Shown: piece after piece, positions 1 through 64,000 of the stretch
Numbering within the stretch: the first letter of the stretch is position 1
Layout: each line of letters begins with the position of its first letter
Origin: an uncultured Chloroflexia bacterium
GTDB lineage: Bacteria; Chloroflexota; Anaerolineae; Anaerolineales; E44-bin32
Direction of reading: 5' to 3'
Length of the DNA stretch: 64,000 nucleotides
NCBI GenBank assembly: GCA_963743255.1
Contig: CAVUPD010000001.1
Coordinates: 122,854-186,853 of the forward strand
Translations under genes and position numbers: made by a program
The notes under the pieces: generated by a model
What the model saw: only the letters and a program-made list of their open reading frames with translations
Told to the model about the DNA's origin: nothing
Databases searched by the model: none

Positions 1-434
1 TCGGCGGGGGGAATGATGATCTGGCTGCCGACGCCGATACTATTCGGGTTGGCGGCGATCTCGGGGTTGTAGGCCAACAACTGGTCGACGGTGATGCCGA
101 ATTTCTCAGCGATGCTGGACAGCGTGTCGCCCAACTCGACGATGTAGGTCACAGGCCCGGACGGCGTCGGAGTCTCCGACGGCGGGGGCGTGAGTGTGAT
201 CGTCGACGTGAGCGTGGGCGGAAGCGGTGTGTTGGTCAGCGTTGGGGTGGGCGTGTCGGTTGAAAGGAAGGGCAGGCTGGGAATCCCGCCTCCCGTCAGC
301 CAGATCACAACCAGGAACAGGCCGACGACCAGCAGGACGACAGCCAAACCGCCCATGAGCAGCGGGACCATGCGACCGCGTCGCCGGCGATAGGCGTCGA
401 TCACATCGGCCGCGCGATGTTCAGACTCGGACAT
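1..434 (-). CDS. LysM domain membrane protein (C-terminus runs off the window edge)
   Basis: Own minus-strand translation from ATG 434-432. It reads MSESEHRAADVIDAYRRRRGRMVPLLMGGLAVVLLVVGLFLVVIW (TM helix), then a Thr/Pro-rich linker, then YIVELGDTLSSIAEKFGITVDQLLAYNPEI...IGVGSQIIIP, a LysM motif. Absent from the ORF track because no stop lies inside the window. Confidence 0.75.
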   Translation of the reverse strand, partial: MSESEHRAADVIDAYRRRRGRMVPLLMGGLAVVLLVVGLFLVVIWLTGGGIPSLPFLSTDTPTPTLTNTPLPPTLTSTITLTPPPSETPTPSGPVTYIVELGDTLSSIAEKFGITVDQLLAYNPEIAANPNSIGVGSQIIIPPA

Positions 435-510
435 GGTGGCGTCTCCCCTCACCGAGCCGGGGTGACCCCCGGCCCTCTGGCGGAATCAGTATACTCGAAA
501 CTACCGGCCA

Positions 511-1429
511 TCAGGGCCGCGGCCAGTCGGCGATCAAGTAGGCGATCATCGGCTTGAGCGCCGGTGCCCAACTCGCATCGTCGTGACCTCCCGCATACAC
601 GACGTACTCGTGCGGCACATCCAGCCCCTGCAGCAACAGGGCGAAATCCTGCGTGGCTTCCCTGGCCCAATCGCCATCCCCGGCGAGCAGGTAGATCCTC
701 GGCGGCAGGGGTTCGCCCCGTCGAACAATGTAGATCGGGTCGTACTCCTTGCGCGCCGAGTTGAGCTGCAGGGCAGGGCTGATGGCTGCCACCGCACTGA
801 AGACGTCCGGGTTGTTCAATCCGATCTCAAGCGACCACACACCGCCGCGCGAGATCCCGGCGATCGCCCGCCGATCGGGACGCGGGTCGGTGTGGTAGGT
901 CAGGTCGATGAACGACACCAGCCCTTCCGTCAGTTCCGCCTCATAGGAGTACGGCCCCCCGTCGGTGGAGCGGAAGAGCGGGTCGGGAACGCGCGGCATC
1001 ACGACCAGGAACGGCGGCCACTCGCCGCTCATCACCGCTCCGGCGACCAGCAAGTCGAGGCCCAGCGCTCCCCACTCGGTTTCGTCGTACGGAGAGCCGT
1101 GGAGCAGATACAGCGTCGGGAAGGCCTGGGCGCTTTCATCGTGACACGGCGGCACGTAGACGCGCACCGGGACCTGCTCGTCCAGCAGCAGGCTCGGGTA
1201 GGTGATTGAATTCCACCCGGCCCGGCTGCGCCCCACAATCGCTCGTAGGGGTCGGCACAGGAGTCGGCACCTCGGTGGGGAGCGGGCTGGCACTCGGTTC
1301 TGGCGCAAGGGTAGGCGTGCGCGCCATCGGCGTCGCGCTGACACCGCACCCGGACTGGGCGATCGTCAGCAGGCAGACGAGGGCGGCGAGGGCGCGCCTC
1401 GCTGGAAGGGAGATCGGGAGTGGTTTCAT
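511..1429 (-). CDS. esterase-family alpha/beta hydrolase lipoprotein, one apparent frameshift near 1210
   Basis: Track ORF 511..1344 has the esterase core (LYLLHGSPYDETEW; GISRG nucleophile elbow). The lipoprotein signal MKPLPISLPARRALAALVCLLTIAQSGC lies in another frame (ORF 1136..1483, ATG at 1429-1427). The two parts join only after correcting one indel near 1205-1215. Confidence 0.7.
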
Positions 1430-1523
1430 GCCGGTCAGGCGCCCCGGCCCGCATACAGCCCGCCGGGAGCGAATGCCAATCATACAACACGCTGCCAGGG
1501 ACTGAATCCGGAGTTCCTCCGGT

Positions 1524-1529
1524 TATAAT
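1524..1529 (+). promoter_or_regulatory. candidate -10 box TATAAT, 8 nt upstream of the miaB ATG (possible leaderless transcript)
   Basis: A perfect TATAAT stands out in GC-rich sequence. There is no Shine-Dalgarno motif between it and ATG 1538. Confidence 0.4.
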
Positions 1530-1537
1530 CCCGGCCG

Positions 1538-2875
1538 ATGAACTACCTGGTGTGGACCGCCGGCTGTCAGATGAACGTGGCCGACTCACAGCGCGTGGCC
1601 TCGGCGCTCGAGCGCCTCGGCTACGCTGTCACGGACTCCCCCGAGCAGGCGGACGTGATCGTCCTGAACACGTGCGTCGTGCGGCAGAGCGCCGAGGATA
1701 AGGCCTACGGCTGGCTGACTTCCTTACGCCCGCTCAAGTCCCGCCGCCCTGAGATGGTCATCAATCTGATGGGCTGCCTGGTGGGCGTTAGGGGCGATCC
1801 GGCGCTGCAGCGCGCCTTCCCGCATGTGGACGTGTTCTCGCCGCCCTCAGATCCCGGTCCGCTGATTGAACACCTCCGGCAGGCCGACGGGCGTGCGGCG
1901 CTCGAGGCCTCGGTTCAGCGGCGCAACGATCTGCTGGATGAAGAGTGGTCGCTGCCTGTGGCACAACGCGGCCGGCAAATCGCCGCGCACGTCCCGGTCG
2001 TCCTGGGATGTTCGCACGCATGCACGTTTTGCGTGATCCCCTTGCGGCGCGGGGTCGAGCGCAGCCGTCCGCTGGAAGCGATCGAGGCCGAAGTGCAGAC
2101 GCTCGCGGCCCAGGGCGTCCGCGAGGTCACGCTCCTCGGCCAGATCGTCGATCGCTACGGCAAGGACTTGCCGGGGAGCCCGACACTCGCCGACCTGCTG
2201 CGCCGCGTCCACGGCGTGGACGGGATCGATCGGCTGCGCTTCCTGACCTCTCATCCCAACTGGATGACGGACGAACTGCTTGACGCGGTGGCATCGCTGC
2301 CCAAGGCCTGCGAGCACTTTGAGGTGCCGGTGCAGGCCGGGGATGATCAGGTGCTGGAGCGTATGAAACGTGGCTATCGCGTCGAGGACTACCGGCGGCT
2401 GGTGGAGCGCATTCGGGCGCGTTTCCCGGGCGCCTCGATCGCCACCGACATCATCGTCGGTTTTCCGGGCGAGACCGAGGCGCAGTTCCACAGGACGGCC
2501 GAACTGCTGGCTGACCTACGGCTGGATGTTGCCCACCTGGCGCGGTTCTCCCCACGACCCGGGACAGTGGCCGCCCGCCGGATGAGCGACGACGTGCCGG
2601 ACGAGGAGAAGGAACGCCGTTTCCGACTCCTCGAAGAGCTGCAATCGCGGATCGCGGCCGAGATTAACCGCGGCCTGCTCGGGCAGACGGTGGAAGTCCT
2701 GGTGGAGGAGCAGCACCGCGGCCGGTGGAAGGGCCGCACGCGCACCAACCGCCTGGTCTTCTTCGAGTCGCCGGAGGAGTGCAGCGGTCGGCGCGTCCCG
2801 GTTCGGATCGAGTGGACCGGCCCGTGGAGCCTGATCGGGGCGCCGGTCCTCCACGCCCAGCCTGCCGCGCCGTGA
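1538..2875 (+). CDS. miaB: tRNA-i6A37 methylthiotransferase MiaB (radical SAM)
   Basis: 445-aa ORF. The N-terminal UPF0004 domain reads VWTAGCQMNVADS...LNTCVVR, the radical-SAM cluster motif is CSHACTFC, and a C-terminal TRAM-like region follows. Confidence 0.93.
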   Translation: MNYLVWTAGCQMNVADSQRVASALERLGYAVTDSPEQADVIVLNTCVVRQSAEDKAYGWLTSLRPLKSRRPEMVINLMGCLVGVRGDPALQRAFPHVDVFSPPSDPGPLIEHLRQADGRAALEASVQRRNDLLDEEWSLPVAQRGRQIAAHVPVVLGCSHACTFCVIPLRRGVERSRPLEAIEAEVQTLAAQGVREVTLLGQIVDRYGKDLPGSPTLADLLRRVHGVDGIDRLRFLTSHPNWMTDELLDAVASLPKACEHFEVPVQAGDDQVLERMKRGYRVEDYRRLVERIRARFPGASIATDIIVGFPGETEAQFHRTAELLADLRLDVAHLARFSPRPGTVAARRMSDDVPDEEKERRFRLLEELQSRIAAEINRGLLGQTVEVLVEEQHRGRWKGRTRTNRLVFFESPEECSGRRVPVRIEWTGPWSLIGAPVLHAQPAAP

Positions 2876-3070
2876 CCTTCGACGGTGCGCGTCGCCTCGG
2901 CGTCGGTGTGCCGGCCGGGAACCTTCCGCCGGCGGCCGCCGTCCTGAAGTGGTGAGCCGAATCCGCCTAGGGGCGGGGACGCTTGACGCCCTGCGCCCAA
3001 GGCTGTAGCATGACCCTCGGCTGGCGGCAGGCTCTTAGGTCCGTGCCACCAGCGGAGAAGGAGAGAGAAC

Positions 3071-4105
3071 ATGCAAACTCCGACGCCCAGGTCCAACAGC
3101 GGCCCCCTGATCTTCGTCGCCATCGTGGGTGGCGGCGCCGTGCTTCTTCTGCTCGTCCTCGGGGCGTTCCTGCTCCTGCGGTCGCCGGCCGGCCCGAGCC
3201 CGGAGGAACTGCTGGCAACGGGCGCGGCGCAAACCGTCGCCGCCCAGCTGACGCAGGTCGCCATCCAGCAGACGATCGCGCCCCCGCCGCCGACCAATAC
3301 GTCCGGTCCGCCGACCGATACACCGCCGCCTCCGGCGACCGTCACCCCCACGCTTCCACCGATCACGTCGACGCCGGCGTGCACCGATCTGGCGGCGTTC
3401 GTGTCTGACGTGACGATCCCGGATAACACTTACATGCCGCCGTCGCAGGCCTTCACCAAGACCTGGCGGCTGAAGAACGCCGGCACGTGCACGTGGACGA
3501 CGGGTTACGCGCTGGTCTTCGACAGCGGCAACATCATGGGCGGCCCGACGTCGCAGAACCTGGCCGGCAACGTCCCGCCGGGTGCCAACGTCGACGTCTC
3601 CGTCAGCCTGGTCGCCCCGGGCGGCAACGGCACCCACCGCGGCAACTGGAAACTGCGCAACGACCGCGGTACGATCTTCGGCCTGGGCGGCGGCGGCCCG
3701 TTCTACCTGCAGATCATCGTCGGCCCGACGCCGACCTCCGGCCCGACGGTATACAAGACGGCGCAGTTCTACGTCCGGCAGACATACTACGGCGATCTCG
3801 ACGGCGGCACCGAAACGAGCACGGGGGCGGACTTCTGGTTCCACGCCGTCTCGGCCGTCGAAAAGTACATCGAGCCACAGAACGGGGCGAAGATGCTCAA
3901 GATGGGCGGGGTGCCGGACTACGACGCCTGCAAGGCCGCCGCTTTGAGCACCAGCGCCATAAACCTGAACACTTTCCCGGCCGGCAGCTGGATGTGCTAC
4001 AAGACCAACGACGGCCGCTACGGGCGGTTCACGCTGGACAGTTACAGCGATGTCGGCGGGACCAACGCGATGAACCTCGACATGCGCACGTGGAATAGCC
4101 CGTAG
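3071..4105 (+). CDS. membrane-anchored protein with NBR1-like (Ig-like) domain
   Basis: RBS AAGGAGAG lies upstream. It has an N-terminal TM helix (LIFVAIVGGGAVLLLLVLGAFLLL) and a Pro/Thr linker. The domain reads CTDLAAFVSDVTIPDNT...FTKTWRLKNAGTCTWTTGYALVF...HRGNWKLRN, typical of bacterial NBR1/FW-like domains. Function is unknown. Confidence 0.7.
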   Translation: MQTPTPRSNSGPLIFVAIVGGGAVLLLLVLGAFLLLRSPAGPSPEELLATGAAQTVAAQLTQVAIQQTIAPPPPTNTSGPPTDTPPPPATVTPTLPPITSTPACTDLAAFVSDVTIPDNTYMPPSQAFTKTWRLKNAGTCTWTTGYALVFDSGNIMGGPTSQNLAGNVPPGANVDVSVSLVAPGGNGTHRGNWKLRNDRGTIFGLGGGGPFYLQIIVGPTPTSGPTVYKTAQFYVRQTYYGDLDGGTETSTGADFWFHAVSAVEKYIEPQNGAKMLKMGGVPDYDACKAAALSTSAINLNTFPAGSWMCYKTNDGRYGRFTLDSYSDVGGTNAMNLDMRTWNSP

Positions 4106-4135
4106 CCCGGAACACGCCGTCACCGGCAGAACAGC

Positions 4136-4177
4136 CTCCCCGGCCCGCCGCCCACACGGCCGCGGGCCGGGGAGTTT
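4136..4177 (+). terminator. intrinsic terminator-like hairpin after 3071..4105
   Basis: 13-bp perfect stem CTCCCCGGCCCGC (4136-4148) / GCGGGCCGGGGAG (4162-4174), followed by TTTG. Confidence 0.55.
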
Positions 4178-4199
4178 GCATCCGGGCGATGATCCGCGC

Positions 4200-5246
4200 A
4201 TGCGGTTCTGGATGAACTCTCTCGTCAGAATCTCCATCCGCCACTTGCTCGTCGCGCTGGTGCTACCTGCTTTAGCCGCCTGCAATTACGCGGGTTGGCA
4301 GGTCTCCCGCCGACCCGCGCCCGTCGAGAGCCCAACGTCTCCCCCACTCGCCACGCTGCCCACACCGCAAGCCTCGGACTGTATTGAAGAGTTGACCGTC
4401 TTGAGCGAGTCGGGATACCCGGACGCTTCGCCCGCCAGCGCGGGAGCGATCGTGGAGCGCGTCTGGCACGTGCGCAACTCCGGCACCTGTGCCTGGACGA
4501 CCGCGTACACCCTCGTCCCCGTCGAAGGCGTCTCGTTCGGTCTGGACGCGATCGCGCTTGCCGATCCGGTCGCGCCGGGGGGGCAGACCGACCTGCACCT
4601 GATGCTCACCGCCCCGGACGACCCCGGCCTGCACGCTGGAGGCTGGGCGCTCCGGTCGCCCAGTGGGGCACTGCTCGGCGCCGGCAGCCGCCCGCTGCGC
4701 GTGCGCATCAACGTCGGACCCGTGCCGACCCAGCCGAGCACGGAGATCTACAACTTCGCCGAGCAGATGTGCAGCGCCGGCTGGGTGGCTGCATCACCCT
4801 CGCGCCCTGGGCGGCTGCTCCCATGCCCCGGATACGATCGCGATTCGGGAGGATCGGTGACGCGCCTGGAGGCGCCGCGCTTCTCCAATGGCGCGCTGGA
4901 CGACGAACCGGCGCTGATCCTGCACCCGCCGTTCGAGGACGGCGGGCTGATCAGCGGGACCTTCCCTGCCACCAACGTGCAGGCCGGCGATCAATTCCGC
5001 GTCATTCTGGGGTGCAGCGCTGATGCACCCGGGTGTTCCGCCCGGTTTCAGTTGAACGTGCGGGAGGGCGAGTTGCTCTCCCCCGTGGCCGAATGGCTCG
5101 TCAACGAGGACCAGGCGCCGCGCAACCTGGTGGTCGATCTCTCGTTTCTGGCCGGGCGGACGGTCGAGTTCGTGCTCGGTGTCGACGCCGACGGGTCGGG
5201 CGCTGCCGACGCCGCCCTCTGGCTCCAGCCGCGGCTCGTGCGTTGA
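4200..5246 (+). CDS. lipoprotein with NBR1-like domain (paralogue of the preceding gene's domain)
   Basis: Signal plus lipobox LLVALVLPALAAC. The domain reads VERVWHVRNSGTCAWTTAYTLVPV...HAGGWALRSPSG, with the same C-x-W-T pattern as 3071..4105. The start (4176, 4200 or 4212) is uncertain. Confidence 0.7.
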   Translation: MRFWMNSLVRISIRHLLVALVLPALAACNYAGWQVSRRPAPVESPTSPPLATLPTPQASDCIEELTVLSESGYPDASPASAGAIVERVWHVRNSGTCAWTTAYTLVPVEGVSFGLDAIALADPVAPGGQTDLHLMLTAPDDPGLHAGGWALRSPSGALLGAGSRPLRVRINVGPVPTQPSTEIYNFAEQMCSAGWVAASPSRPGRLLPCPGYDRDSGGSVTRLEAPRFSNGALDDEPALILHPPFEDGGLISGTFPATNVQAGDQFRVILGCSADAPGCSARFQLNVREGELLSPVAEWLVNEDQAPRNLVVDLSFLAGRTVEFVLGVDADGSGAADAALWLQPRLVR

Positions 5247-5294
5247 GCGGCACGAGCGTATTCTGATCTCAACCGACTGATCGCAGGTTCGCCG

Positions 5295-5927
5295 ATGGCA
5301 CCGTCCTTCCTCGAGGGCTTGGTGGCAGGCTATGGGATCGCCATCCCGGTCGGCGCCGTGGCGATGCTGATCGTCAACACGGCGCTCGCCCGAGGCTTCG
5401 CCGCGGGTTTCATGGCCGGCGCCGGCGCCGCCACCGCCGACCTGCTGTACGCAGCCCTGGCAGCATTCGCCGGCGTGGCGCTCTCGAACGCACTCGCCCC
5501 TCATGCCGAGACGACGCGCCTGATCGGTGGGTCCGCGCTGGTGGCGCTGGGGGTATGGGGAATCTGGAGGAGCCTCCACGCGCCGCCGGTGCAGGACGCG
5601 CCGGTCGACGCGCGCCCACCGCTCCGGACCTACCTGAATTTCGTCGGCATCACCCTTCTCAACCCGATGACGATTGTGTACTTCTCGGCATTCATCCTCG
5701 GACGCGGCACGGGCATGAGCGGCACGCCGACCGCCGGCGCGGCGTTCGTGTTCGGTGCCGGATTGGCTTCCCTCTCGTGGCAGACTTTGCTCGCCGGGCT
5801 GGGCGGGCTGGCGCGCAAGCGCGTCACGCCGCGCTTCCGCGCCCTGGCCGTCCTCGCCGGCAATCTGCTCGTGTGCGCCCTGGGCCTGCGATTGCTGATC
5901 CTGGCGCTCGTGTCTTCCCTCTCCTAG
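5295..5927 (+). CDS. LysE/ArgO-family amino-acid exporter
   Basis: 210-aa polytopic membrane protein. The N-terminus FLEGLVAGYGIAIPVGAVAMLIV...AGAGAATADLLYA is typical of the LysE family. Confidence 0.8.
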   Translation: MAPSFLEGLVAGYGIAIPVGAVAMLIVNTALARGFAAGFMAGAGAATADLLYAALAAFAGVALSNALAPHAETTRLIGGSALVALGVWGIWRSLHAPPVQDAPVDARPPLRTYLNFVGITLLNPMTIVYFSAFILGRGTGMSGTPTAGAAFVFGAGLASLSWQTLLAGLGGLARKRVTPRFRALAVLAGNLLVCALGLRLLILALVSSLS

Positions 5928-6044
5928 CCGCAGACCGCGCCGGCGATTCCAACACCACACCCGACCTTCCGGGCCCCTCCTTCCCGCCCACGCGCAAGGC
6001 ACACGCTCCGCTTCACCCGCCGGTTCGCTCACCGTGCGCCGTCG

Positions 6045-7537
6045 GTGCGAGCGCCCGTTCGACGAACTGTGCTAAAGTTCGACCTCGTGACTCTCCCGGT
6101 GCTTGTAGTCGACCCCGATCCCGAGCTGGCGGCGCTGATCCGGCAGTCGCTGGAGAAAGACTACGCGTGCCGCGTTGGCCTGGCCGCCACATCGAGCGAG
6201 GCTCTTGCCGCCGCACGCGCCGAGGAGTATCGTCTGGCCATCGTCGACCTCGACCTGCCGGACCTGCGCGAGGCCGATCTCATCCGCAGGCTGCGCAGTC
6301 TGCAGCCGGAGATGCTGCTCCTGGCGCTCTCCGCCGATCCCGTGGCGTTGACCGCAGACCCTCTCGGCATCCACGCCTCCTTGCCCAAGCCCTTCTATCT
6401 GCCCGACTTGATGGCGAAGATCCAACAGATGCTCAGCGCTCTTCAGCTGTCTCCGGACGAGGCCGGCGTGCGATCCCCCGCCCCCAAGCACCGGCTGGGC
6501 AGTGCCGCCGAAGCCGCACGGCTAGTGGCGCGGGGGCGCGCGATTCGGGCGCCTATCTCGTCCTGTTGACGCACGACGGGCGGCGCTGGGTTCACGCCGG
6601 TCCGATGCCGCAGGCGGCCGTCGAGCAGGTGGTGGCCAAAATTCAGGCTTATGGCATCCGAACTGACACACCGGGGGCCGTGGCCCGCTTTCTCCGATTT
6701 CCCGGCGCCGTCGATGCCTTCCTTCTTTACTGCCTGGCCCTGGCGGACGATTACTTGCTCGCCATCTTGTATCCGGCCCGGGTCCCATTCGGTTCGGTTC
6801 GTCGGCAGGCGGAGCGCCTGGCCGAGATGCTCACCCAGCCGGCTCCCATTCCTATGCCCGTCGTCGCGGGTGCGCGGCCAACCCAGGCGTCCACCGCCAT
6901 TGAGGAGATCGTCCGTCTGCCTCATGACTGGATTCCGCAGTCCTCGGCGCGCTACAGCCTGCCGTTCCTGGAGCCACGTGCTGAAGTGATCGCCGCTCCC
7001 CTCCCCGCATCGGCTCCGCTGATGCTGCCGGGCGACTGGCTGCCCGAGGGCGGGACGCTGCCGGTCGTTCATTCGATCCTCGGTTCCGCGCCGGCCGAGG
7101 AACGGGAAAATCCCGCGCCCGCGCCTCGCCCATCGGTGGCCGTCGAGCGAACCCGCGTCTCGCTGGTCTACGTCCCGCGCGATCCGGAGCTCGCCCTGCA
7201 AGCATCCCTGGCGGCGACGCTGGTCAACTGGACGAAGGAGATCTGCCGGGTGTTGGATTTCCGGCCGGTGGACATCCACGTCCGGCCGGATGCACTGTGC
7301 CTGACGATCGAGCTTCCCCCCGGGACTTCGCCGCCGACGGCCGCCCACCGCATGCGCCAGGAGCTCAGCCGACGCATCTCCGAAACCTATCCCAGCCAGG
7401 CAGCCGCGGCCGCCTCTGGCCGCTTCTGGACCTCGCGCTACTTGCTGATGTCCGGTGAACCTCCCACCTCACAGCGCATCACCGAGTTCGTGCGAGAGAC
7501 ACGCGGCCCTAGCCGCGCCCAGCGCACTACGTCGTAG
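6045..7537 (+). CDS. response-regulator receiver fused to a middle domain and a degenerate IS200/IS605 TnpA-like (HUH-fold) C-terminal domain; one apparent frameshift near 6540
   Basis: The receiver occupies 6045..6569: VLVVDPDPE, acceptor IVDLDLPD, LPKPF. The continuation lies in the frame of track ORF 5555..7537 (AYLVLLTHDG...). The C-terminus VSLVYVPRDPE...PDALCLTIELPPGTSPPTAAHRMRQELS...FWTSRYLLMSGEPPTSQRITEFV aligns by eye to IS200 TnpA (YHIVFAPKYRR...ADHIHMLLEIPPKMSVSSFMGYLKGKSS...FWCRGYYVDTVGKNTAKIQDYI). The start codon is uncertain. Confidence 0.65.
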
Positions 7538-7555
7538 ACCCTCCGCCAGGTCGGG

Positions 7556-7564
7556 TGCTACAAT
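7556..7564 (+). promoter_or_regulatory. candidate extended -10 promoter TGCTACAAT upstream of polA
   Basis: A TGnTAnAAT match lies 35 nt before ATG 7599. That ATG has its own RBS, GGGAGGAGG. Confidence 0.35.
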
Positions 7565-7598
7565 CGCCTTCGCCCCCGCCGTGCGGGAGGAGGTTCCC

Positions 7599-10386
7599 AT
7601 GCCGGATGCCCCGCGCCTTTTCTTGATCGACGGCCACGCGCTTGCCTACCGCGCCTACTTCGCCCTCACGCGCGCCGGCGACGGGAGCCGCTGGATCACT
7701 AAAGCCGGGGAATCGACGGCCGGCACCTACGGCTTTGTGTCCGTCCTTCTGCGACTGCTCGAAAGCCAGGCGCCGGAGTATCTGGCCGTCTCGTTCGACA
7801 CCGGCCGCACCTTTCGCGACGACCTGTATCCCGAGTACAAAGCCACGCGCGACAAGATGCCGGACGACCTGCGCCTGCAGCTCGATCGTATCCGCCAGGT
7901 GGTGCTGGCGTTCGGAATCCCGATCCTGGAGGCGGAAGGATTCGAGGCGGATGATGTCCTAGGGACGGTTGCGCGGCGCGCCGCCGAGCAGGGCGTGCGC
8001 GTCGTCATCCTGAGCGGCGACCGGGATCTGCTCCAGCTCGTGGACGACTTCGATCCACGTCGAGCTGGCCGGTCAGAAGCTCTCGGAGGCAATCGACTAT
8101 GGGCCGCAGGCCGTCTTCGACAAGTTCGGCGTCTCGCCCGGCCAGCTGATCGACTACAAGGCGCTGGTCGGCGACACCAGCGACAACATTCCCGGCGTCA
8201 AGGGCATCGGCGAGAAGACCGCCGTCGGCCTGATCCAGCAATACGGATCGCTCGAGGCGATCTACCAAAACCTGGGCGAGGTGCCGGAACGGTTCCGCAC
8301 CAAGCTCGAGCAAGGCCGCGAGCAGGCCTATTTGAGCCGCCGGCTGGTGACCATCGAGCTCGAGGTCCCGATCGAGTTCGACCTGGAGGCCTGCCGCGCG
8401 CATGACTACGATCGGACGCGCGTCGTCGAATTGTTCCGCGAGCTTGAGTTCCGTTCGCTGCTGACGCGCATCGCTCCGGAAGCAGAAGGTCCGTCGCGCC
8501 AGATGACCCTCTTCGCCACCCCTGCCGCCCCAACCCAGCCCATGGGCACTTTCCACATCATCGACAACCTGGCGGCGCTCGAGTCGCTCTCCGCACGCCT
8601 GCGGGACGCGGCGGAGATCGCCGTCGATGTCGAGACCACGGGCACCGACGCCACCCGCGCCGACCTGGTGGGCATCTCGCTGGCCGTCAAGCCCGGCGAG
8701 GGCTACTACCTGCCCGTCGGCCACCTCCCCCATCTCGCTGGCGGGCCACAGCTGCCTCTCGACGCGGTGCTGGAAGCGCTGCGCGGGCCACTGACCGACG
8801 CCTCGAAGCCGAAGGTGGGACACAACCTCAAGTACGACCTGATGGTGATGGCTCGGCACGGGCTCGCCTTCACCCCTCTCGGCTTCGACACCTTGTTGGC
8901 CGAGTGGCTGTGCGATCCGTCCTCACACAGCCTGGGGCTGAAAGACCTGGCCTTCGTGCGCCTGGGGCTGGAGATGACGCACATCCAGCAGTTGATCGGC
9001 AGCGGCCGCGAGCAGCGCTCGATGGCCGAAGTTCCGATCGCCGACGTGGCGCCGTACGCCTCGGCGGATGCCGAAATCTGCCTGCGCCTCAAACCGCAGC
9101 TCGAGCTGGAGCTGGAGAGTAAGCAGCACGGCTCGCTGTTCCGCGATCTGGAGATGCCCCTGGTCTCCGTCCTGGCGGCGATGGAGACCGCCGGCATCGC
9201 CCTCGATTTGCCGTTCCTGCACGGGCTGTCGCACACGCTGGGCACGCGCATTCAGGAGCTGGAGGCCGAGATCACGCGCCAGGTGGGGCATCCTTTCAAC
9301 CTCAATTCCACCCAGCAGCTGGCGGCGGTGCTGTTCAGCGAACTCGGGCTGGCGCCCCCCGACCGGACGCGGCAAGACCAGCAGCGGGCACTTCTCCACC
9401 GCCGCCTCGGTGCTGGAGGAACTGCGCCACGCGCACCCGGTGGTCGACAAGATCCTCGAGCACCGTGAGCTGTCGAAGCTGCGTTCAACTTACACCGACG
9501 CGCTCCCGGCGCAGGTCAATCCACAGACCGGCCGCGTGCACACCTCGTTCTCGCAGACCGGCGCCGTGACCGGTCGCCTGGCGTCCTCGGATCCGAATCT
9601 GCAGAACATCCCCATCCGCACCGAGCTGGGCCGGCAGATCCGGCGCGCGCTTCATCGCCGCGCCCGGCCACCTGCTGCTCAGCGTCGATTACTCGCAGAT
9701 CGAGCTGCGCATCGTCGCCCATGTCTCGGAAGACCAGGCGATGATGCGCGCCTTCCACGAGGACCAAGACATCCATGCCGCCACCGCTGCCGCCGTCTTC
9801 GGGGTGCCGCAGGCGTCGGTCTCGCCGGAGATGCGCCGGCATGCCAAGGCCGTCAACTTCGGGTTGATCTACGGCATGAGCGCCTTCGGGCTGTCGCGCT
9901 CCACCGACCTGACGCTGGCCGAGGCCGAGACATTCGTCCGCGTGTACTTCGAGCGCTTCCCGGGCGTGCGGCGCTATCTGGACGAGACGCGGCGGCTGGC
10001 CGGCGAGCGGGGCTACGTCGAGACGCTGCTCGGCCGCCGGCGCTACTTCCCGCAGCTGATGAAGGGCGCGCAGGCGGTGCCGGATGCGGCCCGCAACCGG
10101 GCGGAACGCGAGGCGATCAACGCTCCGATCCAGGGGACGGCGGCCGACATCATCAAGCTGGCCATGATTCGTCTGCCTGAGGCGTTGGGCGCGGCGGGGC
10201 TGCGCGCCCGCATGCTGCTCCAGGTGCACGATGAACTGGTGTTCGATGTGCCCGAGGATCAGCTCGGCCCGTCCGTCCTGCTGGTGCAGCAGGTGATGCA
10301 GTCGCCGATGAGTTCTGCGCGTGCCGCTCAAGACCGACGCCAAGGTCGGAGTCAACTGGGCTGAGATGCAGCCGGTCGGGCGCTGA
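7599..10386 (+). CDS. polA: DNA polymerase I, four apparent frameshifts (near 8050, 9370, 9648, 10312)
   Basis: Pieces lie in track ORFs 7455..8405, 8281..9468, 9068..10180 and 9741..10364. Recognisable motifs are the 5'-nuclease [64 protein letters not shown] and QVHDELVF. The C-terminal [21 protein letters not shown] ends at TGA 10384-10386. Confidence 0.9.
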
Positions 10387-10418
10387 CCGGCGTCCCGGAC
10401 AGGCCGGGCATCGAATCA

Positions 10419-10427
10419 TGCTATACT
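10419..10427 (+). promoter_or_regulatory. candidate extended -10 promoter TGCTATACT upstream of the TPR gene
   Basis: TGnTATACT lies 31 nt upstream of ATG 10459. Confidence 0.35.
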
Positions 10428-10458
10428 CGCCGCATCCTCCCGCGGTGAACCGCGCGCC

Positions 10459-12804
10459 ATGACCGGACGCCAGGATCTGTTCGATGAATTGATGCGCCTC
10501 GGCCATTCGGCGGCCTGGGATTTGCAGTGGACGCGGTCCATTGAGTTCTACCGCAAGGCGCTGGCCGAGTTCCCCGACCATCCCACCGCCCTCACCAGCC
10601 TGGCCCTGGCACTGCTCGAAACCGGCGAGCTGAAGGAATCGTTCGCCACCTATCGGCGCGCCTCCCAGGTCTCCCCCGAAGACGCCATTCCCGTCGAGAA
10701 GATGGCCGACGTGCAGGAACGCCTCGGCCAGCTCAAAGAGGCGCTTGAACTGCGCGAGAAAGCCTCCGACTTGTACATCCGGGAGCGTAACGTCGAGAAG
10801 GCCCTCGATAACTGGAACCACATCGCCCGGCTGCAGCCGGAGAATCTCGCCACTCGCTCGCGGTTGGCGTTGACCTACGAACGGCTGGGCCGGCCCAAGG
10901 AAGCGGTGCGCGAGTATCTGGCCGTCGCCTCCGTCCTGCAGAAGCTCGGGCGGAATGAGCGCGCCATCGAATTGGCCCAACGGGCCCTGACACTGGTCCC
11001 CGGCGAGCCGGAAGCCACTGCGGCACTGCGCGTCTTGCGTGAGGGCAAGCCGCTTCCCCCGCCGATCCAGCCGCGTGGCGCCACCGCCCCCCTGCGGATG
11101 GCCCAGGTGAAGGAGTTTATCCACGCCGAGGAGCCCGCCTCGCCTTCCGAGACCGACCTGGAGGCCGGCAACGCCGTCGACCCCGAGGTTGCCGCCCAGC
11201 GCCAGGCGCTGACCATCCTGGCCGGCATGCTGTTCGACGAGCCGCAGGATGCCGTCACCGGCAAGCTGGGGACGCCGGGCATGAACGCGCTGACCAAGGG
11301 CGAGAAGGGCGCGGACGACAAAGGCTCCGGTCGACCTCAGGCGTACCGCTACCTGGGCCAGGCCATCGACCTGCAGACCCACGGACACACGATGCAGGCG
11401 GCCAAGGACCTCGCCCGGGCGATCGACTCCGGCCTGGATCACCCGGCCGCCCATTACAACCTCGGCCTGCTCTACCGCGAGTTGGGCGATGAGGAGGGAG
11501 CGCGCAAGCACCTGATGGGCGCCCTGGGCCATCCCGAGCTTTCGCTGGGCGCCAACCTGGCGCTCGGACGGATGGCACGCGCCAAGGGCGACCTGCCCGA
11601 GGCGTCGCGTTTCCTGCTTCAGGCCTTGCGCAAAGCGGACAGTCTGTCGGTCGAGGAGAGCCAGTCCTCCCAACTCAGCCAGTTGTACGACACGATCCAG
11701 GCGTCGCAGAATGTCGGCGACACGCAGGCGCTGTCGCAGATTGTCGAGAATACGCTGAGTTTCCTCAGTGGCCCGGAGTGGCTCAAGCGGCTGCGCCAGG
11801 CGCGTCAGCAGCTGACCGGACGGCGCCATGGCAGCGGGGTGGTCCCGATCGCCGAGATGCTGGCCGTCGGCGGGACGGACCGCGTCATCCAGTCCATGGC
11901 CCGCATCGACGAACTGACCGACCTGGGCCTGCTGGGTTCCGCGGCGGAGGAAGCGATGCTCGCCATGCAATCGGCGCCCACGTACCTGGCGCTGCATCAG
12001 CGCCTGGCCGACATCATGCTCAAGGCCGGCCGCACGGAGCAGGCGATCGAGAAGCTGCGCGTGATCGCCGAAACCTATATCATCCGCGGCGACGGCGCCC
12101 AGTCGATCGAGATCTTCACCACCATCCTGACCCACTCACCGGTCGATATCCCCATCCGCCTGCGGCTGATCGACCTGCTCAGCCAGCAGGACCGGCTCGA
12201 CGAGGCGCTGCACGAGTACCTCGAGCTGTCGGAACTGTACAAGCAGATGGCCGAGATTGACGAGGCGCGTAAGACGCTGGCCGAGGCCCTGCGCCTCGCT
12301 CAGCGCTCGACCGTCGACCGCCAGCGCTCGGTGGAGATCCTGCACCAGATGGGCGACATCGACCTGTCGCGCCTCGACTGGCGCCGCGCGCTGCGCGTCT
12401 ACGAGCAGGTGCGGACGATCGATCCGGCTGACGACAAGGCGCGCCACAACGTCATTGACCTGAACCTGCGCCTCGGCCAGGAAGACCAGGCGGCCAAGGA
12501 GCTCGACAGCTACCTGCAGCTGCTGGTGGAGTCGGGCCGCAACCAGCAGGCGCTTGATCTGCTGGAGGAAATGGCCCGCGAGCATCCCGGCAAGCAGACG
12601 CTGCACACGCGGCTGGCCGACGCCTACCGAGCTGCCGGCCGCAAGGCCGACGCCATCGCCCAGTACGACGCACTGGGAGAGATCCAGCTCGACGCCGGCC
12701 AGGCCGAAGCCGCCGCCCGCACGATCCAGACCATCCTTTCGCTGGACCCTCCGGACTCCGAGGGCTACCGCGAGCTGCTGCGCAACCTGGAAGCCGGTCA
12801 ATGA
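10459..12804 (+). CDS. tetratricopeptide-repeat (TPR) protein
   Basis: 781-aa ORF with many 34-residue A/L/Y-rich helical repeats (for example AIELAQRALTLVPGEP, AHYNLGLLYRELGDEEGA). Confidence 0.85.
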   Translation: MTGRQDLFDELMRLGHSAAWDLQWTRSIEFYRKALAEFPDHPTALTSLALALLETGELKESFATYRRASQVSPEDAIPVEKMADVQERLGQLKEALELREKASDLYIRERNVEKALDNWNHIARLQPENLATRSRLALTYERLGRPKEAVREYLAVASVLQKLGRNERAIELAQRALTLVPGEPEATAALRVLREGKPLPPPIQPRGATAPLRMAQVKEFIHAEEPASPSETDLEAGNAVDPEVAAQRQALTILAGMLFDEPQDAVTGKLGTPGMNALTKGEKGADDKGSGRPQAYRYLGQAIDLQTHGHTMQAAKDLARAIDSGLDHPAAHYNLGLLYRELGDEEGARKHLMGALGHPELSLGANLALGRMARAKGDLPEASRFLLQALRKADSLSVEESQSSQLSQLYDTIQASQNVGDTQALSQIVENTLSFLSGPEWLKRLRQARQQLTGRRHGSGVVPIAEMLAVGGTDRVIQSMARIDELTDLGLLGSAAEEAMLAMQSAPTYLALHQRLADIMLKAGRTEQAIEKLRVIAETYIIRGDGAQSIEIFTTILTHSPVDIPIRLRLIDLLSQQDRLDEALHEYLELSELYKQMAEIDEARKTLAEALRLAQRSTVDRQRSVEILHQMGDIDLSRLDWRRALRVYEQVRTIDPADDKARHNVIDLNLRLGQEDQAAKELDSYLQLLVESGRNQQALDLLEEMAREHPGKQTLHTRLADAYRAAGRKADAIAQYDALGEIQLDAGQAEAAARTIQTILSLDPPDSEGYRELLRNLEAGQ

Positions 12805-12829
12805 CGGCCGGGGCGCGCCAGGCCAAGCC

Positions 12830-13696
12830 GTGTCCGACCTGCTCCAGGAGCTGATCTTCTCGTTCCAGCGCCTCGACTGGCTCAGCCTGGTCGATCTGCT
12901 GCTGGTGACGGCGATCTTCTTCCTGCTGCTGCGCTGGCTGCGCGGCACGCAGGCCGTCGTCCTATTGCGCGGCATGGTCGTGCTGGTGTTGGCCATCGCC
13001 CTGCTCACCAGCCTGCTGCCGCTGCCGGCCTTCTCCTACCTGTTTCGCACCGCACTCCCCGCCCTGCTGATCGCCGTGCCGGTCATCTTCGCCCCGGAGA
13101 TCCGCCGCGCCCTCGAACGTGTGGGGCGCGCCGGCGACGTCTTCATCTCTGCCTCCGAGCCGGCCCAGGTCGAACGCATGGTCGGGGCCTTGTGCACCGC
13201 CAGCCAGCGGCTGTCAGACGCCCGGCGCGGCGCGCTGATCGTCATCGAGCGCGACGTCAAGCTCGACGAGTATCTCGAGACCGGCGTGCCCCTGGACGCC
13301 CGCCTCTCGGCCGAGCTGCTGCTGCAGATCTTCTACATCAACACCCCGCTGCATGACGGTGCCGCGATGCTGCGCGGCGATCGCGTCGCCGCCGCCGCCT
13401 GCGTCATGCCGCTCTCGGCCAGCGGCACGCTGTCGCGTTCGCCCGAACGCCAGATGGGCCTGCGTCATCGCGCCGCCCTGGGCATTAGCGAGGTCAGCGA
13501 CGCCGTCGTCATCGTCGTCTCCGAAGAGACGGGCAGCATCTCCGTCGCCCACAACGGCCGGATGATTCGCCGCCTCGACCAGAGCCGTCTACGCAATATC
13601 CTGATGGCTTTCTACCGGCCGCGCGCCCCACACTGGATCCCGGTGTGGTTCGAGCGTCTGAGCGCCCGGGCGCGTCCGCCCCGGCGCCCGCGCTGA
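12830..13696 (+). CDS. cdaA: diadenylate cyclase CdaA (DisA_N domain)
   Basis: GTG start in the frame of track ORF 12554..13696. It has N-terminal TM helices and the DAC motifs INTPLHDGAAML and GLRHRAALGISEVSDAVVIVVSEETGSISVAHNG. Confidence 0.88.
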   Translation: MSDLLQELIFSFQRLDWLSLVDLLLVTAIFFLLLRWLRGTQAVVLLRGMVVLVLAIALLTSLLPLPAFSYLFRTALPALLIAVPVIFAPEIRRALERVGRAGDVFISASEPAQVERMVGALCTASQRLSDARRGALIVIERDVKLDEYLETGVPLDARLSAELLLQIFYINTPLHDGAAMLRGDRVAAAACVMPLSASGTLSRSPERQMGLRHRAALGISEVSDAVVIVVSEETGSISVAHNGRMIRRLDQSRLRNILMAFYRPRAPHWIPVWFERLSARARPPRRPR

Positions 13697-13705
13697 GAGG
13701 CACCC

Positions 13706-14947
13706 ATGCTGCGGTGGCTGTGGGAACACCTGAGCACGCTAGCCCTGGCCTTTGTCCTGGCCTTCGTCGTCTGGGTGGCGGCGGTCAATGCCGCCGACCC
13801 GGCTGCCGTGCGCTCCTTCCCCACCAGCCTGCCGATCGACTACGTCGGGCTGCAGGACGGGCTGGTCATCGTCAACGGCGCCCCGAACTCAACCCGCGTG
13901 ACGATCCGTGCGCCGGGTTCGGTGTGGGACCTGCTTACGGCGCGCGATCTGCATGTCGAGGCCAGGCTGCAGGGGCTGGGCATCGGGACGCACGCGGTGA
14001 CGCTGGTCGGTATCGTCGATCGACAGCCGGCGCGGATCACTCAGATCGAGCCGGCGCGCCTCGAGCTGACCCTCGAGCAGGCCTCCAGCCGGAACCTCCC
14101 GATCCGGGCCATGATCACCGGCGAACCCGCTCTCGGCTACCGCATGGACGATCCGGTCGCCATCCCCGAATCGGTCCGCGTCTCCGGCCCGGCGTCGCTC
14201 GTCGAGCAGGTGGCGACGGTCGTGGCGCAGGCGGATGTCACCGGCCGCCGTGAGGATATCGACACCACGGTCAGCCTGGCGGCCCTGGATTCCGATGGGC
14301 GCGCCGTGCGGGGCGTGAGCCTCGACCCTGCCTCCGCCCGTGTGGTGACCACCGTGCATCAGCTCGTCGGCTACCGGCTCGTCGCCGTCATCCCGATCAT
14401 CCAGGGCCAGGTGGAGCCCGGCTACCAGGTCTCGAGCATCATCGTCTCGCCGACGCTGGTGACCGTCTTCTCGCCCGATCCGCAGGCGGTGGATGCGCTG
14501 CCCGGGTTCGTCGAGACCGAATCGGTCAATCTGACCGGCGCCCGCGACGACATCGAGCAGACGGTCGGCGTGCTGCTACCCGATGGCATCTTCCTGGCTG
14601 GCAACCAGTCGGTTGTCGTTCAGATCCAGGTGGCGGCGATCGAGACGACGATCAACGTCCGCCGGCCGATTGAGATCGAGGGCCTGGCGCCGGGGCTGTT
14701 CGCCCAGTCGTCGCCGGTGACGGCCTCGGTCATCCTCAAGGGGCCGCTGCCGGTGCTCGACAAACTGTTGTACGAGGACGTGCGCGTCGTCGTCATCGTC
14801 GAAGGGATGGCGGCCGGAGCCTATCAACTCGCCCCGCAGGTCCTCATCCTACCGGAGGGCGTCGTGCTGCAGACGCTGCTGCCCGAGACGTACGAGATCG
14901 TGCTCTCGCGCACGCCTCCCCCCACGCCCGTCACGCCCGCGCCCTGA
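13706..14947 (+). CDS. cdaR: CdaA regulatory protein CdaR (YbbR-like repeats)
   Basis: Lies immediately downstream of cdaA. It has an N-terminal TM helix followed by repeated beta-rich YbbR-type modules (VxVxG...VxLxP). Confidence 0.78.
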   Translation: MLRWLWEHLSTLALAFVLAFVVWVAAVNAADPAAVRSFPTSLPIDYVGLQDGLVIVNGAPNSTRVTIRAPGSVWDLLTARDLHVEARLQGLGIGTHAVTLVGIVDRQPARITQIEPARLELTLEQASSRNLPIRAMITGEPALGYRMDDPVAIPESVRVSGPASLVEQVATVVAQADVTGRREDIDTTVSLAALDSDGRAVRGVSLDPASARVVTTVHQLVGYRLVAVIPIIQGQVEPGYQVSSIIVSPTLVTVFSPDPQAVDALPGFVETESVNLTGARDDIEQTVGVLLPDGIFLAGNQSVVVQIQVAAIETTINVRRPIEIEGLAPGLFAQSSPVTASVILKGPLPVLDKLLYEDVRVVVIVEGMAAGAYQLAPQVLILPEGVVLQTLLPETYEIVLSRTPPPTPVTPAP

Positions 14948-14951
14948 TCCC

Positions 14952-16337
14952 ATGGCCCGACCCGTCGTCGCTCTCGTCGGCCGGCCGAATGTGGGCAAGT
15001 CGACTCTGTTCAACCGGCTGGCCGGTCAGCGCCTGGCCGTCGTCGACGATCGCCCCGGCACGACGCGCGACCGGCTGGTCGCAGGCGCGGAGTGGCGCGG
15101 GGTTACCTTCAATCTGGTGGACACCGGCGGCATCGACCCCACTGGCGGGTTGCGCGGCGAGCCGCTCAGCCTGGACTCGGCCGATTACATTCAGCAGATC
15201 CGATCCCAGGCCGAGCAAGCCGTCGGCGCTGCCGACGCCATCCTCTTTCTGGTCGACGCCGCCAGCGGCGTCACGCCGGCCGATCATGAAGTCGCCGCCA
15301 TCCTGCGCCGCGCACAAGGCGCGCTGCGCGGCCGGCAGCCGCCCCCCGTCCTGCTGGTCGTCAATCGCTGCGACAACCAGGCGCTGCGCGGTCAGGCGCT
15401 CGAGTTCTACGAGCTCGGCATGGGCGATCCGCTGGCGGTCTCCGCTCTGCACGGCACCGGCATCGGCGACCTGCTGGACCGCCTCTTCGATGCCCTGGGG
15501 CCGATGGCCCAGCCGCCCGACGAACCCGAGACGTCGGTGCGCATCGCCATCGTCGGTCGTCCCAACGTCGGCAAGTCCAGCCTGCTCAATCGCATTCTGG
15601 GCGAGGAGCGCGTCATCGTGTCGCCGATCCCGGGCACGACCCGTGACGCCATCGACACGGAGCTCAACGCTTTCGGGACCCAGATCACCCTGATCGACAC
15701 AGCCGGCATCCGCCGTCGGGGCCACATCGACCCCGGCGTCGAGAAGTACTCGGTGCTGCGCGCTCTGCGAGCGCTCGAGCGCGCCGATGTGGCGCTGCTT
15801 CTGATCGACGCCACCACCGGCGTCACGGCCCAGGATGCGCACATCGCCGGGATGGTCATCGACTTGTCCAAGAGCGTGGTGGTGATCGTCAACAAGTGGG
15901 ACGCGGTCGAGAAGGACAGCAACACGCTGCACGAGTACACAGATCACGTCCGGCAGGAGTTGAGTTTCCTCGATTACGTGCCGGTACTGTTCGTCTCGGC
16001 GCTGACCGGACAGCGCGTGCAGCAGGTCCTCCCGATGGCGCTGCAGGTGCAGGAGGAGCGCTTGCGACGCATCGCCACCTCCGATCTCAACCGCATGATG
16101 CAGGCCGCGCTCGAACAGCACCCGCCGCCGTCCAAGTCCGGCACCGAAGTCAAGCTGTACTTCATGGCGCAGGTGCGCACCGATCCGCCCACGTTCGCCA
16201 TCCAGGTCAACGACCCAAAGCTGGTGCATTTCACCTATTTGCGCTTCCTCGAGAACAGGATGCGCGAGCGCTACGGGTTCCTGGGCACGCCGATTCGCAT
16301 CGTCCTGCGCAAGCACGAACGCAAGTCGCGCCGCTGA
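14952..16337 (+). CDS. der: ribosome-biogenesis GTPase Der (EngA)
   Basis: Two tandem GTPase domains with P-loops GRPNVGKSTLFNRL and GRPNVGKSSLLNRI, plus a KH-like C-terminus. Confidence 0.95.
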   Translation: MARPVVALVGRPNVGKSTLFNRLAGQRLAVVDDRPGTTRDRLVAGAEWRGVTFNLVDTGGIDPTGGLRGEPLSLDSADYIQQIRSQAEQAVGAADAILFLVDAASGVTPADHEVAAILRRAQGALRGRQPPPVLLVVNRCDNQALRGQALEFYELGMGDPLAVSALHGTGIGDLLDRLFDALGPMAQPPDEPETSVRIAIVGRPNVGKSSLLNRILGEERVIVSPIPGTTRDAIDTELNAFGTQITLIDTAGIRRRGHIDPGVEKYSVLRALRALERADVALLLIDATTGVTAQDAHIAGMVIDLSKSVVVIVNKWDAVEKDSNTLHEYTDHVRQELSFLDYVPVLFVSALTGQRVQQVLPMALQVQEERLRRIATSDLNRMMQAALEQHPPPSKSGTEVKLYFMAQVRTDPPTFAIQVNDPKLVHFTYLRFLENRMRERYGFLGTPIRIVLRKHERKSRR

Positions 16338-16406
16338 GGTTCCTTCGCCTGTCCGTTCGGACGCATGCCTCGGCCGCCCTCCGGCCCTCCGGGAGAGGGA
16401 GTCAAA

Positions 16407-16447
16407 CCCCCTCCCCCGTAGGGGGAGGGGGTGAGGGGGCGAAAGAC
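16407..16447 (+). repeat. REP-like element: hairpin CCCCCTCCCCC-GTA-GGGGGAGGGGG plus tail TGAGGGGGCGAAAGAC
   Basis: Perfect 11-bp palindrome. The tail motif GTGAGGGGGCGAAAGAC recurs at 17988-18004. Confidence 0.7.
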
Positions 16448-16546
16448 TCCCCTCATTTGCTCATCTCTGTTCGCCCACGCTGCGAGTTGTCCCCTACCGT
16501 CAGAGATGGAGGAAGGGCGCGGCTCCGCGCCCCTCACGCACCTTTT

Positions 16547-16575
16547 CCCCCCTCACCCCCCGCCCTCTTGCACCT
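16547..16575 (-). repeat. REP-like element copy (reverse orientation)
   Basis: CCCCTCACCCCCCGCCCTCTTGCACC is the reverse complement of the ...AGAGGG..GGGGTGAGGGG family. A partial copy GCCCCTCAC lies at 16529-16537. Confidence 0.5.
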
Positions 16576-16635
16576 GACTACGGTGCCCTGCTGCTCGATG
16601 CGTGCCGGGCGCGTGTTGAGGTGGAAGGAGGCAGT

Positions 16636-16665
16636 CGCCCCCTCACGCCAACCCTCTTGCCCCCC
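16636..16665 (-). repeat. REP-like element copy (reverse orientation)
   Basis: GCCCCCTCACGCCAACCCTCTTGCCCCC has the reverse complement GGGGGCAAGAGGGTTGGCGTGAGGGGGC. This closely matches the 17974-17997 copy. Confidence 0.55.
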
Positions 16666-16742
16666 AACTCGGGTCACCTTGGGCTTGCCCTGGTTTTGTG
16701 GACACATTCGATGACGCGTAAACTGCGGTCAGGAGATGTGCC

Positions 16743-17039
16743 ATGGGGAAGAGAAGTCGGACGTACGGGCGTGAGTTCAAGGTGGAAGCACTGCAGCTCC
16801 TGTCCCGGGGCGGGAAGAGCGCTGCCGAACTAGAGCGGGAGTTAGGGATCACCAAGGGGATGCTGCTCAAGTGGCGGGATCGTTATCAGGTGGACGAGCA
16901 GCGCCAGAGTCTTGAGCCAAGCGACCTCGAGGCCGCTAAGGCTGAGGTCAGGCGCCTGAGGCGGGAACTGGAGGTGACGACGCAGGAGCGCGACATCCTA
17001 AAAAAAGCGGTGGCGATCTTCTCGCACAAGGGCGAGTGA
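16743..17039 (+). CDS. IS3-family transposase OrfA (HTH)
   Basis: 98 aa: RTYGREFKVEALQLL...ELGITKGMLLKWRDRY, then a leucine-zipper-like region RRLRRELEVTTQERDILKKAVAIF. Confidence 0.88.
   Translation: MGKRSRTYGREFKVEALQLLSRGGKSAAELERELGITKGMLLKWRDRYQVDEQRQSLEPSDLEAAKAEVRRLRRELEVTTQERDILKKAVAIFSHKGE
17000..17007 (+). other. programmed -1 ribosomal frameshift site A AAA AAA G (makes the OrfAB fusion)
   Basis: Seven A followed by G sits in the zero frame as cta-aaa-aaa-gcg. The -1 frame continues SGGDLLAQGRVTYEFIARQ into orfB, and the orfB frame is -1 relative to orfA. Confidence 0.75.
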
Positions 17040-17914
17040 CGTATGAGTTCATTGCCCGGCAGAGCGGGGAGTATCCGGTGAGGCGGTTGTGTGGAGCACT
17101 TGGGGTGCCGCCCAGCAGCTACTATGCCTGGCGCAAGCGACCGGCCAGTGGCCATCAGCAGGCCAACCGGGGGCTGGTGGAGCAGATTCGGAGAGTGCAT
17201 GCAGAGAGCCGGGGCACCTATGGCAGTCCACGGGTACACCAGGGGTTGCGGCAGCGGGGCGTGGTCTGTGGACGGCACCGGGTGGCGCGGCTGATGCGTT
17301 TGAGCGGGATCGTGGCGAGACGGGCGTCTCGGCGGCGCCCCACAACCACGCAGCGGCGGGCGGGGGCTCCGATCTGGCCGAACCGGCTGCGGCAGGACTT
17401 CCAGGCGGAGCGGCCGAACCAGAAGTGGGTAGCGGACATCACGTACATTGACACGCGGGAGGGCTGGCTGTATCTGGCGGTGCTCATGGATCTGTGCAGC
17501 CGGCGAGTGGTGGGCTGGTCCATGGGAGAGGATCTGAGTGCGAGCCTGGTGGAAGATGCCCTGGCCATGGCGGTTGGTCGACGGGACGTGGGGGAAGGAC
17601 TGTTACATCACTCGGATCGGGGGTGCCAGTACACCAGCCACACCTATCAGGGACGGCTGGCTGAACTCAAGGCGCAGGTGAGCATGAGCGGCGTGGGCAA
17701 CTGCTACGACAATGCGGTGATGGAAAGCTTCTTCAGCACGCTCAAAGCAGAATGCGCCACGTATCGCTTCACCTGCCGGGAGGAGGCACGGCGGCAGATC
17801 TTCGAGTTCATCGAAATCTGGTACAACCGCCAGCGGATGCATTCAAGCTTGGACTACCTGAGCCCAGCCAAGTACGAAAGCAGGCTGAGCTCAGACATGA
17901 TAAGTGTCCATTGA
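17036..17914 (+). CDS. IS3-family transposase OrfB (DDE integrase core)
   Basis: WVADITYI...HSDRGCQYTS...YDNAVMESFFSTLKAE are rve-domain motifs. The stop TGA (17912-14) lies just beyond the IS end, across the junction with the duplicated target. Confidence 0.88.
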   Translation: MTYEFIARQSGEYPVRRLCGALGVPPSSYYAWRKRPASGHQQANRGLVEQIRRVHAESRGTYGSPRVHQGLRQRGVVCGRHRVARLMRLSGIVARRASRRRPTTTQRRAGAPIWPNRLRQDFQAERPNQKWVADITYIDTREGWLYLAVLMDLCSRRVVGWSMGEDLSASLVEDALAMAVGRRDVGEGLLHHSDRGCQYTSHTYQGRLAELKAQVSMSGVGNCYDNAVMESFFSTLKAECATYRFTCREEARRQIFEFIEIWYNRQRMHSSLDYLSPAKYESRLSSDMISVH

Positions 17915-17961
17915 ATCGGGGGAACCTCACCCTGCGGCCCTACGGGGGAGGGAGCCGAGCG

Positions 17962-18004
17962 CCCTCTCCCGTAGGGAGAGGGTTGGGGTGAGGGGGCGAA
18001 AGAC
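17962..18004 (+). repeat. REP-like element: hairpin CCCTCTCCC-GTA-GGGAGAGGG plus TTGGGGTGAGGGGGCGAAAGAC
   Basis: 9-bp perfect palindrome with the same GTA loop and the same 17-nt tail as the copy at 16407-16447. Confidence 0.7.
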
Positions 18005-18077
18005 CCGCCTTCAATTTCGCCTCCCCCGGCACGCCGCCGTACACGAGGCCTACCTTGTCACCCCTCGCGCCGGGTCT

Positions 18078-18083
18078 TATAAT
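18078..18083 (+). promoter_or_regulatory. candidate -10 box TATAAT, 7 nt upstream of the in-frame GTG 18091 of lepB (possible leaderless start)
   Basis: A perfect TATAAT is followed by no SD motif. GTG 18091 is in frame with track ORF 18055..18672. Confidence 0.4.
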
Positions 18084-18090
18084 CTCCAGC

Positions 18091-18672
18091 GTGACCGAAC
18101 CGACGCTTGAACTCCCCCCCGCCGAGCCGCGCCGCTCGGCGGTTTGGGCCGTCGTAGTGGAAATCCTGCAGACGGTCCTGATCGCCGCCTTGCTGTTCCT
18201 GGTCGTCAACCTGGTAACGGCTCGCATCCGCGTCGAGGGCAGCAGCATGGAGCCCAGCCTGCACGACGGCGAGATGGTCGTCGTCAACCGGCTGGCCTAC
18301 CGCTGGTCCATGCCCGGCCGGGGCGATATCGTCGTCTTCCGCTTCCCGCTCGACCCGTCACGCCGCTTCATCAAGCGGGTGATCGGGCTGCCGGGCGACA
18401 GCCTCGAGGCGCGTGACGGGCTGGTGTACGTCAACGGCACGCCGCTCGACGAGCCGTACATCGCCGCCGCGCCGCGCTACGCCGGCGCCTGGTTGGTCCA
18501 GGCCGACGAGCTGTTCGTCCTGGGGGACAACCGCAACAATTCCTCCAATTCGCAGAATTGGGGCCCCCTACCCATCGCCGAGGTCATCGGCAAGGCCGTC
18601 CTGGTCTACTGGCCCCTGCCCGACGTGGGCGTGATTCCGCACTACACGCTGGTGGCGGCGGCCGAGGAGTAG
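18091..18672 (+). CDS. lepB: signal peptidase I
   Basis: TM helix, the catalytic Ser box VEGSSMEPSL, and the motifs GDIVVF, RFIKRVIGLPGD and VLGDNRNNSSNS. The start is 18055 or 18091. Confidence 0.9.
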   Translation: MTEPTLELPPAEPRRSAVWAVVVEILQTVLIAALLFLVVNLVTARIRVEGSSMEPSLHDGEMVVVNRLAYRWSMPGRGDIVVFRFPLDPSRRFIKRVIGLPGDSLEARDGLVYVNGTPLDEPYIAAAPRYAGAWLVQADELFVLGDNRNNSSNSQNWGPLPIAEVIGKAVLVYWPLPDVGVIPHYTLVAAAEE

Positions 18673-18897
18673 GGCCCGCGAGGGGTGTGCTACAATCCCT
18701 CCGACCCGAGGCTCATCGATGAACCCCGCATCGCCGCGCCCTCCCTCTCCTTGTGGATGGAAACGGTCCAGCCCCGCGTGCTGTCGGCGGCAGGGACCGC
18801 CAACGCCGTTCGGCGGTGGACCAGGGCTGGCGTGAACATTGCACGGCAGGTTCAGGGGGAGATGGCGGCCGTGGCTTCGCCGCCAGGGTATTGATGC

Positions 18898-19191
18898 ATG
18901 CAGGATGAGAAGAAACGCCCCTATCCGTGCCGCGAGTGCCAGGTCGGCGCTCTGCAGCCGCGACCGGTGTCGTACTTCACCGTCCAGGACGGCCAGCTGA
19001 TCTCCGTCCCGGATTTCCCGGCCTGGGTATGCGACGTGTGCGGGTCGACCGAATACGACTCGAGCGCCCTGGCCGAGCTCCACGCCATGCTGGAGGCGAA
19101 CCGGCAGTCGCTGCGACCACGCCGCAGGCTCCGCCCCAAGGGCGACGCCGAGCCGCCGCGCCCAACCGCCGACCCGCGCCGCCGACCCTGA
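18898..19191 (+). CDS. YgiT-type (MqsA N-terminal-like) zinc-finger protein with a basic tail
   Basis: CRECQVG...WVCDVCGSTEYD is a four-Cys zinc ribbon of the YgiT type. The C-terminus is Arg/Pro-rich. Confidence 0.65.
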   Translation: MQDEKKRPYPCRECQVGALQPRPVSYFTVQDGQLISVPDFPAWVCDVCGSTEYDSSALAELHAMLEANRQSLRPRRRLRPKGDAEPPRPTADPRRRP

Positions 19192-19227
19192 TCGGCGCGC
19201 CGGAAATCGTCCGTCCCGGAGGGCGCG

Positions 19228-20871
19228 ATGACCGACGAGAGCGGGAAACGCCCTTCCCCCGCGTGATCGTCATCGCCGACGTCGAAGCCAACGCCCAGGC
19301 GCTGGTCAAGCGCGTCCTCACCCCGGCCGGCATGCAATCCTGGATCGAGACCGCCAAGGCCCCGCCCTGCGATGTGCTCGTCGTCGACGTCACCCAGCTG
19401 CGCGGCGACCCGCTGGCCGGGCTGCGCGCCCGCCGTGACGCCGGCGACATGACCCCGGCGATCGTGCTGGCGGCCCATTTCTCCCCGGCCCGCATCCGCG
19501 ATCTCTTCCGCCTCAACGTCGGCGACGTGCTCCTCAAGCCCTACCGGCCCGAGGACCTGATCCAGGCCGTCCTCGATCTGGCCGAGTTGCGGTCGGCCGA
19601 GGCGAATACCCAAATTCTGTCCCGCAAGCTCGACACGCTGCGCGAGCAGTTCAAGCGCCGTTCGGAGGAGGTCCGCACGCTGTCCGAGATTGGCCGGGCG
19701 GTGGTCAGCCTGGGAGACCTGGACGCGATTCTGGCCCGTGTCGTCGAGGCGGCGGCCTTCCTGTCCGACGGCGAAGAGGCCAACATCTACCTGGCCGAAC
19801 CGGGTACCACGCGACCTGGTCCTGCGCGCCAGCAAGCAGGCCGGCGAAAAGCACGCCTCGCTGCAGCGCCTGCGCGTCTACGACACGCTGGTCGGCCAGG
19901 TATTCCAAACCGGGCAGCCGCTTCTGCACCAACCGTCGCTCGAGGGCAGCACGGTCAAAGTGCAGACGGGGTTCCTGGTGCAGTCGTTGATCGAGGTTCC
20001 CCTGCGCGTCGGCAACCGAGTCGTCGGCGTCCTGGGTGTGTACAATCGCCTGGCGCCGCGCGCATTCACCCAGCACCAACTGACGTTGATGCAGGCGCTG
20101 ACCGATTGGGCCGGGGTGGCTCTTGAGCACGCCTCGCTGCTTAACAAAGCCCGGAGTGCCGCACCCGAGAAGGCGGAGGCCGGCCCAATCGCCCTGGCGC
20201 CGCAGTCACTCGTCGACGGCTTACGCCAGGCGGCGGAAGGATTGGGCATGGTGATCGAGGAAGGTGCCGGCGCCATTGCTGAGGTCCAGCGTCGCCAGCT
20301 GCAGAGGCTGCTGGCGCTCCTGCGGCAGCTCGGCACCCTGCCCGTGGCGCTGATCGACGATCAGGGGGCAGAGGGCCTGGTGGATATGACGGAGGTGATC
20401 GGCTCCGTCGTCGACGAACTAAAGGATGAGGCGGCCCGCAGCGAGATCGAGTTGGTCATCCAGCCCGGGCCGCAGCTTCCGCACCTGCACATCGACCGGC
20501 CGCAGGTACGCCAGATCCTGATCTCCCTGATCAGCGCTTCGATGCGCCGTGTCGGCCGCGGCCGGGTGGAGATCGCTACTCATCGCTTCAACGTCGCCCA
20601 GGGTCGGGCGACCGGCCATTCGGTCCCAGGTGGGCTCACTTTGCGGGATGGGATGTGGGCGGCCGTGGACGTGGCCGACAACAGCCAGGGCTACTCGCCC
20701 GACACGCTCTACGCACTCACGGCGCGCACCGCCGACCCGAACGCCGGGCGCAGCGGGCCCGGGCTGAGCATGGGGGAGACTCGTATGGTGGCCGAGGCCC
20801 TGGGGGGAGAGTTGTGGCACTCGAAGCCGCCCTCGGGGACGTGCATCACCTTCGCATTGCCGGCAGCCTGA
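19228..20871 (+). CDS. REC-like / GAF / HATPase_c signalling protein without a recognisable H-box; apparent frameshifts near 19258 and 19805
   Basis: RBS GGAGGG plus ATG 19228 are out of frame with the body unless one C is added to the C5 run at 19256-60. The receiver-like part (VIVIADVE...VLVVDVT...LLKPY) and the start of the GAF domain lie in track ORF 18927..20126. The rest of GAF (VGVLGVYN) and the ATPase G-boxes (DNSQGY, GPGLSMGETRMVAEALGGEL) lie in 19690..20871. Confidence 0.7.
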
Positions 20872-20883
20872 GCGGAGGGTCCC

Positions 20884-21489
20884 ATGGCCTACAAACCCGT
20901 ATCGGTCGAGCTCTACACCACCAGCCACCGGATCCTGGGCAAGATCACACCCGGGGCGGCAGGCCTGTTCTCCTTTCTCAACATCCCAACCACCTCCTAC
21001 ATCGAGGTCGAGGGCGCACATCTCAATCGCCTTCATCAACCCGGCCGTCTGGTCGCCCGCTACCCGTCGGTGTGGATCGCCAAGCACAAGGTGGTCGCCA
21101 TCCTGCTGAGCAATCGGGCGGAGATGGGGCCAACGGGCATGGCGCGCGGCGGGTACTCGACCTCGGCGCCGCACTGGACGCACATCATGCTCGGGGGCTA
21201 TGAACTGCGGGGCATGATCGAGTCGCCGGGCAAGTTCGATTTCGGCGCGTTGATGTTCCAGAGCGAGCGCCTGTTCGTTCCGATCTACATCGCCAAGCTT
21301 TTCGCCATCCTGTTCCCGAGCGTCGAGGCCGAATCACAGGCCATGCTCTTCAATCGCTCGATGGTCGATGGCATGGCGCTGCTGCCCAAGGATGAGATCC
21401 CCGAGCAGTACCGGTCCGCGGCAGTGCCCGGTACGAGCCCGCTCGTTCCCAACCTGCCGAGCAGGGGCGGCACCGGCCCGCTACCGTAG
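20884..21489 (+). CDS. hypothetical protein
   Basis: 201-aa ORF with RBS GGAGGG and coding-like composition. I recognised no motif. Confidence 0.55.
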   Translation: MAYKPVSVELYTTSHRILGKITPGAAGLFSFLNIPTTSYIEVEGAHLNRLHQPGRLVARYPSVWIAKHKVVAILLSNRAEMGPTGMARGGYSTSAPHWTHIMLGGYELRGMIESPGKFDFGALMFQSERLFVPIYIAKLFAILFPSVEAESQAMLFNRSMVDGMALLPKDEIPEQYRSAAVPGTSPLVPNLPSRGGTGPLP

Positions 21490-21559
21490 TCCTGTGATCT
21501 GAACCGCGGCACGGACGGTACGCTGGCGCCCGCGCCTCGTCATCCACCGGGGGGCAAGG

Positions 21560-23905
21560 ATGACGCTCTTCACCCTGGCGCTCGTGTGGCTGATCGGGAT
21601 CGGCCTCGGGGCGCGGATTCCGCTCTCCACGCCGCAGTGGATGATCCTGGCCGCCCTCGCTCTGGCGGCCAGATTGCTGATACGTCACGGGCGTAGCGCG
21701 CTGGTCTTTGGCGGGCTGCTGGTCCTGTTCTCCGGCGCCGCCCGATTCCAATCCAACCTCCAGCCCCCCACCCCCGACGCCGTCCGGTGGCTGAACGATA
21801 CCGGCCATGCCGTCCAACTGACTGGCATCGTCGCAGACTATCCGGACGTGCGCGACGCCTATACCGGGCTGCGCGTGCGCGTGCAGCAGGTCGAACTGGA
21901 CGGCCAGCCTCGTCCGGCGCAGGGGCTCGTACTGGTGTACGCCGACCCCTCGGGCGGCTGGGCCTACGGCGACGTGGTCACAGCCTTCGGCCGTCTCGAG
22001 ACACCCCCTGAATTCCCCGACTTCTCTTACCGCGAATACCTCGCCCGACAGGGCGTTCACAGTCAGATGCCGCGCGCCAGCGTCACCCGCCTGGCCTCCG
22101 GCCGCGGCAACCCTGTGTTGCAGCGCGTGTACGCCTACCGGGCACACGCGCAGGTGGTGCTGCGAGCACTGGTCCCCGAGCCGGAGGCATCGCTGCTCTC
22201 GGGGATCCTGCTGGGAATCGAGAGTGGTATCCCCGCCGACCTGCGTCAGGCTTACAACACCACCGGCACGGCGCACATCATCGCTATCTCCGGCTTCAAT
22301 ATCGCCATCATCGCCGGGTTATTCGGCAAACTCTTCACCCGCTGGTTCGGCGCCCGCCGCGGCACGCTCGCCGCGCTGCTGGGGATCGCCGTGTACACCG
22401 TGCTCGTCGGGACCGGGGCCTCCGTCGTGCGCGCAGCCCTGATGGCCGGGCTGGCCCTCGCCGCACAGCGACTCGGACGGCAGGGCGACGCGCTTGCCGG
22501 GCTCGGCGCGGCGGGGATCTTGATGACGCTCGCCAATCCGTACACGCTGTGGGATGCCGGTTTCCAGCTATCCTTCGGCGCCACGCTCGGGTTGGTGTTG
22601 TACGCCGAGCCGCTCAAGGCGGCTTTCGTGCGAACGATCGGCCATTGGGTTACCGCTGAGCGCGCGGCGCAGATCGCCGGCCCTGTCGGCGAGTATGCCC
22701 TGTTCACATTGGCGGCGCAGGTGACGACGCTTCCGCTGACTGCAGCCTACTTCCACCGGCTGTCCCTTGTGGCCTTGATCGCCAACCCACTCGTGCTACC
22801 GGCCCAGCCGGCCGTGATGATGTTGGGAGGAATGGCGGCAATCGCCGGGTCGGCCTGGCTGCCGCTCGGGCGTCCGCTGGCATGGATCGCCTGGCCGTTC
22901 GTCGCTTATACCAACCGCGTTGTCGAATGGTTCGCCGGCTGGCCGGGGGCCTCCCTGCCCCTGGGAAACGTCGGCCCGCTCGTCGTCGTCATCTACTATG
23001 TCGCGCTCTTCGGGTTGACGTTCGGCTGGGGGCGCGTGCGGGCGCGATGGCCGGACGTCAGATTCCCGAGTCTCTCCGCGAGTGCCGAACTCGGGGCCCT
23101 GGCGATCGCCTGCGCGTTTGTCTGGCGCGCGGCCAGCGACCACCCGGACGGCCTGCTGCGCGTCACCGTCCTCGACGTCGGCGGCGGGGGCGCGGTGCTG
23201 ATCCAGTCGCCGACCGGGCGGAGTGTGCTCATCGACAGCGGACCCAGCCCGGTGGCGCTGGCCGAGGCGCTCGGCCGCAGGCTTGCCTTCCACGATTCCG
23301 GGATCGATGTCTACGTGATGAGCGGCAGTCCCGGCGTCACGTGCGCCGGACTGCAGGGCCTGCAGGGACGCTTCCCCGTGGCTATTGCTATCGTCCCGAT
23401 GGGAATCAGCGCCCCCGACTGCCGCGAGGCGGAGGCATGGCTGGTCTCCTCGGGCACACGCTTCGCCCGCGCCGCGACCGGAATGGGCGTCGACCTGGGA
23501 GCGGGCGCCCGCCTCGAAGTGCTGTCCTCCGGCGAGCATGGCCTGGCTCTCGGACTGGTATACAACCGGGCGCGGTTCCTCCTACCGCTCGGCGCCAATC
23601 CCGAGATGATCGATGAGCTTCTGCATTCCGGTCGTCTGCTGCGTGCCCAGGCGCTCGTCCTGGCCGACAGCGGCTACGCCGCCGTCAACCCACCGGAGCT
23701 GTTCGAACGCGTGCAACCGCTGGCCGCCGTCATCGGCGTCGAGGCCGATGATCGCCGCGGTTTGCCGTCGCCCGAAGTCCTTGAGACGTTGAAGGGGACG
23801 ACGGTCCTTCGCACCGACCATCATGGGTGGATTGCTTTCCGCACCGACGGACAAAGCCTGTGGGTCGAGGTCGAACGGAGGGGGGCGGAGGAGCAGCCCG
23901 GTTAA
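21560..23905 (+). CDS. comEC: DNA internalisation competence protein ComEC/Rec2 (with metallo-beta-lactamase-like C-terminal domain)
   Basis: 781 aa. It has an N-terminal OB-like region, a polytopic competence domain (AHIIAISGFNIAIIAGL) and a C-terminal lactamase_B-like domain (VTVLDVGGGGAVLIQSPTG). Confidence 0.88.
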   Translation: MTLFTLALVWLIGIGLGARIPLSTPQWMILAALALAARLLIRHGRSALVFGGLLVLFSGAARFQSNLQPPTPDAVRWLNDTGHAVQLTGIVADYPDVRDAYTGLRVRVQQVELDGQPRPAQGLVLVYADPSGGWAYGDVVTAFGRLETPPEFPDFSYREYLARQGVHSQMPRASVTRLASGRGNPVLQRVYAYRAHAQVVLRALVPEPEASLLSGILLGIESGIPADLRQAYNTTGTAHIIAISGFNIAIIAGLFGKLFTRWFGARRGTLAALLGIAVYTVLVGTGASVVRAALMAGLALAAQRLGRQGDALAGLGAAGILMTLANPYTLWDAGFQLSFGATLGLVLYAEPLKAAFVRTIGHWVTAERAAQIAGPVGEYALFTLAAQVTTLPLTAAYFHRLSLVALIANPLVLPAQPAVMMLGGMAAIAGSAWLPLGRPLAWIAWPFVAYTNRVVEWFAGWPGASLPLGNVGPLVVVIYYVALFGLTFGWGRVRARWPDVRFPSLSASAELGALAIACAFVWRAASDHPDGLLRVTVLDVGGGGAVLIQSPTGRSVLIDSGPSPVALAEALGRRLAFHDSGIDVYVMSGSPGVTCAGLQGLQGRFPVAIAIVPMGISAPDCREAEAWLVSSGTRFARAATGMGVDLGAGARLEVLSSGEHGLALGLVYNRARFLLPLGANPEMIDELLHSGRLLRAQALVLADSGYAAVNPPELFERVQPLAAVIGVEADDRRGLPSPEVLETLKGTTVLRTDHHGWIAFRTDGQSLWVEVERRGAEEQPG

Positions 23906-23959
23906 CTCGGCACGCGGTTTCCCGTCCTGGCTTCCGCGGCGCAGCGTCCGCAAGGGACC

Positions 23960-23983
23960 CGAGGCGAGGTCCCCCTCGCCTCG
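23960..23983. terminator. hairpin between the convergent comEC and SIMPL genes
   Basis: 10-bp perfect stem CGAGGCGAGG / CCTCGCCTCG with loop TCCC. There is no U tract, so this is a weak call. Confidence 0.35.
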
Positions 23984-24006
23984 AGCCCGAGTCGCCGGAG
24001 CCCGCC

Positions 24007-24822
24007 TCACTCAAGCCCGTAGACGACGCCGACCTCGGCCCGGATCGAGATCTGCCCCAGGCTGACAGGTCCATCGTCACTCGTCCCGGACGTCCCGCCG
24101 CTTGGGCTGGCGTTCTGGACGACATTCTGCGCCCACAAGTTCTGGTCGCGCCCATACCACCAGCTGTTGAAATACGACCAGGTGTTCTCGTTGATCGAAA
24201 GCACACATCCGGGCCTGGCTCCGGCGGCGCCTGCCAGGGCAGCGGCTTTCTCGCCGGCCGCCTTCATCGCCAGCTCGCGCGCCTGGTCCCGATACTGGCG
24301 CAGCTCGCTGGTGTAGAACTCGACATTGACCACCTGGTTGGCGCCCGCCTTCAGCGCCGCGGCGATCACGGGGCTTACCATCGTCACCTTTCGCAGCGTA
24401 ACGGCGACCAGGTTGTTGATCCGGTAGCCCTTGATGAACAACGAGTCGTAGTCCTCGTAGATCGGCTCGATGATGTACCAGTCGGTGGCGATGTCCTTCT
24501 CGGCGACCCCCTGGCCACGGAGCGCCTGGATCACCTTCTGGATCGCCCGCGTGTTGGCTGTCTCGACCTCGTTGACCGTCACGCCATTCGACTGCACGCC
24601 GAGCTGGATCAGGACGCGGTCTGGGGTGACGTTGACCACCGCAGTCCCACTGACCTGGATCGTGCGGTTGGAAGTGCAGGCGGCCGGAACGGGCGGCGTG
24701 ACAGTGGGCGTTGGTGCCGGGGCAGAAGCGTGAGCCGTCAGCGGCGGAAGGCCGACGGCGATCACGGCCAGGAAGAGCGCACCGGTCATGAGGGCGTTGA
24801 GGATGGCAGAGAGCGGTTTCAT
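24007..24822 (-). CDS. SIMPL (DUF541) domain secreted protein
   Basis: Signal peptide, then TIQVSGTAVVNVTPDRVLIQLGV...AIQKVIQALRGQGVAEKDIAT, typical of the SIMPL / 26-kDa periplasmic protein family. Confidence 0.8.
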   Translation of the reverse strand: MKPLSAILNALMTGALFLAVIAVGLPPLTAHASAPAPTPTVTPPVPAACTSNRTIQVSGTAVVNVTPDRVLIQLGVQSNGVTVNEVETANTRAIQKVIQALRGQGVAEKDIATDWYIIEPIYEDYDSLFIKGYRINNLVAVTLRKVTMVSPVIAAALKAGANQVVNVEFYTSELRQYRDQARELAMKAAGEKAAALAGAAGARPGCVLSINENTWSYFNSWWYGRDQNLWAQNVVQNASPSGGTSGTSDDGPVSLGQISIRAEVGVVYGLE

Positions 24823-24883
24823 GAGACCTCCTGAAGGGGAGAGGGCTCCTCAAACCGTACGCTGTCCCTGGGTCAGGAGGGTG

Positions 24884-26369
24884 TCAGGACTCGGGCAGTT
24901 GCCGGGCGGTTGTCGAGGCAGGAAGCCAGAAGAAGATGCTGGCACCCTGCCCTGCGCTGCTCTCCACGCCGATTCGTCCACCCTGCGCTCCGATCAGAGC
25001 GCGTGCGATCGCCAGGCCCAGGCCGGCGCCGCCCGAGGCCCGGTCCCGTGCGGCGTCGACGCGGTAGAAGCGTTCGAAGACAAAGGGGATGTGTTCGGCC
25101 GGGATCCCCGGGCCCTGATCCCGCACCGAGCAGCGCACTCCCTCTCCGGCGCGTTCTAGCTCCACCACGACGGCAGATCGCTCAGGCGCGTGGCGAAGGG
25201 CGTTGTCGAGCAGGTTGTCGAGCACCTGCGCCAGACGATCGGCATCGCCCCGGACCAGGAAGTCCCTCGGGGGGCCGTTTCGGTCCGCCACGACACGAAT
25301 GTCCACCTGCCGTCGAGTGCCTAGCGTGCCGAAGCGCTCGCAGCGGTCGCGCGCCAGCGCCGCCAGGTCCAATGGCTCCATGTTCAACCGCAGTGCGCCG
25401 GCGTCGGCTCGGGTGAGCACGAGCAGCTCGTTGACCAGGCGGATCAGCCGATCGGTCTCGCGTTCCATCGACGCCAGGAGTGGCTGGCGTCCTTCGACGT
25501 CGTCCAGCGCGCCGTCCTCTAGAGTCTCGATCGTCCCCTTGATCACCGTCAGCGGAGTCCGCAGTTCGTGCGTCACGTCGGCCAGGAAGGCGGTCTTGGC
25601 CTGGTCGGACTGGCGCAGGCTTGCCGTCATGGTATTGAATGCCTCGCCCAGGCTGTGCAGCTCAACGATGTCGCTGTCGGCGGGGACCGGTTGGCTCAGG
25701 TCGCCGGCGCTGACGGCCTCGGCCGCGCCGGCGAGCGTCACCAGCGGCCGTGCGAGGCGGCGGGCAAGCAGTGTTCCGGCGACACCGGCAAGCAGGATGG
25801 CAGCCAGGACCGCGCCAGCGAACTCGAGCGTCGCGCCGGCAGGAAGGCCGCCCGCCGGCAGCGGCATCGCCAGGTAGGCAATCCCTGCCAGGCTGCCATC
25901 GGCGGCCAGGATGGGTGCGGCGGCGTATAACACCCGCCGATTGCCGGCGGCGGCGACACGGCGGACCGCCGTCGCTGCCTCACCCTGCATGGCCTGCTGG
26001 ATCTCGGGCCGGTGGAGCAGCTCGTCTGACGCAACGAACCCTGCATTCTCGGCCGCCGGCACCTGGGCTTGCGAGCCGCCGCGCGAGGGGAAGCCCGACA
26101 ACGACCGCGCCCTGCTGCCCGAGCACGCGGGTGTGGATGCCCGGCACGACATTCGATGTCTGGACGTACGGTTCGACGGGACCGGCGGGCAGCGGCGCGC
26201 CCTGCAGCGCGGCTGCTGTCAGTCGCGCCTGGGCGAGCAAGTTCTCGCTTTGGGCGTCGAGGTAGAGCTGCTCGACGGTGAGCCAGGCGAGAAGTCCTGC
26301 CAGGCCCATCCCAAGGACGAGGACGGTCAAGTAGCTGAGGGTCAGGCGCGACTGCAGGCGGGTGCGCAT
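24884..26369 (-). CDS. sensor histidine kinase (TM-sensor-HAMP-HisKA-HATPase), one apparent frameshift near 26090
   Basis: The N-terminus MRTRLQSRLTLSYLTVLVLGMGLAGLL lies in track ORF 25980..26555 (ATG 26369-67). The body lies in 24884..26152, with the H-box FLADVTHELRTPLTVIKG and the G-boxes GAGLGLAIA. Confidence 0.85.
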
Positions 26370-26373
26370 GGCG

Positions 26374-27067
26374 TCACGCGGTGAGGCGGTAACCGACCCC
26401 GCGCACGGCTTCGATGCCGTCGGCCTCGGGGGACGCCCGGCGCAGGGCGGCTCGCAGGCGTTTGACGGCACTGTCGACGGCGCGGGTGTCGCCGGCGAAG
26501 TCATAACCCCAGGCCTGTTCCAGCAGGCGCTCGCGGCTGAGGACCTTCCCGGCATTGAGCAGCAGGCAGTGCAGCAGGTCGAACTCGAGGCGCGTCAACT
26601 CGATGGGCTCCAAGCCGATCGTGACCAGGCGCCGCTCGACGTCCAGGCTCAGGTCGCCGGGGCCGTGCAGGACCGCCGCCGGCGCGGGCTGCCCCTCTCC
26701 CGGTCGGGCACGGCGCAAGACGGCTTTGACCCGCGCCAGCAGCTCGCGCATGCTGAACGGTTTGGTGAGGTAGTCGTCGGCGCCAAGCTCGAGCCCGATG
26801 ACCCGATCGGTTTCCTCGCCCAGTGCGGTGATCATGATGATCGGCACGGAGCTGGACTTGCGCAGCTCGCGGCACACGTCCAGCCCGTCGATTTCGGGGA
26901 GCATCAGATCGAGCAGGATCAGGTCGGCGTTCGCCTCGGACGCCAATCGCAGCGCCTTCTCGCCCGTCGGCGGCAGTCAGCACGTCGTAGTGCGCCTTGC
27001 GCAGGTTGTAGGCCAGCAGGTCGGTGACCGACGGTTCGTCGTCGACGACGAGGATGCGTGCGGACAT
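26374..27067 (-). CDS. OmpR/PhoB-family response regulator, one apparent frameshift near 26965
   Basis: MSARILVVDDEPSVTDLLAYNL lies in the frame of ORF 26501..27280. It continues as EKALRLASEANADLILLDLMLPEIDG...TKPF plus a winged-helix region (LTRLEFDLLHCLLLNAG...GVGYRL) in ORF 26374..26946. Confidence 0.88.
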
Positions 27068-27070
27068 TGG

Positions 27071-27090
27071 GCACAGGATAGCACAGGATT
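27071..27090 (-). promoter_or_regulatory. tandem 10-bp direct repeat GCACAGGATA/GCACAGGATT abutting the RR start; also reads as extended -10 TGCTATCCT 7 nt before the ATG
   Basis: The minus strand reads AATCCTGTGC-TATCCTGTGC-CCA-ATG. This is either an OmpR-type direct-repeat operator or a leaderless promoter. There is no SD. Confidence 0.35.
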
Positions 27091-27757
27091 GTGGCAGGCC
27101 GGTGTCAGGGGAGCGGCAGGCGTGTAGAACGCGTCCCATCTTCTTTCTGGACCGCTCCAAAGACCCCGGGGGTCCCAGATAATCGGTCGAACAAGGAACG
27201 GCGGCACGCAGGGAACTCGCCATGACGGGCGCAACACGCGTTGTGTCGCTCCCGAGGGCGTGAGGGGAGCGCGGCCCCAATTGCGCGGCCTTGGACCACG
27301 ATAGATAATGGGTGGGGACGGCCGAAAGTCGCCAGCCGTTCTCCTCGCGACTTGCCGTGATGACATCGTGTGGGGGTCGGTCTTGCCCGCTTCACCACGT
27401 ACGCCCGTCTTCGCAGCCATCCCGGTTCCGTCCCCGCAGGCCGGCAAGCAGCCCTGCCTGGGATTCCGAGGCCAATCTGCCGCTCGTGGAGACGGTCCTG
27501 GCGCGGTGCCTGGATCTCACCCCGCCGCTCAGGTCCTTCGGCACAGGTTCAAGTGCCCTTAAGATCCCTTTGGGGCAGTGTCTTTGATGGGTGGAACCTT
27601 AAGGGCCGTCTGCTGGACATTCCCCATGGTGGTGGCGCGGCACAAGTTGCTTCGATCGCAAGCGAGATTCGCCTTTCGCAAGTCAGGACACTCCTGAGTG
27701 GATGATCAGATCGGCGCCCCAGCCAACACGCCCCGCCCGGGCGCCGACGGAGGCCTC

Positions 27758-28965
27758 ATGTCTGAACAGCATCGCCCCTTGCTGGACGGAGTCATGGTTG
27801 TTGACCTGACGCGTGTACTGGCCGGACCGTATTGCACGATGATGCTTGGAGACCTGGGCGCGGAGGTCGTCAAGGTCGAAGAGCCGAGACTGGGCGATGA
27901 CACGCGTGCATGGGGACCGCCTTTCGCCCCGGGAGGCGAGTCGGCCTATTTTCTTTCTGCCAACCGAAACAAGAGAAGCCTGACGCTCAACCTGAAGACG
28001 GACGAGGGGAAGGCTATCTTACGGCGCTTGATCGCGCGCGGCGACGTCCTCGTAGACAACTTCCGCACCGGCACGCTGGAGAGTTGGGGGCTTCGACTAT
28101 CCCACCCTGCAATCGATCCGTCCGGGGCTGATTGTCTGCTCCATCACCGGCTACGGTCAGACGGGGCCGTACCGTCATCGACCGGGGTACGACTTCATGG
28201 TCCAGGCCATGGGTGGGTTCATGAGCCTGACAGGGCCGGCAGACGGCGAGCCCTTCCGGGCCGGTGTCGCCATCGCTGATCTCGGGGCGGGAATGTTCGC
28301 GGCCACATCGATCCTGGCCGCCCTCTTCGCGCGGGAGCGCACCGGGGACGGGCAGCGCATTGATATCTCTTTACTGGACACGCAGGTTGCGCTGCTGTCC
28401 TACGTGGCCAGCAATTTCCTCGTCTCGGGGCAGCCCCCCACCCGCTACGGGAACGGCCATCCCAATCTCGTTCCGTACCAGTCGTTCCGGGCCCAGGACG
28501 GATATTTCGCCTTTGCCTCAGGGAACGACTCCCAGTGGAAGCGCTTCTGTGAGAGAGTGGACAAGGTCCGAGTGGGCTGAGGATTCGCGCTTTGCTACGA
28601 ACAAGGCACGCGTCGAGAACCGTGGTGCTGTCGTCGAATTGCTGAGCGTTCTGTTTCGGACACGCCCGGCGCAGGCCTGGATCGACTTGTGCGAGGCGAT
28701 CGGGATTCCGGCGGCTCCGATCAATAGCGTCGACCGGGTCTTCGCCGATCCGCAAGTCATCGCGCGCGGGATGCGGACCGAGGTCGACCATCCGACCGCC
28801 GGATGCGTGCCGATGATCGGATCGCCTCTCTGCATCCCGACCTCCCCTGCGCAGATCTTCCGTGCGCCGCCCACCCTCGGGCAGCACACAGACGAAGTGC
28901 TTGTCAGTCTGCTGGGCTACACCGCGGACGAGGTGAGCGCCTGGCACCAGGCTGGCGTCATCTAG
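27758..28965 (+). CDS. family III CoA-transferase (CaiB/BaiF/Frc type), two apparent frameshifts (near 28090 and 28560)
   Basis: RBS GGAGG plus ATG 27758. The sequence reads LDGVMVVDLTRVLAGPYCTMMLGDLGAEVVKVE...SANRNKRS. Deleting one G from the G5 run at 28087-91 restores LESWGFDYPTLQSIRPGLIVCSITGYGQTGPY. The remaining parts lie in ORFs 28197..28580 and 28264..28965. Confidence 0.85.
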
Positions 28966-29060
28966 GCGCCTCAGCGCGATTCGGTCACTCGATCCGGACC
29001 GGTGCGCAGGCGTGAAGTCTGGATGGGGAGTATTCAGACGTACAGGCGGCGGATCGGGCT

Positions 29061-30822
29061 TCAGCCATCGCCGGCTGTAGTGCCTTCTGCGTTCCCAAGC
29101 GTCCGTTCCGTGGGGTGGGGACGCACGACTCGCTGCCCTGTCGGAGCATGCCCGGACTTCCCGATCAACTCGGGCGAGAGTCCAGGGGGAAACCCATACA
29201 TCTCAAGCAGGGGAGGGTCAGGCGGGCCCGGACGGACGACCGGGTAGATCCGCGCTGTCTCGCAGGCATGGGCCACACGCAGGAGGGCCGACTCATCAAA
29301 GTGCCGACCGACCAACATCATGCCCACAGGCAGGCCGTCGGAAAGCGCACACGGGACCGAAAGCGCGGGATGCCCGGTGACATTGAACGCTGCGGTGTTC
29401 GGGGTCATTTCCAGGTTGCGAGGAAAACTCTCCACCCACGATGTCTTTGCGTCAGGGAGGGCCGTGGCCTTCATCGGGGTGGTGGGCAGGAGCAGCACGT
29501 CGACCGTTGTCAGGGCCTCGTCGTAGGCCTGTCTGAGATGCAGCGCCAGATTCTGGGCCCTGGCGTAATAGCGGCCATCATAGCGGCGCAGCATCGCCTC
29601 CCCCAGGAGGATCTGAAACTTGATGGTCTCTGACAGGAGGTGGGGCTTGTCCCGGAATCCGCGGGCATAGGCATCGAGCAAGCTGAGTGGGTAGTATCCT
29701 TTCCAGTTGGTGCCTGTCCCCCGGCCCCGGAACATTTGGGCGGTCCGCCCCTCCACCGCAACGACACGCCAGATGTGACGCGCCTGACGGTGGAGGGGAA
29801 TGGAGATGCTCTTTACCTCCGCCCCGAGGTGAGCCAGGCGAGCAGCAGCCGCGCGCACCGCGGCATCTACATCGTCCTCCGAGGCGGATGGCCAGGCGAA
29901 ACCTTCCTCGAGCACCCCGACCCGCACGCCCTTCACCTCGCCCGTCAAGGCGCGGCTGTAGGCTTCGGGGATGCAGTGGGGCTGCCGGGGGTCCAGATCG
30001 TCTTCTCCGGCCACAGCTTCCAGCAGAAGGGCCAGGTCGATGGTCGTGTCGGCGATCAGGCCGACATGGTCCTGGGTCAGCTCGGCCGACGAAATCCCTG
30101 TGTACGGAACAAGGCCATACGTCGGCTTGAGGCCATACACGCCACACCATGCGCTGGGAATGCGGATCGAGCCACCCTGGTCTGCTCCCAAGGCCAGCTC
30201 GGCTTCACCGGAGGCAACCAGGGCGGCGGGGCCGCTGGTGGACCCCCCCGCAGAGCGACTGAGGGTCATGAGGATTGCGCACGGGGCCTGTATCCGAGGT
30301 GAAGCTGCTGCCGCCGGAGGAGAGATGCTCACAGACTCCTTTGCCCACGATTTCCGCTCCGGCGTCCAGCACACGGGTCACAATGGTGGCATCGACATCC
30401 GGCACGTAGCCTTCGATCACCCGAGAGCCGTTCATCATCGGTACACCGGCTACGCAGATGTTGTCCTTGACCACTACCCGCTTACCCCGCAGCGGGCCAT
30501 CCGCCTTCCCCTTGATGGAACATCTCCAGTACCAGGCGTTGAGGGGGTTCTCCTCCGGTCTCGGCGGCCTCACGTCCTCCCGCGGGTAGCGTACCGGAAG
30601 CGTTGGCTGGTCCGCCGCGGCCACCGCCTCAAAGGAGGCCAGGGGAGCTTGCATCAGGTCCCGGTAGGCTTGCAGGTCTGAGTCGTTCACATCCAGACCC
30701 AGCTCGTCGGACAGAGTGCGCAGGAATTCAAGGGAGGGGAGCTCTGGTCTCCCGATTGCCTTATCAGCCGCAGGCGAATTTGCCTGGGGCAGCTGTTGAA
30801 GCGAAAGGGAACCCTTCCTCAT
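29061..30822 (-). CDS. amidase-signature family hydrolase, one apparent frameshift near 30255; C-terminal end uncertain
   Basis: The N-terminus lies in ORF 30205..31071 (ATG 30822-20: MRKGSLSL...LRGKRVVVKDNICVAGVPMMNGS). The signature GGSTSGPAALVASGEAELALGADQGGSIRIPSAWCG lies in ORF 29061..30374. The last ~60 codons look non-coding-like. Confidence 0.8.
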
Positions 30823-31819
30823 CTTGACTCCGCGACGGTCTGAATGTGTCCGTTCAGTCACCCGTCGATGAAGATCTCGGACGTGGTGCGAAGAGCCAAT
30901 CGCACCAGGATCTGGGGAGAGTGTCTCTGCGCCCCTCCCAAGCTTCCCTATCGCCACCGCCCTCGACGTCGGGGAGGCGGGCGTCCGGATCACGGTGCAA
31001 TTCGATCCGATTGTCTTGGAGTGTGCCCTGCGCGTGCTCCGATGCGCCCCAGGCCGTGTGTCGCCGCCCACGGGTGTCTGTGTTTCATGAAGGGTGCGTC
31101 CTGGAACAACCGTGCGGCCTGATGCCTCACCCGTGCGCCGTGCACATGACGATCGACTGCCTCGACGAGTCCAAGGGACGATCCCTTGTCCCTTCGAACA
31201 TGCGTCAAGGTAGAAAGCACTTCGCGATCAGGCCGATGGACGTGAACCAAGGCGAATCCTAGCACACTCGGTCCTTGTTGCCTGATATCGGCCATTGAAC
31301 AGGTTGTCGCCAGGCCGTCCTAGGGGACTGTCCGAACCAAGCGCGGCACCTCATGTGGCATGTTCGTCAGTCATTTCACTCGGCGTGGTTTCAAGACCGG
31401 TCGTATCTCGACAAACCGTCTCCACGTCGGGCTCCCACTCCATGGTCAAGCCCGCGTGAGAAGGGGAATGGCCAGGGATCGCATACCTATTTCGATTGGC
31501 CGGACCAGTGCCTCACCTTGATTCGTCAAGCCAGAATGAATATACTTGACTATCCCTAAGGCCTCCTTTCAGTGGGAACCCAGCTCGTGCGATTGGAACC
31601 CCCGGGACCAGTTGCGCGCGAAGAATTCACGTCAAGCGGCCGCGCTTTCGAACCGTTGCTCCGGGGCGCGACCCGATGGACTTGAACCCGTGGCCCGCCG
31701 CGACCCCAGGGCCTTGAACCGGCGAGAAACGGGACGGCGAGGCCCGGCCTGTGAGTACGGCCCAGGTGACCTTGGGTGCCCGGCATCGAACCGGTCGGCT
31801 GATGAACTTGGGGGTGTAC

Positions 31820-31828
31820 TGCTATAGA
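31820..31828 (+). promoter_or_regulatory. candidate extended -10 promoter TGCTATAGA upstream of the fdrA-like operon
   Basis: This is the only TGnTAnnnn match near the operon start. It lies ~100 nt before ATG 31932, which has the RBS GGAGAG. Confidence 0.3.
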
Positions 31829-31931
31829 AGGAAAGCCCCCCGCACCTGGCCGAGGAAGGGGGAGGGTATCCTGTCCGCATCCCACAGGCCTGGACCGATC
31901 GGCATCCCGAGTCCAGCAGAGGAGAGGCCCG

Positions 31932-33664
31932 ATGGCAGTCCTCAAGGCTGAAGTTCGTTCGGGCGCCTATTACGATTCAATCGTCCTCATGCAGCTGCAG
32001 CGGGCCTTGACGGAACAGCCCGGCATCCTCGACGCCGGGGTCGTCATGGGCACCGACGCCAACAAGGAAGTCCTGGCGCAGAGCGACCTGCTGGTCGCCG
32101 AAGCCGAGGCCGCCGGCAATGACGACCTGATCATCGTCGTGCGCGGCACGGATGACGACCCTGGCTCAAGCGGCGCTGGCAAAGGTGGATGAGCTCGTGG
32201 CCGCGCGCCGAGGTCGGACCGGCGACCAGGAGTACCACCCGCGCAGCCTTGAGACCGCGGCCAAGATGCTGCCCGAGGCCCAGTGGGTCCTGGTTTCCGT
32301 TCCGGGGCGCTACGCCGCCGGGGTGTCGCGAGACGCCTTGCGCCTGAACAAGCACGTCTTCCTCTACAGTGACAACGTCTCCCTCGAAGATGAGGTCGCG
32401 CTCAAACAGGAGGCGGCCCAGAAGGGGCTCCTGGTCATGGGGCCGGATTGCGGCACGGCGATCGTGAACGGCATCGGCCTGGGGTTTGCCAACAAGGTCC
32501 GCAAGGGCCCCATCGGAGTTGTGGCGGCGTCCGGCACCGGCCTGCAGCAGGTCACCGTGCGGATCCACCAGATGGGAGGCGGCATCACGCATGCCCTGGG
32601 TACCGGGGGGCGCGATCTTTCGGAGGCGGTCAACGCCGTCACCGCCCGCCAGGGCCTCGACTTGATGGCTCGCGACCCGGATGCCAGGGTGATCGTCCTG
32701 GTGTCGAAGCCGCCGTCACCCAAGATCGCCGACACTCTGATCCAGGCGGCGCGTTCGGTCGGTAAGCCCGTGGTGGTCAACTTCATCGGCTATGCCAGCG
32801 CCTCGCGCCGAGTGGACAATGTCCTCTTTGCCACTACCTTCGATGAGACCGCCGAGCTGGCCATCCGGCTGATCGACTCGCCCGAAGACTTCGCCGCGCA
32901 GCCGGATGTGTCCAAGTTCGCGCCCGGCCAGCGCTACCTGCGAGGCCTGTTCTCGGGCGGTACGCTGCAGTACGAGGCCTTGTTGATCCTGCAGGACTAC
33001 GTTCCCGTCGTCTACTCGAACGCCCCGCTGGACAAGAAGAACAAGCTCGAGGACTCGCTGGTCAGCAAGGCGTCACACGGTCATCGACCTGGGCGAGGAC
33101 GAATTCACGGTCGGCCGGCTGCATCCGATGCTGGACAACGATCTGCGCATCCGGCGTCTCGAGAAGGAAGCCGCGGATCTGGAAGTGGCCGTCATTCTGT
33201 TGGACGTCGTTCTGGGTTACGGCGCCCATGCCGACCCGGCCAGTGAGCTGGCTCCGGCGATCGCCGCCGCTATCAAGACTGCCCAAGAGGCCGGCAGACA
33301 GTTGGAGGTGGTGGCGATCGTCTGCGGCACCGATGGTGACCCGCAGGGAATCGAGACCCAGATCAAGCAGCTGCGGGATGCCGGCGCCAAGACCGAGATC
33401 AGCAATGATGCCGCCGCTCGTTATGTGGGTCGATTGCTGCAGGCGATCGAGCGCGCCTCCCAGCCCGGCACCGGTCCGACGATGAAGCCGGTTGATCTGC
33501 TGGCGCTGAAGAACCCCCTGGCAGGGATCAACGTCGGACTGGAATCCTTTGCCGAGAGCCTCAGAGACCAGGGCGCTCAGGCTGTTCACGTGGACTGGAA
33601 ACCCGTTGCCGGAAGCAGTGAACGGTTGGTGAGTATCCTGGAGCGGATGAGACAGGCCAAGTAG
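31932..33664 (+). CDS. fdrA: FdrA-like protein (succinyl-CoA-synthetase-alpha-like CoA-binding/ligase fold), two apparent frameshifts (near 32155 and 33070)
   Basis: MAVLKAEVRSGAYYDSIVLMQLQ..., then LVMGPDCGTAIVNGIGLGFAN...GVVAASGTGLQQV...HALGTGGRD, then HTVIDLGEDEFTVGRLHPMLD. The pieces lie in ORFs 31932..32192, 32152..33246 and 33128..33664. Confidence 0.82.
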
Positions 33665-33932
33665 GTCTTGGGTCGATCGTCTTGAGGGCCGTGGCCCCAC
33701 CGGCGTGGAGGTTCATCTCCTCGGATGTCACACCTCATCAGGGCCGCTCAAGCGATGAACGGCTTGTCGCCGGTGCGGGGTTCCCGATTCGGTCGATCCA
33801 CGCGTGTGCCGCTCCAACCCGGCACTCTCGTCCAGCGTGTAGTCCCGGCCCTGCGCCCGTGGAAGATCGGTCTTTCTTGAGTCTGCACACGGGATGGGCG
33901 TAAGGTCCCCCGCCAACGATCTGGAGGTGCCC

Positions 33933-35175
33933 GTGGATATCGACAAAGCGAACACCGAAGTCACCCAGCGCATGATGGACGCCCGGCCGATCGCCACCAC
34001 GATGGCCAAGGCGATCGAAGTCGTGCCCGGCCTGCACGAGAACATGCTCTTGCATGCGGGTCCACCGGTGACCTGGGAGCGCATGGCCGGACCGATGCGC
34101 GGCGCCATGATGGGCGCGTTGATCTTCGAGGGCAAGGCCAAGAACGGCGACGACGCCGAGAAGATGCTCAAGTCAGGCAAGATCGAGTTCTCGCCCTGCC
34201 ATGAGCACATGTGCGTCGGCCCCATGGCCGGCGTGATCTCGCCTTCCATGCTGGTCTATGTCGTTGAGAATGCAGACCCACAAGATCAAGTGCTTCTCCA
34301 ATCTCAATGAAGGCCGCGGCAAGGTCCTGCGCATGGGCGCCTACAGCCCGGAGGTCCTGGAGAAGCTGCGCTGGATGGAGTCCAGCCTCGGCCCGACGAT
34401 CAAGGCCGCCCTGGAAGCCATCGGCGGCATCGATGTCCGCGCCATCCTTTCCAAGGCGCTTCACATGGGCGATGACGGGCACAACCGCCTGGACGCCGCC
34501 TCGGTCCTGTGGACTACCCAACTGGCCCCGTACATCGCCAAGACCGCCAAGGACAGCGCCACGGCGTTCGAAGTCATCAAGTTCCTGGGCGAGAACGCCT
34601 TGAGCATTCTCAATCCCGTCATGGCCGGCTGCAAGTCCATGACCGCCGCCGGTCACAACGTGGAAGGCAGCACCATCGTCACCATCATGGCACGCAACGG
34701 CACCGATTTCGGCATCAAGGTCAGCGGCCTGGGCGACCAATGGTTCACGGCGCAGTCCCCGATCGTCAAGGCGCTGTACTTCCCCGGCTTCACCGAGGCC
34801 GACGCCTGCCGCGATATCGGCGACAGCGTCATCACCGAAACGGCCGGCATCGGCGGCTTTGCCATGGCGACCGCCCCGGCCCTGGTCACGTTCATCGGCG
34901 GCGTGCCCAGGGACGCCATCAATACCACGCTCGACATGTACGAGATCACCTACGCCGAACACAAGCAGTTCTCCATCCCCTACCTTGACTTCCGCGGCAC
35001 CCCGACCGGAATCGATATCCGCAAGGTGGTCGAAAAGCAGATCGCCCCGCGGGTGAACACGGGCGTCGCCCACAAGGATCCGGGCGTTGGACAGGTCGGG
35101 GCGGGCGTCGTTTCCGCCCCCATGAGCGTGTTCGAAGACGCGCTGGTTGCCTTCGCGGATCGCTACGGCTTCTAG
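33933..35175 (+). CDS. DUF1116 (YlbE-like) protein, one apparent frameshift near 34275
   Basis: RBS GGAGG plus GTG 33933 (alternative ATG 33894). Sequence: DIDKANTEVTQRMM...LLHAGPPVTWERMAGPMRGA...CHEHMCVGPMAGVISPSM, then NLNEGRGKVLRMGAY...GDSVITETAGIGGFAMATAPA. The pieces lie in ORFs 33894..34310 and 34258..35175. Confidence 0.8.
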
Positions 35176-35203
35176 ACCTATCCTCAACCTGACGGAGGCG
35201 AGC

Positions 35204-36879
35204 ATGGACCGCGAGAGCTTCATCACGATGATGACGCCAGGCCAAGCTGCACGACCTGACTCAAGCCTGCAGCGTGTTCACTCCCCCCTGGCCCGGGGAG
35301 AAATCGCTGGAAGTGCATTTCTTCAAGCGCGTCACCGGCGCGTACGGCGGCGGGCAGGGCGCCAACGGTCAGATCCTGAACTGGAGCAATACGGTCGGCA
35401 CGCACCTGGTGGGAGAACGGGCATTTCACTCCGGCGGCCGCGCCATCGCCGACATTCCGCTGAAGGACCTGTGCGGTCCCGGCGTGATCGTCGACCTTTC
35501 GGACATGGTCTCGGATTACAGCATCATCACCCCGGAGATGATCACCAAGAAAGCCGAGGTCAAGAAGGGCGACATTCTGATCATCAACACCGGGTATCAC
35601 AAGTACTCCTGGGACCAGCCGCAGGTGAATAACCCGCAAGGCGCAGGGCGGCGTGGAATCCATGGAGTTCGGGTTTCTCGTGCGCCATCCGGGCCCTTCC
35701 ATGGCCTTCTACAAGTGGGCCCTGGACATGAAGCTCAAAGTCGTCGGCGTGGATTGCGGCGCCGCCGAACATCCCATGAACACCCCGATCCGCCGGATGC
35801 ACGAAAATCACTTCAAGCTGGCCGAGGAGAAGCTGAAGAAGGAAACCGGCAAGACCTGGGACGAGACCTTCCCGCAGGGCGAGTACTACGAGCTCACCCA
35901 CCTCACCATGCCGAAGCAGCATCTCGTGCTGGCCGAGTGCATCGTGGGCGAGATCGACCAGCTGAAGAACAAGCGCGCCTGGATCCAGATCATGCCGATT
36001 CCCTTCGTGGAAGTGGAGACCGCCTGGGCGCGCGTCTCTGCCCTGACCGCGCCGGCTGGAATGAGCGATGACGCGTTCATGGCCGCGATGCAGAACTCGG
36101 AAATGATCGACATGACCGTGCCCTTCAGCGTGCAGACCCCGCAATGGCTCAACTACGTTCCGTTGAGCGTCACCTACACCAAACGCGTGGGCGGACAGTA
36201 CTTCGGCATGGGACGCAACGGCTCCATCTGCAATGCCAGCATCCACCTCGGCACGCACATGGACGGCGAGAAGCACTTCTATCCCAACGGACGAACGATC
36301 GGACAGGTGCCGCTGTCGGAATGGGTCGGCCCCGGCGTCATCGCCGATATCTCGCAGCTGGTCAGCGATTCCAGCGTGTACACCCCCAAGATGATTGAAG
36401 GCGTGGTCGACATCCACAAGGGCGACATCCTGGTCATCAAGACGGGGTGGAACAAGTTCGGCTGGTGCAGCAAGGATTCGGATGAGTTCCGCTACATGGT
36501 CAAACACCCGGGGCCCTCGGCTGACTTTTCGAAGTGGGCGGCCGACCTGGGACTCAAGTGGATCGGCGTGGACGCCGTATCCGCCGACCACCCCATGAAC
36601 ACCATCATGCGCCTGTGGCATCCCAAGACCTTCGCCGAGGCCAACGCCAAGCTGATCAAGGACTTCGGCAAGGATTGGGATCAGATGTACCCGCTGGAAG
36701 GCTTCTACCAGGACATGCACCTCAATCTGTTCCCCAAGAAGATCGTGCACGCCGAGAACCTGGCGGGGGATATCGCCACGGCACAGAGCGGACGTTATTA
36801 CATCGGCTGCTACCCGCAGAAAGCCATGGAAGCGGAATCGATGTGGGGCCGCTTTGTGGCCTTCAAAGAGGGAAAGTGA
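35204..36879 (+). CDS. tandem (two-domain) cyclase/kynurenine-formamidase-fold protein; N-terminal copy has degenerate metal motif; two apparent frameshifts (near 35243 and 35640)
   Basis: RBS GGAGG plus ATG 35204. Domain A carries KLHDLTQACSVFTPPWPGE...SNTVGTHLVGERAFH...VGVDCGAAEHPMNT. Domain B carries MIDMTVPFSVQTPQW...ASIHLGTHMDGEKHFY...IGVDAVSADHPMNT. No stop separates the two domains in ORF 35653..36879. Confidence 0.75.
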
Positions 36880-36928
36880 GGAACCAGGCCGAGAGCCAGA
36901 GGCGAGGACCCGCTGGTATGTGTCGGCG

Positions 36929-37792
36929 ATGATTCTGGTCACCGGTGCAGCCGGCAAGACAGGTCGGGCGGTGTTGCGCGCGCTGTCTGGCCGAGGGGAG
37001 CCTGTCCGGGCGCTGATCCACCGCGCCGACCAGGCGACTTCTCTGAAGGCGCTCGGCGTCCAGGAGACGCTGGTCGCAGACCTGCTCGACCAGGCTGCCA
37101 TGCGACGGGCCGTGGACGGGGTGCGGGCGATCTATCACATGGCGCCCAATGTCAGCCCGGACGAGCTTCCCATGGGCAAGGCTGTCATCGCCGCCGCGCA
37201 ATCCGTAGATGTGGAGCACCTGGTGTTCCACTCGGTGCTGCATCCGCACATCGAGGCCATGCCGCATCACTGGCAGAAAGCGCGTGTCGAGGAGCTGCTC
37301 TTCGCTTCCGGCGTGCCCTTCACCATCCTGCAGCCGACCGCCTATATGCAGAATGTCGCTGCGGCCTGGGATCAGATTCTGTCGCAGGGCAGGTATCCGG
37401 TGCCGTACTCGCCCGAGACGCGCCTGAGCCTGGTCGACCTCGAAGACGTGGCCCAGGCGGCGGCCCGGGTGCTCACCGAACCCGGGTACACCGGCGCTAC
37501 GATCGAGTTGGTCGGCACGCCGGGCATGTCCCCACGCGACATCGTGGAGGTATTGAGCGCCGAGCTGGACCGCCCCGTGGCCGTCGAGGTAGTACCTCTG
37601 GGATTGTGGGCAGAAAGGGCCCGGGCCTCGGGCCTGGGGGAGTATCAGGTATCGGCGCTGACCGGGATGTTCGCTTACTATGAAGAACACGGACTCACCG
37701 GCAGCCCGCAGGCTTTGACTGGTGTCCTCGGGCGGCAGCCCACTTCCTTCTCGGCGTTTGTCCGGCAGGTCATCCAGGAGCACACACTGTGA
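36929..37792 (+). CDS. NmrA-like/SDR-family NAD(P)-binding protein
   Basis: MILVTGAAGKTGRAVLRAL is a Rossmann GxxGxxG motif. The overall pattern is NmrA-like (HFVFHSVL, TILQPTAYMQN). Confidence 0.8.
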   Translation: MILVTGAAGKTGRAVLRALSGRGEPVRALIHRADQATSLKALGVQETLVADLLDQAAMRRAVDGVRAIYHMAPNVSPDELPMGKAVIAAAQSVDVEHLVFHSVLHPHIEAMPHHWQKARVEELLFASGVPFTILQPTAYMQNVAAAWDQILSQGRYPVPYSPETRLSLVDLEDVAQAAARVLTEPGYTGATIELVGTPGMSPRDIVEVLSAELDRPVAVEVVPLGLWAERARASGLGEYQVSALTGMFAYYEEHGLTGSPQALTGVLGRQPTSFSAFVRQVIQEHTL

Positions 37793-38355
37793 CCACCGAG
37801 TTGGCCAACTACCTGGAACGACTAGAGGACCTGCACGGCCAGATCACGGGCATGGTCGCCGGCTTATCTGCGGAAGCCCTCAACTGGCGGCCGCTCCCAG
37901 GGTCGGGCGACCACGCCACCAATTCCCTGGCGGCTCTGGCCGCCCACGCCGCCGGAGCCGAGCATTTCTGGATTGCGGAAGTAGTCGGCGGCCGTCCGGC
38001 GACCCGCGACCGGGAGGCGGAACTGGCCACGCAGGCCGCCTCTTCGGCGGAGGCTGTCCAGCTGCTGGAGAACACGGCGCTGGAGACCAGGGAGATCTTC
38101 CTGACGCTGAAGGATCCTGACCTGGAGGCCACGCGTCAGACCGCAGGCCGTACGGTCCCCGTGCGTTGGTGCCTGTTGCATGTGATCGACCACACCTCCC
38201 TTCACCTGGGGCACATGCAGATCACCTTCCAATTGTGGGCGGGCGGGCAGAGCATGCCGTCGCCGCATTGGTATGACCGTCTGCCTCACCGACCAGAGAA
38301 CGAGCAGAGATCCACGCAAGGTTTGGCCGATGGCCCAGGAGATGAAAGTCTATGA
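37789..38355 (+). CDS. DinB-family (four-helix-bundle metalloprotein) protein
   Basis: GTGA overlap with the upstream gene. LERLEDLHGQI...LNWRP...NSLAALAAHAAGAEHFW...IDHTSLHLGHM is the His-triad pattern of the DinB_2 type. Confidence 0.7.
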   Translation: MTTELANYLERLEDLHGQITGMVAGLSAEALNWRPLPGSGDHATNSLAALAAHAAGAEHFWIAEVVGGRPATRDREAELATQAASSAEAVQLLENTALETREIFLTLKDPDLEATRQTAGRTVPVRWCLLHVIDHTSLHLGHMQITFQLWAGGQSMPSPHWYDRLPHRPENEQRSTQGLADGPGDESL

Positions 38356-39233
38356 AGCCAGCCCCCTTCGATTACTACGCGCCCACAACGGTCGAGCAAG
38401 CCCTGGCTCTCCTGGCCGAGCACGGCTACGAGGCCAAGGTCCTGGCGGGCGGGCAGAGCCTGGTCCCGATGATGAACTTCCGCCTGGTCCAGCCTTCAGT
38501 ACTGGTGGACCTGAACTCCATCCCGGACCTGGCGTTCATTCAACCCAACGAGGATGGCGGTCTGCGCATCGGCGCGCTGACGCGACACTATCAGGTCGAG
38601 ATGGATCCTCTGGTTGCAGCACGGATGCCCCTGCTCCACGAAGCCGTGCCCAGGATCGGCTATCCCCAAATCCGCCGGCGCGGCACGATGGGCGGCAGCT
38701 TGTGCCACGCGGATCCGTCGGCTGAGCTCGTGGCCGTGAGCGTTGCCCTGAACGGGCGCTTCCGACTTCGCAGCCCCAAGGCCGAACGTTGGGTCGTGGC
38801 GCAGGACTTCTTCATCGGGCTGTTCACCACGGTCCTCGAGCCCGATGAGCTGATGGTCGAGGTGGCCCTGCCACCCCTGCCGGCGCGAACCGGAACGTCC
38901 TTCATGGAGGTTGCCCGCCGGCGTCACGATTTCGGTCTGGTCGGGGTCGCGGCGATCGTATCCCTGGACGGAAAGGGAGTCATCCGGCAGGCGCGGATGG
39001 TGTTTCTGAGCGCCGGCGACCGGCCGATGCAGGCCCATCGGGCGGCGGAGGCACTAACGGGACAGCTACCGACGCCGGAAGCGATCCGGGCTGCGGCGGA
39101 ACTCGCCGCCACGGACGAGATCGATCCCTGCAGCGACATTCACGCCACGGCCGAGTTCCGCCGACATCTGGCAAAGGTTCTGGCTCGGCGCGCCTTGGAT
39201 CAAGCTTGCCGGCGCGCGGCGGGGAAGGAATAG
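38352..39233 (+). CDS. molybdenum hydroxylase FAD-binding (medium, CoxM-like) subunit, set 1
   Basis: ATGA overlap with the upstream gene. FDYYAPTTVEQALALL...KVLAGGQSLVPMMNFRL...RRGTMGGSLCHADP, with a CO_deh_flav_C-like C-terminus. Confidence 0.88.
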   Translation: MKPAPFDYYAPTTVEQALALLAEHGYEAKVLAGGQSLVPMMNFRLVQPSVLVDLNSIPDLAFIQPNEDGGLRIGALTRHYQVEMDPLVAARMPLLHEAVPRIGYPQIRRRGTMGGSLCHADPSAELVAVSVALNGRFRLRSPKAERWVVAQDFFIGLFTTVLEPDELMVEVALPPLPARTGTSFMEVARRRHDFGLVGVAAIVSLDGKGVIRQARMVFLSAGDRPMQAHRAAEALTGQLPTPEAIRAAAELAATDEIDPCSDIHATAEFRRHLAKVLARRALDQACRRAAGKE

Positions 39234-39234
39234 C

Positions 39235-39754
39235 ATGGAAACCACGGAGCCCACCATGCACAAGCTCTTCGATCTGGCACTGACGGTCAACGGCACACGC
39301 TATGAACAGGCGGTCGAGCCGAGACTGCTGCTGAGCGATTTCCTGCGTCACGATCTCGGCCTGACCGGCACGCATGTGGCCTGCGAGCACGGCGTGTGCG
39401 GTGCCTGCACCGTCCTGCTCGACGATGAGCCCATCCGCTCCTGTCTGGTCTTTGCCGTTCAAGCGCACGGTCACAGCGTCACCACGGTCGAAGGTCTGGG
39501 CGACATCGACCAGCTGCACCCGGTCCAGGAGGCCTTTCGGCAGGCGCACGGCGTGCAGTGCGGGTTCTGTACGCCGGGGATCCTGACCACGGTGGTGGCC
39601 TTCCTGGCCGAGAACTCCCGACCCGAGCGAGGAAGAGATCCGCGAGGCGCTTTCCGGAAACCTGTGCCGCTGCACTGGCTACCAGCACATCGTCGACGCC
39701 GTCCGGCTGGCCGCCCAGAACATGAAAGCCGCACACCATCAGCCCGCCCGATGA
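39235..39754 (+). CDS. molybdenum hydroxylase [2Fe-2S] small (CoxS-like) subunit, set 1; one apparent frameshift near 39615
   Basis: [11 protein letters not shown] and CGFCTPG are the cluster motifs. The C-terminal [25 protein letters not shown] is recovered in another frame and ends at TGA 39752-54. Confidence 0.85.
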
Positions 39755-39800
39755 TGGACACGCCTTCCCTCCGTCACGGGGTGACCCCAGGAGCAGTTCA

Positions 39801-42174
39801 GTGACCAAGACACTCATCGGACAGCGCGTGCTGCGAAACGAGGATCCCCGCCTGCTGACCGGGCAAGCCCAATTCGTGGACGATGTGGAAATCCCCGGTC
39901 TGCTGCACGCCGCCTTCTTGCGCAGTGACCACGCCCACGCCCGCCTGCTCGGCCTTGATGTGAGCGCCGCCCGCCAACGACCGGGCGTGGTTGCCGTCTT
40001 CACGGCCGAAGATATGGGCGACGATTGGCAGCCGGGGCCCCCGTTGGTTTCTCCTCCGCCGACCGCCAAGGATGTCGTGTTCTATTCGCGCCGCCAGGTT
40101 CCGCTGGTCAAAGACAAGATTCGACATGCGGGCGAGGCGATCGCCGTGGTCATCGCCGAGAGCCGCTACATCGCCGAAGACGCAGTCGAAGACATCGTCG
40201 TGGACGTGGAACCGCTGGAGGCAGTGGTCGATCTGGAGAAGGCTATGGAGCCGGGCAGTCCCCTGGTGCACGATGACCTGGAATCGAATCTGGCCGCTCA
40301 TCTGTTCCAGAAGAAGGGTGACTATGAAGCCGCCCGCGGGAAGGCCGATCTGGTCCTCAAGCGCCGAATCATCATTGACCGCGGGGCGGCGGCCGCCATG
40401 GAGAATCGCGGCATCGTCGCCGAGTGGGACGAGAAGAGCCAGCATCTGACGATATGGGATACGACCCAGGCGCCGATCCCGATTCGCAACGGGACGGCGG
40501 CCAGGCTGGGCCTGTCGGAGAACCAGGTGACGGGTGATCGCCCCCTTCATCGGCGGCGGCTTCGGCCCCAAGATGATGATGTTCTACGCCGAGGAGCTGG
40601 TGATCCCCTGGGCGGCGAAGAAGCTGAAGCGCCCGATCAAGTGGATCGAGGACCGGCGGGAGAACTTCTACGCCACCACCCAGGAGCGCGGGCAGATCCA
40701 TGATGTCGAAATCGCCCTGAGCCGGGACGGGCACATCCTGGGTTTGAAGGACGTGTTCCTGCACGACACCGGCGCCTACGACCCCTACGGCCTGACCATC
40801 CCCCTCAACACCCAGTGCCATGCGATGGGGGGGTACGACGTCAAGAACTTCAGCAGCGAAGTCAGCGTGGTTTTCACCAACAAGACGCTGGTCACCCCCG
40901 TTCGGGGAGCCGGACGCCCGCAGGGCATCTACGTGATCGAACGCATGCTGGATGCCGCCGCCCGAGAGCTGGGCATCGATCCGGTGGAGATCCGCCGGCG
41001 CAACCTGATCCCTCCGGATGCCTTTCCCTATGAGCACGGGATCATCGACCAGGCCTTTTCGCCGCTGATCCTGGACAGCGGCAACTACTGGCCCGTGATG
41101 CAGAAGGCACTGGAGATGATCGGCTACGAGCAGTTCGTCCGCGACGAGCAGCCACGCCTGCGCAAAGAGGGGAGACGTGTGGGCATCGGCATCGTCCCCT
41201 TCATCGAGTCGACGGGCGTCGGCCCCTATGAAGGCGCGCGTGTGACGGTCGAGGCCAGCGGCAAGATCCATGTCGCCACGGGTGTCGGCACCCAGGGGCA
41301 GGGCCACTTCACGGTCTTCGCCCAAGTCGTGGCCGAACAGCTCGGGGTGGCGGTGAGCGATGTGCGCATCGTGTCCGGCGACACCGCCGAGTTCCACTGG
41401 GGAACCGGCACCTTCGCCAGCCGCGGGGCCGTCGTCGCCGGCAATGCCATCCACGCCGCCGCCTCGATTGTGCGCCGCAAGGTGCTGGCACTGGCCAGCA
41501 AGCAGCTGGACACACCCGAGGACGAGCTGGAGCTGGACGGTGGCATGGTCCGGGTGGCGGATCTTCCGCGCAAGTCGATCAGCCTGGCCGAATTGGCCTC
41601 GCTGGCCAACCCTTTGCGCGGTGCCGTTGAGCCGGGTACCGAGCCCGGCCTGGAGGCCACGGCCTACTTCGGCCCGCGCTACGGCGCCACGGCCTTCGGC
41701 GCCCATGCCATGATCCTCGAGATCGATCCGGAAACGATGATGATCGAGATCAAGCGCTACGTCACGGTCGAGGATTGCGGCACGGTGCTCAACCCGCTGA
41801 TCCTGGAGGGCCAGATCCACGGGGGCGTATCCCTGGGCATCGGCAACGCCTACTACGAGAAGCTGCACTTCGACGAGAACGGGCAGCTGTTGAACGCCTC
41901 CTTTGCCGACTACCTGATCCCGTCGGCGACGGAGATGCCGCGCATCGAGGTCGGCCATATGGAAACTCGCTCCCCTCTGAACGAACTGGGCACCAAGGGA
42001 GTCGGTGAGGCGGGAACGATCCCGGTGCCCGCCCTTTTCGCTCAGGCCGTCGAGAACGCGCTGGCCGATCGGGAGCTGGAGATCCTGGAGAGTCCCCTCA
42101 GCCCGAACCGCCTGTATGAACTGCTTGAGCCGGAAGGAGGCTGCGATGAAGGTCGAAGGTCAGTACACCTTTGA
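39801..42174 (+). CDS. molybdopterin-binding large (CoxL-like) subunit of a xanthine-dehydrogenase-family hydroxylase, set 1; one apparent frameshift near 40527
   Basis: LRNEDPRLLTGQAQFVDD, then FIGGGFGPK and TPVRGAGRPQG (not the CODH VAYRCSFR loop), then GVGEAGTIPVPA. The pieces lie in ORFs 39801..40703 and 40534..42174. Confidence 0.88.
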
Positions 42175-42603
42175 CGGCCCTCGCGAGATCCTGTGGGAGC
42201 TGGTGCGGGATCCGACAGGTCCTGGCGACATGCCTGCCGGGGTCGCCGAGCGTGCGTCAGACGGGAGCGCGTGAGTACGAGGGCGAGATCGGCATCCGGG
42301 TCGGCCCCATTTCGGGGTCTTTTGCCGGCCAGCTTTCGGTCACGAACGAGGTGCCGCCCGCCAGTTGCACCCTGACAGTGGAGGGCAAGGGAAAGGTCGG
42401 CTTTGTCAAGGGTGTCGGAAACATCGACATGACGGCGCAGGGCCCGGGCAAGACCTCTGATGAAATACACCGGTGAAGTGCAGATTGGCGGCAAGGTCGC
42501 CAGCGTAGGCCAGCGCCTGTTCGACTCGGTGAGCCGAGGCATGATTGAACAAGCCCTGGGCAAGTTGAATGAAACGTTGCAGGCACGGAGCGCTGCGGGA
42601 TAG
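42146..42603 (+). CDS. coxG: CoxG-like SRPBCC-fold protein, two apparent frameshifts (near 42215 and 42456)
   Basis: RBS GGAAGGAGG plus ATG 42146. MKVEGQYTFDGPREILWELVRDP, then VLATCLPG...GEIGIRVGPISGSFAGQLSV, then MKYTGEVQIGGKVASVGQRLFDSVSRGMIEQALGKL, ending at TAG 42601-03. Confidence 0.75.
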
Positions 42604-42871
42604 CACTGGCAGGCTGGAAGGTCGGCTGCCGAACCAAGCCAGGGCTTGCGTGTGGCATATTCGGCCAGTTGCCTGTAATATCGAAGGCACGGCTGGTGGC
42701 CATGCGGTTGGCTCCAGCCAGGCTGCAAACCGGACCGATCGCGGTCAGGCCCCAACAGAATGCCAAAGGATGAGACTCGCGAAGGGAGGTCACCGGCCCG
42801 TCGATAGCCCAATCATGCTCCGTCTCTCCAAGATCCGTTTCCATTCTCAGATGATCGCGAGGGAGGAAGTG

Positions 42872-44176
42872 ATGAAGCCCAAGAAGTCCTTCGTGCTCGC
42901 AGCACTGCTCGTGGTCGCCGGCATGCTGCTCGGCTCCTGTGCGCCCGCGGCTACGCCTACGGAAGCGCCTCCGGTCGAGCAACCCACGGCAGCAGCGGAG
43001 CAGCCCACGGCAGCGGTCGAGCCGCCCGCCGCGGAACCGATGCCGGTGACCCTGGCGATTGAGCACTTCAGTGTCATTGCCGGGACCACCTGGTCCGGGG
43101 CGCAAGACCGCGCCGGCAAGCGCATCGCCGAGAAGTACCCTAACGTCACCTATGTCTACCGCGAGAACGTCGCTCCCGATCAGACCAATCCCTTCGCCGA
43201 AGAGCTGATCGCCAGCGGCGCCAACATCGTCGTCGGCAATGCGGAATTCATGGGAATGCCACTGAAGGATATTGCCGACAAGTACCCCGACGTGTACTTC
43301 GCCTCCGTCATCGCCAGCGACCTGACGACCAAGCCGAATTTCATTCGGTTCTTCCCCAAGCAGTATCAGGCCCTGTACCTGGAAGGGCTGATCGCCGGGG
43401 CGCTGACCAAGACCGGCAACATCGGCATCACTTCCGCCTTCCCGTGCGTGCAGGTGATCCGGCGCCAGGCTGGCTTCATCCTGGGCGTGCAGGATGCGGC
43501 CGCCATGCTCAACAAGCAGATCACCGTGTACGTCAAATTCGCCGGCGACTGGTACCTGCCCGCCGATGAGCGCGCCATCGCCGAGACTCTGGTCGACACC
43601 TACAAGGTGGATGTCCTGACCCAGCAAACCGACTCCAGCTCCACCATGGACGTGGCCAAGGAGAAGGGCGTCTGGTTCGTGGGCAAGGACATGGACATCG
43701 TGGGTGAATACGGTTGGTCCGACACGAACACCGTCGCCGTCTCGTTCGACACGCGCTGGGAAGTGATCTACGAGCAGATGGTCCAGGAGTATCTGGCCGG
43801 CAACATGACGCCGGAGACCATCATGTACCCGGGCATGGAGACAACCATGACCCTGGCCGACGGCACCGTCGAGCCGACGGTGGACCTGATGAACGCGGGC
43901 AAGATCGGCGTCGACGCCATCAGCCCGGCGGCGCTCCCGCTCATCCCGCAGGAGATCATCGATCTCGTCAAGCAGCGACGCGAGCAGATGATGGCGGGTA
44001 CGTGGGATCCATTCACGGCGCACGAATTCGTGAGCAACGGAACGGGCCTGGAGCTCGAGGGCCTGCCGATCCCGGCCGCGGGTACCGTAGTCAAGGCCGC
44101 CGACGTGGCTCCGACGACGGAGTTCCTGCTGGGCGCGTTCAACTTCGATCTGCAGGGCACGACCATCCTGAAGTAG
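42872..44176 (+). CDS. BMP-family (PnrA/Med-like) ABC transporter substrate-binding lipoprotein
   Basis: RBS GGGAGGA plus ATG 42872. Lipobox LLGSC, then a Pro/Ala/Thr/Glu linker, then a BMP-type fold (IVVGNAEFMG...GNIGITSAFP...YVKFAGDWYLP). Confidence 0.85.
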   Translation: MKPKKSFVLAALLVVAGMLLGSCAPAATPTEAPPVEQPTAAAEQPTAAVEPPAAEPMPVTLAIEHFSVIAGTTWSGAQDRAGKRIAEKYPNVTYVYRENVAPDQTNPFAEELIASGANIVVGNAEFMGMPLKDIADKYPDVYFASVIASDLTTKPNFIRFFPKQYQALYLEGLIAGALTKTGNIGITSAFPCVQVIRRQAGFILGVQDAAAMLNKQITVYVKFAGDWYLPADERAIAETLVDTYKVDVLTQQTDSSSTMDVAKEKGVWFVGKDMDIVGEYGWSDTNTVAVSFDTRWEVIYEQMVQEYLAGNMTPETIMYPGMETTMTLADGTVEPTVDLMNAGKIGVDAISPAALPLIPQEIIDLVKQRREQMMAGTWDPFTAHEFVSNGTGLELEGLPIPAAGTVVKAADVAPTTEFLLGAFNFDLQGTTILK

Positions 44177-44222
44177 CACGCTGCGTCGGTCCGCGTGAGA
44201 TGTGACGTCTAGTCACAGACAG

Positions 44223-44269
44223 GTGAGGCTCTCGTCCTGTGGGAGCAGACCTTGGGACGAGAGCCTCAC
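44223..44269 (+). promoter_or_regulatory. perfect 15-bp stem-loop between the binding-protein and ATPase genes
   Basis: GTGAGGCTCTCGTCC (44223-37) pairs with GGACGAGAGCCTCAC (44255-69), with a 17-nt loop and no U tract. It may be an attenuator or an mRNA-stability element. Confidence 0.5.
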
Positions 44270-44352
44270 GCTTCACGAGGTCGAACGGCGTCTCCGGGCG
44301 GGCTTGTCCGAGGCCGTCAGGCAGAAACACTGGCACGCTACAGGGTGACAGC

Positions 44353-45900
44353 ATGCCCCTCCAACCCGTGAAACGCGGCGATACCGTCCTTGAGGCCCGG
44401 GGGATCACCAAGCGATTCCCGGGGGTCGTCGCCAACGACCACATCGACTTTGAGATACGCGCAGGCGAGATCCACGCCATCCTGGGTGAGAATGGTGCAG
44501 GCAAGACCACCCTGATGAAGATCCTGTTCGGGCTGCTCCAGCCCGACGAAGGCGAGATTTACGTTCACGGGGAAAAGGTGGCCTTCCGCTCGCCCCTGGA
44601 CGCCATTCACCTCGGCATTGGCATGGTTCACCAAAACCGAAAGTTGATCCCCGCCCACACGGTTCTCGAGAACATCCTCCTGGGCCATCCCAAAGCGGGG
44701 AGTATCCCCGACATGCGGCGGACCCGAGTTGAGATCGCGGAGATCTGCGACCGCTACGGCTTCAAAATCGACCTCAAGGCCAAGGTCTGGCAGTTGTCGG
44801 AGGGCGAGAAGCAGGCGGTTGAGATTCTGAAGACCTTGTATCGAGGCGCCCGCATCCTGATCCTGGATGAGCCCACGTCCGCCCTGGCGCCTCCGGAAAC
44901 CGAGAAGCTCCTGGCGTCGATCCGCATCATGACCGGCGACGATCTCGCCCTCGTCCCGTTCATCACCCACAAGCTGCCCATCGTGCTCGACATTAGCGAA
45001 CGGGTCACCGTCCTGCGGCGCGGCAAAGTCACCGCCCGCCTTCGCACGTCCGAGGCCACCGAGAACAGTCTGGCCAAGGAGATGGTGGGCCGCGAAGTGA
45101 TCTTCCGGCTCGATCATGTGGACGTCGAGCAAGGCAAACCCATTCTCGAAGTGGAGGACCTATCCGCCCTGAACGACAAGGGGCAACTGGCCCTGCAGGG
45201 CGTCTCCTTCAAGGTGCACGAGGGTGAGATCTTCGGCATTGCCGGGGTATCCGGCAACGGTCAGCAGGTCCTGGCCGAGGTGCTGGCGGGGCTGCGCAAG
45301 GCCGTGGCCGGCAGAGTGCTGATGGACGGGATCAACATCACCCGCTCGAGCAGTCTCGAACGATGGAAGAGCGGCATGGGCTACATCCCATCGGACCGGA
45401 TCGATGTCGGTTCGATCGGCGCCTACACGCTGATGGACAACGTCTTGATGAACTACTACTTCGACCGCACATTCTCCAGTTGGGGGATCGTGGATTCCCG
45501 GAAGACGCGCAAGCTCACCGAAGGACTCATCACCGAGTACGACATCGCCACCCCCGGCCCGGACAGCACGGCCAGGAGCCTGTCAGGCGGCAACCTCCAG
45601 AAGCTCATCCTGGCCCGGGTACTGTCACGCAAGCCGCGGCTCATTATTGCCAACCTTCCCACCCAGGGGCTGGATGTGGGCGCCACCGAGTTCGTCCAGA
45701 ACAAGTTGCTGGAAGCCAAGCGGCAGCAAGCCGCCATTCTGCTCATCTCGGAAGATCTGGACGAGGTCCTGTCGCTGAGCGATCGCGTGGCGCCGATGTA
45801 CGAGGGCGAGTTCATGGGCGTCATCCCGGTCAAGGATGCCCGGATCGAGGACATTGGGGCCATGATGGCGGGCTTGAAGCAGAAGGTCTCACAGCCATGA
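44353..45900 (+). CDS. ABC transporter ATP-binding protein (duplicated ATPase, CUT2/nucleoside type)
   Basis: Walker A GENGAGKTT, signature LSEGEKQAVEI, and a second-half signature LSGGNLQKLIL. Confidence 0.9.
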   Translation: MPLQPVKRGDTVLEARGITKRFPGVVANDHIDFEIRAGEIHAILGENGAGKTTLMKILFGLLQPDEGEIYVHGEKVAFRSPLDAIHLGIGMVHQNRKLIPAHTVLENILLGHPKAGSIPDMRRTRVEIAEICDRYGFKIDLKAKVWQLSEGEKQAVEILKTLYRGARILILDEPTSALAPPETEKLLASIRIMTGDDLALVPFITHKLPIVLDISERVTVLRRGKVTARLRTSEATENSLAKEMVGREVIFRLDHVDVEQGKPILEVEDLSALNDKGQLALQGVSFKVHEGEIFGIAGVSGNGQQVLAEVLAGLRKAVAGRVLMDGINITRSSSLERWKSGMGYIPSDRIDVGSIGAYTLMDNVLMNYYFDRTFSSWGIVDSRKTRKLTEGLITEYDIATPGPDSTARSLSGGNLQKLILARVLSRKPRLIIANLPTQGLDVGATEFVQNKLLEAKRQQAAILLISEDLDEVLSLSDRVAPMYEGEFMGVIPVKDARIEDIGAMMAGLKQKVSQP

Positions 45901-47009
45901 GACTCGGCAGCTATGACGTCAGGCTCGAGAAGAAGGCCAGGGTCACCGGTCTGGAGGCGACGACCATCTCCCTGCTGGCGATCGTCATTGGCCTGGCGAT
46001 GGTGGGCCTGATCTTCCTGAAGGCCGGGGTCAATCCGCTCACCGGGTACAAGGCCATTTTCTCCTATGCCTTTGTCAACGCCTTCGGTCTGCCCCTGACC
46101 ATCAACCGTTCGGTCTTCATCCTGCTGTGCACCTGCGCCTTCATCATCCCGCTGAAGGCCGGGCTGTGGAACATCGGCATGGCTGGCCAGCTGTACGGCG
46201 GCGCCCTGGGCGCCTTCGGCGTGGCGCTGGCCTTCGGCGCCAAAGATCCCCAGACCCCGACCGTGGCGCCGGCGGTGATCATCGGCCTGATGATGCTCGG
46301 GGCGATCCTGGGTGGGGCCATCCTCGGCGCCATCCCGGGCTTCCTCAAGGGGCGCTTCAACACGAACGAGATCGTCGTGACCATGATGCTCAACTCGATC
46401 GGCTACTGGCTGATCGCCTTCATGATCAAGGAAGGTGGCCCCTTCATGGGCGGGGGTGGGGAAGGCCAGGGGTTCAAGCTTTCGGAGTCAGTCTTCGCAC
46501 CCCTGGTCTGGGGCGGGACCTTCACCATCCCGATCGCACTGGCCCTGGCGGCGCTGCTGTACTTCATGTTCGCCAAATCCACCCTGGGCTACCAGATCAA
46601 GGCCTTCGGCCTGAGCCCGTCGGCGGCCAGGTACGCCGGCATTAGCCCGCAGAACGTGCCGCTGCTGGTGTTCATGCTGGGTGGGCTGATCGCCGGCCTG
46701 GCCGGATACCACTACTTCGCCGCCGTCCCCGGGTTGTACAAGATCCCCACGAACTACGGGGACTTCGGCGATCTGTCCTTCTATGGCATCATCTGCGGGC
46801 TGATCTCTCAGGGCAACCCTCTGGCGGCCATTCCCTTCGCCCTGCTGTTCGGCGGGCTGACCAACGGGGGCCGCTTCGTCCAGGGACAGCTCCAGCTGGG
46901 GTACGGCATCGACTACGCCCTGCTCGGGGTGCTGATGATCACCCTCGTCGCCTTCCAGTTCTTCTACCGAAACGCCGTCATCTGGAAGAAGATCGAAAGG
47001 GAGACCTAG
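45897..47009 (+). CDS. ABC transporter permease
   Basis: ATGA overlap with the ATPase gene. It is a polytopic membrane protein in the frame of track ORF 45363..47009, and only the part from MRLGSYDV onward is hydrophobic and coding-like. Confidence 0.85.
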   Translation: MRLGSYDVRLEKKARVTGLEATTISLLAIVIGLAMVGLIFLKAGVNPLTGYKAIFSYAFVNAFGLPLTINRSVFILLCTCAFIIPLKAGLWNIGMAGQLYGGALGAFGVALAFGAKDPQTPTVAPAVIIGLMMLGAILGGAILGAIPGFLKGRFNTNEIVVTMMLNSIGYWLIAFMIKEGGPFMGGGGEGQGFKLSESVFAPLVWGGTFTIPIALALAALLYFMFAKSTLGYQIKAFGLSPSAARYAGISPQNVPLLVFMLGGLIAGLAGYHYFAAVPGLYKIPTNYGDFGDLSFYGIICGLISQGNPLAAIPFALLFGGLTNGGRFVQGQLQLGYGIDYALLGVLMITLVAFQFFYRNAVIWKKIERET

Positions 47010-47010
47010 A

Positions 47011-47886
47011 ATGTGGGAGTTCGCGGCGCGAAGCCTGAATGCCTCGACGGTCTTCACCATTGCGGCGCTGGGAGAGCTGATCGGACAGCGCTCGGGCATT
47101 CTGAATGTCGGCATTGAAGGGGTGATGCTCTTCGGGGCCACGCTGGGGTTCATCGTGGCCAAGACCACCGGGAGCTATCTCCTCGGCCTCCTGGCTGCCG
47201 TGGCCATCGGAGGCCTGATCGCCGCGCTGCACGGCTTCTTTTCCATCACCCTGGGGGGCGACCAGGTCGTCAATGGGATGGGGATCTGGATCCTGGGCTT
47301 CGGCCTGACGGCTTACATCGGCTACCCCTACACGGGGCCGCTGGGCCTAGACCGGATCCCCGACGTGGCAGGCCTTTCGCCCTTCTTCTTCCTCGCCATC
47401 GGGCTGGTGGCCCTGACCTGGTGGGTGTTCTCCAAGACCAGCCTGGGGCTGCGGATCCGATCGGCGGGAGAAAGCCCGTCGGTCACCGAGGTCTCGGGCA
47501 TCAGCGTCACCCGAACGCGTTACCTGAGCGTTGTGGTCAGCGGGATGCTCATGGGCCTGGGCGGGGCGATCTACTCCCTCAGCTACAACCCCGTGTGGAG
47601 CATCAACTTCCTACTGGGCTGGGGCTTCATTGCGCTGGCGCTGGTCTTCTTCTCTATGTGGAATCCCTTCATTCTTTTCGGCGGCTCCATCCTGTTCGGC
47701 ACGCTGTGGCAGCTCTCGCTCAACCCTCAGCTTGTCCTGCAGAGCGTTCTGTCCCGCTACATCTGGAGAACCGTGCCGTTCGTCATCACGATCGCCGCCC
47801 TGGTGCTGATGTCCACCAAGTGGTTCAGTTCGCGATGGGGCGCCGCCAAGCCTGAAGCCCTGGGGCTGCCCCGCTCGGAGGAGTGA
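47011..47886 (+). CDS. ABC transporter permease
   Basis: 291-aa polytopic membrane protein directly following the first permease. Confidence 0.85.
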   Translation: MWEFAARSLNASTVFTIAALGELIGQRSGILNVGIEGVMLFGATLGFIVAKTTGSYLLGLLAAVAIGGLIAALHGFFSITLGGDQVVNGMGIWILGFGLTAYIGYPYTGPLGLDRIPDVAGLSPFFFLAIGLVALTWWVFSKTSLGLRIRSAGESPSVTEVSGISVTRTRYLSVVVSGMLMGLGGAIYSLSYNPVWSINFLLGWGFIALALVFFSMWNPFILFGGSILFGTLWQLSLNPQLVLQSVLSRYIWRTVPFVITIAALVLMSTKWFSSRWGAAKPEALGLPRSEE

Positions 47887-48029
47887 TGCCGACGTTCCGG
47901 TCACGGGCTCCGGCTCCAGACCGGATGTCGATCCCTTCGCTCGGCCCGTCCTGTCGAGCGGAACGTCGGATCCCTTAATTGCACTCCGAGGGGCCGCGGG
48001 CTCACGCCGGGAAGGAAGATGGCAGGACC

Positions 48030-48920
48030 ATGAACACCCATCCGACGCTGCCTGAGTTCGACTATCTCCGGCCTCAGACGCTGGCCGAAGCCAGCGAGTT
48101 CCTCTCCCGCCATTCGGGAGAAGCCCGGGCGTTCATGGGAGGCACCGATGTCCTGGTCCGCATGCGGGACGGAGTCCTGACCCCCCAATTCCTGGTCGAT
48201 GTGAAGGGACTGGACGGGACGAATGATCTGCGCTTCGACCCGAAGGCCGGCCTCACGCTCGGGGCCGCCGTCAGCATGAATCGGGTGATCGCCTCCCCCG
48301 AGGTGCGCATGCATTACCCCCTGCTGGCCGAGGCCTGCCGCTCTGTCGCCAGCTATGCGTTGCGCACGCGGGCAACCGTGGTCGGCAACATCTGCAACGC
48401 CTCTCCCGCCGGGGACTCGATTGGGGCCTGCCTGGTGCTGGATGCTGTGCTCCACATCCACGGTGTGCGCGGCCCGCGCCAGGAGCCGCTGGCATCGTTC
48501 TTCCTCGGCCCTGGCAAGACCAAGCTCGAACCCGGCGATGTCGTCACGGCCATCCAGCTTCCCCTCCCCCCCAAGGGATGTGCCGGGGTGTATCTCAAAC
48601 TGGGACGCAACCAGCTGAGCGACCTGTCCATCGTCGGTGTGACGGCACTGGGCCACCCGGACTCGAGCTGCCCGTCCGGCTTCCGCTTTCGCCTGGCCCT
48701 GGCCTCGGTCGCTCCGGTGCCTCTCGTGCCCGTGGAAGCGGAAAGGCATCTGTCCAACCATCCGATCACGCCCGAGTCGCTGCGTGAGGCGGCCCAGCTG
48801 GCAGCCGACGCCTGCTCTCCGATCGACGACGTTCGCGGAAGCGCCCGCTACCGCAGGCTGATGGTTCGGAACCTGTCCGCCACCGCGCTGGGGCAGGTCT
48901 TGAAGCGGCTGTCCGGCTGA
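48030..48920 (+). CDS. molybdenum hydroxylase FAD-binding (medium) subunit, set 2
   Basis: FDYLRPQTLAEASEFL...FMGGTDVLVRMRDG...TVVGNICNASPAGD...DDVRGSARYRR. Confidence 0.88.
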   Translation: MNTHPTLPEFDYLRPQTLAEASEFLSRHSGEARAFMGGTDVLVRMRDGVLTPQFLVDVKGLDGTNDLRFDPKAGLTLGAAVSMNRVIASPEVRMHYPLLAEACRSVASYALRTRATVVGNICNASPAGDSIGACLVLDAVLHIHGVRGPRQEPLASFFLGPGKTKLEPGDVVTAIQLPLPPKGCAGVYLKLGRNQLSDLSIVGVTALGHPDSSCPSGFRFRLALASVAPVPLVPVEAERHLSNHPITPESLREAAQLAADACSPIDDVRGSARYRRLMVRNLSATALGQVLKRLSG

Positions 48921-48976
48921 CAGGCGGGTTCTCAAGAGAACGCGGGCCGAGGCGGCATGCAGTCTTCGAGGGACCG

Positions 48977-49456
48977 ATGACACTTCACGAGATCCACGTC
49001 ACCATCAACGATGAGCCGGAACAGGTGGCCGTCCCCGCCAACATGACCCTCATGCGCATGCTGCGGGAGAAACTGGCGCTGACCGGCACCAAGAACGGCT
49101 GCTCCGCCGGCGAGTGCGGGGCATGTACGGTGCTGCTCGACGGGGAACCGGTCAACAGCTGCATGGTCCTGGCGGTCGAATGTGACGGAGCCCAGATCGT
49201 CACCGTGGAGGGGCTGGCCAGCGAAGAAGGGCTGGCCCCCGTTCAGGAAACGATCCTCCGTCAGGGGGGCGTCCAGTGCGGGTTCTGCACGCCGGGCATC
49301 CTGATCTCCGCGCACGCACTGCTGGAGCGGAACCCGAATCCGGATGAGGATGAGATCCGCGAGGCGCTGGTTGGCAACTTGTGCCGCTGCACGGGATACG
49401 TGCGCATCATCGAAAGCGTCAAGGAAGCGACCAGGATGCAGTCAGCCGCCGGCTGA
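48977..49456 (+). CDS. molybdenum hydroxylase [2Fe-2S] small subunit, set 2
   Basis: [18 protein letters not shown] and CRCTGY motifs in an intact 159-aa ORF. Confidence 0.92.
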
Positions 49457-49512
49457 CCCGCGCCCGCGGGGACGGTCTGGCTGGATCCGTGCAGTCAGAG
49501 GGGAGAAGAACC

Positions 49513-51868
49513 ATGAAGAGCGCCGGTACGCAAGCCTCGGGTAGCCCTGTAGGCGAGAACGTCCCCCGCATCGACGCCCGTCCGAAGGTGACCGGGGCGG
49601 CGGTGTTTGCGGATGACATCCAGTTCGGGGATTCGCTGCTGCACGCCCGCATCAAGCGCAGTCCCCACCCGCACGCGCTCATCTGCAAGATCGACACCTC
49701 CCGCGCCCGCGCCCTGCCCGGCGTGAAGGCAGTCGTCACCGGCGAGGATTTCCCCCTTCACATCGGGTTGTATCTTCAGGACCGATACATCTTCTGCCGC
49801 GACCGCGTGCGCTACGTCGGCGATCCGGTGGCGGGGGTGGCCGCCACCAGCCCGGAGATCGCCCAGAAGGCCCTCGATCTGATCGACGTGGAGTACGAAG
49901 TGCTCGAGCCGGTCCTGGACCCTGAACTGGGAACCTACCCCAACGCGGCGCTGCTTCACCCCGAGCTGGGCCAGTATCCGGTCGCCAACTTCATCTTCCC
50001 CAAGCCGGGGACGAACATCTCCAATCACTTCAAGATCCGCAAGGGTGATGTCGACAGCGCCTGGAGCCAATGCGCGGCCACGGTCGAGCGCAAATACCGG
50101 ATTCCCCACATTCAACACGTGCCCATCGAACCTCATGTCGCCGTGGCCCAGGTGGAAGAGTCCGGGGAGATCACGCTGTGGGGCAGTTCCCAGTCGCCGT
50201 TCGCCCAGCGCAATCTCATTGCCCAGTCGATGGGGATCTCCCAGAGCCGGATGCGTGTGATCGCGCCGCTGGTGGGCGGCGGGTTTGGAAGCAAGGCCGG
50301 GGTCAGCATGGAGGCCCTGGTGGTGGCCATCGCCACGAAGGCGCACGGACGGCCGGTGAAGCTGCTGCTGACGCGTGAAGAGGAGTTCTACACGGCGTTC
50401 GTGCGCCAGGGACTGGTCGCCCAGTTCAAGATGGGGTGCGATGCCAAGGGCCGGCTCCTGGCCATGGAGAATGTCTTCTACTGGGACGGCGGAGCCTACA
50501 CGGAATACGGCGTCAACGTCACGCGGGCCGCCGGCTACAGCAGCAGCGGCCCGTACGAAGTGCCCAACATCCAGACCGACAGCTACTGCGTCTACACCAA
50601 CCATCCGGTCGGCGGGCCGATGCGCGGCTTCGGTATGCCCGAGATGCACGCCGGATTGGAGCAGTGCATCGACGAGCTTGCCCTTCAGGTCGGGATGGAT
50701 GTGGTTGAGTTCCGCAAGCTCAACTGCCTGAAGACCGGCAGCACGCTGGTGACCGGGAGCAAGATGCATCCGACCGGGTTGCCCGTCTGCATCGAGAAGA
50801 CCGCCGAGGCCATCGGGTGGGGAAAGAAGGCTCCGCCCAGCGCCCCCAACAAGCGGCGCGGCAAGGGGCTGGCCCTGATGTGGAAGGCGCCGGCCATGCC
50901 TCCCAATGCGGGCTCCAGCGCCTGGGTCGAGCTGGCCGAGGACGGCACGGTCACGGTCGGTGTCGGGGGCCAGGAAATCGGGCAGGGAGTCTTCACCGTG
51001 GCTGCCCAGATGGCAGCCGCCGCACTGGGCGTTCCGTACGAGTCTCGTCCGCGTCGCCACGCCGGTCGACACGCGCTACAGCCCCTACGAATGGCAGACC
51101 GTCGCCAGCCGCCTCACCTGGAGCATGGGCAATGCCATCGTAAACGCTGCCCACGACGCCAAGCGCCAGATTCTGGGTACGGTGGCCGAGGCCTGGGGAG
51201 AGACTCCCGAAGACCTGGAGATCGTCCAAGGCGTGGTGGTCTCGTACAAGAGCGAGAAGGAGATCCCGCTCAAGGGCATCGCCATCTACGGCCTTCCCAA
51301 GCCGAATGACCAGGGCTGGAGGGGCGGACCGGTCATCGGGCGTGGCAACTTCATGCCCACGTACGTTACCGGTCTGGATCCAGAAACCGGCCAGGGCGAA
51401 CGCGCCGTCGTGCACTACACCACCGGAGCCCAGGCGGTCGAATTGGAGGTCGACCTGGACACCGGCCGCCTCGAGATCCTCCGGGGAGTCTCGGCCTTTG
51501 ACGTCGGCAAAGCCATCAACCCGGGACAGGTCGAAGCGCAGATGGAGGGCGGTTTCGTTCAGGGCATGAGCTCGGCCCTGTTTGAGAGCCTGAACTTGAA
51601 GGACGGCGTGGTGAGGAGCCCCAGCTTCGTCGACTACCGCATCGCCACGTCGGCCGACGCCCCCATGGACCTGCGCTCCTTCATTGTCGAGGTGGCGCAG
51701 GATGATGGGCCGTGGGGAGCGCGGGGGATTGGCGAGCACTCCATGGTGCCCACCATCCCGGCCATTGCGAATGCCATCTATGACGCGGTCGGGGTCCGTC
51801 TGGAAGGACCCCCGTTCACGGCCGAGAAGGTCTATCTGGCCATGCTGGAGGCCGGGGTTGTGAAGTGA
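49513..51868 (+). CDS. molybdopterin-binding large subunit of a xanthine-dehydrogenase/aldehyde-oxidoreductase-family hydroxylase, set 2; one apparent frameshift near 51040
   Basis: IDARPKVTGAAVFADD, VGGGFGSK, GGPMRGFGMPE, then VRVATPVDTRYSPYEWQTVASR...GIGEHSMVPTIPAIANAIYDA. The pieces lie in ORFs 49381..51309 and 50906..51868. Confidence 0.88.
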
Positions 51869-52105
51869 TGGTGGCGAGCGGCAGGACCCTGGGCAGGCGG
51901 GCCGATAGGATCGGGATGTCCCGCAGCCCCTCCGAGAGAAGGCTGAACGGCAGGATGCTTCCGCAACCCTGTAGATGTCGAGCGGCCGAATGAGCTCAAC
52001 AAGAGGAACTCCGGCCAGGCGCTGCCCGCGTGATCACATTTCGGCGCCGTGCCCTATGGCGCGCGTCGTCCCGTACATCCTGATTTTCCGATAGGAGGAA
52101 ACGCT

Positions 52106-52795
52106 ATGCCCGTGGACATGGAACTCGAAATGGTCTTGCGGCCGCCGCAGATCCCCATGCCGCCGTATCCGCCCAAGGTCATCACGCTGGCCAACGGCAA
52201 GCGGATGGTCGTGCGCCAGGCGCAGCGCGAGGACGTCCCGGCGATCCTCAAGTCGGTTCACCCGTGCCTGTTCATCGAGCGCGACTACTACGACATCGTC
52301 AGCGCCCGGCTGTATGGCGAACTGCTGGCCTGGTACCGCTACCGGGTCAAGAGCGAGTACTGCCTGCTGGGGCAGGTGGACGGCTACCTGGTGGGGATCG
52401 TCAACGGACGGCTGGAGAACGAGAAGGTCGGCATGAGCTACCACACGCTGGCCATCGACCGCGGCCTGCGCATCGGCTCCCACCTGTTCGCAGCCAAGAT
52501 GGAATACCACATCGACTACATCGGGCAGGACCAGATCCTGATCGTGGCCGAGAGCCCGATCGGCTTCCGGCGATGGATGGTCGAGTACCCGCTCGAAGAG
52601 ACGAAGATCCCGCACGAACTGGGGGGCGGCGACTCGTGGGTCCTGACGCGCGAGACCTACCTCAAGGCCAAGCCACGCCTGGTGGTCGGGGACCGTCCGG
52701 TCCCCAAGGCCTTGTTGGACGAGGCCATGGCCGAGATCAAGTTCGCCGACGACGACACCATTCGCGAGCGTATCGCCGGGCTGAAGGGCAGGTGA
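52106..52795 (+). CDS. hypothetical protein, possibly GNAT-fold acyltransferase-like
   Basis: RBS GGAGGA plus ATG 52106. The pattern MVVRQAQREDVPAILKSV...GYLVGIVNG...HTLAIDRGLRIGSHLF resembles GNAT beta-strand/helix motifs. The assignment is tentative. Confidence 0.45.
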   Translation: MPVDMELEMVLRPPQIPMPPYPPKVITLANGKRMVVRQAQREDVPAILKSVHPCLFIERDYYDIVSARLYGELLAWYRYRVKSEYCLLGQVDGYLVGIVNGRLENEKVGMSYHTLAIDRGLRIGSHLFAAKMEYHIDYIGQDQILIVAESPIGFRRWMVEYPLEETKIPHELGGGDSWVLTRETYLKAKPRLVVGDRPVPKALLDEAMAEIKFADDDTIRERIAGLKGR

Positions 52796-52799
52796 GGCC

Positions 52800-53990
52800 A
52801 TGAGAGACGTCGCCATCCTCGGCGTCGGCATGATCCCCTTTGGCCGGCGCGATGAAGACAGCCTGATGGACATGCTGGCCGCCGCCTCCCTGAAGGCACT
52901 GGACGATGCCGGCCTGGGCAACGAGACGGTCGATGCGGTCTACGTCGCCAACATGGGCGGCGGCATGCTGCAGCATCAGGCGTCGATTGCCAGCTCGTTG
53001 GTCGATCGCCTGAGCCTGCTGCCCGCAGCCGCCGAGACCATCGAGAACGGGCCCGCCTCCGGCGCCTCGGCGGTCAAGAACGGCCTGCTGGCGATCGCCT
53101 CCGGTTACTACGACATCGTTCTCGTGGCCGGCGGCGAGAAGATGCGGGAGGTCACCGGCTGGCGCGCCACCGACTTCGTCGCCACCATGACCCACCCGCA
53201 GGCCGAGTACCCCTACGGCATCACCTTGCCTGGGATGGCCGGGATGTTCACCAGGCTGTACATGGAGAAGTACGGCGTGACCCGCGAGCACCTGCTGGCG
53301 ATCTCCCTCAAGAACCAGGAGATGGGCACGCGCAACCCCTACGCCCACGTCGAGATGGCCCTCGATCGGGAGGGCATCTTCGACAGCCCGCACGCCGTCG
53401 TCAACAATCCCGTGTCCGCCGACCCGCTCCACCTCTACGACCTATGTCCGGTGAGCGATGGCGCTGCGGCGCTGGTGCTGTGCCCCGTGGAGATGGCCAA
53501 AAAGCGCGGCAAACCGTATGTCCTCGTCGCCGGCTTCGGCCAGGCCACGGATACGCACACGCTGGCCGAGCGCGACGATCCCACCGACCTCAAGGCCGTC
53601 AGCCTGGCGGCCCAGCAGGCCTTCGCCATGGCCAAGCTCAAGCCGTCCGACGTCAGCGTGGCCGAACTGCATGACGCCTTCACCATCCTCGAGATCGCCG
53701 AAAGCGAACACGTCGGCTTCTTCAAGAAGGGCGAGGGCGGCAAAGCGGCCGTCGCCGGCAAGACGCGCCTCGGCGGGCAGATCCCGATCAATCTCTCGGG
53801 CGGTCTGAAAGCGCGCGGGCATCCCGTCGGCGCGACCGGAGTGGCCCAGATCGTGGATATCGTCTGGCAATTGCGGCATGAGTTGCCAGAGAATCGCCAG
53901 GTCAAGGACGCCACGGTCGGCCTGACGGTCAACTTCGGGGGCTTCGGCAACAATGTCATCGCCTTCGTGCTCAAGAGGGTAGAGGCATGA
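52800..53990 (+). CDS. thiolase-fold (SCP-x/lipid-transfer type) protein lacking the nucleophilic Cys
   Basis: VAILGVGMIPFG...ETIENGPASGASAVKNG...VLVAGGEKM...NLSGGLKARGHPVGATG. Typical thiolases have A-C-A-S-G where this protein has G-P-A-S-G. Confidence 0.8.
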   Translation: MRDVAILGVGMIPFGRRDEDSLMDMLAAASLKALDDAGLGNETVDAVYVANMGGGMLQHQASIASSLVDRLSLLPAAAETIENGPASGASAVKNGLLAIASGYYDIVLVAGGEKMREVTGWRATDFVATMTHPQAEYPYGITLPGMAGMFTRLYMEKYGVTREHLLAISLKNQEMGTRNPYAHVEMALDREGIFDSPHAVVNNPVSADPLHLYDLCPVSDGAAALVLCPVEMAKKRGKPYVLVAGFGQATDTHTLAERDDPTDLKAVSLAAQQAFAMAKLKPSDVSVAELHDAFTILEIAESEHVGFFKKGEGGKAAVAGKTRLGGQIPINLSGGLKARGHPVGATGVAQIVDIVWQLRHELPENRQVKDATVGLTVNFGGFGNNVIAFVLKRVEA

Positions 53991-54337
53991 AAGAGATCCC
54001 GATCGTCGCCTTCAAGTGCAAGAAGTGCGGCAAAATCCACTACCCGTTCCATGACCGCTGCCTGGAGTGCAAGGCGCGTGAGTTCGAAGAATTGCACCCG
54101 GCGGGCCAGGTCAAGCTGGTCACCTTCACCCAGATCTTCAACCTGCCCTGGGGTTTCGACGAGCGCTTCTTGATCATCGGCATCGGGGAGTTCGAGAACG
54201 GCATCAAAGCCATGGGGCGGATCAAGGCCGACGACATCGCCGGCCTCAAGCTTGGGATGAAGATGAAGCCCACCTGGGCGCCCGTCCGCAAGGTCCATGA
54301 CGAGCACGTGTACGGGTTGATGTTCGAGCCGGCCTAG
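53987..54337 (+). CDS. DUF35 Zn-ribbon/OB-fold protein (thiolase partner)
   Basis: ATGA overlap with the thiolase-fold gene. CKKCGKIHYPFHDRCLECK is a rubredoxin-like zinc ribbon, followed by an OB-fold-sized C-terminus. Confidence 0.8.
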   Translation: MKEIPIVAFKCKKCGKIHYPFHDRCLECKAREFEELHPAGQVKLVTFTQIFNLPWGFDERFLIIGIGEFENGIKAMGRIKADDIAGLKLGMKMKPTWAPVRKVHDEHVYGLMFEPA

Positions 54338-54392
54338 GACGCACTTCAGGGCCGGAGCATTCGGTTCACCATACAGGGAGCAGGAGGTCCGG

Positions 54393-55274
54393 ATGAAGCT
54401 GCTCGATCTGACCATCCCACTCGGGATCGCCACGCCGCCGTGGCCGACCTACGAGCCGCTGCAGGTCAAGTACTTCAAGCGCCTGGCACCCAACGGCGCC
54501 AACGGCCAGGTGGTGACTCACTCGAACCACCTGGGGACACACCTCGACGGCGAGATCCATTTCCACACGCCGGGCAAGGACATCGCCAGTCTGGACATGG
54601 ATTTCCTGGTGCACGAGGCGGCCGTCGTCGATCTGTCCGACGTGTGCGGTGACTACGACGTCTACACTTCGAAGATGGTTGAGGAGCGGGTGCAGGTGAA
54701 GGAGGGGGACATCCTGATCATCCACACCGGCTACCACCATTTCGGGTGGGACCAGCCCGGTGCCGATGAGATCCGCTACATGGTGAAGCACCCCGGCCCG
54801 GACCGCGAGTTCGCCGAGTGGGCCAAAACGAAAAAGCTGCGCTGGATCGGCGTCGATTGCGGCAGCGCAGATCACCCGATGAACACGATCATCCGCGATT
54901 GGATGCCGCGCCAGGCGCGCCAGGCGGACAAGGTGTTCCAGAAGAAGTTCGGAAAGCCGCTGGCGGACTACTTCGACGACAGCAAGTACCAACTGATGCA
55001 CCTGGAGATGTTTCCGTTCGGCATCATCCACGCCGAGTGCCTGGGCGGCGATCTCGACCTGCTGGTCAACCGGCGTGCGACCGTCGGTTTCTTCCCGTGG
55101 CGCTTCGTCGACGGAGAAAGCAGCATCGGCCGCTGCGTGGCGCTGGTCGAGGACGACGACTACGCCGCGCTGATGAAGAAGAAAGCGGCGATGCCGAAGA
55201 CCAAGTTCGGCGACGGCTATGATCCGACGCACGTCGAGCGGCTGAACAAGCTGACGATGGCAAACCTGGCCTAG
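54393..55274 (+). CDS. cyclase/kynurenine-formamidase-fold metal-dependent hydrolase (third paralogue)
   Basis: HSNHLGTHLDGEIHFH (HxGTHxDxxxH metal motif) and IGVDCGSADHPMNT. Collinear with both halves of 35204..36879. Confidence 0.82.
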   Translation: MKLLDLTIPLGIATPPWPTYEPLQVKYFKRLAPNGANGQVVTHSNHLGTHLDGEIHFHTPGKDIASLDMDFLVHEAAVVDLSDVCGDYDVYTSKMVEERVQVKEGDILIIHTGYHHFGWDQPGADEIRYMVKHPGPDREFAEWAKTKKLRWIGVDCGSADHPMNTIIRDWMPRQARQADKVFQKKFGKPLADYFDDSKYQLMHLEMFPFGIIHAECLGGDLDLLVNRRATVGFFPWRFVDGESSIGRCVALVEDDDYAALMKKKAAMPKTKFGDGYDPTHVERLNKLTMANLA

Positions 55275-55696
55275 AGGGCGAGTTGCGCCTGAAGACATAT
55301 CCTTGCGAGGTATTACGCAAGGGCGCGGGCAATCTTCGTCTGGGCAAGTGGGTGACAGGCAGGCCCGGTCGGAGCGCGGAGGGCGGGGATGCGATGCCTC
55401 CCTGCCCTCAAATTGCGTTGGCCGAGCGTCGAGCCAACCCGAGGACCGATCGCCGGGCGCAGGGACCTGATCCCTGGTATCGTCACTCCATCGCAATCAC
55501 CGGCGCCGGGGCGACGACCGGAGTACCCGGTTCGGCTTTAGTGACACGTCGGACCCAGCTGTCGTGCCGTCGATCCGGGCGATAGTGGTCGATCAAAGGA
55601 GCACACCTTGGCCCCGTTTGCGGACCCGTGCTCGCGGGAGTTGAAGGTACCCTCATCAGGCCGGATGATACACTTGTCGCCTCCCGGGAGGCTCGT

Positions 55697-57076
55697 ATGA
55701 CCCGTCGCCTGCTCCCGTTGCTCCTCCTGCTCCCCGCCCTATCGCTTGCCGCCGCCCCGCGCCCGTCGATTCGCGTGGCGGATGCGCAGGCCGTTCTGCA
55801 CTTCCCGGACTCCATCGACTTCACGCTCCAGGCGACGAGCACCGACCCGATCGTCACGGCCGAGGTGGAGTACGGCCTCGAAACCGCCTCATGCGCCACC
55901 GACATCAACCGCGCCAGACCGGAAGACTATGAGCCGGCGGGGGCGATCGACGTGCAGTGGACCTGGGACATGCGCCAGACCGGATCGCTGCCGCCCGGCG
56001 CACGCCTGTGGTGGCGCTGGCACCTGGTCGACTCGACGGGCCAGGAGCTGCGCACGACGACCGAGATGGTCACCTGGCTTGATGACGTGCACGCCTGGCA
56101 GACTCTGACCGACGGCACACTGTCGCTGCACACCTACAACGCCACGCCCGCCATGGCCCGCCAGCTCCTTGACGCGGCAGTGGGCGGCGCCAAACGGCTG
56201 CAAACGCAACTCGGCTCGCTGCCGGCCGACCAGGTCAACCTCTACATCTACGACAGCACGCAGGCGATGGCCGACGCCATCCTGTTCGAACCGCAATGGA
56301 CCGGAGGCATGGCCTTCCCCGAATACCGCACGATCATCCTCGGCATCGGCGAAAGCGATCTCGAATGGGGATTGAAGGCCGTCGCCCACGAACTTGCCCA
56401 CGTGGTGGTCGGCAACCTAGTCAGCGCCTGCTACAGCCGGCTGCCCACCTGGCTCAGCGAAGGCCTGGCGATGGTCGCCGAGGGCGGGCTGGACGCCGAA
56501 TCGCAGCGCATGCTCGATCAAGCGCTGCAGGACGACACGTTTTACCCGGTGCGCGCTCTGAGCGACGGGTTCACCGAGGACCCGGGCGGTGCGTCGCTGG
56601 CCTACGCTCAATCCTACAGCCTGGTGACTTACTTGCTCGAGGCGCACGGCCGCGAACGCCTGCTCGGCCTTCTCGACGCGGCACAGGCCGGGTCTCGTCC
56701 GGATGCCGCCCTGGCTGAGGTGTACGGCTTCGACACGGACGGTCTCGACCGCGCCTGGCGCCAGTGGATCGGTGCACCGCCACTCCCCGCCGAGTCGTCC
56801 GACGCCGGATCCACCCCGACCGTCATGCCGACTTATCAGCCGCTGGCCGGGCCGCCGCTGGCGATCACCGCCACGCCTGTCCCCTATCAGCCGCCTCCTC
56901 AACCGCAGCCGTCGGGAGCGTCGGATAAGTCGTGGTGGCGAACGATCGCCCTCTCGGCTGCCATCGGCATCTGCATGGGGCTCCTCGTCACGGCCGTGCT
57001 CGTGGCGGTCATCATCGTGGTCCTCGTGCGACGCCGTCGACGGCAGCCGCCGGCGGGAGGTGACCGCCATGCGTAA
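55697..57076 (+). CDS. MA-clan zinc metallopeptidase (peptidase_MA-like) with C-terminal membrane anchor
   Basis: RBS GGGAGG. Signal peptide LLPLLLLLPALSLAAA. The motif is HELAHVVVG...WLSEGLAMVAEG (HExxH plus a downstream Glu). The C-terminal TM helix is followed by RRRRRQ. Confidence 0.75.
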   Translation: MTRRLLPLLLLLPALSLAAAPRPSIRVADAQAVLHFPDSIDFTLQATSTDPIVTAEVEYGLETASCATDINRARPEDYEPAGAIDVQWTWDMRQTGSLPPGARLWWRWHLVDSTGQELRTTTEMVTWLDDVHAWQTLTDGTLSLHTYNATPAMARQLLDAAVGGAKRLQTQLGSLPADQVNLYIYDSTQAMADAILFEPQWTGGMAFPEYRTIILGIGESDLEWGLKAVAHELAHVVVGNLVSACYSRLPTWLSEGLAMVAEGGLDAESQRMLDQALQDDTFYPVRALSDGFTEDPGGASLAYAQSYSLVTYLLEAHGRERLLGLLDAAQAGSRPDAALAEVYGFDTDGLDRAWRQWIGAPPLPAESSDAGSTPTVMPTYQPLAGPPLAITATPVPYQPPPQPQPSGASDKSWWRTIALSAAIGICMGLLVTAVLVAVIIVVLVRRRRRQPPAGGDRHA

Positions 57077-59132
57077 CATGCGGCTGGTCATCCCGCTCGT
57101 GCTCACCGTCTCGATCCTTGCCGCCTGTGGTCCGCTGGCGCCTCCCCCCGCACCTACCGCCGCGGCCGAGGCGACGCTTCCCCCGCCGGGTGCGTCGTAT
57201 CCTGTTCGCTACTACCACACCGAGATGCCCGTCTCATTCGAGCCGCCCGTCGGCTGGCAGGTCAGCGAAGACATCGACGGGTTGGCCCTGGCGGAGATCA
57301 TGTCGCCCGACGGCACGCAGAGCATCCTGATCACCGCCGGCACGCCCGCCCTCAACTCCGATGCGCAGGACGAGAACCTGCAAGCGGTTCGCACCTGGCT
57401 GGGATCGAGCGCGGAGGCAGACGACGAGGGTGTCGTGGAATTCGACAGCGGCGAGGCCGGCTACCTGCGCCGCGGCCGGGGCGCAGACTCGTCAACCTGG
57501 GCCGTCGCAACCTACGTCGATCCCGAGGTCACCCTGCACCTGCTCTACGCCGCGCCGCAGTCTGCAGCCAAGTCTTCCTACACGGCGTTCACGGCTTCGG
57601 TCCGCAGCCTGCGCATCGAGCCGACAGATCCCGTCGAAGTCGATCGCACCACGACCTTGTCACTCGATGCCGGCGAGGCCGAGGAGCTCGATCCCGCCTT
57701 GACACACGTCGGGCCGTCCGGTGCCATCGGCGACCTGTTCCGCGGGTTGGTCGTCCTCGACCCCAGCCTTCGGATCCGCCCGGCGCTTGCCGAACGCTGG
57801 GAGGTCAGCCCCGACGGCGCGATCTACACCTTCTTCCTCAACCCGCAGGCGCGTTTCCACAACGCCCGGCCGGTGACGGCCGAAGATGTGATCTTCTCGT
57901 GGGAGCGCGCAGCCTCTCCGGATCTCGCCTCGCCGACGGTAATGACCTACATGGGCGATATCGCCGGGTTGGCCGCCTTCCATGCAGGGCAGGCTTCGTC
58001 GATCACCGGAGTCGAGGTTCTCGACGAGCGGACGCTGCGGGTGACGCTTGAGACGCCCCGCCCGACATTCCTGTACAAGCTTGCCTACCCGGTTTCGTGG
58101 ATCGTCGATCGAGACAACGTCGGCTTCCCCGACTGGGAGCAGCACCCCAACGGCACCGGTCCGTTCCGCGTCCTGCAACACCTCCGCGACCAGGTGCTGC
58201 TGCTCGAGTCGAATCCATGGTTCTACGGCAGTACTCCGGCCATAGAACACCTCCGCTACCTGATGTACGCCGGAAACACACAGCAGTTGTACGAGCAGGG
58301 CGAAGTCGACCAGGCCTGGGTGACGCTCGATCAGATGAGCCGGGTCGAAGACCCGGGCGACGGGCTGTACGGCACCTTGATGGCCGAGCCTTCGATGTGC
58401 ACCCACTACATCACCCTGAACACGGCCGAGCCGCCCTTCGATGACCCGAAGGTGCGCCGGGCGTTCGCCCTGGCCGTCGACCGCGAGCGCTACGTCGAGG
58501 CGCTAACCAACGGCGAAGATCGGGCCGCCCGCGGCCTACTGCCGCCGGGCATGCCCGGCTACGGCGCGGCGCTCGTGCCGCCATCCTTCGATCCTCAGGC
58601 GGCGCAGGCACTCCTGGCCGAGTCGAGCTACGGCCCGGGAGGGCTGCCCGAGATCGTGTGGACGGTGGCAACCTCCGGCGGGTGGGCGTCGGGAACAGTG
58701 GCCTTCCTGGCCGACACCTGGGAGCGCGAGCTAGGGGTCGAGATACAGCTCGAGGGCATCGACTGGCAGGACTACTACAAGCGACTGGACGCCGGAGACT
58801 ACGGCCAGATCGTATTCGAGGGCTGGTGTGCCGACTACCCGGACCCGGAGAACTTCCTCGAAGCACTGTTCCATTCCGGATCGGCGCAAAACCACGCGCG
58901 CTATGCCAGCCCCGAGTTCGACGCTCTGGTGGAGGCGGCACGCGTGGAGACCGAAACGGCCATACGGCTCGATCTGTACCGGCAGGCTGAGCAGCGGCTG
59001 CTGGATGATTCGCCGGCCATCTTCCTCAGCCACAGCGGCCCGTCGTACATGGTCTGGGATCCCTCAGTGGGCGGCTACCTGCCGGCAGCCATCGGCGTCC
59101 CGCAACACGCGGGGATGTGGATCGGGGAGTAG
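57069..59132 (+). CDS. ABC transporter substrate-binding lipoprotein, family 5 (peptide/nickel type), with ~190-aa N-terminal extension
   Basis: The ATG overlaps the upstream gene end. Lipobox ILAAC. The SBP_bac_5 core begins around LFRGLVVLDPSLRIRPALAERWEVSPDG and includes WCADYPDPENFL. Confidence 0.8.
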   Translation: MRNMRLVIPLVLTVSILAACGPLAPPPAPTAAAEATLPPPGASYPVRYYHTEMPVSFEPPVGWQVSEDIDGLALAEIMSPDGTQSILITAGTPALNSDAQDENLQAVRTWLGSSAEADDEGVVEFDSGEAGYLRRGRGADSSTWAVATYVDPEVTLHLLYAAPQSAAKSSYTAFTASVRSLRIEPTDPVEVDRTTTLSLDAGEAEELDPALTHVGPSGAIGDLFRGLVVLDPSLRIRPALAERWEVSPDGAIYTFFLNPQARFHNARPVTAEDVIFSWERAASPDLASPTVMTYMGDIAGLAAFHAGQASSITGVEVLDERTLRVTLETPRPTFLYKLAYPVSWIVDRDNVGFPDWEQHPNGTGPFRVLQHLRDQVLLLESNPWFYGSTPAIEHLRYLMYAGNTQQLYEQGEVDQAWVTLDQMSRVEDPGDGLYGTLMAEPSMCTHYITLNTAEPPFDDPKVRRAFALAVDRERYVEALTNGEDRAARGLLPPGMPGYGAALVPPSFDPQAAQALLAESSYGPGGLPEIVWTVATSGGWASGTVAFLADTWERELGVEIQLEGIDWQDYYKRLDAGDYGQIVFEGWCADYPDPENFLEALFHSGSAQNHARYASPEFDALVEAARVETETAIRLDLYRQAEQRLLDDSPAIFLSHSGPSYMVWDPSVGGYLPAAIGVPQHAGMWIGE

Positions 59133-59207
59133 CTACCAGCAGCTAGCGCCTGGCAATTTGCGGTCAGCGGTCAACATTCAGCGATCTGCGGGCGGGAGCC
59201 AGCAAGA
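59131..59207 (+). repeat. heptanucleotide tandem array (about 11 units, AGCNNNN) starting at the TAG stop of the upstream gene
   Basis: AGCTACC AGCAGCT AGCGCCT GGCAATT TGCGGTC AGCGGTC AACATTC AGCGATC TGCGGGC GGGAGCC AGCAAGA, phase-coherent at a 7-nt period. Confidence 0.7.
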
Positions 59208-59510
59208 CCGTTGGCGGTCCGGATTGATCCCGCCTTGCAGGGCAGCTCAGCCTGCCGCGGCCGCCGCCAGATTGACCGGCCGTGCAGCAACCCAGCTCCA
59301 GCCGGGTACGAGTGCGCCGAGGCGAAGGCTTCGCGGCCGCCGTCCCCTTGCCTGGGCCGCGGTGGTTTACCTCACATCAGCCCGCGCACTGCCGATCCGT
59401 GCGGCAGCCGCCGGTCTTCCTCACCGGCGCTTAAGGCCTGTGCCAATCAATCGGGGTAGACTAGGCGGACATCCGACGCCCCTTGCGGTGGGTGTCGGTC
59501 GAGGTAGGAA

Positions 59511-60092
59511 ATGTACACACAGGGTAGTGTTCCGGCGCGGCCGGGGCTTTCGCTAGCTCTGGCTGCACTTCTAAGTGGCTTTTTGCTCGGTGGCTGCGCT
59601 GCTGGGAAAGACGGCTTGGCCGTTGGTGATGCCGCTCCGGACTTCGAGCTTCCCTCGACGTCCGGCGAACTGGTCGGCCTTTCGGACTATCGGGGTCGGC
59701 CGGTCTTACTCCTCTTCCACATGGCGGTGGGTTGAGCGCCTTGTCTACAGCAGGTGGTCGACCTGCAAACCGATCCGGCGTACCAGGCACTTGGCGTTCC
59801 CGTCGTAAGCATCGCCTTCGACACCCTCGAGGAGCAGTCAGCCGCGGCACAGGAGCTGGGCATCACGGCCTTCCCGATGTTATCCGACGCGGATCATTCG
59901 GTCTCAACCGCGTATCAAGTCCTGCAGTGGGCTGTGGGCACTGGCGAGCCGGGGCATACGTTCATCCTGGTCGGCGCCGACGGCCGCATTGCCTGGCTGC
60001 AGGACTACGGTGCGCCGGACAACCCGAACCGAACGATGTACGTGCCGCTGGCCGAATTGACAGAGAAGGTGGGAGAGGCGGTGGGCAATTAG
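59511..60092 (+). CDS. AhpC/TSA-redoxin-family thiol:disulfide oxidoreductase lipoprotein with in-frame TGA at the CxxC position (candidate selenoprotein, U-A-P-C)
   Basis: Track ORFs 59511..59735 and 59754..60092 share one frame and are split only by TGA 59733-35. Read through: LGGC lipobox...DFELPSTSGELVGLSDYRGRPVLLLFHMAVG-U-APCLQQVVDLQ...GVPVVSIAFD...FPMLSDADHSV. A SECIS-like hairpin lies immediately downstream. Confidence 0.65.
59750..59766 (+). promoter_or_regulatory. SECIS-like hairpin GCAGGU-GGUCG-ACCUGC, 14 nt after the in-frame UGA
   Basis: Perfect 6-bp stem (59750-55 / 59761-66). The apical loop GGUCG starts 20 nt after the UGA. A GGUC-containing loop is also found in the E. coli fdhF SECIS. 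Confidence 0.5.
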
Positions 60093-60216
60093 CTGCTAGC
60101 GACTAGCGACTAGCGGCTGGCAACTGGCGACTAGCGAACAGCGGTCAGCGGGTGGCGATTGGCGGTCAGCGAATCGCGGTCGGCTACTCGTGAAGGGCGA
60201 CTTGAGATTGGCGATT
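60091..60216 (+). repeat. heptanucleotide tandem array (about 18 units, RGCGNNN) starting at the TAG stop of the redoxin gene
   Basis: AGCTGCT AGCGACT AGCGACT AGCGGCT GGCAACT GGCGACT AGCGAAC AGCGGTC AGCGGGT GGCGATT GGCGGTC AGCGAAT CGCGGTC GGCTACT ... GGCGACT ... GGCGATT, all in one 7-nt phase. Confidence 0.75.
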
Positions 60217-60300
60217 GGTGATGGGCATGAATGCGCTGGTGGGAGCACATGGTTGCCAGATGCTATCTGCCAGTTGGCTCCAACTACCCTATCGCGCTTC

Positions 60301-60350
60301 GGTACCTGCAGGCTAGAAGCTAGAAGCTGAAACCTGATAGCTGACAGCTA
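60301..60350 (-). repeat. heptanucleotide tandem array (7 units) starting at the TAG stop of the minus-strand response regulator
   Basis: The minus strand reads T-AGCTGTC AGCTATC AGGTTTC AGCTTCT AGCTTCT AGCCTGC AGGTACC. Confidence 0.65.
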
Positions 60351-60725
60351 GATCGTCTCCCCCATCGCCTGACGGACGGCGCTCAACAGCTCGATCTTGG
60401 TCACCGGCTTGGTCAGGTAGTAGTTGGCGCCGGCCTGCAGCCCGGCCTGGACATCGGCCAGCTGCGACTTGGCCGAGACGACGATGATCGGCAGATCGGC
60501 CATCCCCAACTCGCCCCGCACCTTCTGGCACAATTCCAGCCCCGAGATGCCGGGCAGCATCACATCGACGATCATCACATCCGGCCGTTCCCCCCGCAGC
60601 GCCTCGAGCGCCGTACGCGCGTCGAAGGCCGCCACCGGCCGGTAGCCCTCCAGCTCGAGCATCATCCCAAACAGCTGAGTGTTGCTCATCTCATCGTCGA
60701 CGATCAGCGCGGTCTTGGCTCGCAT
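60348..60725 (-). CDS. single-domain CheY-like response regulator
   Basis: ALIVDDE, acceptor MIVDVMLPGISG, VSAK, and YYLTKPV, in 125 aa. Confidence 0.9.
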   Translation of the reverse strand: MRAKTALIVDDEMSNTQLFGMMLELEGYRPVAAFDARTALEALRGERPDVMIVDVMLPGISGLELCQKVRGELGMADLPIIVVSAKSQLADVQAGLQAGANYYLTKPVTKIELLSAVRQAMGETI

Positions 60726-61012
60726 GTCCCCTCCGGCGCGGGCTGCCTGCCCTGCGTCACGTGCGCTGGACAGTGTCGTCCGTCACGCACCGGCTACAGG
60801 CCGACTCATACTCCGGGTGCACGTTTCGTACCAGGCACAGGCGCCCCAGCATCGATTGGCGTACCTGCAGCTGAAACGCATGCAAGTGCCGGTCTGTGAC
60901 ACACGCGATTTGGCGGACGCCAGCCCCGGCAGGGTCCCGGCATTCTCCCCCGGTCGTGGACTGCGTGCACTTCGGCTGGACAGGCGCTTCCCACCGGCGT
61001 ATAGTCCTCGCC

Positions 61013-62296
61013 GTGCCCGACCTGACCACGGCCATCTTGCCCGTCCTGCGGTCCCAGCGCCTGCCCGATCTCGACCTCGGCGCGGATGCGTTCCACCCGC
61101 ACTATTCCGGCTTGTCGATCCTCAACCTTGCCGCGAGCATCGACCGCTGGCTCAGCCTGCCGCCCGGCCCGCACCCGCCTCTGGCGCTCGAGGCGCTTGA
61201 TCCGATGGCCAAGGACGCGCGGCAGATCGTGGTCTGTCTCCTGGACGCGCTCTCCTTCGCCCGCTTCACGAATTGGCTCGAAGGCCCGGGTCGCGCACTC
61301 CAACCGCTGGTCGCCGACGGCCTACTTGCCCCCCTCACCTCCGTCGTTCCCTCCACGACCGCATCCGCATTGACGACGCTGTGGACCGGACGAAGCCCGG
61401 CCGAGCATGGCATCCTGGGCTACGAGCTGCTGCTGCGTGAGTACGGACTGATCACCAACATGATCACCCTTGCGCCGGCGGCCTTTGACAATCAGCGCGG
61501 CCTGCTCGAGCGCGCCGGCGTGCATCCGCGAACACTCCTTCCCTTCCCGACGCTGGGCACTCGCCTGACTCAGGCCGGGATCGAGGCCCACGCGTTTGTC
61601 GGCAATTCGATCCGCAACTCGGGCCTGACGCGCATGCACTATGCCGACGCCGTGCTGCACGGCTTCGGCTCCCCCGCCGACCTGTGGCACAGCCTGCGCC
61701 AGCTGGTCGAGAGCCCACCGCCCGGCCGGCGGTTTGCCTGGGCTTACTACAGCGGCATTGACGCGCTGTCGCATGTCTACGGCCCGGACTCAGATCAGGT
61801 GCGAGCCGAGTATGAGTTCTTCGTCCGGGCGATGGTGGACCTGTTCGTCCAGCCCCTCGACCGACGCGTGGGGCGCCAGGTGCTGCTGCTCCTGCTCGCC
61901 GATCACGGCCAGGTCGCGACGCCGATCCAGCCGCACTACCAGCTCGCACAACACACCGGCCTCGCCCGCCGGCTGCATCTCTCGCCCACGGGAGAGGCCC
62001 GCCTGCCTTACTTGTACTTGAGGCCGGGACAGGCAGCGGCGGCCGACGAATACATCGGCCGCTCCTGGCCGGGCGGTTTCACACGCCTCAAGTCGGACCA
62101 TGCACTGAGCGCCGGTCTGTTCGGCCCCGGAACTCCGTGCCTCCAGGCCGCCTCCAGGCTGGGCGACGTTGTGCTGATCGCCCACGGCCCCGCGTACCTA
62201 TGGTGGTCCGACAGGCCCGACACGCTGCTCGGCCGACATGGCAGCCTGACGGCCGACGAGATGTTGGTTCCCTTGCTGGCGACGCGGCTGGGATGA
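61013..62296 (+). CDS. alkaline-phosphatase-superfamily protein (nucleotide pyrophosphatase/phosphodiesterase-like)
   Basis: VVCLLDALSF (metal Asp), VVPSTTASALTTLWTG (Thr nucleophile region) and LLLLADHGQV. The start is uncertain, between 60896 and 61013. Confidence 0.75.
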   Translation: MPDLTTAILPVLRSQRLPDLDLGADAFHPHYSGLSILNLAASIDRWLSLPPGPHPPLALEALDPMAKDARQIVVCLLDALSFARFTNWLEGPGRALQPLVADGLLAPLTSVVPSTTASALTTLWTGRSPAEHGILGYELLLREYGLITNMITLAPAAFDNQRGLLERAGVHPRTLLPFPTLGTRLTQAGIEAHAFVGNSIRNSGLTRMHYADAVLHGFGSPADLWHSLRQLVESPPPGRRFAWAYYSGIDALSHVYGPDSDQVRAEYEFFVRAMVDLFVQPLDRRVGRQVLLLLLADHGQVATPIQPHYQLAQHTGLARRLHLSPTGEARLPYLYLRPGQAAAADEYIGRSWPGGFTRLKSDHALSAGLFGPGTPCLQAASRLGDVVLIAHGPAYLWWSDRPDTLLGRHGSLTADEMLVPLLATRLG

Positions 62297-62348
62297 ACGC
62301 GGCGGGAGCAATCGCGCCGTCTCCCCTCGCGTTGCGGAGGTGCTTGCG

Positions 62349-62744
62349 ATGAAGTCCAAGTCGACCTGCCCGAAGTGCGGATCGGTCCGGATCATCCGGA
62401 ACGTTCAGGTGGTCGACCGGTCCGATTCTGGGACACAATCGCTCTCTCTGCGCCGCGGCACGCGCGCCCTGGGCAGGTGGCTCAAGATTCCCCGGAGCTT
62501 CCCCCTCGATGCCTGGACGTGCGGCGCCTGCGGCTTCACCGAGCTGTACGTCCGCGAGCCTGCCGAACTGCTGGCGGCGGACGGATGCGCCTCCGGCGCA
62601 CCGGCCGGAGCCGGCGGATCGCCTTCCGGCGCCGCAGCCTCACCGACCGATCAGGCGCGGACGGTACTCGTCCTGGCGCTGCTGGCCGGACTGGTCATCG
62701 CACTCGGCGTGTTGGCTGCTCTGGCAGTCGCGCTCGCCCGCTAA
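62349..62744 (+). CDS. small zinc-ribbon protein with C-terminal TM helix
   Basis: CPKCGS...CGACGF is a four-Cys ribbon, followed by a Gly/Ala/Pro linker and the TM helix VLVLALLAGLVIALGVLAALAVALA. Confidence 0.6.
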   Translation: MKSKSTCPKCGSVRIIRNVQVVDRSDSGTQSLSLRRGTRALGRWLKIPRSFPLDAWTCGACGFTELYVREPAELLAADGCASGAPAGAGGSPSGAAASPTDQARTVLVLALLAGLVIALGVLAALAVALAR

Positions 62745-62773
62745 GGTAGCGCCCGTACAACTACCCAAGAACA

Positions 62774-62800
62774 AAGCCTCCCGCCGGTGGCGGGAGGCTT
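62774..62800. terminator. bidirectional intrinsic terminator between convergent genes
   Basis: 12-bp perfect stem AAGCCTCCCGCC / GGCGGGAGGCTT with loop GGT. A T-rich run follows on the minus strand (TTTGTTCTT) and CTTCATC follows on the plus strand. Confidence 0.7.
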
Positions 62801-62822
62801 CTTCATCGTCTGGGTTGCTGTC

Positions 62823-63849
62823 TTAGGGCTGCGCGCCAGGGGTCAGGCTTGGCAACGGCAGCAGGAACGGGTTGTCATTCGGGACCAGCATCACCTGGAT
62901 GCCGGGGCCCAGCTTCTGCACGTACTGGTATGTGATCAAGTCAGGGTTCCCGGCCAGGGCGGCGGCGATCAGCTCGAGCGCCTTGGCCTCGGCCTGGGCA
63001 TTGATCAACCGCGCCTCGGCGTCGCCCTTGGAGGCGATGACGCGGGCGTCGGCCGCGCCCTGGGCCGTCTGGCGCGCCTGCTCGGCTTCCTGCCTGCGCT
63101 GCTCGACGACGAAAGCCGATTGCTTGGCCTGCTGCTCGGCGATCTGCTTCTGCTCGATCGAAGCGGCGAACTCCGGTGAGAAAGTGATGTTGCGCAGGAT
63201 GAACTCGTCCAAGACGAGCCCGTTCGCCTCAAGTTTTGCCCGCAGCGTGTCCGTGATACCGTTGATCATGTCGGCGCGCTTCTCGGTGACGATCTGCTCG
63301 GCCGTGTAAGCGGCTGCTCCGTCACGGATGATGCCCCGCGTGAGCGGCCGCACCAGGTCGGCTGAGTAGCGGTCTTGCCAGGCGATGTGCACGTTGACGA
63401 CCTCGCCCGGCTTGATCGAGTAGATGACCGAGGCGTCGATCTTGACCTGCTGGCCGTCGGAGGTTCGCGTGTCAACCAAGTCATCCCCTGCTACCTGTCC
63501 CTCCGAAGGAGCAATGGACATGGTGTAGGTCTGCCGGGAGATCGGGTAGCGGACCACATTCTCGGCAAACGGAATGATCCAGTGCAGGCCCGGTTGGAGT
63601 GCTTCCAGGCGATAGCCTTCCGGGGCTACGGCCGAGATCACAACGCCGCGGTCCTCAGGCTGGATGAAGACCAGGCCGGCGCTCACGCCGGTCAGGACAA
63701 GTGCCGAGACGACACCGACGGCGACCAGCGTCCCGGCGGCCTTGAAGGGCTGGTTGCGGGACGCGCCGAAACACCGCCAGGCCAATCACCAAGAATGCCA
63801 GCACCCATGCTAGGCTGGATGCCGCACGGAGCAAATCAGCGACGTTCAT
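62823..63849 (-). CDS. SPFH/band-7 (prohibitin/HflK-C-like) membrane protein, one apparent frameshift near 63765
   Basis: Strong RBS AGGAGG plus ATG 63849-47, giving MNVADLLRAASSLAWVLAFLVIGLAVF (ORF 63655..63849). The body lies in ORF 62823..63785 (LHWIIPFAENVVRYPISRQTYTM...ILRNITFSPEFAASIEQKQIAEQQA). Confidence 0.85.
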
Positions 63850-64000
63850 GCAATCCTCCTGGATTGTCCACCACGGAATGAGGATGGAGCCATGCCGATT
63901 CTACCATCCCCTTCCTGCCATTCGCCGACGCCGGGCTGACAATGCCCGGCCTTCCACCAGCTGCTGACGCATGCTAGCATCCGGCCATGCGTCGGACGCT

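What the first reader, a model, noticed from the sequence alone, without database searches (positions are those of the whole stretch)
6045..7537. Response-regulator receiver fused to a catalytically dead IS200/IS605 TnpA-like (HUH) domain
The N-terminus is a canonical receiver, with acceptor IVDLDLPD and LPKPF.

The C-terminal ~130 residues align by eye with IS200 TnpA across its whole length: VSLVYVPRDPE / YHIVFAPKYRR; PDALCLTIELPPGTSPPTAAHRMRQELS / ADHIHMLLEIPPKMSVSSFMGYLKGKSS; FWTSRYLLMSGEPPTSQRITEFV / FWCRGYYVDTVGKNTAKIQDYI.

The HUH histidines are replaced (A-L-C) and the catalytic Tyr is Phe. This looks like a domesticated single-strand/hairpin-DNA-binding fold used as a regulator output domain.

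REP-like hairpins, the known ligands of related RAYT proteins, occur in this same window (16.4-18.0 kb).
Basis: partly seen in the sequence, partly recalled or inferred. Interest (0 to 1): 0.6.

Follow-up and report, generated by a model that had tools for sequence, protein, structure and literature searches.

The report
Receiver–Roadblock protein with dead transposase domain
This gene encodes a signalling-type protein whose tail is an IS200-type transposase domain that has lost all its cutting residues; the same protein is conserved across the Anaerolineae (Chloroflexota), almost always directly upstream of the DNA polymerase I gene, so a disarmed mobile-element enzyme seems to have been recruited for a host DNA-related job.

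Summary
With a one-base deletion in a G-run (6533-6537) corrected, window 6087-7537 encodes one 483-aa protein. The Y1_Tnp match scores 36.7 bits against a cut-off of 23. The best Foldseek hits of the improved model are TnpA crystal structures (E 4e-9, TM 0.7-0.8).

All four catalytic positions are replaced: HUH becomes A-L-C, Tyr becomes Phe, and Gln becomes Thr. Among 149 family representatives, none has both an intact HUH and the Tyr.

About 40 close homologues are single ORFs of 480-529 aa, so the frameshift is most likely an assembly error. polA and at least three other genes in the window are also split.

The family is large: 538 clusters at 50% identity and at least 477 species genomes. 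The 80 loci examined are almost all labelled Anaerolineae or Chloroflexota. It is single-locus, and in 70 of 79 genomes it lies directly upstream of polA, which a TPR gene follows.

The REP link is not supported. The hairpins at 16.4-18.0 kb flank an IS3-family element and are absent from related loci. I found no paper describing the family. Function is inferred only.

The parts
6087..7537 (+). Whole gene (483 aa plus stop) for the REC-Roadblock-linker-dead Y1 protein; interrupted in this assembly by a 1-nt deletion
   Evidence: tblastn of P0001 (93% id): residues 1-150 at 6087-6536 in frame 3, residues 150-480 at 6533-7525 in frame 2. Alignment with 19 homologues.
6093..6440 (+). Receiver (REC) domain, aa 3-118; D9/D11, acceptor D54, S82, K101 present
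   Evidence: Pfam Response_reg E 1e-12. AF2 pLDDT 90-97 and Foldseek hits to CheY-like receivers, TM 0.8. Residue statistics.
6533..6537 (+). G5 run where one G is missing (frameshift site)
   Evidence: Homologues read ...ARG-ARDSG.... Frame A stops at 6567-6569, and frame B has no plausible start near there.
6489..6835 (+). Roadblock/LC7 (MglB-like) domain, aa 135-250
   Evidence: A profile of 25 family members hits MglB structures 3t1s, 1j3w, 6h5b and 6izw at E 2e-6 to 2e-5 over the full length. AF2 pLDDT about 95, topology a-b-b-a-b-b-b-a. REC plus this domain aligns to Rag/Gtr GTPase-roadblock chains.
6836..7150 (+). Disordered Pro-rich linker, aa 251-355, with two P-x-DW-[IL]-P motifs (6917-6940 LPHDWIPQ; 7025-7051 LPGDWLPEG)
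   Evidence: pLDDT below 60 and no secondary structure. DWxP motif found in 46 of 99 representatives, clustered at 50-70% of protein length.
7151..7504 (+). Catalytically dead IS200/IS605 TnpA-like (Y1_Tnp) domain, aa 356-473; HUH site = A-L-C (7292-7300); Tyr replaced by Phe in ITEFVRETRG (7478-7507)
   Evidence: Pfam Y1_Tnp 36.7 bits. PDB sequence alignments. Foldseek E 4e-9 to TnpA structures. Family-wide loss of the motifs.
6063..6086 (+). Conserved extended -10-like box (TGTGCTAAAGT) 8-9 nt upstream of the GTG start; probable promoter of a leaderless or near-leaderless mRNA
   Evidence: Block CGAAGTGTGCTA[GA]AGT conserved in the window, L001, L002, L003 and L005 just before the start codon. 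The promoter role is inferred.
7599..10386 (+). polA (DNA polymerase I), the conserved downstream neighbour; carries four single-base insertions in this assembly
   Evidence: tblastn of L001 PolA in frames 3, 1, 2, 3, 1. Indels at 8053, 9371, 9649 and 10311. Promoter-like site at 7535-7564.
10459..12804 (+). 781-aa TPR protein, third member of the conserved gene triad
   Evidence: Pfam TPR families. Follows polA in most of the genome loci that carry polA downstream and in L001-L003, L007-L009 and L090-L092.

Best explanation
Shown. The gene encodes one four-part protein. The parts are a receiver, a Roadblock/LC7 domain, a flexible Pro-rich tether carrying DW-x-P motifs, and an IS200-type Y1 transposase domain that keeps the fold but has lost both HUH histidines, the nucleophilic Tyr and the helper Gln. 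It is a vertically inherited, single-locus host gene found across the Anaerolineae. It sits next to polA and a TPR gene, and it is not a mobile element.

Inferred. The dead Y1 domain serves as a non-cutting binding module, most plausibly for single-stranded or hairpin DNA, the substrate TnpA grips on the lagging-strand template. The Roadblock domain, and the Y1 domain by analogy with dimeric TnpA, probably make the protein a dimer. The receiver switches or tunes this: by phosphorylation in this clade, which keeps D9, D11, D54, S82 and K101, and perhaps without phosphorylation in the many relatives that have lost the acidic pocket. The DW-x-P motifs probably dock a partner such as the TPR protein or Pol I. 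The protein would then act together with DNA polymerase I in replication or repair of structured single-stranded DNA, rather than mobilising REPs.

The frameshift in this window is most likely an assembly error.
For: Architecture and fold.

Dead site across the family: both His are kept in 2 of 149 representatives, each with Phe at the Tyr position. Tyr is kept in 33 of 149, never together with an intact HUH.

Purifying selection on the dead domain: positions P364, R365, W382, C387, P416, S428, F447, W448 and R473 are near-invariant or invariant across relatives sharing 25-35% identity.

Size and spread: 538 clusters at 50% identity with E <= 1e-3, and 477 GTDB species genomes. The 80 best loci are almost all labelled Anaerolineae or Chloroflexota.

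Synteny: polA lies within 600 nt downstream on the same strand in 70 of 79 evaluable genomes, usually followed by the TPR gene. The same holds in all six distant members looked up singly, with gaps as short as 10-24 nt, while the outer flanks differ.

Uninterrupted homologues.

Other frameshifted genes: in this window and in another long contig, L091.
Against: No experiment or DNA ligand supports nucleic-acid binding.

The domain's net charge is near neutral (family median +1). This is not decisive, because by my hand count the aligned core of Sulfolobus TnpA is only about +3.

In this window both genes appear to have their own promoter-like sites, so co-transcription with polA is not universal.

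Conserved gene order within one class could partly reflect shared ancestry.

Most relatives lack the receiver's acidic pocket and the Thr/Ser, so classical phospho-control may not apply to the family.

Five frameshifts fall in this gene plus polA, and none in the 5.9 kb that follows. Joint recent decay in this one genome therefore cannot be fully excluded.
Confidence: 0.5

Rival explanations
1. It is a classical transcription-factor response regulator. The dead Y1 domain is merely an unusual DNA-binding output that controls transcription of the adjacent polA-TPR genes, or of its own promoter.
For: It has a receiver plus a C-terminal nucleic-acid-binding fold. It is always next to polA. Promoter-like sites lie just upstream of both genes.
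Against: No palindrome or hairpin is conserved in the upstream regions apart from the -10-like box. In many genomes the gap to polA is 10-60 nt, leaving no room for an operator. No histidine kinase is adjacent. Most family members have a degenerate receiver pocket.
Confidence: 0.2
2. It is a protein-protein scaffold or pseudoenzyme. The dead Y1 domain is used only for dimerisation or partner binding, with no nucleic acid involved, as part of a Roadblock-type signalling module.
For: Roadblock/LC7 domains are dimerisation and GTPase-regulator platforms (MglB match). TnpA is an obligate dimer. The domain's net charge is near neutral. Linear DWxP motifs and a TPR neighbour suggest peptide docking.
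Against: No small GTPase is conserved next to the gene. The one neighbour that is conserved is a DNA polymerase. Motifs that canonical TnpA also conserves (P-R near strand 1, S/T-x-R helix, F-W-x-x-x-Y/L) are retained.
Confidence: 0.15
3. One reading: a RAYT-like protein whose ligands are the REP-like hairpins at 16.4-18.0 kb.
For: Two roughly 80-nt hairpin-forming units exist. JGI auto-annotation uses the COG name 'RayT'.
Against: The catalytic motifs that define RAYTs are absent. The gene has no flanking REPs. There are only two full units in 64 kb, and they bracket an IS3-family IS at 16699-17910. The units' 15-mer is absent from 89 related loci. The structural neighbours listed are IS200 TnpA proteins, not E. 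coli RAYT.
Confidence: 0.04
4. In this genome the gene is a real, recent pseudogene, or two separate genes, and is decaying together with polA.
For: The deposited assembly calls only a 310-aa C-terminal ORF (P0002). Five frameshifts cluster in this gene plus polA, while the next 5.9 kb has none.
Against: There are no in-frame stops and 83-96% identity to intact homologues on both sides of each shift. At least three unrelated conserved genes elsewhere in the window are split too. Another long contig shows the same pattern. Loss of polA would be unusual. The downstream frame has no credible start codon at the junction.
Confidence: 0.1

Closest known systems
IS200/IS605 TnpA (Y1 HUH transposase; e.g. 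ISDra2 2xm3/2xma, ISHp608 2vic, Sulfolobus 2ec2/2f4f)
   Same: Same fold, about 118 aa, and a full-length Pfam Y1_Tnp match. The top structural hits are these proteins. Non-catalytic motifs are conserved (P-R after strand 1, PD before the HUH strand, S/T-x-R helix, F-W...Y/L strand, C-terminal helix).
   Different: The HUH histidines, the catalytic Tyr and the Gln are all replaced. The domain is fused behind a receiver and a Roadblock domain. The gene is single-copy at a fixed chromosomal site, with no subterminal hairpins, no tnpB and no sign of mobility.
RAYT / TnpA_REP (domesticated Y1 transposases; Nunvar 2010, PMC2817692; Quentin 2018, PMC6006769)
   Same: Both are host-retained derivatives of the Y1 transposase fold, some with extra domains.
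   Different: RAYTs keep HUH and Tyr, are flanked by REPs and co-occur with abundant REPs. This family has none of these features. The 12 subclasses in PMC6006769 are all described as sharing the HuH/Y core, and a term search of that paper found no mention of a receiver or response regulator.
Response regulators with non-canonical output domains
   Same: N-terminal CheY-like receiver with acceptor Asp and Lys-Pro; C-terminal effector domain.
   Different: The output is a dead transposase domain preceded by a Roadblock domain. There is no adjacent kinase. Most relatives lack the acidic Mg pocket and the Thr/Ser (pseudo-receiver-like).
MglB / Roadblock-LC7 proteins (and the G-domain plus roadblock layout of Rag/Gtr GTPases)
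   Same: The middle domain matches MglB by profile and has the Roadblock topology. The receiver plus Roadblock pair superposes loosely on Rag/Gtr chains.
   Different: No partner small GTPase is conserved nearby. The domain is embedded in a multidomain protein linked to polA.

Membership tests
IS200/IS605 TnpA (active Y1 HUH transposase) | Y1_Tnp fold / profile match | tested here: met
   Pfam 36.7 bits against a cut-off of 23; Foldseek E 4e-9, TM 0.7-0.8.
IS200/IS605 TnpA (active Y1 HUH transposase) | HUH metal-binding motif | tested here: not met
   A-L-C in place of H-U-H. Both His kept in only 2 of 149 relatives.
IS200/IS605 TnpA (active Y1 HUH transposase) | Catalytic Tyr (Y-x3-Q) on the C-terminal helix | tested here: not met
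   Phe, with Thr at +4. Phe in 113 of 149 relatives.
IS200/IS605 TnpA (active Y1 HUH transposase) | Mobile element context (multiple copies, subterminal hairpins, often tnpB) | tested here: not met
   Same chromosomal neighbourhood in 70 of 79 genomes. No flanking palindromes.
IS200/IS605 TnpA (active Y1 HUH transposase) | NCBIfam equivalog threshold (NF033573) | tested here: not met
   40.4 bits against a cut-off of 55.
RAYT / TnpA_REP | Intact HUH and Tyr | tested here: not met
RAYT / TnpA_REP | Gene flanked by inverted REPs (REPtron) | tested here: not met
   No such repeats within 5200-8300 beyond chance-level short matches.
RAYT / TnpA_REP | Abundant REPs with a GT[AG]G head in the genome | tested here: inconclusive
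   Only two full units in 64 kb and none in 89 related loci. The whole genome was not available.
Response regulator (receiver, PF00072) | Receiver profile and fold | tested here: met
   48.5 bits against 30.2. TM 0.8 to CheY-like domains.
Response regulator (receiver, PF00072) | Phospho-acceptor Asp, acidic pocket, Thr/Ser, Lys | tested here: met
   D54, D9/D11 (as D-P-D), S82 and K101 in this protein. In 99 relatives the acceptor Asp is kept in 91, but the pocket Asp in only 30 and Thr/Ser in about 10.
Response regulator (receiver, PF00072) | Cognate histidine kinase / actual phosphorylation | not testable with these tools
   No kinase is adjacent in any locus examined. Biochemistry is needed.
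Roadblock/LC7 (MglB-like) | Profile similarity to solved Roadblock proteins | tested here: met
   hmmsearch of family profile A6: MglB at E 1.9e-6 to 2.3e-5, full length.
Roadblock/LC7 (MglB-like) | a-b-b-a-b-b-b-a fold | tested here: met
   AF2 with pLDDT about 95. Rag/Gtr roadblock-containing chains appear among the Foldseek hits.
Roadblock/LC7 (MglB-like) | Pfam Robl_LC7 hit for the single sequence | tested here: not met
   No Pfam hit for the middle segment at E <= 10.
Roadblock/LC7 (MglB-like) | Partner small GTPase | tested here: not met
   No MglA-like gene adjacent in any locus. Der, about 7 kb downstream, is not conserved in distant loci.

The most novel reading that the evidence does not exclude
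A class-wide, previously undescribed accessory factor of DNA polymerase I. It would be a dimeric (pseudo)receiver-Roadblock protein that uses a disarmed IS200 transposase domain to recognise hairpins or single-stranded DNA on the lagging strand or in repair gaps. It would recruit or gate Pol I, and the TPR partner, through its DW-x-P tether. That would be an ancient exaptation of a single-strand transposase into the host replication and repair machinery.
Probability: 0.25. Interest if true: 0.8.

Novelty: new variant of a known kind. Interest (0 to 1): 0.62.

Why it matters
Domesticated Y1/HUH transposases described so far (RAYTs) keep their catalytic residues. Here the fold is kept without the chemistry, fused to signalling domains, and fixed beside polA in at least 477 species genomes of an abundant but poorly studied bacterial class.

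It would add a new output domain to the response-regulator repertoire. It is a clear case of a transposase domain kept after losing its catalytic residues. It also gives a concrete, testable link between single-strand or hairpin DNA recognition and Pol I.

There is a practical point too. Public annotations call these proteins 'IS200/IS605 family transposase' or 'RayT', which is misleading. They should not be counted as mobile elements.

Tried and rejected
- Pfam on the middle segment alone gave nothing, and phmmer of that segment against PDB gave nothing. Only a family profile revealed the MglB/Roadblock relation.
- The first AF2 run, with 20 close homologues, gave low confidence (pLDDT 57). 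It was repeated with 55 diverse sequences (pLDDT 83).
- The search for related loci with the diverse alignment A4 failed because no stretch was conserved enough. A5 worked.
- Rfam over 5-19 kb gave no hits.
- I searched for inverted repeats flanking the gene and for the hairpin 15-mer in related loci. Both were negative, so the REP-ligand idea was rejected.
- I looked for a conserved operator upstream of the gene. Only a -10-like box is conserved.
- Net charge of the domain was tested as a proxy for DNA binding and was uninformative.
- Literature searches for the fusion (Y1_Tnp, Transposase_17 or PF01797 with response regulator or receiver; IS200 with receiver and Chloroflexi; Anaerolineae with Pol I) found nothing relevant.
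- A GC3 frame plot used to find frameshifts was noisy, so candidates were checked by eye.

Full report
**What is in the sequence**

Frame A from 6045 (more likely from GTG 6087) encodes a receiver and stops at 6567-6569. The -1 frame stays open to 7537. Joining the two frames at the G-run 6533-6537 gives a 483-aa protein.

Pfam finds Response_reg at residues 19-127 of the longer 497-aa reconstruction (E 1.1e-12, 48.5 bits against a gathering score of 30.2). It also finds Y1_Tnp ('Transposase IS200 like') at the C-terminus, covering profile positions 4-119 of 121. On the isolated domain the score is E 5.4e-9 and 36.7 bits against 23. NCBIfam's IS200 equivalog model matches at 40 bits, below its cut-off of 55.

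**One gene or two**

A search of the 5.8-billion-protein collection returned about 40 close relatives (59-93% identity). Nearly all are 480-529 aa and carry both Pfam domains in one ORF. One of them comes from 'Chloroflexi bacterium RBG_13_68_17'.

The 100%-identical entry P0002 is only 310 aa and comes from a 551,723-bp contig. It is the truncated call made on this same assembly.

In the alignment of 19 homologues the junction peptide ...AAEAARLVARGARDSGAYLVLL... is invariant. The window reproduces it if GGGGG is read as GGGGGG. The downstream frame has no credible start at the junction.

The assembly is error-prone in general:
- polA immediately downstream needs four single-base corrections, at 8053, 9371, 9649 and 10311.
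- Three unrelated conserved genes are split near 19.79 kb (a REC-GAF protein), 35.64 kb (a cyclase-family protein) and 40.52 kb (a CoxL-type molybdenum hydroxylase, split inside its GGGFG motif).
- Another very long contig from a relative (L091, 997 kb) shows polA in four pieces.

I therefore treat the frameshift as an assembly artefact, with probability of roughly 0.85-0.9. One caveat remains. Five of the shifts fall in this gene plus polA, and none fall in the 5.9 kb that follows.

**Anatomy**

An AF2 model built from 55 diverse family members has a mean pLDDT of 83.
- The receiver is aa 1-118.
- Residues 135-250 form a confident (pLDDT about 95) a-b-b-a-b-b-b-a domain.
- Residues 251-355 are disordered and Pro-rich.
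- Residues 356-473 form the Y1-like domain, with pLDDT above 90.

A profile of the middle domain from 25 members hits MglB (Roadblock/LC7) structures from Thermus and Myxococcus over their full length, at E 2e-6 to 2e-5. Foldseek also aligns the receiver plus this domain to Rag/Gtr chains, which are a G-domain followed by a roadblock domain.

The top Foldseek PDB hits of the whole model are ISDra2, Sulfolobus and ISHp608 TnpA (E 4e-9 to 1e-6, TM 0.70-0.80 normalised on the target).

**The active site is gone**

HMMER alignments to solved TnpA proteins put 'VMPDHIHLFV' opposite 'VRPDALCLTI'. They put 'IKKYIEE' and 'IQKYIE' opposite 'ITEFVRE'. By my own reading of the Y-x3-Q motif onto that alignment, its Gln is Thr.

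This loss holds across the family. Among 149 representatives of clusters at 50% identity, the first His is Tyr in 96 and His in 14. The second His is Gln in 68 and His in 12. Both are His in only two, and each of those has Phe at the Tyr position. The Tyr position is Phe in 113 and Tyr in 33, never together with an intact HUH.

The domain is nevertheless strongly conserved. P364, R365, W382, C387, P416, S428, F447, W448 and F468 are near-invariant, and R473 is invariant, among proteins sharing only 25-35% identity. That pattern means a maintained, non-catalytic function.

**The family and its context**

An exhaustive HMMER search of 1.84 billion representatives found 538 clusters at E <= 1e-3 and 151 at E <= 1e-10. 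Nearly all are proteins of 450-780 aa with the Y1-like domain at the extreme C-terminus. Of 87 full-length ones, 87 hit Y1_Tnp and 65 hit Response_reg.

A scan of one genome per GTDB species, using two peptide patterns specific to one subgroup, found 477 genomes. The best 80 are all labelled Anaerolineales, Anaerolineae or Chloroflexota, apart from one contig labelled Bacteroidota that is probably mis-binned.

The key new observation is gene order. In five loci holding close relatives the order is N_BRCA1_IG - LysE - (NUDIX) - this gene - polA - TPR - DAC - YbbR - Der, as in the window.

In distant relatives (27-32% identity) the outer flanks differ, but this gene, polA and a roughly 780-aa TPR gene stay together on one strand. 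The gaps to polA can be as short as 10 and 24 nt.

Over the 80 genome loci, 70 of 79 evaluable ones have polA within 600 nt downstream on the same strand, and in most of these the TPR gene follows. In seven loci rearrangement has placed other genes there.

So the gene is a stable, single-locus host gene linked to polA, not a transposon.

**Receiver status**

This protein keeps D9 and D11 (as D-P-D), the acceptor D54, S82 and K101.

In 99 full-length representatives the acceptor Asp is kept in 91 and the Lys or Arg in 81. The first pocket Asp is kept in only 30 (Thr in 52), and the Thr/Ser position is Pro in 69. Phospho-control is therefore plausible for this clade but doubtful for much of the family.

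No histidine kinase is adjacent in any locus examined.

**Linker motifs**

The linker carries two P-x-DW-[IL]-P motifs, at aa 278-285 and 314-322. At least one such motif occurs in 46 of 99 representatives, always in the linker. I regard them as candidate docking motifs. The conserved TPR neighbour is an obvious candidate partner. This is inference only.

**The REP idea**

The hairpin units are real (16377-16453 and 17930-18010, with partial inverted units at 16545-16559 and 16635-16657). However:
- They bracket an IS3-family insertion sequence at 16699-17910. Its orfA is HTH_Tnp_1 and its orfB is rve, and the terminal inverted repeats, read by eye, are TGGACAC....
- They lie 9 kb from the gene.
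- The gene itself has no flanking palindromes.
- The units' conserved 15-mer is absent from about 0.85 Mb of related loci that all carry the gene.
- RAYTs are defined by intact HUH and Tyr and by a REPtron arrangement (PMC2817692, PMC6006769), and neither holds here.

**Mechanism**

Three things are shown: the architecture, the loss of the catalytic residues, and the conserved polA-TPR neighbourhood. The rest is inferred.

My inference is that the dead domain acts as a non-cutting binder of single-stranded or hairpin DNA, the substrate of its active relatives on the lagging-strand template. It would be presented as a dimer by the Roadblock domain, tuned by the receiver, and working with Pol I.

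Rival explanations:
- A conventional transcription factor for polA (0.2).
- A pure protein scaffold (0.15).
- A real pseudogene in this genome (0.1).
- A REP-binding RAYT-like protein (0.04).

**Comparison and novelty**

No paper in the searchable library describes this fusion or a catalytically dead Y1 family. The 2018 classification of TnpA_Y1 proteins describes all its subclasses as sharing the HuH/Y core. A term search of it found additional domains such as DnaA-like and HTH, but no mention of a receiver.

Databases auto-annotate members as 'CheY-like/RayT', 'IS200/IS605 family transposase' or 'response regulator'.

I rate it a new variant of known kinds: a response regulator, and a domesticated Y1 transposase. 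It has a concrete, testable link to Pol I.

Noticed in passing
window 16699-17910 (flanking units 16377-16453, 16545-16559, 16635-16657, 17930-18010): An IS3-family insertion sequence (orfA HTH_Tnp_1, orfB rve; inverted ends TGGACAC...) sits inside a small cluster of G/C-rich hairpin units. It resembles the way some IS3-family elements target REP/BIME clusters, which I recall from the literature and did not check. These units are the 'REP-like hairpins' of the finding.
   Followed up: partly
window 7599-10386: polA is broken by four single-base insertions (about 8053, 9371, 9649, 10311) relative to an 83-94% identical homologue, with no in-frame stops. The next four genes (TPR, DAC, YbbR, Der) are intact.
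   Followed up: partly
window ~19790, ~35640, ~40525: Three further conserved genes look frameshifted: a REC-GAF protein, a cyclase-family protein, and a CoxL-type molybdenum hydroxylase split inside its GGGFG motif. This indicates a generally error-prone (probably long-read) assembly.
   Followed up: partly
window 6063-6086; L001, L002, L003, L005 at the same relative position: The conserved box CGAAGTGTGCTA[GA]AGT ends 8-9 nt before the start codon of the gene. It looks like an extended -10 element, which would give a leaderless or nearly leaderless mRNA.
   Followed up: partly
window 7535-7564: A sigma70-like promoter (TAGACC-18 nt-TGcTACAAT) overlaps the stop codon of the gene. It lies about 35 nt upstream of a Shine-Dalgarno sequence and the polA ATG, so polA may be separately transcribed in this clade.
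   Followed up: no
window 10459-16334: The conserved downstream block is a TPR protein, a diadenylate cyclase (DAC) with YbbR (a CdaA/CdaR-like pair), and then the Der GTPase. Only the TPR gene stays linked in distant relatives.
   Followed up: partly
L086 (JBLMZU010000034.1): A contig deposited as a Bacteroidota MAG carries this gene followed by polA in the Anaerolineae-type order. It is probably a mis-binned contig.
   Followed up: no
window 3449-5243; L003, L007, L092: One or two genes with the N_BRCA1_IG (NBR1-like Ig) domain lie upstream of the gene in this window and in some relatives (L003, L007, L092), but not in L008, L009, L090 or L091.
   Followed up: no

What the first reader, a model, noticed from the sequence alone, without database searches (positions are those of the whole stretch)
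27758..55274. Orphan N-heterocycle (purine/pyrimidine-like) catabolic island whose enzyme combination matches no characterised pathway
About 25 tightly packed genes lie here, nearly all on the plus strand. Start/stop overlaps occur at 37789, 38352, 45897 and 53987. The genes encode:
- a family III CoA-transferase;
- an amidase-signature hydrolase;
- FdrA-like + DUF1116 proteins;
- three cyclase/formamidase-fold domains;
- an NmrA-like NAD(P) protein;
- a DinB-fold protein;
- two complete Mo-hydroxylase sets (FAD, 2Fe-2S and MoCo subunits), one with CoxG;
- a BMP-family (nucleoside/nucleobase-type) ABC importer placed between the two hydroxylase sets;
- a GNAT-like protein;
- a Cys-less thiolase-fold protein + DUF35.

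The implied logic is uptake, two ring hydroxylations, amide/lactam hydrolysis, then CoA-dependent C-C cleavage. The characterised Mo-hydroxylase routes I know each share only one or two components with this set. These are xanthine/urate, nicotinate, nicotine, quinoline, picolinate, caffeine, uracil dehydrogenase-barbiturase-ureidomalonase, furoyl-CoA dehydrogenase and 4-hydroxybenzoyl-CoA reductase.

No uricase, allantoinase, barbiturase, oxygenase or dedicated regulator is visible.
Basis: partly seen in the sequence, partly recalled or inferred. Interest (0 to 1): 0.75.

Follow-up and report, generated by a model that had tools for sequence, protein, structure and literature searches.

The report
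Conserved Chloroflexota nucleobase (probably uracil) breakdown operon
This gene island is real and is conserved in many uncultured Chloroflexota; it most likely breaks down a nucleobase, probably uracil, by an undescribed route that may also reveal genes for long-orphan enzymes.

Summary
The gene inventory is confirmed: 22 genes at 27758-55274, all on the + strand except the amidase. At least 13 frameshifts interrupt them. Relatives are intact and a flanking gene is also shifted, so I read these as assembly indels.

The island is two paralogous modules, not one linear pathway. Module 1 is CoA-transferase, FdrA/AllF, DUF1116/AllG, a two-domain cyclase, NmrA, DinB, a Mo-hydroxylase with CoxG, and a BMP ABC importer. 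FdrA, AllG and the cyclase co-occur in 33 of 46 informative Chloroflexota loci. Module 2 is a second hydroxylase, a GNAT-fold protein, a Cys-less thiolase, DUF35 and a single cyclase. Elsewhere it forms its own operon with its own AllF/AllG pair.

In relatives the BMP importer is swapped for a permease that keeps E. coli UraA's uracil-contact residues. Two actinomycetes join a 45-46% identical hydroxylase to pyrimidine-type permeases, AllF and a barbiturase/AtzD-family ring opener. Embleya adds AllG, a CN-hydrolase and carbamate kinase. E. coli AllFGH is oxamic transcarbamylase.

Proposed route, inferred only: uracil, barbiturate, ureidomalonate, then carbamoyl phosphate plus malonamate, malonate and malonyl-CoA. 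I found no paper describing it.

The parts
27758..28965 (+). Family III CoA-transferase, read in three frames (two frameshifts). Nearest NCBIfam models are dicarboxylate CoA-transferases. Proposed role: malonate to malonyl-CoA.
   Evidence: The three fragments cover positions 1-366 of PF02515. The orthologue in L022 scores 286 bits to succinate-glutarate CoA-transferase, 227 to CoA:oxalate and 207 to mesaconate, all below cut-off. It is found upstream of FdrA in about 20 loci. Homologues of 36-43% identity lie near the related clusters of Haloarcula and Nonomuraea.
29061..30822 (-). Amidase-signature hydrolase on the minus strand, with one frameshift near 30270. Proposed role: linear amide (malonamate-type) hydrolysis. 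It is a variable accessory.
   Evidence: PF01425 matches both fragments. NF005565 'amidase' scores 476 bits. Only L006 shares it. 24 other loci instead carry a 75-84% conserved CN-hydrolase beside FdrA/AllG, and the window has none.
30823..31931 (.). 1.1-kb stretch with weak coding signal between the divergent amidase and FdrA genes. Presumed promoter/control region.
   Evidence: Frame plot and sequence. No Rfam match, even at E<=1.
31932..33664 (+). FdrA/AllF-like subunit (succinyl-CoA-synthetase-alpha-like), read in three frames. Proposed role: large subunit of an N-acylurea transcarbamoylase.
   Evidence: Pfam CoA_binding + Ligase_CoA. The intact orthologue scores 564 bits to NF004760 'FdrA' (cut-off 433). 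Identity to E. coli AllF is 37-41% over the full length, and 82 positions are invariant across nine family members. Frameshifts lie at about 32157-32164 and 33065-33069.
33894..35175 (+). DUF1116/AllG-like subunit, with one frameshift near 34272.
   Evidence: PF06545 AllG, E=6e-72. Identity to E. coli AllG is 44-52% over the full length, with 99 invariant positions.
35204..36879 (+). Two-domain cyclase-fold protein (556-557 aa in relatives), read in three frames. The N-domain has lost the metal-ligand motif; the C-domain keeps it. Proposed role: ring-opening amidohydrolase, a functional analogue of barbiturase.
   Evidence: PF04199 matches twice. It is a single ORF in relatives, 79-92% identical across 120 listed clusters. 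Motifs are NTVGTHLVGERAFH (N-domain) against HLGTHMDGEKH (C-domain). The only PDB sequence relatives are kynurenine-formamidase-like hydrolases, E 1e-4 to 1e-8. Its distribution is complementary to the AtzD/barbiturase family.
36854..37792 (+). NmrA-like NAD(P) oxidoreductase. Conserved, role unexplained.
   Evidence: PF05368. Present in about 31 loci, either here or downstream of the transporter.
37789..38355 (+). DinB/MST-fold protein. Sporadic, role unexplained.
   Evidence: PF04978 / PF12867. Present in 10 of 46 informative loci.
38352..39233 (+). FAD subunit of Mo-hydroxylase 1.
   Evidence: PF00941 + PF03450.
39235..39804 (+). 2Fe-2S subunit of Mo-hydroxylase 1, with a frameshift near 39600-39625.
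   Evidence: PF01799 + PF00111. Frameshift mapped.
39801..42174 (+). Molybdopterin large subunit 1 (MoL1), with a frameshift near 40500-40530. Proposed role: uracil/thymine-type dehydrogenase.
   Evidence: Pfam Ald_Xan_dh_C, MoCoBD_1 and MoCoBD_2. It has the GGGFGPK and GVGEAG motifs and no AYxCSFR motif. Nearest PDB chains are 8uem CoxL (521 bits) and quinoline oxidoreductase 1t3q (474). It falls below every NCBIfam cut-off. Its 80 relatives of 62-95% identity are almost all Chloroflexota. Homologues of 45-46% identity sit beside pyrimidine permeases in Embleya and Nonomuraea.
42146..42600 (+). CoxG (SRPBCC) protein, read in three frames.
   Evidence: PF06240. Frameshifts mapped. Present in 27 of 37 informative loci.
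42569..44176 (+). BMP-family substrate-binding protein. The true start is probably near 42830.
   Evidence: PF02608. Nearest solved relatives are the atrazine-binding AtzT 6pi5 (97 bits) and Brucella 3s99 (86 bits), far above the other BMP-family chains listed (26-40 bits).
44239..47886 (+). ABC ATPase (44239-45900) and two permeases (45897-47009 and 47011-47886).
   Evidence: PF00005 twice and PF02653 twice. A BMP system or an NCS2 permease follows the hydroxylase in 27 of 37 loci, and both together in only 1.
47979..49456 (+). FAD (47979-48920) and 2Fe-2S (48977-49456) subunits of Mo-hydroxylase 2.
   Evidence: They are 52-78% identical to the module-2 operons L091-L094.
49513..51868 (+). 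Molybdopterin large subunit 2 (MoL2), with a frameshift near 51046. Substrate unknown.
   Evidence: Pfam. Nearest PDB chain is 4-hydroxybenzoyl-CoA reductase alpha 1rm6 (353 bits). NCBIfam gives 4-HBCR alpha 513 and XdhA 508, both far below cut-off. It is 31% identical to MoL1 and to E. coli XdhA, and 70-77% identical to the module-2 orthologues.
52106..52795 (+). GNAT-fold protein of 229 aa, with no Pfam family. A paralogue (31-38% identity) lies upstream of FdrA in seven module-1 loci.
   Evidence: Homologues are 83-94% identical and all 'hypothetical'. AlphaFold model with Foldseek search. It is not AllH (hhalign probability 0.1%). The paralogue family is shown.
52800..53990 (+). Thiolase-fold protein without the nucleophilic cysteine.
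   Evidence: It is 85-93% identical across 120 listed clusters.
53987..54337 (+). DUF35 / ChsH2-type zinc-ribbon OB-fold partner of the thiolase-like protein.
   Evidence: It is always directly downstream of the thiolase-like gene.
54393..55274 (+). Single-domain cyclase-fold hydrolase (Cyc3) with the metal motif intact.
   Evidence: PF04199. Motif HLGTHLDGEIH. It is 83-86% identical to the module-2 orthologues. It is about 50% identical to haloarchaeal cyclases that sit beside nucleobase transporters. In Halostagnicola these are joined by cytosine deaminase, CodB and a Mo-hydroxylase.

Best explanation
The island is a nucleobase-catabolic locus of an uncultured Chloroflexota (Anaerolineae-type) bacterium. 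It is made of two paralogous modules.

For module 1 (27758-47886) I propose an oxidative pyrimidine route:
1. A free nucleobase, most likely uracil or thymine, is taken up by the BMP-type ABC importer. Relatives use a UraA-like permease instead.
2. Mo-hydroxylase 1 (FAD, 2Fe-2S, MoCo and CoxG) hydroxylates C6, giving barbiturate.
3. The two-domain cyclase-fold metal hydrolase opens the ring to ureidomalonate (3-oxo-3-ureidopropanoate). This compound is the one-carbon-longer homologue of oxalurate.
4. The AllF/AllG-type enzyme cleaves this N-acylurea with phosphate, giving carbamoyl phosphate and malonamate. This mirrors E. coli oxamic transcarbamylase acting on oxalurate.
5. An amidase (here) or a CN-hydrolase (most relatives) releases malonate and ammonia.
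6. The family III CoA-transferase makes malonyl-CoA.

Module 2 (47979-55274) applies the same logic to a second, unidentified base. It consists of the second hydroxylase, a single cyclase, a GNAT-fold protein and a Cys-less thiolase/DUF35 pair. In this genome it has no AllF/AllG pair of its own.

Shown: the gene content, the co-conservation, the homologies and the transporter residues. Inferred: every chemical step.
For: Conservation:
- FdrA, AllG and the double cyclase occur together upstream of MoL1 in 33 of 46 loci that have enough upstream sequence.
- A transporter follows in 27 of 37 loci.

The substrate is a free base, of uracil type:
- The BMP system is replaced by an NCS2 permease in 15 loci, almost mutually exclusively.
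- The 12 complete permease ORFs compared are 31-34% identical to E. coli UraA (149-187 bits), against 73-112 bits for UacT and at most 64 for XanQ.
- In the five permeases aligned with UraA, F73, E241, H245, G289 and E290 are all kept, whereas XanQ and UacT have D/M at 245 and Q at 290. All 12 carry the GENNS motif, so G289 and E290 hold throughout (residue roles from PMC5539350).
- The best NCBIfam model for them is uracil permease.
- The BMP protein's nearest solved relatives are AtzT and 3s99.

Transcarbamoylase step:
- E. coli AllFGH is oxamic transcarbamylase.
- Identity to it is 37-52%, with 82 and 99 invariant positions.

Independent cluster variants:
- Embleya (L097) encodes XdhC, AllG, AllF, a PucR regulator, a RutG/UraA-like permease, FAD, FeS, a 45%-identical MoL1, CoxG, a 50%-identical CN-hydrolase, an AtzD/barbiturase-family ring-opening amidohydrolase, carbamate kinase and a carboxyltransferase.
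- Nonomuraea (L098) has the ring opener, the CoA-transferase, a MoL1-like set, two pyrimidine-type permeases, PucR, AllH and AllF.
- The ring opener and carbamate kinase are absent from all 83 Chloroflexota loci. The cyclase is absent from both actinomycete loci.
- The Halostagnicola megaplasmid joins a Cyc3-like cyclase and a Mo-hydroxylase to cytosine deaminase and the cytosine permease CodB.
- The Caldilineae locus L056 joins a MoL1 orthologue and a cyclase to a dihydropyrimidinase-like gene, a CN-hydrolase and a class III aminotransferase.

Supporting chemistry:
- Barbiturase yields 3-oxo-3-ureidopropanoate (PMC3758960).
- A cyclase-fold enzyme, isatin hydrolase, is a cyclic amidohydrolase (PMC6117287).
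- The CoA-transferase is of dicarboxylate type.
- An mmdA-like decarboxylase complex lies beside module 1 in L082. The same carboxyltransferase family occurs in L016 and L038.
Against: - No enzyme here has been assayed. The whole route rests on homology and gene neighbourhood.
- AllH, which E. coli needs for activity, is absent from the window and present in only 8 of 83 loci.
- No carbamate kinase lies near any Chloroflexota cluster, so the fate of the carbamoyl phosphate is open.
- NCBIfam would name the actinomycete ring openers cyanuric acid amidohydrolase (469-486 bits, cut-off 360). I could not separate barbiturase from AtzD.
- The BMP protein's closest solved relative is an atrazine-binding protein, and (from memory only) such proteins bind purines.
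- NmrA, DinB, the GNAT-fold protein, the thiolase-like protein and DUF35 have no role in the scheme, yet all but DinB are well conserved.
- A second hydroxylase set lies next to module 1 in 11 of 37 loci. This could mean two sequential hydroxylations, as in purine routes.
- MoL1 is only 45-46% identical to the actinomycete enzymes.
Confidence: 0.5

Rival explanations
1. A purine route. Hypoxanthine, xanthine or urate is degraded hydrolytically in two rounds. Each round is hydroxylation, then cyclase-type ring opening, then AllF/AllG removal of one ureido carbon as carbamoyl phosphate. The two modules act in sequence on the pyrimidine ring and the imidazole ring.
For: - There are two hydroxylase sets, two cyclase types and, in other genomes, two AllF/AllG pairs.
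- A second hydroxylase set lies beside module 1 in 11 of 37 loci.
- MoL2 scores about equally to XdhA-type xanthine dehydrogenase and to 4-HBCR.
- Peptoclostridium acidaminophilum has allFGH plus arcC beside two genes annotated as xanthine permeases and a PucR regulator.
- PucR regulators sit in the actinomycete clusters.
Against: - The NCS2 permeases carry UraA's E290 and H245 rather than the Q and D/M of XanQ and UacT, and they score two to five times higher to UraA.
- The actinomycete permeases score best to RutG and UraA.
- Cytosine deaminase and CodB, or dihydropyrimidinase-type genes, accompany related clusters.
- Module 2 occurs as a stand-alone operon without module 1 or a transporter, which fits parallel rather than sequential use.
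- The window has only one AllF/AllG pair.
Confidence: 0.17
2. A CoA-thioester pathway. FdrA/DUF1116 works as an ADP-forming acyl-CoA synthetase. One or both hydroxylases act on a heteroaroyl-CoA, like furoyl-CoA dehydrogenase or 4-hydroxybenzoyl-CoA reductase. The thiolase-like/DUF35 pair then cleaves a C-C bond.
For: - NCBI names FdrA an 'acyl-CoA synthetase', and it has succinyl-CoA-synthetase-alpha-like domains.
- MoL2's nearest solved structure is 4-hydroxybenzoyl-CoA reductase.
- A CoA-transferase, a GNAT-fold protein and a thiolase-like/DUF35 pair are all present.
Against: - The only characterised FdrA/DUF1116 enzyme is a transcarbamoylase, not a CoA ligase. The copies here share 82 and 99 invariant residues with it.
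- MoL2 and its FAD subunit are far below the 4-HBCR equivalog cut-offs (513 against 995, and 122 against 405).
- In the actinomycete and enterobacterial-plasmid variants, AllF/AllG sit with a carbamate kinase and a ureide ring opener. That points to carbamoyl chemistry.
- The thiolase-like/DUF35 pair is absent from most module-1 loci.
Confidence: 0.13
3. AllF/AllG here is a genuine oxamic transcarbamylase. The cluster ends in oxalurate made from some five-membered or oxidised ureide (parabanate, 5-hydroxyhydantoin or alloxan-type). Oxamate then goes to oxalate and on to oxalyl-CoA.
For: - AllG is 44-52% identical to the E. coli enzyme.
- The CoA-transferase also resembles CoA:oxalate and formyl-CoA transferases (227 and 180 bits).
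- Amidase or CN-hydrolase genes could serve as an oxamate amidohydrolase.
Against: - No allB, allC, allD, allE or allK homologue is in the window, and none lies with the FdrA/AllG/cyclase core. The only allB-like hits are dihydropyrimidinase-like genes in L056 and L062, which lack FdrA/AllG.
- There is no uricase and no oxygenase.
- No oxalyl-CoA decarboxylase was seen.
- E. coli, module-1, module-2, Aminobacter and Peptoclostridium copies are all about equally distant from one another (38-56%). That fits different substrates within one family.
- The uracil-type permease has no obvious link to oxalurate precursors.
Confidence: 0.08
4. The island is a decaying, non-functional pseudogene island, or a chance juxtaposition of unrelated genes. 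Alternatively, the hydroxylases are form II CO or aldehyde dehydrogenases unrelated to their neighbours.
For: - There are at least 13 frameshifts in 27 kb.
- The island's GC content (62-66%) is lower than that of its left flank (67-69%).
- MoL1 scores 889 bits to the NCBIfam 'aerobic CO dehydrogenase group 5' model (cut-off 950).
Against: - The fragments remain 55-97% identical to intact orthologues, and the frame changes account for the interruptions.
- A flanking gene also appears frameshifted, and the nearest relative L002 is shifted at different sites.
- Gene order is conserved in dozens of genomes.
- MoL1 lacks the AYxCSFR CO-dehydrogenase motif and has the GGGFGPK hydroxylase motif.
Confidence: 0.04

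Closest known systems
Oxamic transcarbamylase AllFGH with carbamate kinase AllK of E. coli (anaerobic allantoin pathway; PMC11326118)
   Same: AllF and AllG homologues are adjacent and in the same order. Identity is 37-41% and 44-52% over the full length, with many invariant residues. The proposed chemistry is the same: phosphorolysis of an N-acylurea to carbamoyl phosphate.
   Different: The window has no AllH (it is present in only 8 of 83 relatives). It also has no AllK or allBCDE neighbours. The partners are a Mo-hydroxylase, a cyclase-fold hydrolase and a nucleobase importer. The proposed substrate is ureidomalonate rather than oxalurate.
Oxidative pyrimidine pathway of Rhodococcus erythropolis: uracil/thymine dehydrogenase, barbiturase and ureidomalonase (Soong et al. 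2001, 2002, as cited in PMC3758960)
   Same: The proposed first two intermediates, barbiturate and ureidomalonate, and the malonate end product are the same. A Mo-Fe-flavin type dehydrogenase is the expected first enzyme (own knowledge). An amidase-signature enzyme is present.
   Different: There is no AtzD/barbiturase-family gene; a cyclase-fold protein takes its place. Ureidomalonate is proposed to be cleaved by phosphate to carbamoyl phosphate plus malonamate, not hydrolysed to urea plus malonate. To my knowledge the genes of the Rhodococcus dehydrogenase have not been published, so identity with MoL1 cannot be checked.
Unannotated actinomycete clusters in Embleya sp. NBC_00888 (NZ_CP108785, about 2.146-2.170 Mb) and Nonomuraea gerenzanensis (NZ_LT559118, about 9.258-9.300 Mb)
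   Same: Both have AllF, a FAD/FeS/MoL1-like hydroxylase (45-46% identity) and pyrimidine-type NCS2 permeases. Embleya also has AllG, CoxG and a 50%-identical CN-hydrolase. Nonomuraea also has AllH and a 42%-identical CoA-transferase.
   Different: They use an AtzD/barbiturase-family ring-opening amidohydrolase and a PucR regulator, and Embleya adds carbamate kinase. They have no cyclase, NmrA, GNAT-fold or thiolase-like genes. They are themselves uncharacterised.
Plasmid module fdrA, DUF1116, AtzD-like ring-opening amidohydrolase, arcC, amidohydrolase, BMP ABC transporter, DUF2877 (Aminobacter pSR8 and many enterobacterial plasmids)
   Same: AllF/AllG are combined with a ureide ring opener and a BMP-family ABC importer.
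   Different: The ring opener is 58% identical to AtzD, so the substrate is probably cyanuric acid. There is no Mo-hydroxylase. Carbamate kinase and DUF2877 are present.
Haloarchaeal megaplasmid clusters (Halostagnicola larsenii, Halorussus, Haloarcula)
   Same: A Cyc3-like cyclase (about 50% identity) lies next to NCS2/SLC23 or BMP transporters in all three. Individual records add an SRPBCC protein (Halostagnicola, Haloarcula), an XDH-family hydroxylase (Halostagnicola) or a CaiB-type CoA-transferase (Haloarcula).
   Different: They have no AllF/AllG. An AllB/dihydropyrimidinase-like amidohydrolase is present in all three, and cytosine deaminase and CodB in Halostagnicola. The Mo subunit is only 30-33% identical to MoL1.
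Kynurenine formamidase and isatin hydrolase (cyclase family PF04199)
   Same: The fold is the same. The HxGTHxDxxxH metal motif is present in the C-domain and in Cyc3. Isatin hydrolase is a cyclic amidohydrolase (PMC6117287).
   Different: Sequence similarity is very low (E 1e-4 to 1e-8). The domains are about 280 aa rather than about 210. There is a tandem architecture with a degenerate N-domain, and the genomic context differs.

Membership tests
Oxamic transcarbamylase AllFGH (E. coli type) | AllF (FdrA) homologue | tested here: met
   NF004760 scores 564 and 546 bits (cut-off 433) for intact orthologues. Identity to E. coli AllF is 37-41%.
Oxamic transcarbamylase AllFGH (E. coli type) | AllG (DUF1116, PF06545) homologue adjacent to AllF | tested here: met
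   PF06545, E=6e-72. Identity to E. coli AllG is 44-52%.
Oxamic transcarbamylase AllFGH (E. coli type) | AllH (DUF2877, PF11392) subunit, required for activity in E. coli | tested here: not met
   tblastn with three AllH sequences finds nothing in the 64-kb window. It is present in 8 of 83 related loci. The GNAT-fold protein is not a hidden AllH (hhalign probability 0.1%).
Oxamic transcarbamylase AllFGH (E. coli type) | Operon with carbamate kinase AllK and the allantoin genes allB, allC, allD and allE | tested here: not met
   AllK, AllC, AllD and AllE give no tblastn hit in the window or in any of the 83 loci. AllB-like genes occur only in L056 and L062.
Oxamic transcarbamylase AllFGH (E. 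coli type) | Catalyses oxalurate + phosphate to carbamoyl phosphate + oxamate | not testable with these tools
   This needs an enzyme assay.
Oxidative pyrimidine pathway (Rhodococcus type) | Barbiturase of the AtzD/TrzD ring-opening amidohydrolase family | tested here: not met
   No tblastn hit in the window or in the 83 Chloroflexota loci. It is present in the related actinomycete clusters.
Oxidative pyrimidine pathway (Rhodococcus type) | Uracil/thymine dehydrogenase producing barbiturate | not testable with these tools
   A three-subunit Mo-hydroxylase is present. No gene sequence of the characterised enzyme was available to me for comparison. The inference rests on the transporter type and on context.
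Oxidative pyrimidine pathway (Rhodococcus type) | Ureidomalonase (an amidase-signature enzyme releasing urea) | tested here: inconclusive
   An amidase-signature gene is present. It is shared only with L006 and is replaced by a CN-hydrolase elsewhere. No reference sequence was available.
Form I aerobic CO dehydrogenase (CoxL) | AYxCSFR active-site loop and the NCBIfam cut-off | tested here: not met
   The motif is absent and GGGFGPK is present. NF040766 scores 889 (below 950) and TIGR02416 scores 524 (below 991).
Xanthine dehydrogenase (XdhA/PucD/XdhB types) | Equivalog-level similarity of the large subunit | tested here: not met
   MoL1 scores 436 against a cut-off of 780. MoL2 scores 508 against 780. 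All other XDH models are lower. Identity to E. coli XdhA is 31% for both.
4-Hydroxybenzoyl-CoA reductase / heteroaroyl-CoA dehydrogenases | Equivalog-level similarity of the alpha and beta subunits | tested here: not met
   MoL2 scores 513 against a cut-off of 995. FAD2 scores 122 against 405. The nearest PDB chain is nevertheless 1rm6.
BMP (PnrA-like) ABC importers | PF02608 binding protein with a two-domain ATPase and two PF02653 permeases | tested here: met
BMP (PnrA-like) ABC importers | Nucleoside (ribose-contacting) binding site as in PnrA | not tested
   Only the ranking of solved relatives was examined. AtzT (6pi5) and 3s99 rank far above the other BMP-family chains listed.
Thiolases (SCP-x / archaeal type) | Nucleophilic cysteine in the EAACASG loop | tested here: not met
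   The loop reads ENGPASG in the alignment to 7yvy and 6esq. The downstream GHP histidine is kept.
Cyclase family PF04199 metal hydrolases | HxGTHxDxxxH metal-binding motif | tested here: met
   The motif is met in the C-domain of the double cyclase and in Cyc3. It is NOT met in the N-domain (H to T, D to V, H to A).
GNAT acyl-CoA N-acyltransferases | GNAT fold | tested here: met
   All top Foldseek PDB matches to the model are GNATs (E down to 6e-7, TM 0.4-0.6). No Pfam or NCBIfam sequence match exists. Membership therefore rests on a predicted fold only.

The most novel reading that the evidence does not exclude
The locus encodes a previously undescribed, energy-conserving version of oxidative pyrimidine catabolism.

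- MoL1, with its FAD, FeS and CoxG partners, would be the long-orphan uracil/thymine dehydrogenase.
- A tandem cyclase-fold protein would be a barbiturase unrelated to the AtzD family.
- An AllF/AllG enzyme would phosphorolyse ureidomalonate to carbamoyl phosphate, which can yield ATP, plus malonamate.
- A second paralogous module would add unknown GNAT, Cys-less thiolase and DUF35 chemistry for another base.

The route would be widespread in Anaerolineae of sediments and wastewater. Variants would exist in actinomycetes and haloarchaea.
Probability: 0.4. Interest if true: 0.8.

Novelty: new variant of a known kind. Interest (0 to 1): 0.68.

Why it matters
If the proposal holds, four things follow.

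1. Genes would be assigned to an enzyme activity known since the 1950s, uracil/thymine dehydrogenase. As far as I know it still has no published sequence.
2. There would be a second, unrelated solution to barbiturate ring opening.
3. The newly discovered AllFGH transcarbamoylase family would extend from one substrate (oxalurate) to a general 'N-acylurea phosphorolysis' role. That role would link ureide breakdown to carbamoyl phosphate and ATP.
4. It would show how abundant but uncultured Anaerolineae scavenge nucleobases from dead biomass.

It would also correct a common annotation error. MoL1-type genes score just under a CO-dehydrogenase model (889 against 950 bits), so they are likely to be read as evidence of CO oxidation in Chloroflexota metagenomes.

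Cultured carriers of related clusters make the idea directly testable: Embleya, Nonomuraea and Halostagnicola.

Tried and rejected
- Exact-sequence look-ups of two window proteins found no source contig.
- Megablast of the island against plasmids gave only a 225-bp 2Fe-2S match.
- Rfam found no riboswitch or other RNA, either in the whole window or in the 1.1-kb gap upstream of FdrA.
- The idea that the unknown 229/241-aa family is a divergent AllH was rejected (hhalign probability 0.1%). A profile search of PDB sequences also found nothing. The fold prediction shows a GNAT instead.
- The CO dehydrogenase reading of MoL1 was rejected on the active-site motif.
- Thermomicrobium roseum, a cultured relative with a 43%-identical large subunit, has an unrelated neighbourhood of 5-oxoprolinase-type genes, so it is not a model for this cluster.
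- Frameshift sites are not in obvious homopolymer runs, so that simple signature of a sequencing-error type could not be used. The error interpretation rests on intact orthologues, a shifted flanking gene and differently shifted L002.
- Literature searches for FdrA/DUF1116 with cyclase or molybdenum, for barbiturate gene clusters and for ureidomalonate or malonamate found no description of this pathway.
- I could not separate barbiturase from cyanuric acid hydrolase for the actinomycete ring openers, because no barbiturase reference or model was available.

Full report
**What is in the sequence**

The window is 64 kb of high-GC DNA. The left flank is 67-69% GC and the island 62-66%. A frame plot and ORF list show tightly packed + strand coding from about 27.7 to 55.3 kb, repeatedly broken by frame changes.

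- a family III CoA-transferase (27758-28965);
- an amidase-signature enzyme, on the minus strand (29061-30822; start fixed);
- an FdrA-like protein (31932-33664);
- a PF06545 protein (33894-35175);
- a protein with two cyclase domains (~35204-36879);
- NmrA, DinB, and FAD / 2Fe-2S / MoCo subunits followed by CoxG (36854-42600);
- a BMP-family binding protein with an ATPase and two permeases (42569-47886);
- a second FAD / 2Fe-2S / MoCo set (47979-51868);
- a protein with no family hit (52106-52795);
- a thiolase-fold protein, a DUF35 protein and a third cyclase (52800-55274).

The flanks hold unrelated genes: ComEC, SIMPL and a two-component pair on the left, and Peptidase_MA and an SBP_5 protein on the right. 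None of these is shared with related loci.

**The frameshifts are technical**

I aligned intact orthologues back to the window. This places at least 13 frame changes in the CoA-transferase, amidase, FdrA, AllG, double cyclase, FeS1, MoL1, CoxG and MoL2 genes.
- The same genes are single ORFs in L074, L022 and L083.
- The fragments remain 55-97% identical to their orthologues.
- The flanking response regulator also looks split between frames.
- The closest relative, L002, has frame changes at other positions.

I therefore treat the genes as functional and the breaks as assembly indels. The sites are not in obvious homopolymers, so this is a strong inference rather than a proof.

**Whose DNA it is, and how conserved**

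A scan of one genome per species with the MoL1 fragment returned 80 loci at 62-95% identity. Almost all come from Chloroflexota MAGs (Anaerolineae, Caldilineae, 'Chloroflexia'). tblastn of all window proteins against these loci gave the following:
- FdrA, AllG and the double cyclase lie together upstream of the hydroxylase in 33 of 46 loci with at least 8.5 kb of upstream sequence.
- CoxG follows in 27 of 37 loci with enough downstream sequence.
- A transporter follows in 27 of 37.
- NmrA occurs in about 31 loci.
- A second hydroxylase set occurs in 11 of 37.

The double cyclase is a single 556-557-aa protein, 79-92% identical across the 120 best database clusters, and 1752 proteins match at E<=1e-10. 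This is a conserved operon, not a chance juxtaposition.

**The island is two paralogous modules**

Homologues of the Cys-less thiolase are 85-93% identical. Their contexts in three long contigs show a separate conserved operon. Its order is FAD, 2Fe-2S, MoL2 (70-77% identical), a second AllF (42-45% identical to the window's FdrA), a second AllG (50-52%), Cyc3 (83-86%), the unknown 229-aa protein (86-87%), the thiolase-like protein and DUF35. One contig adds AllH.

The window's right half (47979-55274) is this operon without its own AllF/AllG and with Cyc3 moved to the end. It sits directly after module 1's transporter. A paralogue of the 229-aa protein (31-38% identity) lies upstream of FdrA in seven module-1 loci.

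**What the parts are**

- *FdrA and DUF1116.* These are homologues of E. coli AllF and AllG. With AllH they form oxamic transcarbamylase, which converts oxalurate and phosphate to carbamoyl phosphate and oxamate (PMC11326118). Identity is 37-41% and 44-52% over the full length. Across E. coli, Aminobacter, Peptoclostridium, module-1 and module-2 copies, 82 and 99 positions are invariant. AllH is absent from the window and present in only 8 of 83 loci. No carbamate kinase and no allantoin-pathway gene other than two allB-like (dihydropyrimidinase-like) genes is nearby.
- *MoL1.* It carries the hydroxylase motifs GGGFGPK and GVGEAG and lacks the CO-dehydrogenase loop. Its nearest solved relatives are a mycobacterial CoxL and quinoline oxidoreductase. 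It misses every NCBIfam cut-off, including a near miss on a CO-dehydrogenase model (889 against 950).
- *MoL2.* It is 31% identical to MoL1 and to E. coli XdhA. It is nearest to 4-hydroxybenzoyl-CoA reductase among solved structures, but far below any equivalog score.
- *Double cyclase.* Its N-domain has lost the metal ligands. The C-domain and Cyc3 keep HxGTHxDxxxH. Similarity to kynurenine formamidases is marginal.
- *Thiolase-like protein.* It lacks the nucleophilic cysteine.
- *229-aa protein.* It folds as a GNAT and is not a hidden AllH.

**What the substrate is**

In 15 related loci the BMP ABC system is replaced by an NCS2 permease at the same position. The two are almost mutually exclusive. 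For the 12 complete permease ORFs compared:
- They are 31-34% identical to E. coli UraA (149-187 bits), against 73-112 bits for the urate carrier UacT and at most 64 for the xanthine carrier XanQ.
- In the five aligned with UraA, Phe73, Glu241, His245, Gly289 and Glu290 are all kept. XanQ and UacT have Asp/Met at 245 and Gln at 290. All 12 carry the GENNS motif, so Gly289 and Glu290 hold throughout. The roles of these residues in uracil binding are described in PMC5539350.

The best NCBIfam model for these permeases is uracil permease, then RutG, then xanthine permease. The BMP protein's closest solved relatives are the atrazine-binding AtzT and a Brucella lipoprotein, well above the other BMP-family chains listed. 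Together this points to a free base of uracil type.

**Independent variants of the cluster**

tblastn against annotated plasmid and large-replicon records found related clusters in cultured organisms.

- *Embleya sp. NBC_00888.* About 24 kb encodes XdhC, AllG, AllF, a PucR regulator, a RutG/UraA-like permease, FAD, FeS, a 45%-identical MoL1, CoxG, a CN-hydrolase 50% identical to the Chloroflexota one, an AtzD/barbiturase-family ring-opening amidohydrolase, carbamate kinase and a carboxyltransferase.
- *Nonomuraea gerenzanensis.* It has the ring opener, a 42%-identical CoA-transferase, the hydroxylase set, two pyrimidine-type permeases, PucR, AllH and AllF.
- *Complementary distribution.* The ring opener and carbamate kinase are absent from all Chloroflexota loci. 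The cyclase is absent from both actinomycete loci. This is the pattern expected if the cyclase-fold protein does the ring opener's job.
- *Halostagnicola larsenii.* A Cyc3-like cyclase (about 50% identity) sits between a Mo-hydroxylase set with an SRPBCC protein and the genes for cytosine deaminase and the cytosine permease CodB. Other haloarchaea put it beside BMP or SLC23/NCS2 transporters and a CaiB-type CoA-transferase.
- *Caldilineae locus L056.* A MoL1 orthologue and a cyclase are followed by a class III aminotransferase, a CN-hydrolase and a dihydropyrimidinase-like gene.
- *Widespread plasmid module.* It couples fdrA and DUF1116 to an AtzD-like ring opener (58% identical to AtzD), carbamate kinase, a BMP transporter and DUF2877. 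This shows that AllF/AllG are combined with ureide ring openers elsewhere.

**Proposed mechanism (all steps inferred)**

1. Uracil or thymine is imported.
2. MoL1 oxidises it to (5-methyl)barbiturate.
3. The double cyclase opens the ring to ureidomalonate, the known barbiturase product 3-oxo-3-ureidopropanoate (PMC3758960). A cyclase-fold cyclic amidohydrolase, isatin hydrolase, is a precedent (PMC6117287).
4. AllF/AllG cleave this homologue of oxalurate with phosphate, giving carbamoyl phosphate and malonamate.
5. The amidase, or in 24 relatives the CN-hydrolase, gives malonate and ammonia.
6. The dicarboxylate-type CoA-transferase gives malonyl-CoA.

An mmdA-like biotin decarboxylase complex lies next to module 1 in L082, and the same carboxyltransferase family occurs in L016 and L038. 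It could complete the route to acetyl-CoA.

**What does not fit**

- AllH and carbamate kinase are missing here.
- NmrA, DinB, the GNAT-fold protein, the thiolase-like protein and DUF35 have no assigned step.
- The actinomycete ring openers score as cyanuric acid hydrolases, because no barbiturase model was available.
- MoL2's substrate is unknown.
- The purine alternative, two sequential rounds on one purine, is not excluded.

**Novelty**

Nine full-text searches found the AllFGH papers and the classical barbiturase work, but no description of this cluster or of a phosphorolytic ureidomalonate step. I file it as a new variant of a known kind, namely nucleobase catabolism of the oxidative pyrimidine type. 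It is not a member of either the E. coli AllFGHK system or the Rhodococcus barbiturase pathway, because a defining feature of each was tested and not met.

Noticed in passing
window 26374-27280 (minus strand): The OmpR-type response regulator to the left of the island also seems split by a frame change. Pfam matches only the C-terminal part of the receiver domain in one ORF. The receiver-like N-terminus (MSARILVVDDEPS...) is in an overlapping ORF. This suggests the indel errors are window-wide.
   Followed up: partly
window 30823-31931: A 1.1-kb stretch of weak coding potential and lower GC lies between the divergent amidase and FdrA genes. It has no Rfam match, and I identified no regulator gene in it. 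It could hold the operon's control region or the remnant of a lost gene.
   Followed up: partly
window 28000-56000 against flanks: The island is 62-66% GC, while its left flank is 67-69%. This is compatible with acquisition by horizontal transfer. The amidase/CoA-transferase end and the position of Cyc3 differ from relatives.
   Followed up: no
L074 9269-11614 (MoL1 orthologue); window 39801-42174: MoL1 scores 889 bits to the NCBIfam model 'aerobic carbon-monoxide dehydrogenase large subunit, group 5' (cut-off 950), although it lacks the CO-dehydrogenase active-site loop. Such genes are likely to be misread as evidence of CO oxidation in Chloroflexota metagenomes.
   Followed up: partly
L089 (Aminobacter sp. 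SR38 pSR8, NZ_CP062120, 59842-73654) and many Klebsiella/Citrobacter/Enterobacter plasmids: A compact module is carried on conjugative plasmids, including ones from clinical isolates. It contains a hypothetical gene, fdrA, DUF1116, an AtzD-like ring-opening amidohydrolase, carbamate kinase, an amidohydrolase, a BMP ABC transporter and DUF2877. It looks like an uncharacterised cyanuric-acid or ureide pathway that yields carbamoyl phosphate.
   Followed up: partly
L085 (Rhodococcus ruber pmega_2, NZ_CP145321, 93974-122750): A Cyc3-like cyclase (40% identity) follows a nitrilase-related CN-hydrolase, a cupin and Rieske/VanB oxygenase pairs. A distant DUF1116 gene (30% identity) lies 11 kb away. 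This is probably another N-heterocycle catabolic cluster that uses this cyclase subfamily.
   Followed up: no
L083 18863-19762; L082 18759-19687: Two small genes downstream of the permease/NmrA genes have no family assignment. One has a weak cytochrome b561-like hit (E=3e-4). They might be a membrane electron acceptor for the hydroxylase.
   Followed up: no
L092/L093 13947-19049: Next to module 2 in one genome lies a bacterial microcompartment locus (BMC, EutN/CcmL, aldehyde dehydrogenase and DeoC genes) and an ADP-forming acyl-CoA synthetase. It is probably unrelated.
   Followed up: no
L073 (MAG labelled Candidatus Puniceispirillum) and L001 (labelled Actinomycetota): Both carry module-1 genes, with MoL1 86-95% identical to the Chloroflexota versions. 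This suggests binning or labelling errors rather than real presence in those phyla.
   Followed up: no

What the first reader, a model, noticed from the sequence alone, without database searches (positions are those of the whole stretch)
31932..35175. FdrA-like + DUF1116 pair without the usual third partner or carbamate kinase
To my knowledge, in E. coli the fdrA-ylbE-ylbF genes (renamed allFGH) have been reported to encode oxamate carbamoyltransferase of anaerobic allantoin degradation. They sit next to a carbamate kinase gene.

Here FdrA-like (31932-33664) and DUF1116 (33933-35175) are adjacent. No DUF2877 (YlbF-like) or carbamate kinase gene follows. Instead the next gene is a tandem cyclase-fold protein, followed by Mo hydroxylases. 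This argues either for a two-component variant of that enzyme or for a different, CoA- or carbamoyl-linked chemistry on a ureide-like intermediate.

A 265-bp gap (33665-33932) separates the two genes.
Basis: partly seen in the sequence, partly recalled or inferred. Interest (0 to 1): 0.55.

Follow-up and report, generated by a model that had tools for sequence, protein, structure and literature searches.

The report
AllF-AllG pair in nucleobase-breakdown island
Two adjacent genes for the AllF and AllG subunits of the carbamoyl-phosphate-forming enzyme known from E. coli allantoin breakdown sit in a widely conserved cluster with a cyclase-fold hydrolase and molybdenum hydroxylases. The "missing" third subunit and the carbamate kinase are encoded elsewhere in the same genome, so this is a rearranged variant of a known enzyme rather than a new one.

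Summary
An FdrA/AllF homologue (31932-33664) and a DUF1116/AllG homologue (33933-35175) are adjacent, and the window holds no AllH or carbamate kinase. As assembled, though, AllF lies in three reading frames and AllG in two.

These breaks are assembly errors, not decay. This Chloroflexota genome and a 92-96% identical relative differ by about 0.85 isolated single-base indels per kb over 117 kb, and every AllF, AllG and cyclase segment has dN/dS of 0.05-0.23.

The genome has one AllH homologue on another contig and two carbamate kinases. Among 301 Chloroflexota genomes, all 52 others with AllH also have AllG, 9 have AllG alone, and the two genes are often 16 kb to over 1 Mb apart. An unlinked AllH is therefore common.

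In 80 related loci from several phyla, a cyclase-fold gene follows AllG in 51 of 70 scorable loci. In the 37 loci with long flanks, Mo hydroxylases occur in 34, AllH in 7 and carbamate kinase in 2.

Best reading: an AllFG(H)-type acylurea phosphorylase in an undescribed nucleobase-catabolic module. The substrate is unknown.

The parts
31932..32192 (+). AllF (FdrA-like), N-terminal roughly 75-residue domain. It is in frame 0 and ends in an out-of-frame tail and stop after a 1-nt insertion near 32156.
   Evidence: G004 reads straight through here. dN/dS against G003 is 0.23.
32152..33072 (+). AllF core (CoA_binding / Succ_CoA_lig domains), frame 1. An ATG at 32152 could restart translation if the split is real.
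   Evidence: Pfam. E 3e-60 to E. coli FdrA structure 3DMY, with the ITHALGTGGRDLS stretch aligned to ITHAIGLGGRDLS. NF004760 FdrA, 302.9 bits. dN/dS 0.06-0.08.
33074..33664 (+). AllF C-terminal part (Ligase_CoA domain), frame 2, after a G000-only 1-nt insertion at 33073.
   Evidence: Pfam PF00549, E 2.5e-28. NF004760, 172.4 bits. The indel is absent from G003. dN/dS 0.12.
33665..33932 (.). Intergenic gap between AllF and AllG.
   Evidence: About 85% identical to G003 and shorter in G004. No Rfam match. No unusual fold. dN/dS about 1.2 in the one frame tested.
33933..34273 (+). AllG (DUF1116), N-terminal part, frame 0, starting at GTG.
   Evidence: Pfam AllG profile positions 1-33. G004 has an ATG at the same codon. 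dN/dS 0.05.
34275..35175 (+). AllG C-terminal part, frame 1, after a G000-only 1-nt insertion near 34274.
   Evidence: Pfam AllG positions 30-215, E 4.6e-72. G003 has one intact 413-residue AllG. That protein matches PDB 3CLQ at E 2e-120. dN/dS 0.16.
35204..36879 (+). Tandem cyclase-fold (PF04199) protein directly after AllG. It is broken by G000-only insertions near 35236 and 35637.
   Evidence: Pfam. Intact 566-residue frame in G003. A cyclase gene follows AllG in 51 of 70 related loci. It is not AllH-like by hhalign.
36854..38355 (+). NmrA-like and DinB/MST-like genes.
   Evidence: Pfam. NmrA recurs in 14 of the 80 related loci.
38346..42174 (+). Mo hydroxylase set 1: FAD subunit, 2Fe-2S subunit and large MoCo subunit. 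The 2Fe-2S gene is frame-broken near 39616 and the large-subunit gene near 40531.
   Evidence: Pfam. The 39616 insertion is shared with G003 and absent from G004. Mo hydroxylase genes occur in 34 of 37 fully flanked related loci.
42569..47886 (+). Bmp/PnrA-type ABC transporter: binding protein, ATPase and two permeases.
   Evidence: Pfam.
27698..31071 (.). CoA-transferase family III gene (+ strand, frame-broken) and amidase gene (- strand, frame-broken) upstream of AllF.
   Evidence: Pfam. Amidase recurs in 29 and CoA_transf_3 in 11 of the 80 related loci. The segment is missing at this position in G003.

Best explanation
The two genes encode the AllF and AllG subunits of an AllFGH-type enzyme. 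The one characterised member of this kind, E. coli oxamate carbamoyltransferase, splits an N-acylurea (oxalurate) with phosphate into carbamoyl phosphate and an amide.

Here the pair belongs to a conserved module: AllF, AllG, a cyclase-fold hydrolase and a Mo hydroxylase, often with an amidase and a nucleobase or nucleoside transporter.

Inferred sequence of steps:
1. A Mo hydroxylase hydroxylates an imported N-heterocycle, most likely a nucleobase, without needing O2.
2. The cyclase-fold enzyme and/or the amidase opens or trims the ring to an acylurea or ureide.
3. AllFG, together with the single unlinked AllH homologue on contig 13, phosphorolyses that intermediate.
4. One of the two carbamate kinases encoded elsewhere turns the carbamoyl phosphate into ATP, NH3 and CO2.

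The frame breaks in both genes are assembly errors, so the genes are taken as intact and functional.

Shown: family membership, gene order and its conservation, AllH and carbamate kinase encoded in trans, and purifying selection. Inferred: the substrate, the order of steps, and that the contig-13 AllH is the working partner.
For: Family membership:
- AllF has CoA_binding and Ligase_CoA domains. It matches E. coli FdrA structure 3DMY at E 3e-60. Its pieces score 302.9 + 172.4 bits on NF004760, against a cut-off of 433.
- AllG scores 242.5 + 43.4 bits on PF06545, against a cut-off of 27. The intact G003 orthologue matches PDB 3CLQ at E 2e-120.

The genes are functional:
- dN/dS against G003 is 0.05-0.23 for every AllF, AllG and cyclase segment, like the neighbouring genes.
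- Indels run at the background rate of 0.85 per kb.

Partners in trans:
- There is one AllH homologue, at C13:41924-43069 (PF11392, 66.7 bits). Its G003 orthologue keeps all 19 invariant residues of the AllH alignment.
- Carbamate kinases lie at C17:9793-10716 (360.6 bits, over the TIGR00746 cut-off) and C22:111048-111953. Each sits beside a Bmp-type ABC transporter, and the C17 copy also beside carbamoyltransferase genes.

Genome-level co-occurrence:
- In 41 relatives (G000 included), 26 genomes have both AllG and AllH, 2 have AllG only, 2 have AllH only and 11 have neither.
- In 300 other Chloroflexota genomes at least 90% complete, 52 have both, 9 have AllG only and none has AllH only. Distances between the two genes range from adjacent to over 1 Mb.

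Module conservation:
- AllF lies upstream in 65 of 69 loci, and a cyclase gene lies within 1 kb downstream in 51 of 70.
- Of 37 loci with long flanks, 34 have a Mo hydroxylase.
- Recurrent neighbours include amidase, CN_hydrolase, xanthine/uracil permease, CoxG, NmrA and CoA-transferase III.
- Relatives such as G011:C4 carry amidase-AllF-AllG-cyclase-MoCo subunit-AllH in one string.

Biochemistry of the type enzyme: all three subunits are required, and carbamate kinase is the next step (PMC11326118).
Against: - The contig-13 AllH sits between PMT_2 glycosyltransferase genes and next to an integrase. That context is unrelated to catabolism.
- It resembles the AllH of the separate Bmp-ABC/AllH-AllG-AllF type of operon (38-40% identity) more than the AllH of cyclase-linked clusters.
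- The same-genus genome G004 carries a different AllH, only 30% identical, at the edge of the island.
- AllH is itself frame-broken in G000.
- Nine AllG-positive Chloroflexota genomes have no AllH (two of them hold only fragmentary AllG matches), and two of the nine have AllF-AllG-carbamate kinase operons.
- The substrate and every pathway step are inferred from gene content only.
- The genome is 80% complete.
Confidence: 0.55

Rival explanations
1. A true two-subunit variant. In this lineage AllF and AllG work without AllH, possibly with the cyclase-fold protein as a functional neighbour. The contig-13 AllH homologue would then do something unrelated.
For: - AllH lies within 10 kb in only 7 of 37 fully flanked related loci.
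- Nine of 61 AllG-positive Chloroflexota genomes at least 90% complete have no AllH match; two of these hold only fragmentary AllG matches.
- Among those nine, G159 and G335 carry PucR-AllF-AllG-carbamate kinase-isochorismatase operons with no AllH.
- The contig-13 AllH lies among glycosyltransferase genes.
Against: - E. coli needs all three genes (PMC11326118).
- AllH was never found without AllG, and 52 of the 61 AllG-positive genomes have it.
- The G003 orthologue of the orphan AllH keeps every invariant family residue.
- The cyclase protein has no detectable similarity to AllH.
Confidence: 0.25
2. CoA chemistry rather than carbamoyl transfer. The pair would act as an ADP-forming acyl-CoA synthetase, like succinyl-CoA synthetase, on an acid released by the hydrolases. 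It would feed the nearby CoA-transferase and thiolase-like enzymes.
For: - AllF is a homologue of the succinyl-CoA synthetase alpha subunit, and NCBIfam names the family 'acyl-CoA synthetase FdrA'.
- CoA-transferase III and thiolase-like genes recur near the module.
- One relative places a carboxyltransferase and an OAD-beta decarboxylase subunit directly upstream of AllF.
Against: - The only biochemically characterised member is a transcarbamylase, not a CoA ligase (PMC11326118).
- No ATP-grasp beta subunit is encoded next to AllF.
- The genome-level tie to AllH, and in other lineages to carbamate kinase, fits carbamoyl chemistry.
Confidence: 0.1
3. A decaying operon. The frameshifts would be real and AllF, AllG and the cyclase would be pseudogenes.
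For: - There are five frame breaks within 5 kb in the assembly.
- One break, near 32156, is shared with the related genome G003.
Against: - dN/dS is 0.05-0.23 on both sides of every break.
- The indel density is the same across 117 kb, including genes that are intact in the other genome.
- A second shared break hits the essential 2Fe-2S motif, yet the downstream frame stays conserved. This points to a systematic error.
Confidence: 0.03

Closest known systems
E. coli oxamate carbamoyltransferase AllF-AllG-AllH (formerly FdrA-YlbE-YlbF), with carbamate kinase AllK (PMC11326118)
   Same: - AllF has the same domain architecture and strong sequence similarity to FdrA (E 3e-60 to 3DMY).
- AllG is in the same Pfam family.
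- An AllH homologue and carbamate kinases are present in the genome.
   Different: - The genes do not form an allFGHK operon. AllH and the kinases lie on other contigs.
- The allantoin genes that make oxalurate were not detected.
- The pair is instead tied to a cyclase-fold hydrolase and Mo hydroxylases.
- AllH here is about 324-340 residues, against 271 in E. coli.
allFGHK clusters beside biuret/triuret hydrolase genes in comammox Nitrospira and ammonia-oxidising archaea (PMC12625717)
   Same: These are environmental, non-enterobacterial AllFG-type genes. They lie next to bmpA-nupABC-type transporters and amidohydrolases in proposed purine-product catabolism.
   Different: Those clusters keep AllH and AllK adjacent. 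They pair with BiuH/AtzF rather than a cyclase-fold gene and Mo hydroxylases.
Succinyl-CoA synthetase alpha subunit (SucD)
   Same: The CoA-binding and CoA-ligase domains of AllF match SucD structures at E 1e-8 and weaker. The stretch containing the conserved His (ITHALG) is retained.
   Different: There is no beta subunit, and the partner is AllG instead. The characterised activity of the family is carbamoyl transfer.
PDB 3CLQ, an uncharacterised DUF1116 protein
   Same: It aligns over nearly the full length with the G003 AllG at E 2e-120.
   Different: The entry carries no functional annotation.
Cyclase-family (PF04199) metal hydrolases such as arylformamidase KynB
   Same: The gene after AllG has two PF04199 domains and a weak arylformamidase match of 59.5 bits.
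   Different: The arylformamidase match is far below the equivalog cut-off of 223 bits. The protein is a tandem fusion here and a single domain in most relatives.

Membership tests
AllF / FdrA (NCBIfam NF004760; Pfam CoA_binding + Ligase_CoA) | Full-length match to the FdrA subfamily model and the CoA_binding + Ligase_CoA architecture | tested here: met
   The pieces score 302.9 bits (profile 82-357) and 172.4 bits (profile 375-554), against a cut-off of 433 for the whole protein. The intact relative G011:C3 scores 494.5 bits. The match to 3DMY has E 3e-60. The sum is over separate frames, because the assembly breaks the gene.
AllF / FdrA | One continuous open reading frame of about 555-580 residues | tested here: not met
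   The gene lies in three frames in the assembly. It is judged an artefact or, for the first break, possibly a split at a domain boundary.
AllG (Pfam PF06545, formerly DUF1116) | Match over the Pfam gathering score across the whole domain | tested here: met
   Scores are 43.4 bits (profile 1-33) and 242.5 bits (profile 30-215), against a cut-off of 27. The G003 orthologue matches positions 1-215 in one frame at 302 bits.
AllFGH oxamate carbamoyltransferase system | An AllH (PF11392, formerly DUF2877) subunit gene adjacent to allF-allG | tested here: not met
   There is no PF11392 or tblastn match in the window.
AllFGH oxamate carbamoyltransferase system | An AllH subunit encoded somewhere in the genome | tested here: met
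   C13:41996-42334 scores 69.9 bits against a cut-off of 25. The invariant residues are kept in the G003 orthologue.
AllFGH oxamate carbamoyltransferase system | A physical AllF-AllG-AllH complex | not testable with these tools
   It needs co-purification or a solved complex.
AllFGH oxamate carbamoyltransferase system | Carbamate kinase (allK) in the same operon | tested here: not met
   There is none in the window. Two lie elsewhere, on C17 and C22.
AllFGH oxamate carbamoyltransferase system | An upstream pathway that makes oxalurate (allantoinase, ureidoglycolate dehydrogenase AllD) | tested here: not met
   There is no Ldh_2 match. The best allantoinase-model match is 148 bits against a cut-off of 358. 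There is no OHCU decarboxylase. The genome is 80% complete, so absence is not proven.
AllFGH oxamate carbamoyltransferase system | Oxalurate + phosphate giving oxamate + carbamoyl phosphate | not testable with these tools
   This needs an enzyme assay.

The most novel reading that the evidence does not exclude
The AllF-AllG-cyclase-Mo hydroxylase module is an undescribed, oxygen-independent pathway for a nucleobase, and it conserves energy.

One chemically coherent version runs as follows:
1. Uracil is hydroxylated to barbiturate by the Mo hydroxylase.
2. The cyclase-fold hydrolase opens the ring to malonurate (ureidomalonate), the one-carbon-longer homologue of oxalurate.
3. AllFG phosphorolyses it to carbamoyl phosphate and malonamate. 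Carbamate kinase turns the carbamoyl phosphate into ATP.
4. The amidase, CoA-transferase and, in some relatives, a carboxyltransferase/OAD-beta decarboxylase dispose of the malonate.

In this reading AllFG has a substrate other than oxalurate, and in some lineages it works without AllH.
Probability: 0.2. Interest if true: 0.7.

Novelty: new variant of a known kind. Interest (0 to 1): 0.4.

Why it matters
AllFGH was assigned a function only in 2024, and only in the E. coli allantoin operon. This work shows that a large AllF-AllG subfamily has a different fixed context. It occurs in Chloroflexota, Acidobacteriota, Gemmatimonadota and other phyla. There a cyclase-fold hydrolase follows AllG and Mo hydroxylases lie nearby, while AllH and carbamate kinase are usually not adjacent.

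Two consequences follow. Annotating these genes as "oxamate carbamoyltransferase of allantoin degradation" may be wrong about the substrate. The module also marks a testable, probably anaerobic, nucleobase-degradation route that yields ATP through carbamoyl phosphate in abundant uncultured bacteria.

There is also a practical caution. This genome and a sister assembly carry about one indel per kb, some of them shared. Apparent pseudogenes or split genes in them should not be read as biology.

Tried and rejected
- **Co-fold of AllG and AllH.** The G003 AllG and the G003 orphan AllH were submitted with alignments. The job gave no verdict (score 0.00) and is not used either way.
- **AllH remnant in the window.** tblastn with four AllH types found nothing below E 0.05.
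- **Cyclase protein, or the unknown 540-residue protein of the AllH-free operons, as a divergent AllH.** hhalign probability was below 1% for both.
- **Regulatory RNA in the 265-nt gap.** There was no Rfam match at E up to 1, and the fold was no better than shuffles.
- **Pseudogenisation.** Rejected on dN/dS and on the genome-wide indel rate.
- **Programmed frameshift at the first AllF break.** Rejected. The frame-1 reading of the overlap is the one conserved in G004, so the shift is at the inserted base and not at a slippery or stop site. A similar shared insertion also hits the 2Fe-2S gene.
- **G004's island-edge AllH as the orthologue of the contig-13 AllH.** Rejected. They are only 30% identical, while the orthologous DNA of these genomes is about 82-89% identical.
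- **Literature search for the oxidative pyrimidine pathway.** Searching barbiturase, ureidomalonase and related terms found nothing that links it to these genes.
- **First block-wise dN/dS script.** It picked wrong frames for some blocks and was redone with explicit frames.
Full report
**What is in the sequence**

The window is G000:C1:122854-186853 of a 3.4-Mb, 23-contig genome with 66% G+C. Its estimated completeness is 79.9%. Record titles of the closest AllG loci place it in Chloroflexota, near Anaerolineae.

Pfam finds the FdrA architecture in 31932-33664: CoA_binding, Succ_CoA_lig and Ligase_CoA. It finds AllG (PF06545, the former DUF1116) in 33843-35175. Two cyclase domains (PF04199) follow.

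Downstream lie these genes:
- NmrA-like and DinB-like genes;
- a three-subunit Mo hydroxylase;
- a Bmp-type ABC transporter;
- a second Mo-hydroxylase FAD subunit.

Upstream lie a family III CoA-transferase and a divergently oriented amidase.

The AllF core matches the E. coli FdrA crystal structure 3DMY at E 3e-60. The His-containing stretch ITHALGTGGRDLS aligns with ITHAIGLGGRDLS. The intact AllG of the sister genome G003 matches PDB 3CLQ at E 2e-120.

**The frame breaks**

- AllF runs in frame 0 to about 32156, in frame 1 to 33073, and in frame 2 to the stop at 33664.
- AllG changes frame near 34274.
- The cyclase gene changes frame near 35236 and 35637.

G003 is a genome of the same genus and is collinear with G000 over more than 116 kb at 90-96% identity. 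The two genomes differ by 409 indel events there. Of these, 99 are isolated and not a multiple of three, which is 0.85 per kb. At least 30 break a frame in G000 where G003 has a long open frame, and 17 do the reverse. Most are single-base insertions in the broken genome. The 5-kb stretch of interest holds five such indels, which is the background rate.

Codon-wise comparison with G003 gives dN/dS of 0.05-0.23 for every AllF, AllG and cyclase segment on both sides of each break. The neighbouring genes give the same range. The breaks are therefore assembly errors, not decay.

The break near 32156 is shared with G003. G004, a short-read-style assembly of the same genus, lacks it and reads straight through. 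If the break were real, it would split off the N-terminal roughly 75 residues. That is exactly the part missing from the 480-residue 3DMY chain. An ATG at 32152 could then restart translation.

A second insertion shared by G000 and G003 but absent from G004 lies in the 2Fe-2S subunit near 39616. In frame it removes the NLCRCTGY cluster motif, yet the shifted frame still encodes that motif perfectly. Both shared insertions sit next to the bases CGACCC. I therefore take the shared indels as systematic errors (about 65%) rather than a real gene split (about 30%).

**The gap**

The AllG start at GTG 33933 is supported by an ATG at the same codon in G004. The gap is about 265 nt in G000 and G003 and about 110 nt in G004. 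In more distant relatives it is 30-50 nt. It has no Rfam match and no unusual fold.

**The missing partners**

The window holds no AllH (PF11392, the former DUF2877) and no carbamate kinase. The genome does hold them elsewhere.

There is one AllH homologue, at C13:41924-43069 (66.7 bits). Its G003 orthologue keeps all 19 invariant residues of an 11-sequence AllH alignment.

There are two carbamate kinases, at C17:9793-10716 and C22:111048-111953. Each is beside a Bmp-type ABC transporter, and the C17 copy is also beside carbamoyltransferase-family genes.

The AllH locus is odd in several ways.
- It lies between PMT_2 glycosyltransferase genes, in both G000 and G003, and in G000 next to an integrase.
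- It resembles the AllH of a second operon type, Bmp-ABC/AllH-AllG-AllF as in G007:C190, at 38-40% identity. It resembles the AllH of cyclase-linked clusters less.
- G004 instead has a different AllH, only 30% identical. It lies about 150 nt from the homologue of window position 54331, at the edge of the same island.

**How general is this**

Among 41 relatives (G000 included), 26 genomes have both AllG and AllH. Two have AllG only, two have AllH only and 11 have neither.

I also sampled 300 other Chloroflexota genomes at least 90% complete. Of these, 52 have both genes, 9 have AllG only (two of them only as fragments) and none has AllH alone. AllH is usually single-copy even where AllG has two to four copies. 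The distance between the two genes ranges from adjacent, through 16-94 kb, to more than 1 Mb or different contigs of near-complete assemblies. An unlinked AllH is thus common, and AllH tracks AllG at genome level.

Kin are not independent, so these counts describe the sample and are not a statistical test.

**The conserved module**

I scored the 80 closest AllG loci in a collection of one genome per species. They come from Chloroflexota, Acidobacteriota, Gemmatimonadota, KSB1, Bacillota, Spirochaetota and others.

| Feature | Count |
|---|---|
| AllF directly upstream | 65 of 69 scorable loci |
| Cyclase-fold gene within 1 kb downstream, same strand | 51 of 70 scorable loci |
| Mo hydroxylase (loci with at least 7 kb on both sides) | 34 of 37 |
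| Cyclase (same 37 loci) | 33 of 37 |
| Amidase (same 37 loci) | 14 of 37 |
| AllH (same 37 loci) | 7 of 37 |
| Carbamate kinase (same 37 loci) | 2 of 37 |

Other recurrent neighbours are an ABC ATPase (21 loci), CN_hydrolase (17), xanthine/uracil permease (15), CoxG (14), NmrA (14), CoA-transferase III (11) and a thiolase-like protein (10).

Two relatives show the range of layouts.
- G011:C4 has FAD subunit, amidase, AllF, AllG, cyclase, MoCo subunit and AllH in one string.
- G011:C3 has MoCo subunit, amidohydrolase, 2Fe-2S, carboxyltransferase, OAD-beta, AllF, AllG and cyclase, without AllH.

The window's gene set is therefore a standard form of a widespread module, not a chance neighbourhood. 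The 80 loci were chosen for similarity to this AllG, so the numbers describe this subfamily only.

**Mechanism**

The only characterised member is E. coli AllFGH. It needs all three subunits and converts oxalurate plus phosphate to oxamate plus carbamoyl phosphate. Carbamate kinase then uses the carbamoyl phosphate (PMC11326118).

Here I found no AllD-type dehydrogenase, no OHCU decarboxylase and no allantoinase over the cut-off. The caveat is the 80% completeness. Allantoin-derived oxalurate is therefore not the obvious substrate.

The constant partners are a Mo hydroxylase, a cyclase-fold metal hydrolase, an amidase and a nucleobase or nucleoside importer. The most economical reading is hydroxylation of an N-heterocycle, hydrolytic ring opening to an acylurea, phosphorolysis by AllFG(H), and ATP formation by carbamate kinase.

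Family membership, gene order and its conservation, selection, and the trans-encoded partners are shown. The substrate, the step order, and the use of the contig-13 AllH are inferred.

**Rivals**

A two-subunit variant remains possible, at about 0.25. G159 and G335 are 96% and 92% complete and have no AllH match. They carry PucR-AllF-AllG-carbamate kinase-isochorismatase operons. The unknown 540-residue gene that follows is not AllH-like, and neither is the cyclase protein.

CoA-ligase chemistry (about 0.1) rests on homology to succinyl-CoA synthetase alpha and on CoA-handling neighbours. It lacks a beta subunit and runs against the one biochemical precedent.

Real pseudogenisation is unlikely (about 0.03).

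**Verdict**

The local architecture is real, conserved and probably points to a substrate other than allantoin-derived oxalurate. The absence of AllH and carbamate kinase from the locus is not evidence for a two-component enzyme, because both are encoded in trans and unlinked AllH is common in this phylum.

I found no paper describing the AllF-AllG-cyclase-Mo hydroxylase module. The closest is a report of allFGHK next to biuret-hydrolase genes in nitrifiers (PMC12625717). I rate it a new variant of a known kind, of moderate interest.

Noticed in passing
window 39600-39640 (2Fe-2S subunit of Mo hydroxylase set 1): G000 and G003 share a 1-nt insertion that G004 lacks. In frame it removes the NLCRCTGY iron-sulfur motif, but the shifted frame still encodes it perfectly. 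Like the shared AllF insertion near 32156, it sits beside CGACCC. This suggests a systematic error common to both assemblies.
   Followed up: partly
whole window and 60 kb on either side (G000:C1 103-228 kb): There are about 0.85 isolated frame-shifting indels per kb relative to G003. They are mostly single-base insertions and not in homopolymers. Many genes in this genome will look split or pseudogenised, and the 80% completeness estimate is probably depressed by this.
   Followed up: yes
window 27115-31817: The CoA-transferase III and amidase segment is missing at this position in G003. G003 has 1.4 kb there, holding an unrelated frame. In G004 the CoA-transferase gene lies divergent to AllF with no amidase between them. 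This edge of the island varies within the genus.
   Followed up: partly
L061 (G004:C323) 17093-18097, next to the homologue of window 52576-54331: G004 carries an AllH gene at the edge of the island, where G000 and G003 have the third cyclase paralogue (window 54393-55274). It is only 30% identical to the AllH of G000 and G003.
   Followed up: partly
L004 (G000:C13:32000-51999) 7934-12374: The orphan AllH lies between PMT_2/PIG-V-type glycosyltransferase genes and, in G000 only, next to a phage-type integrase. AllH itself is frame-broken in G000.
   Followed up: partly
L147 (G159:C161) 5631-12281 and L154 (G335:C47) 1445-9421: These loci hold PucR regulator, AllF, AllG, carbamate kinase, an isochorismatase-family hydrolase and an unknown protein of about 535 residues. 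The genomes have no AllH match. They are candidates for an AllH-independent form of the enzyme.
   Followed up: partly
L016 (G011:C3) 3916-11460: A carboxyltransferase and a Na+-decarboxylase beta subunit (OAD_beta) lie directly upstream of AllF-AllG-cyclase. This would fit decarboxylation of a malonyl- or methylmalonyl-CoA-type product.
   Followed up: no
L032 (G000:C17) 5646-12959 and L033 (G000:C22) 10623-16963: There are two near-duplicate clusters of carbamate kinase with a Bmp ABC transporter. The C17 copy also has two carbamoyltransferase-family genes upstream, one of them aspartate-carbamoyltransferase-like. The C22 copy ends at the contig edge.
   Followed up: no
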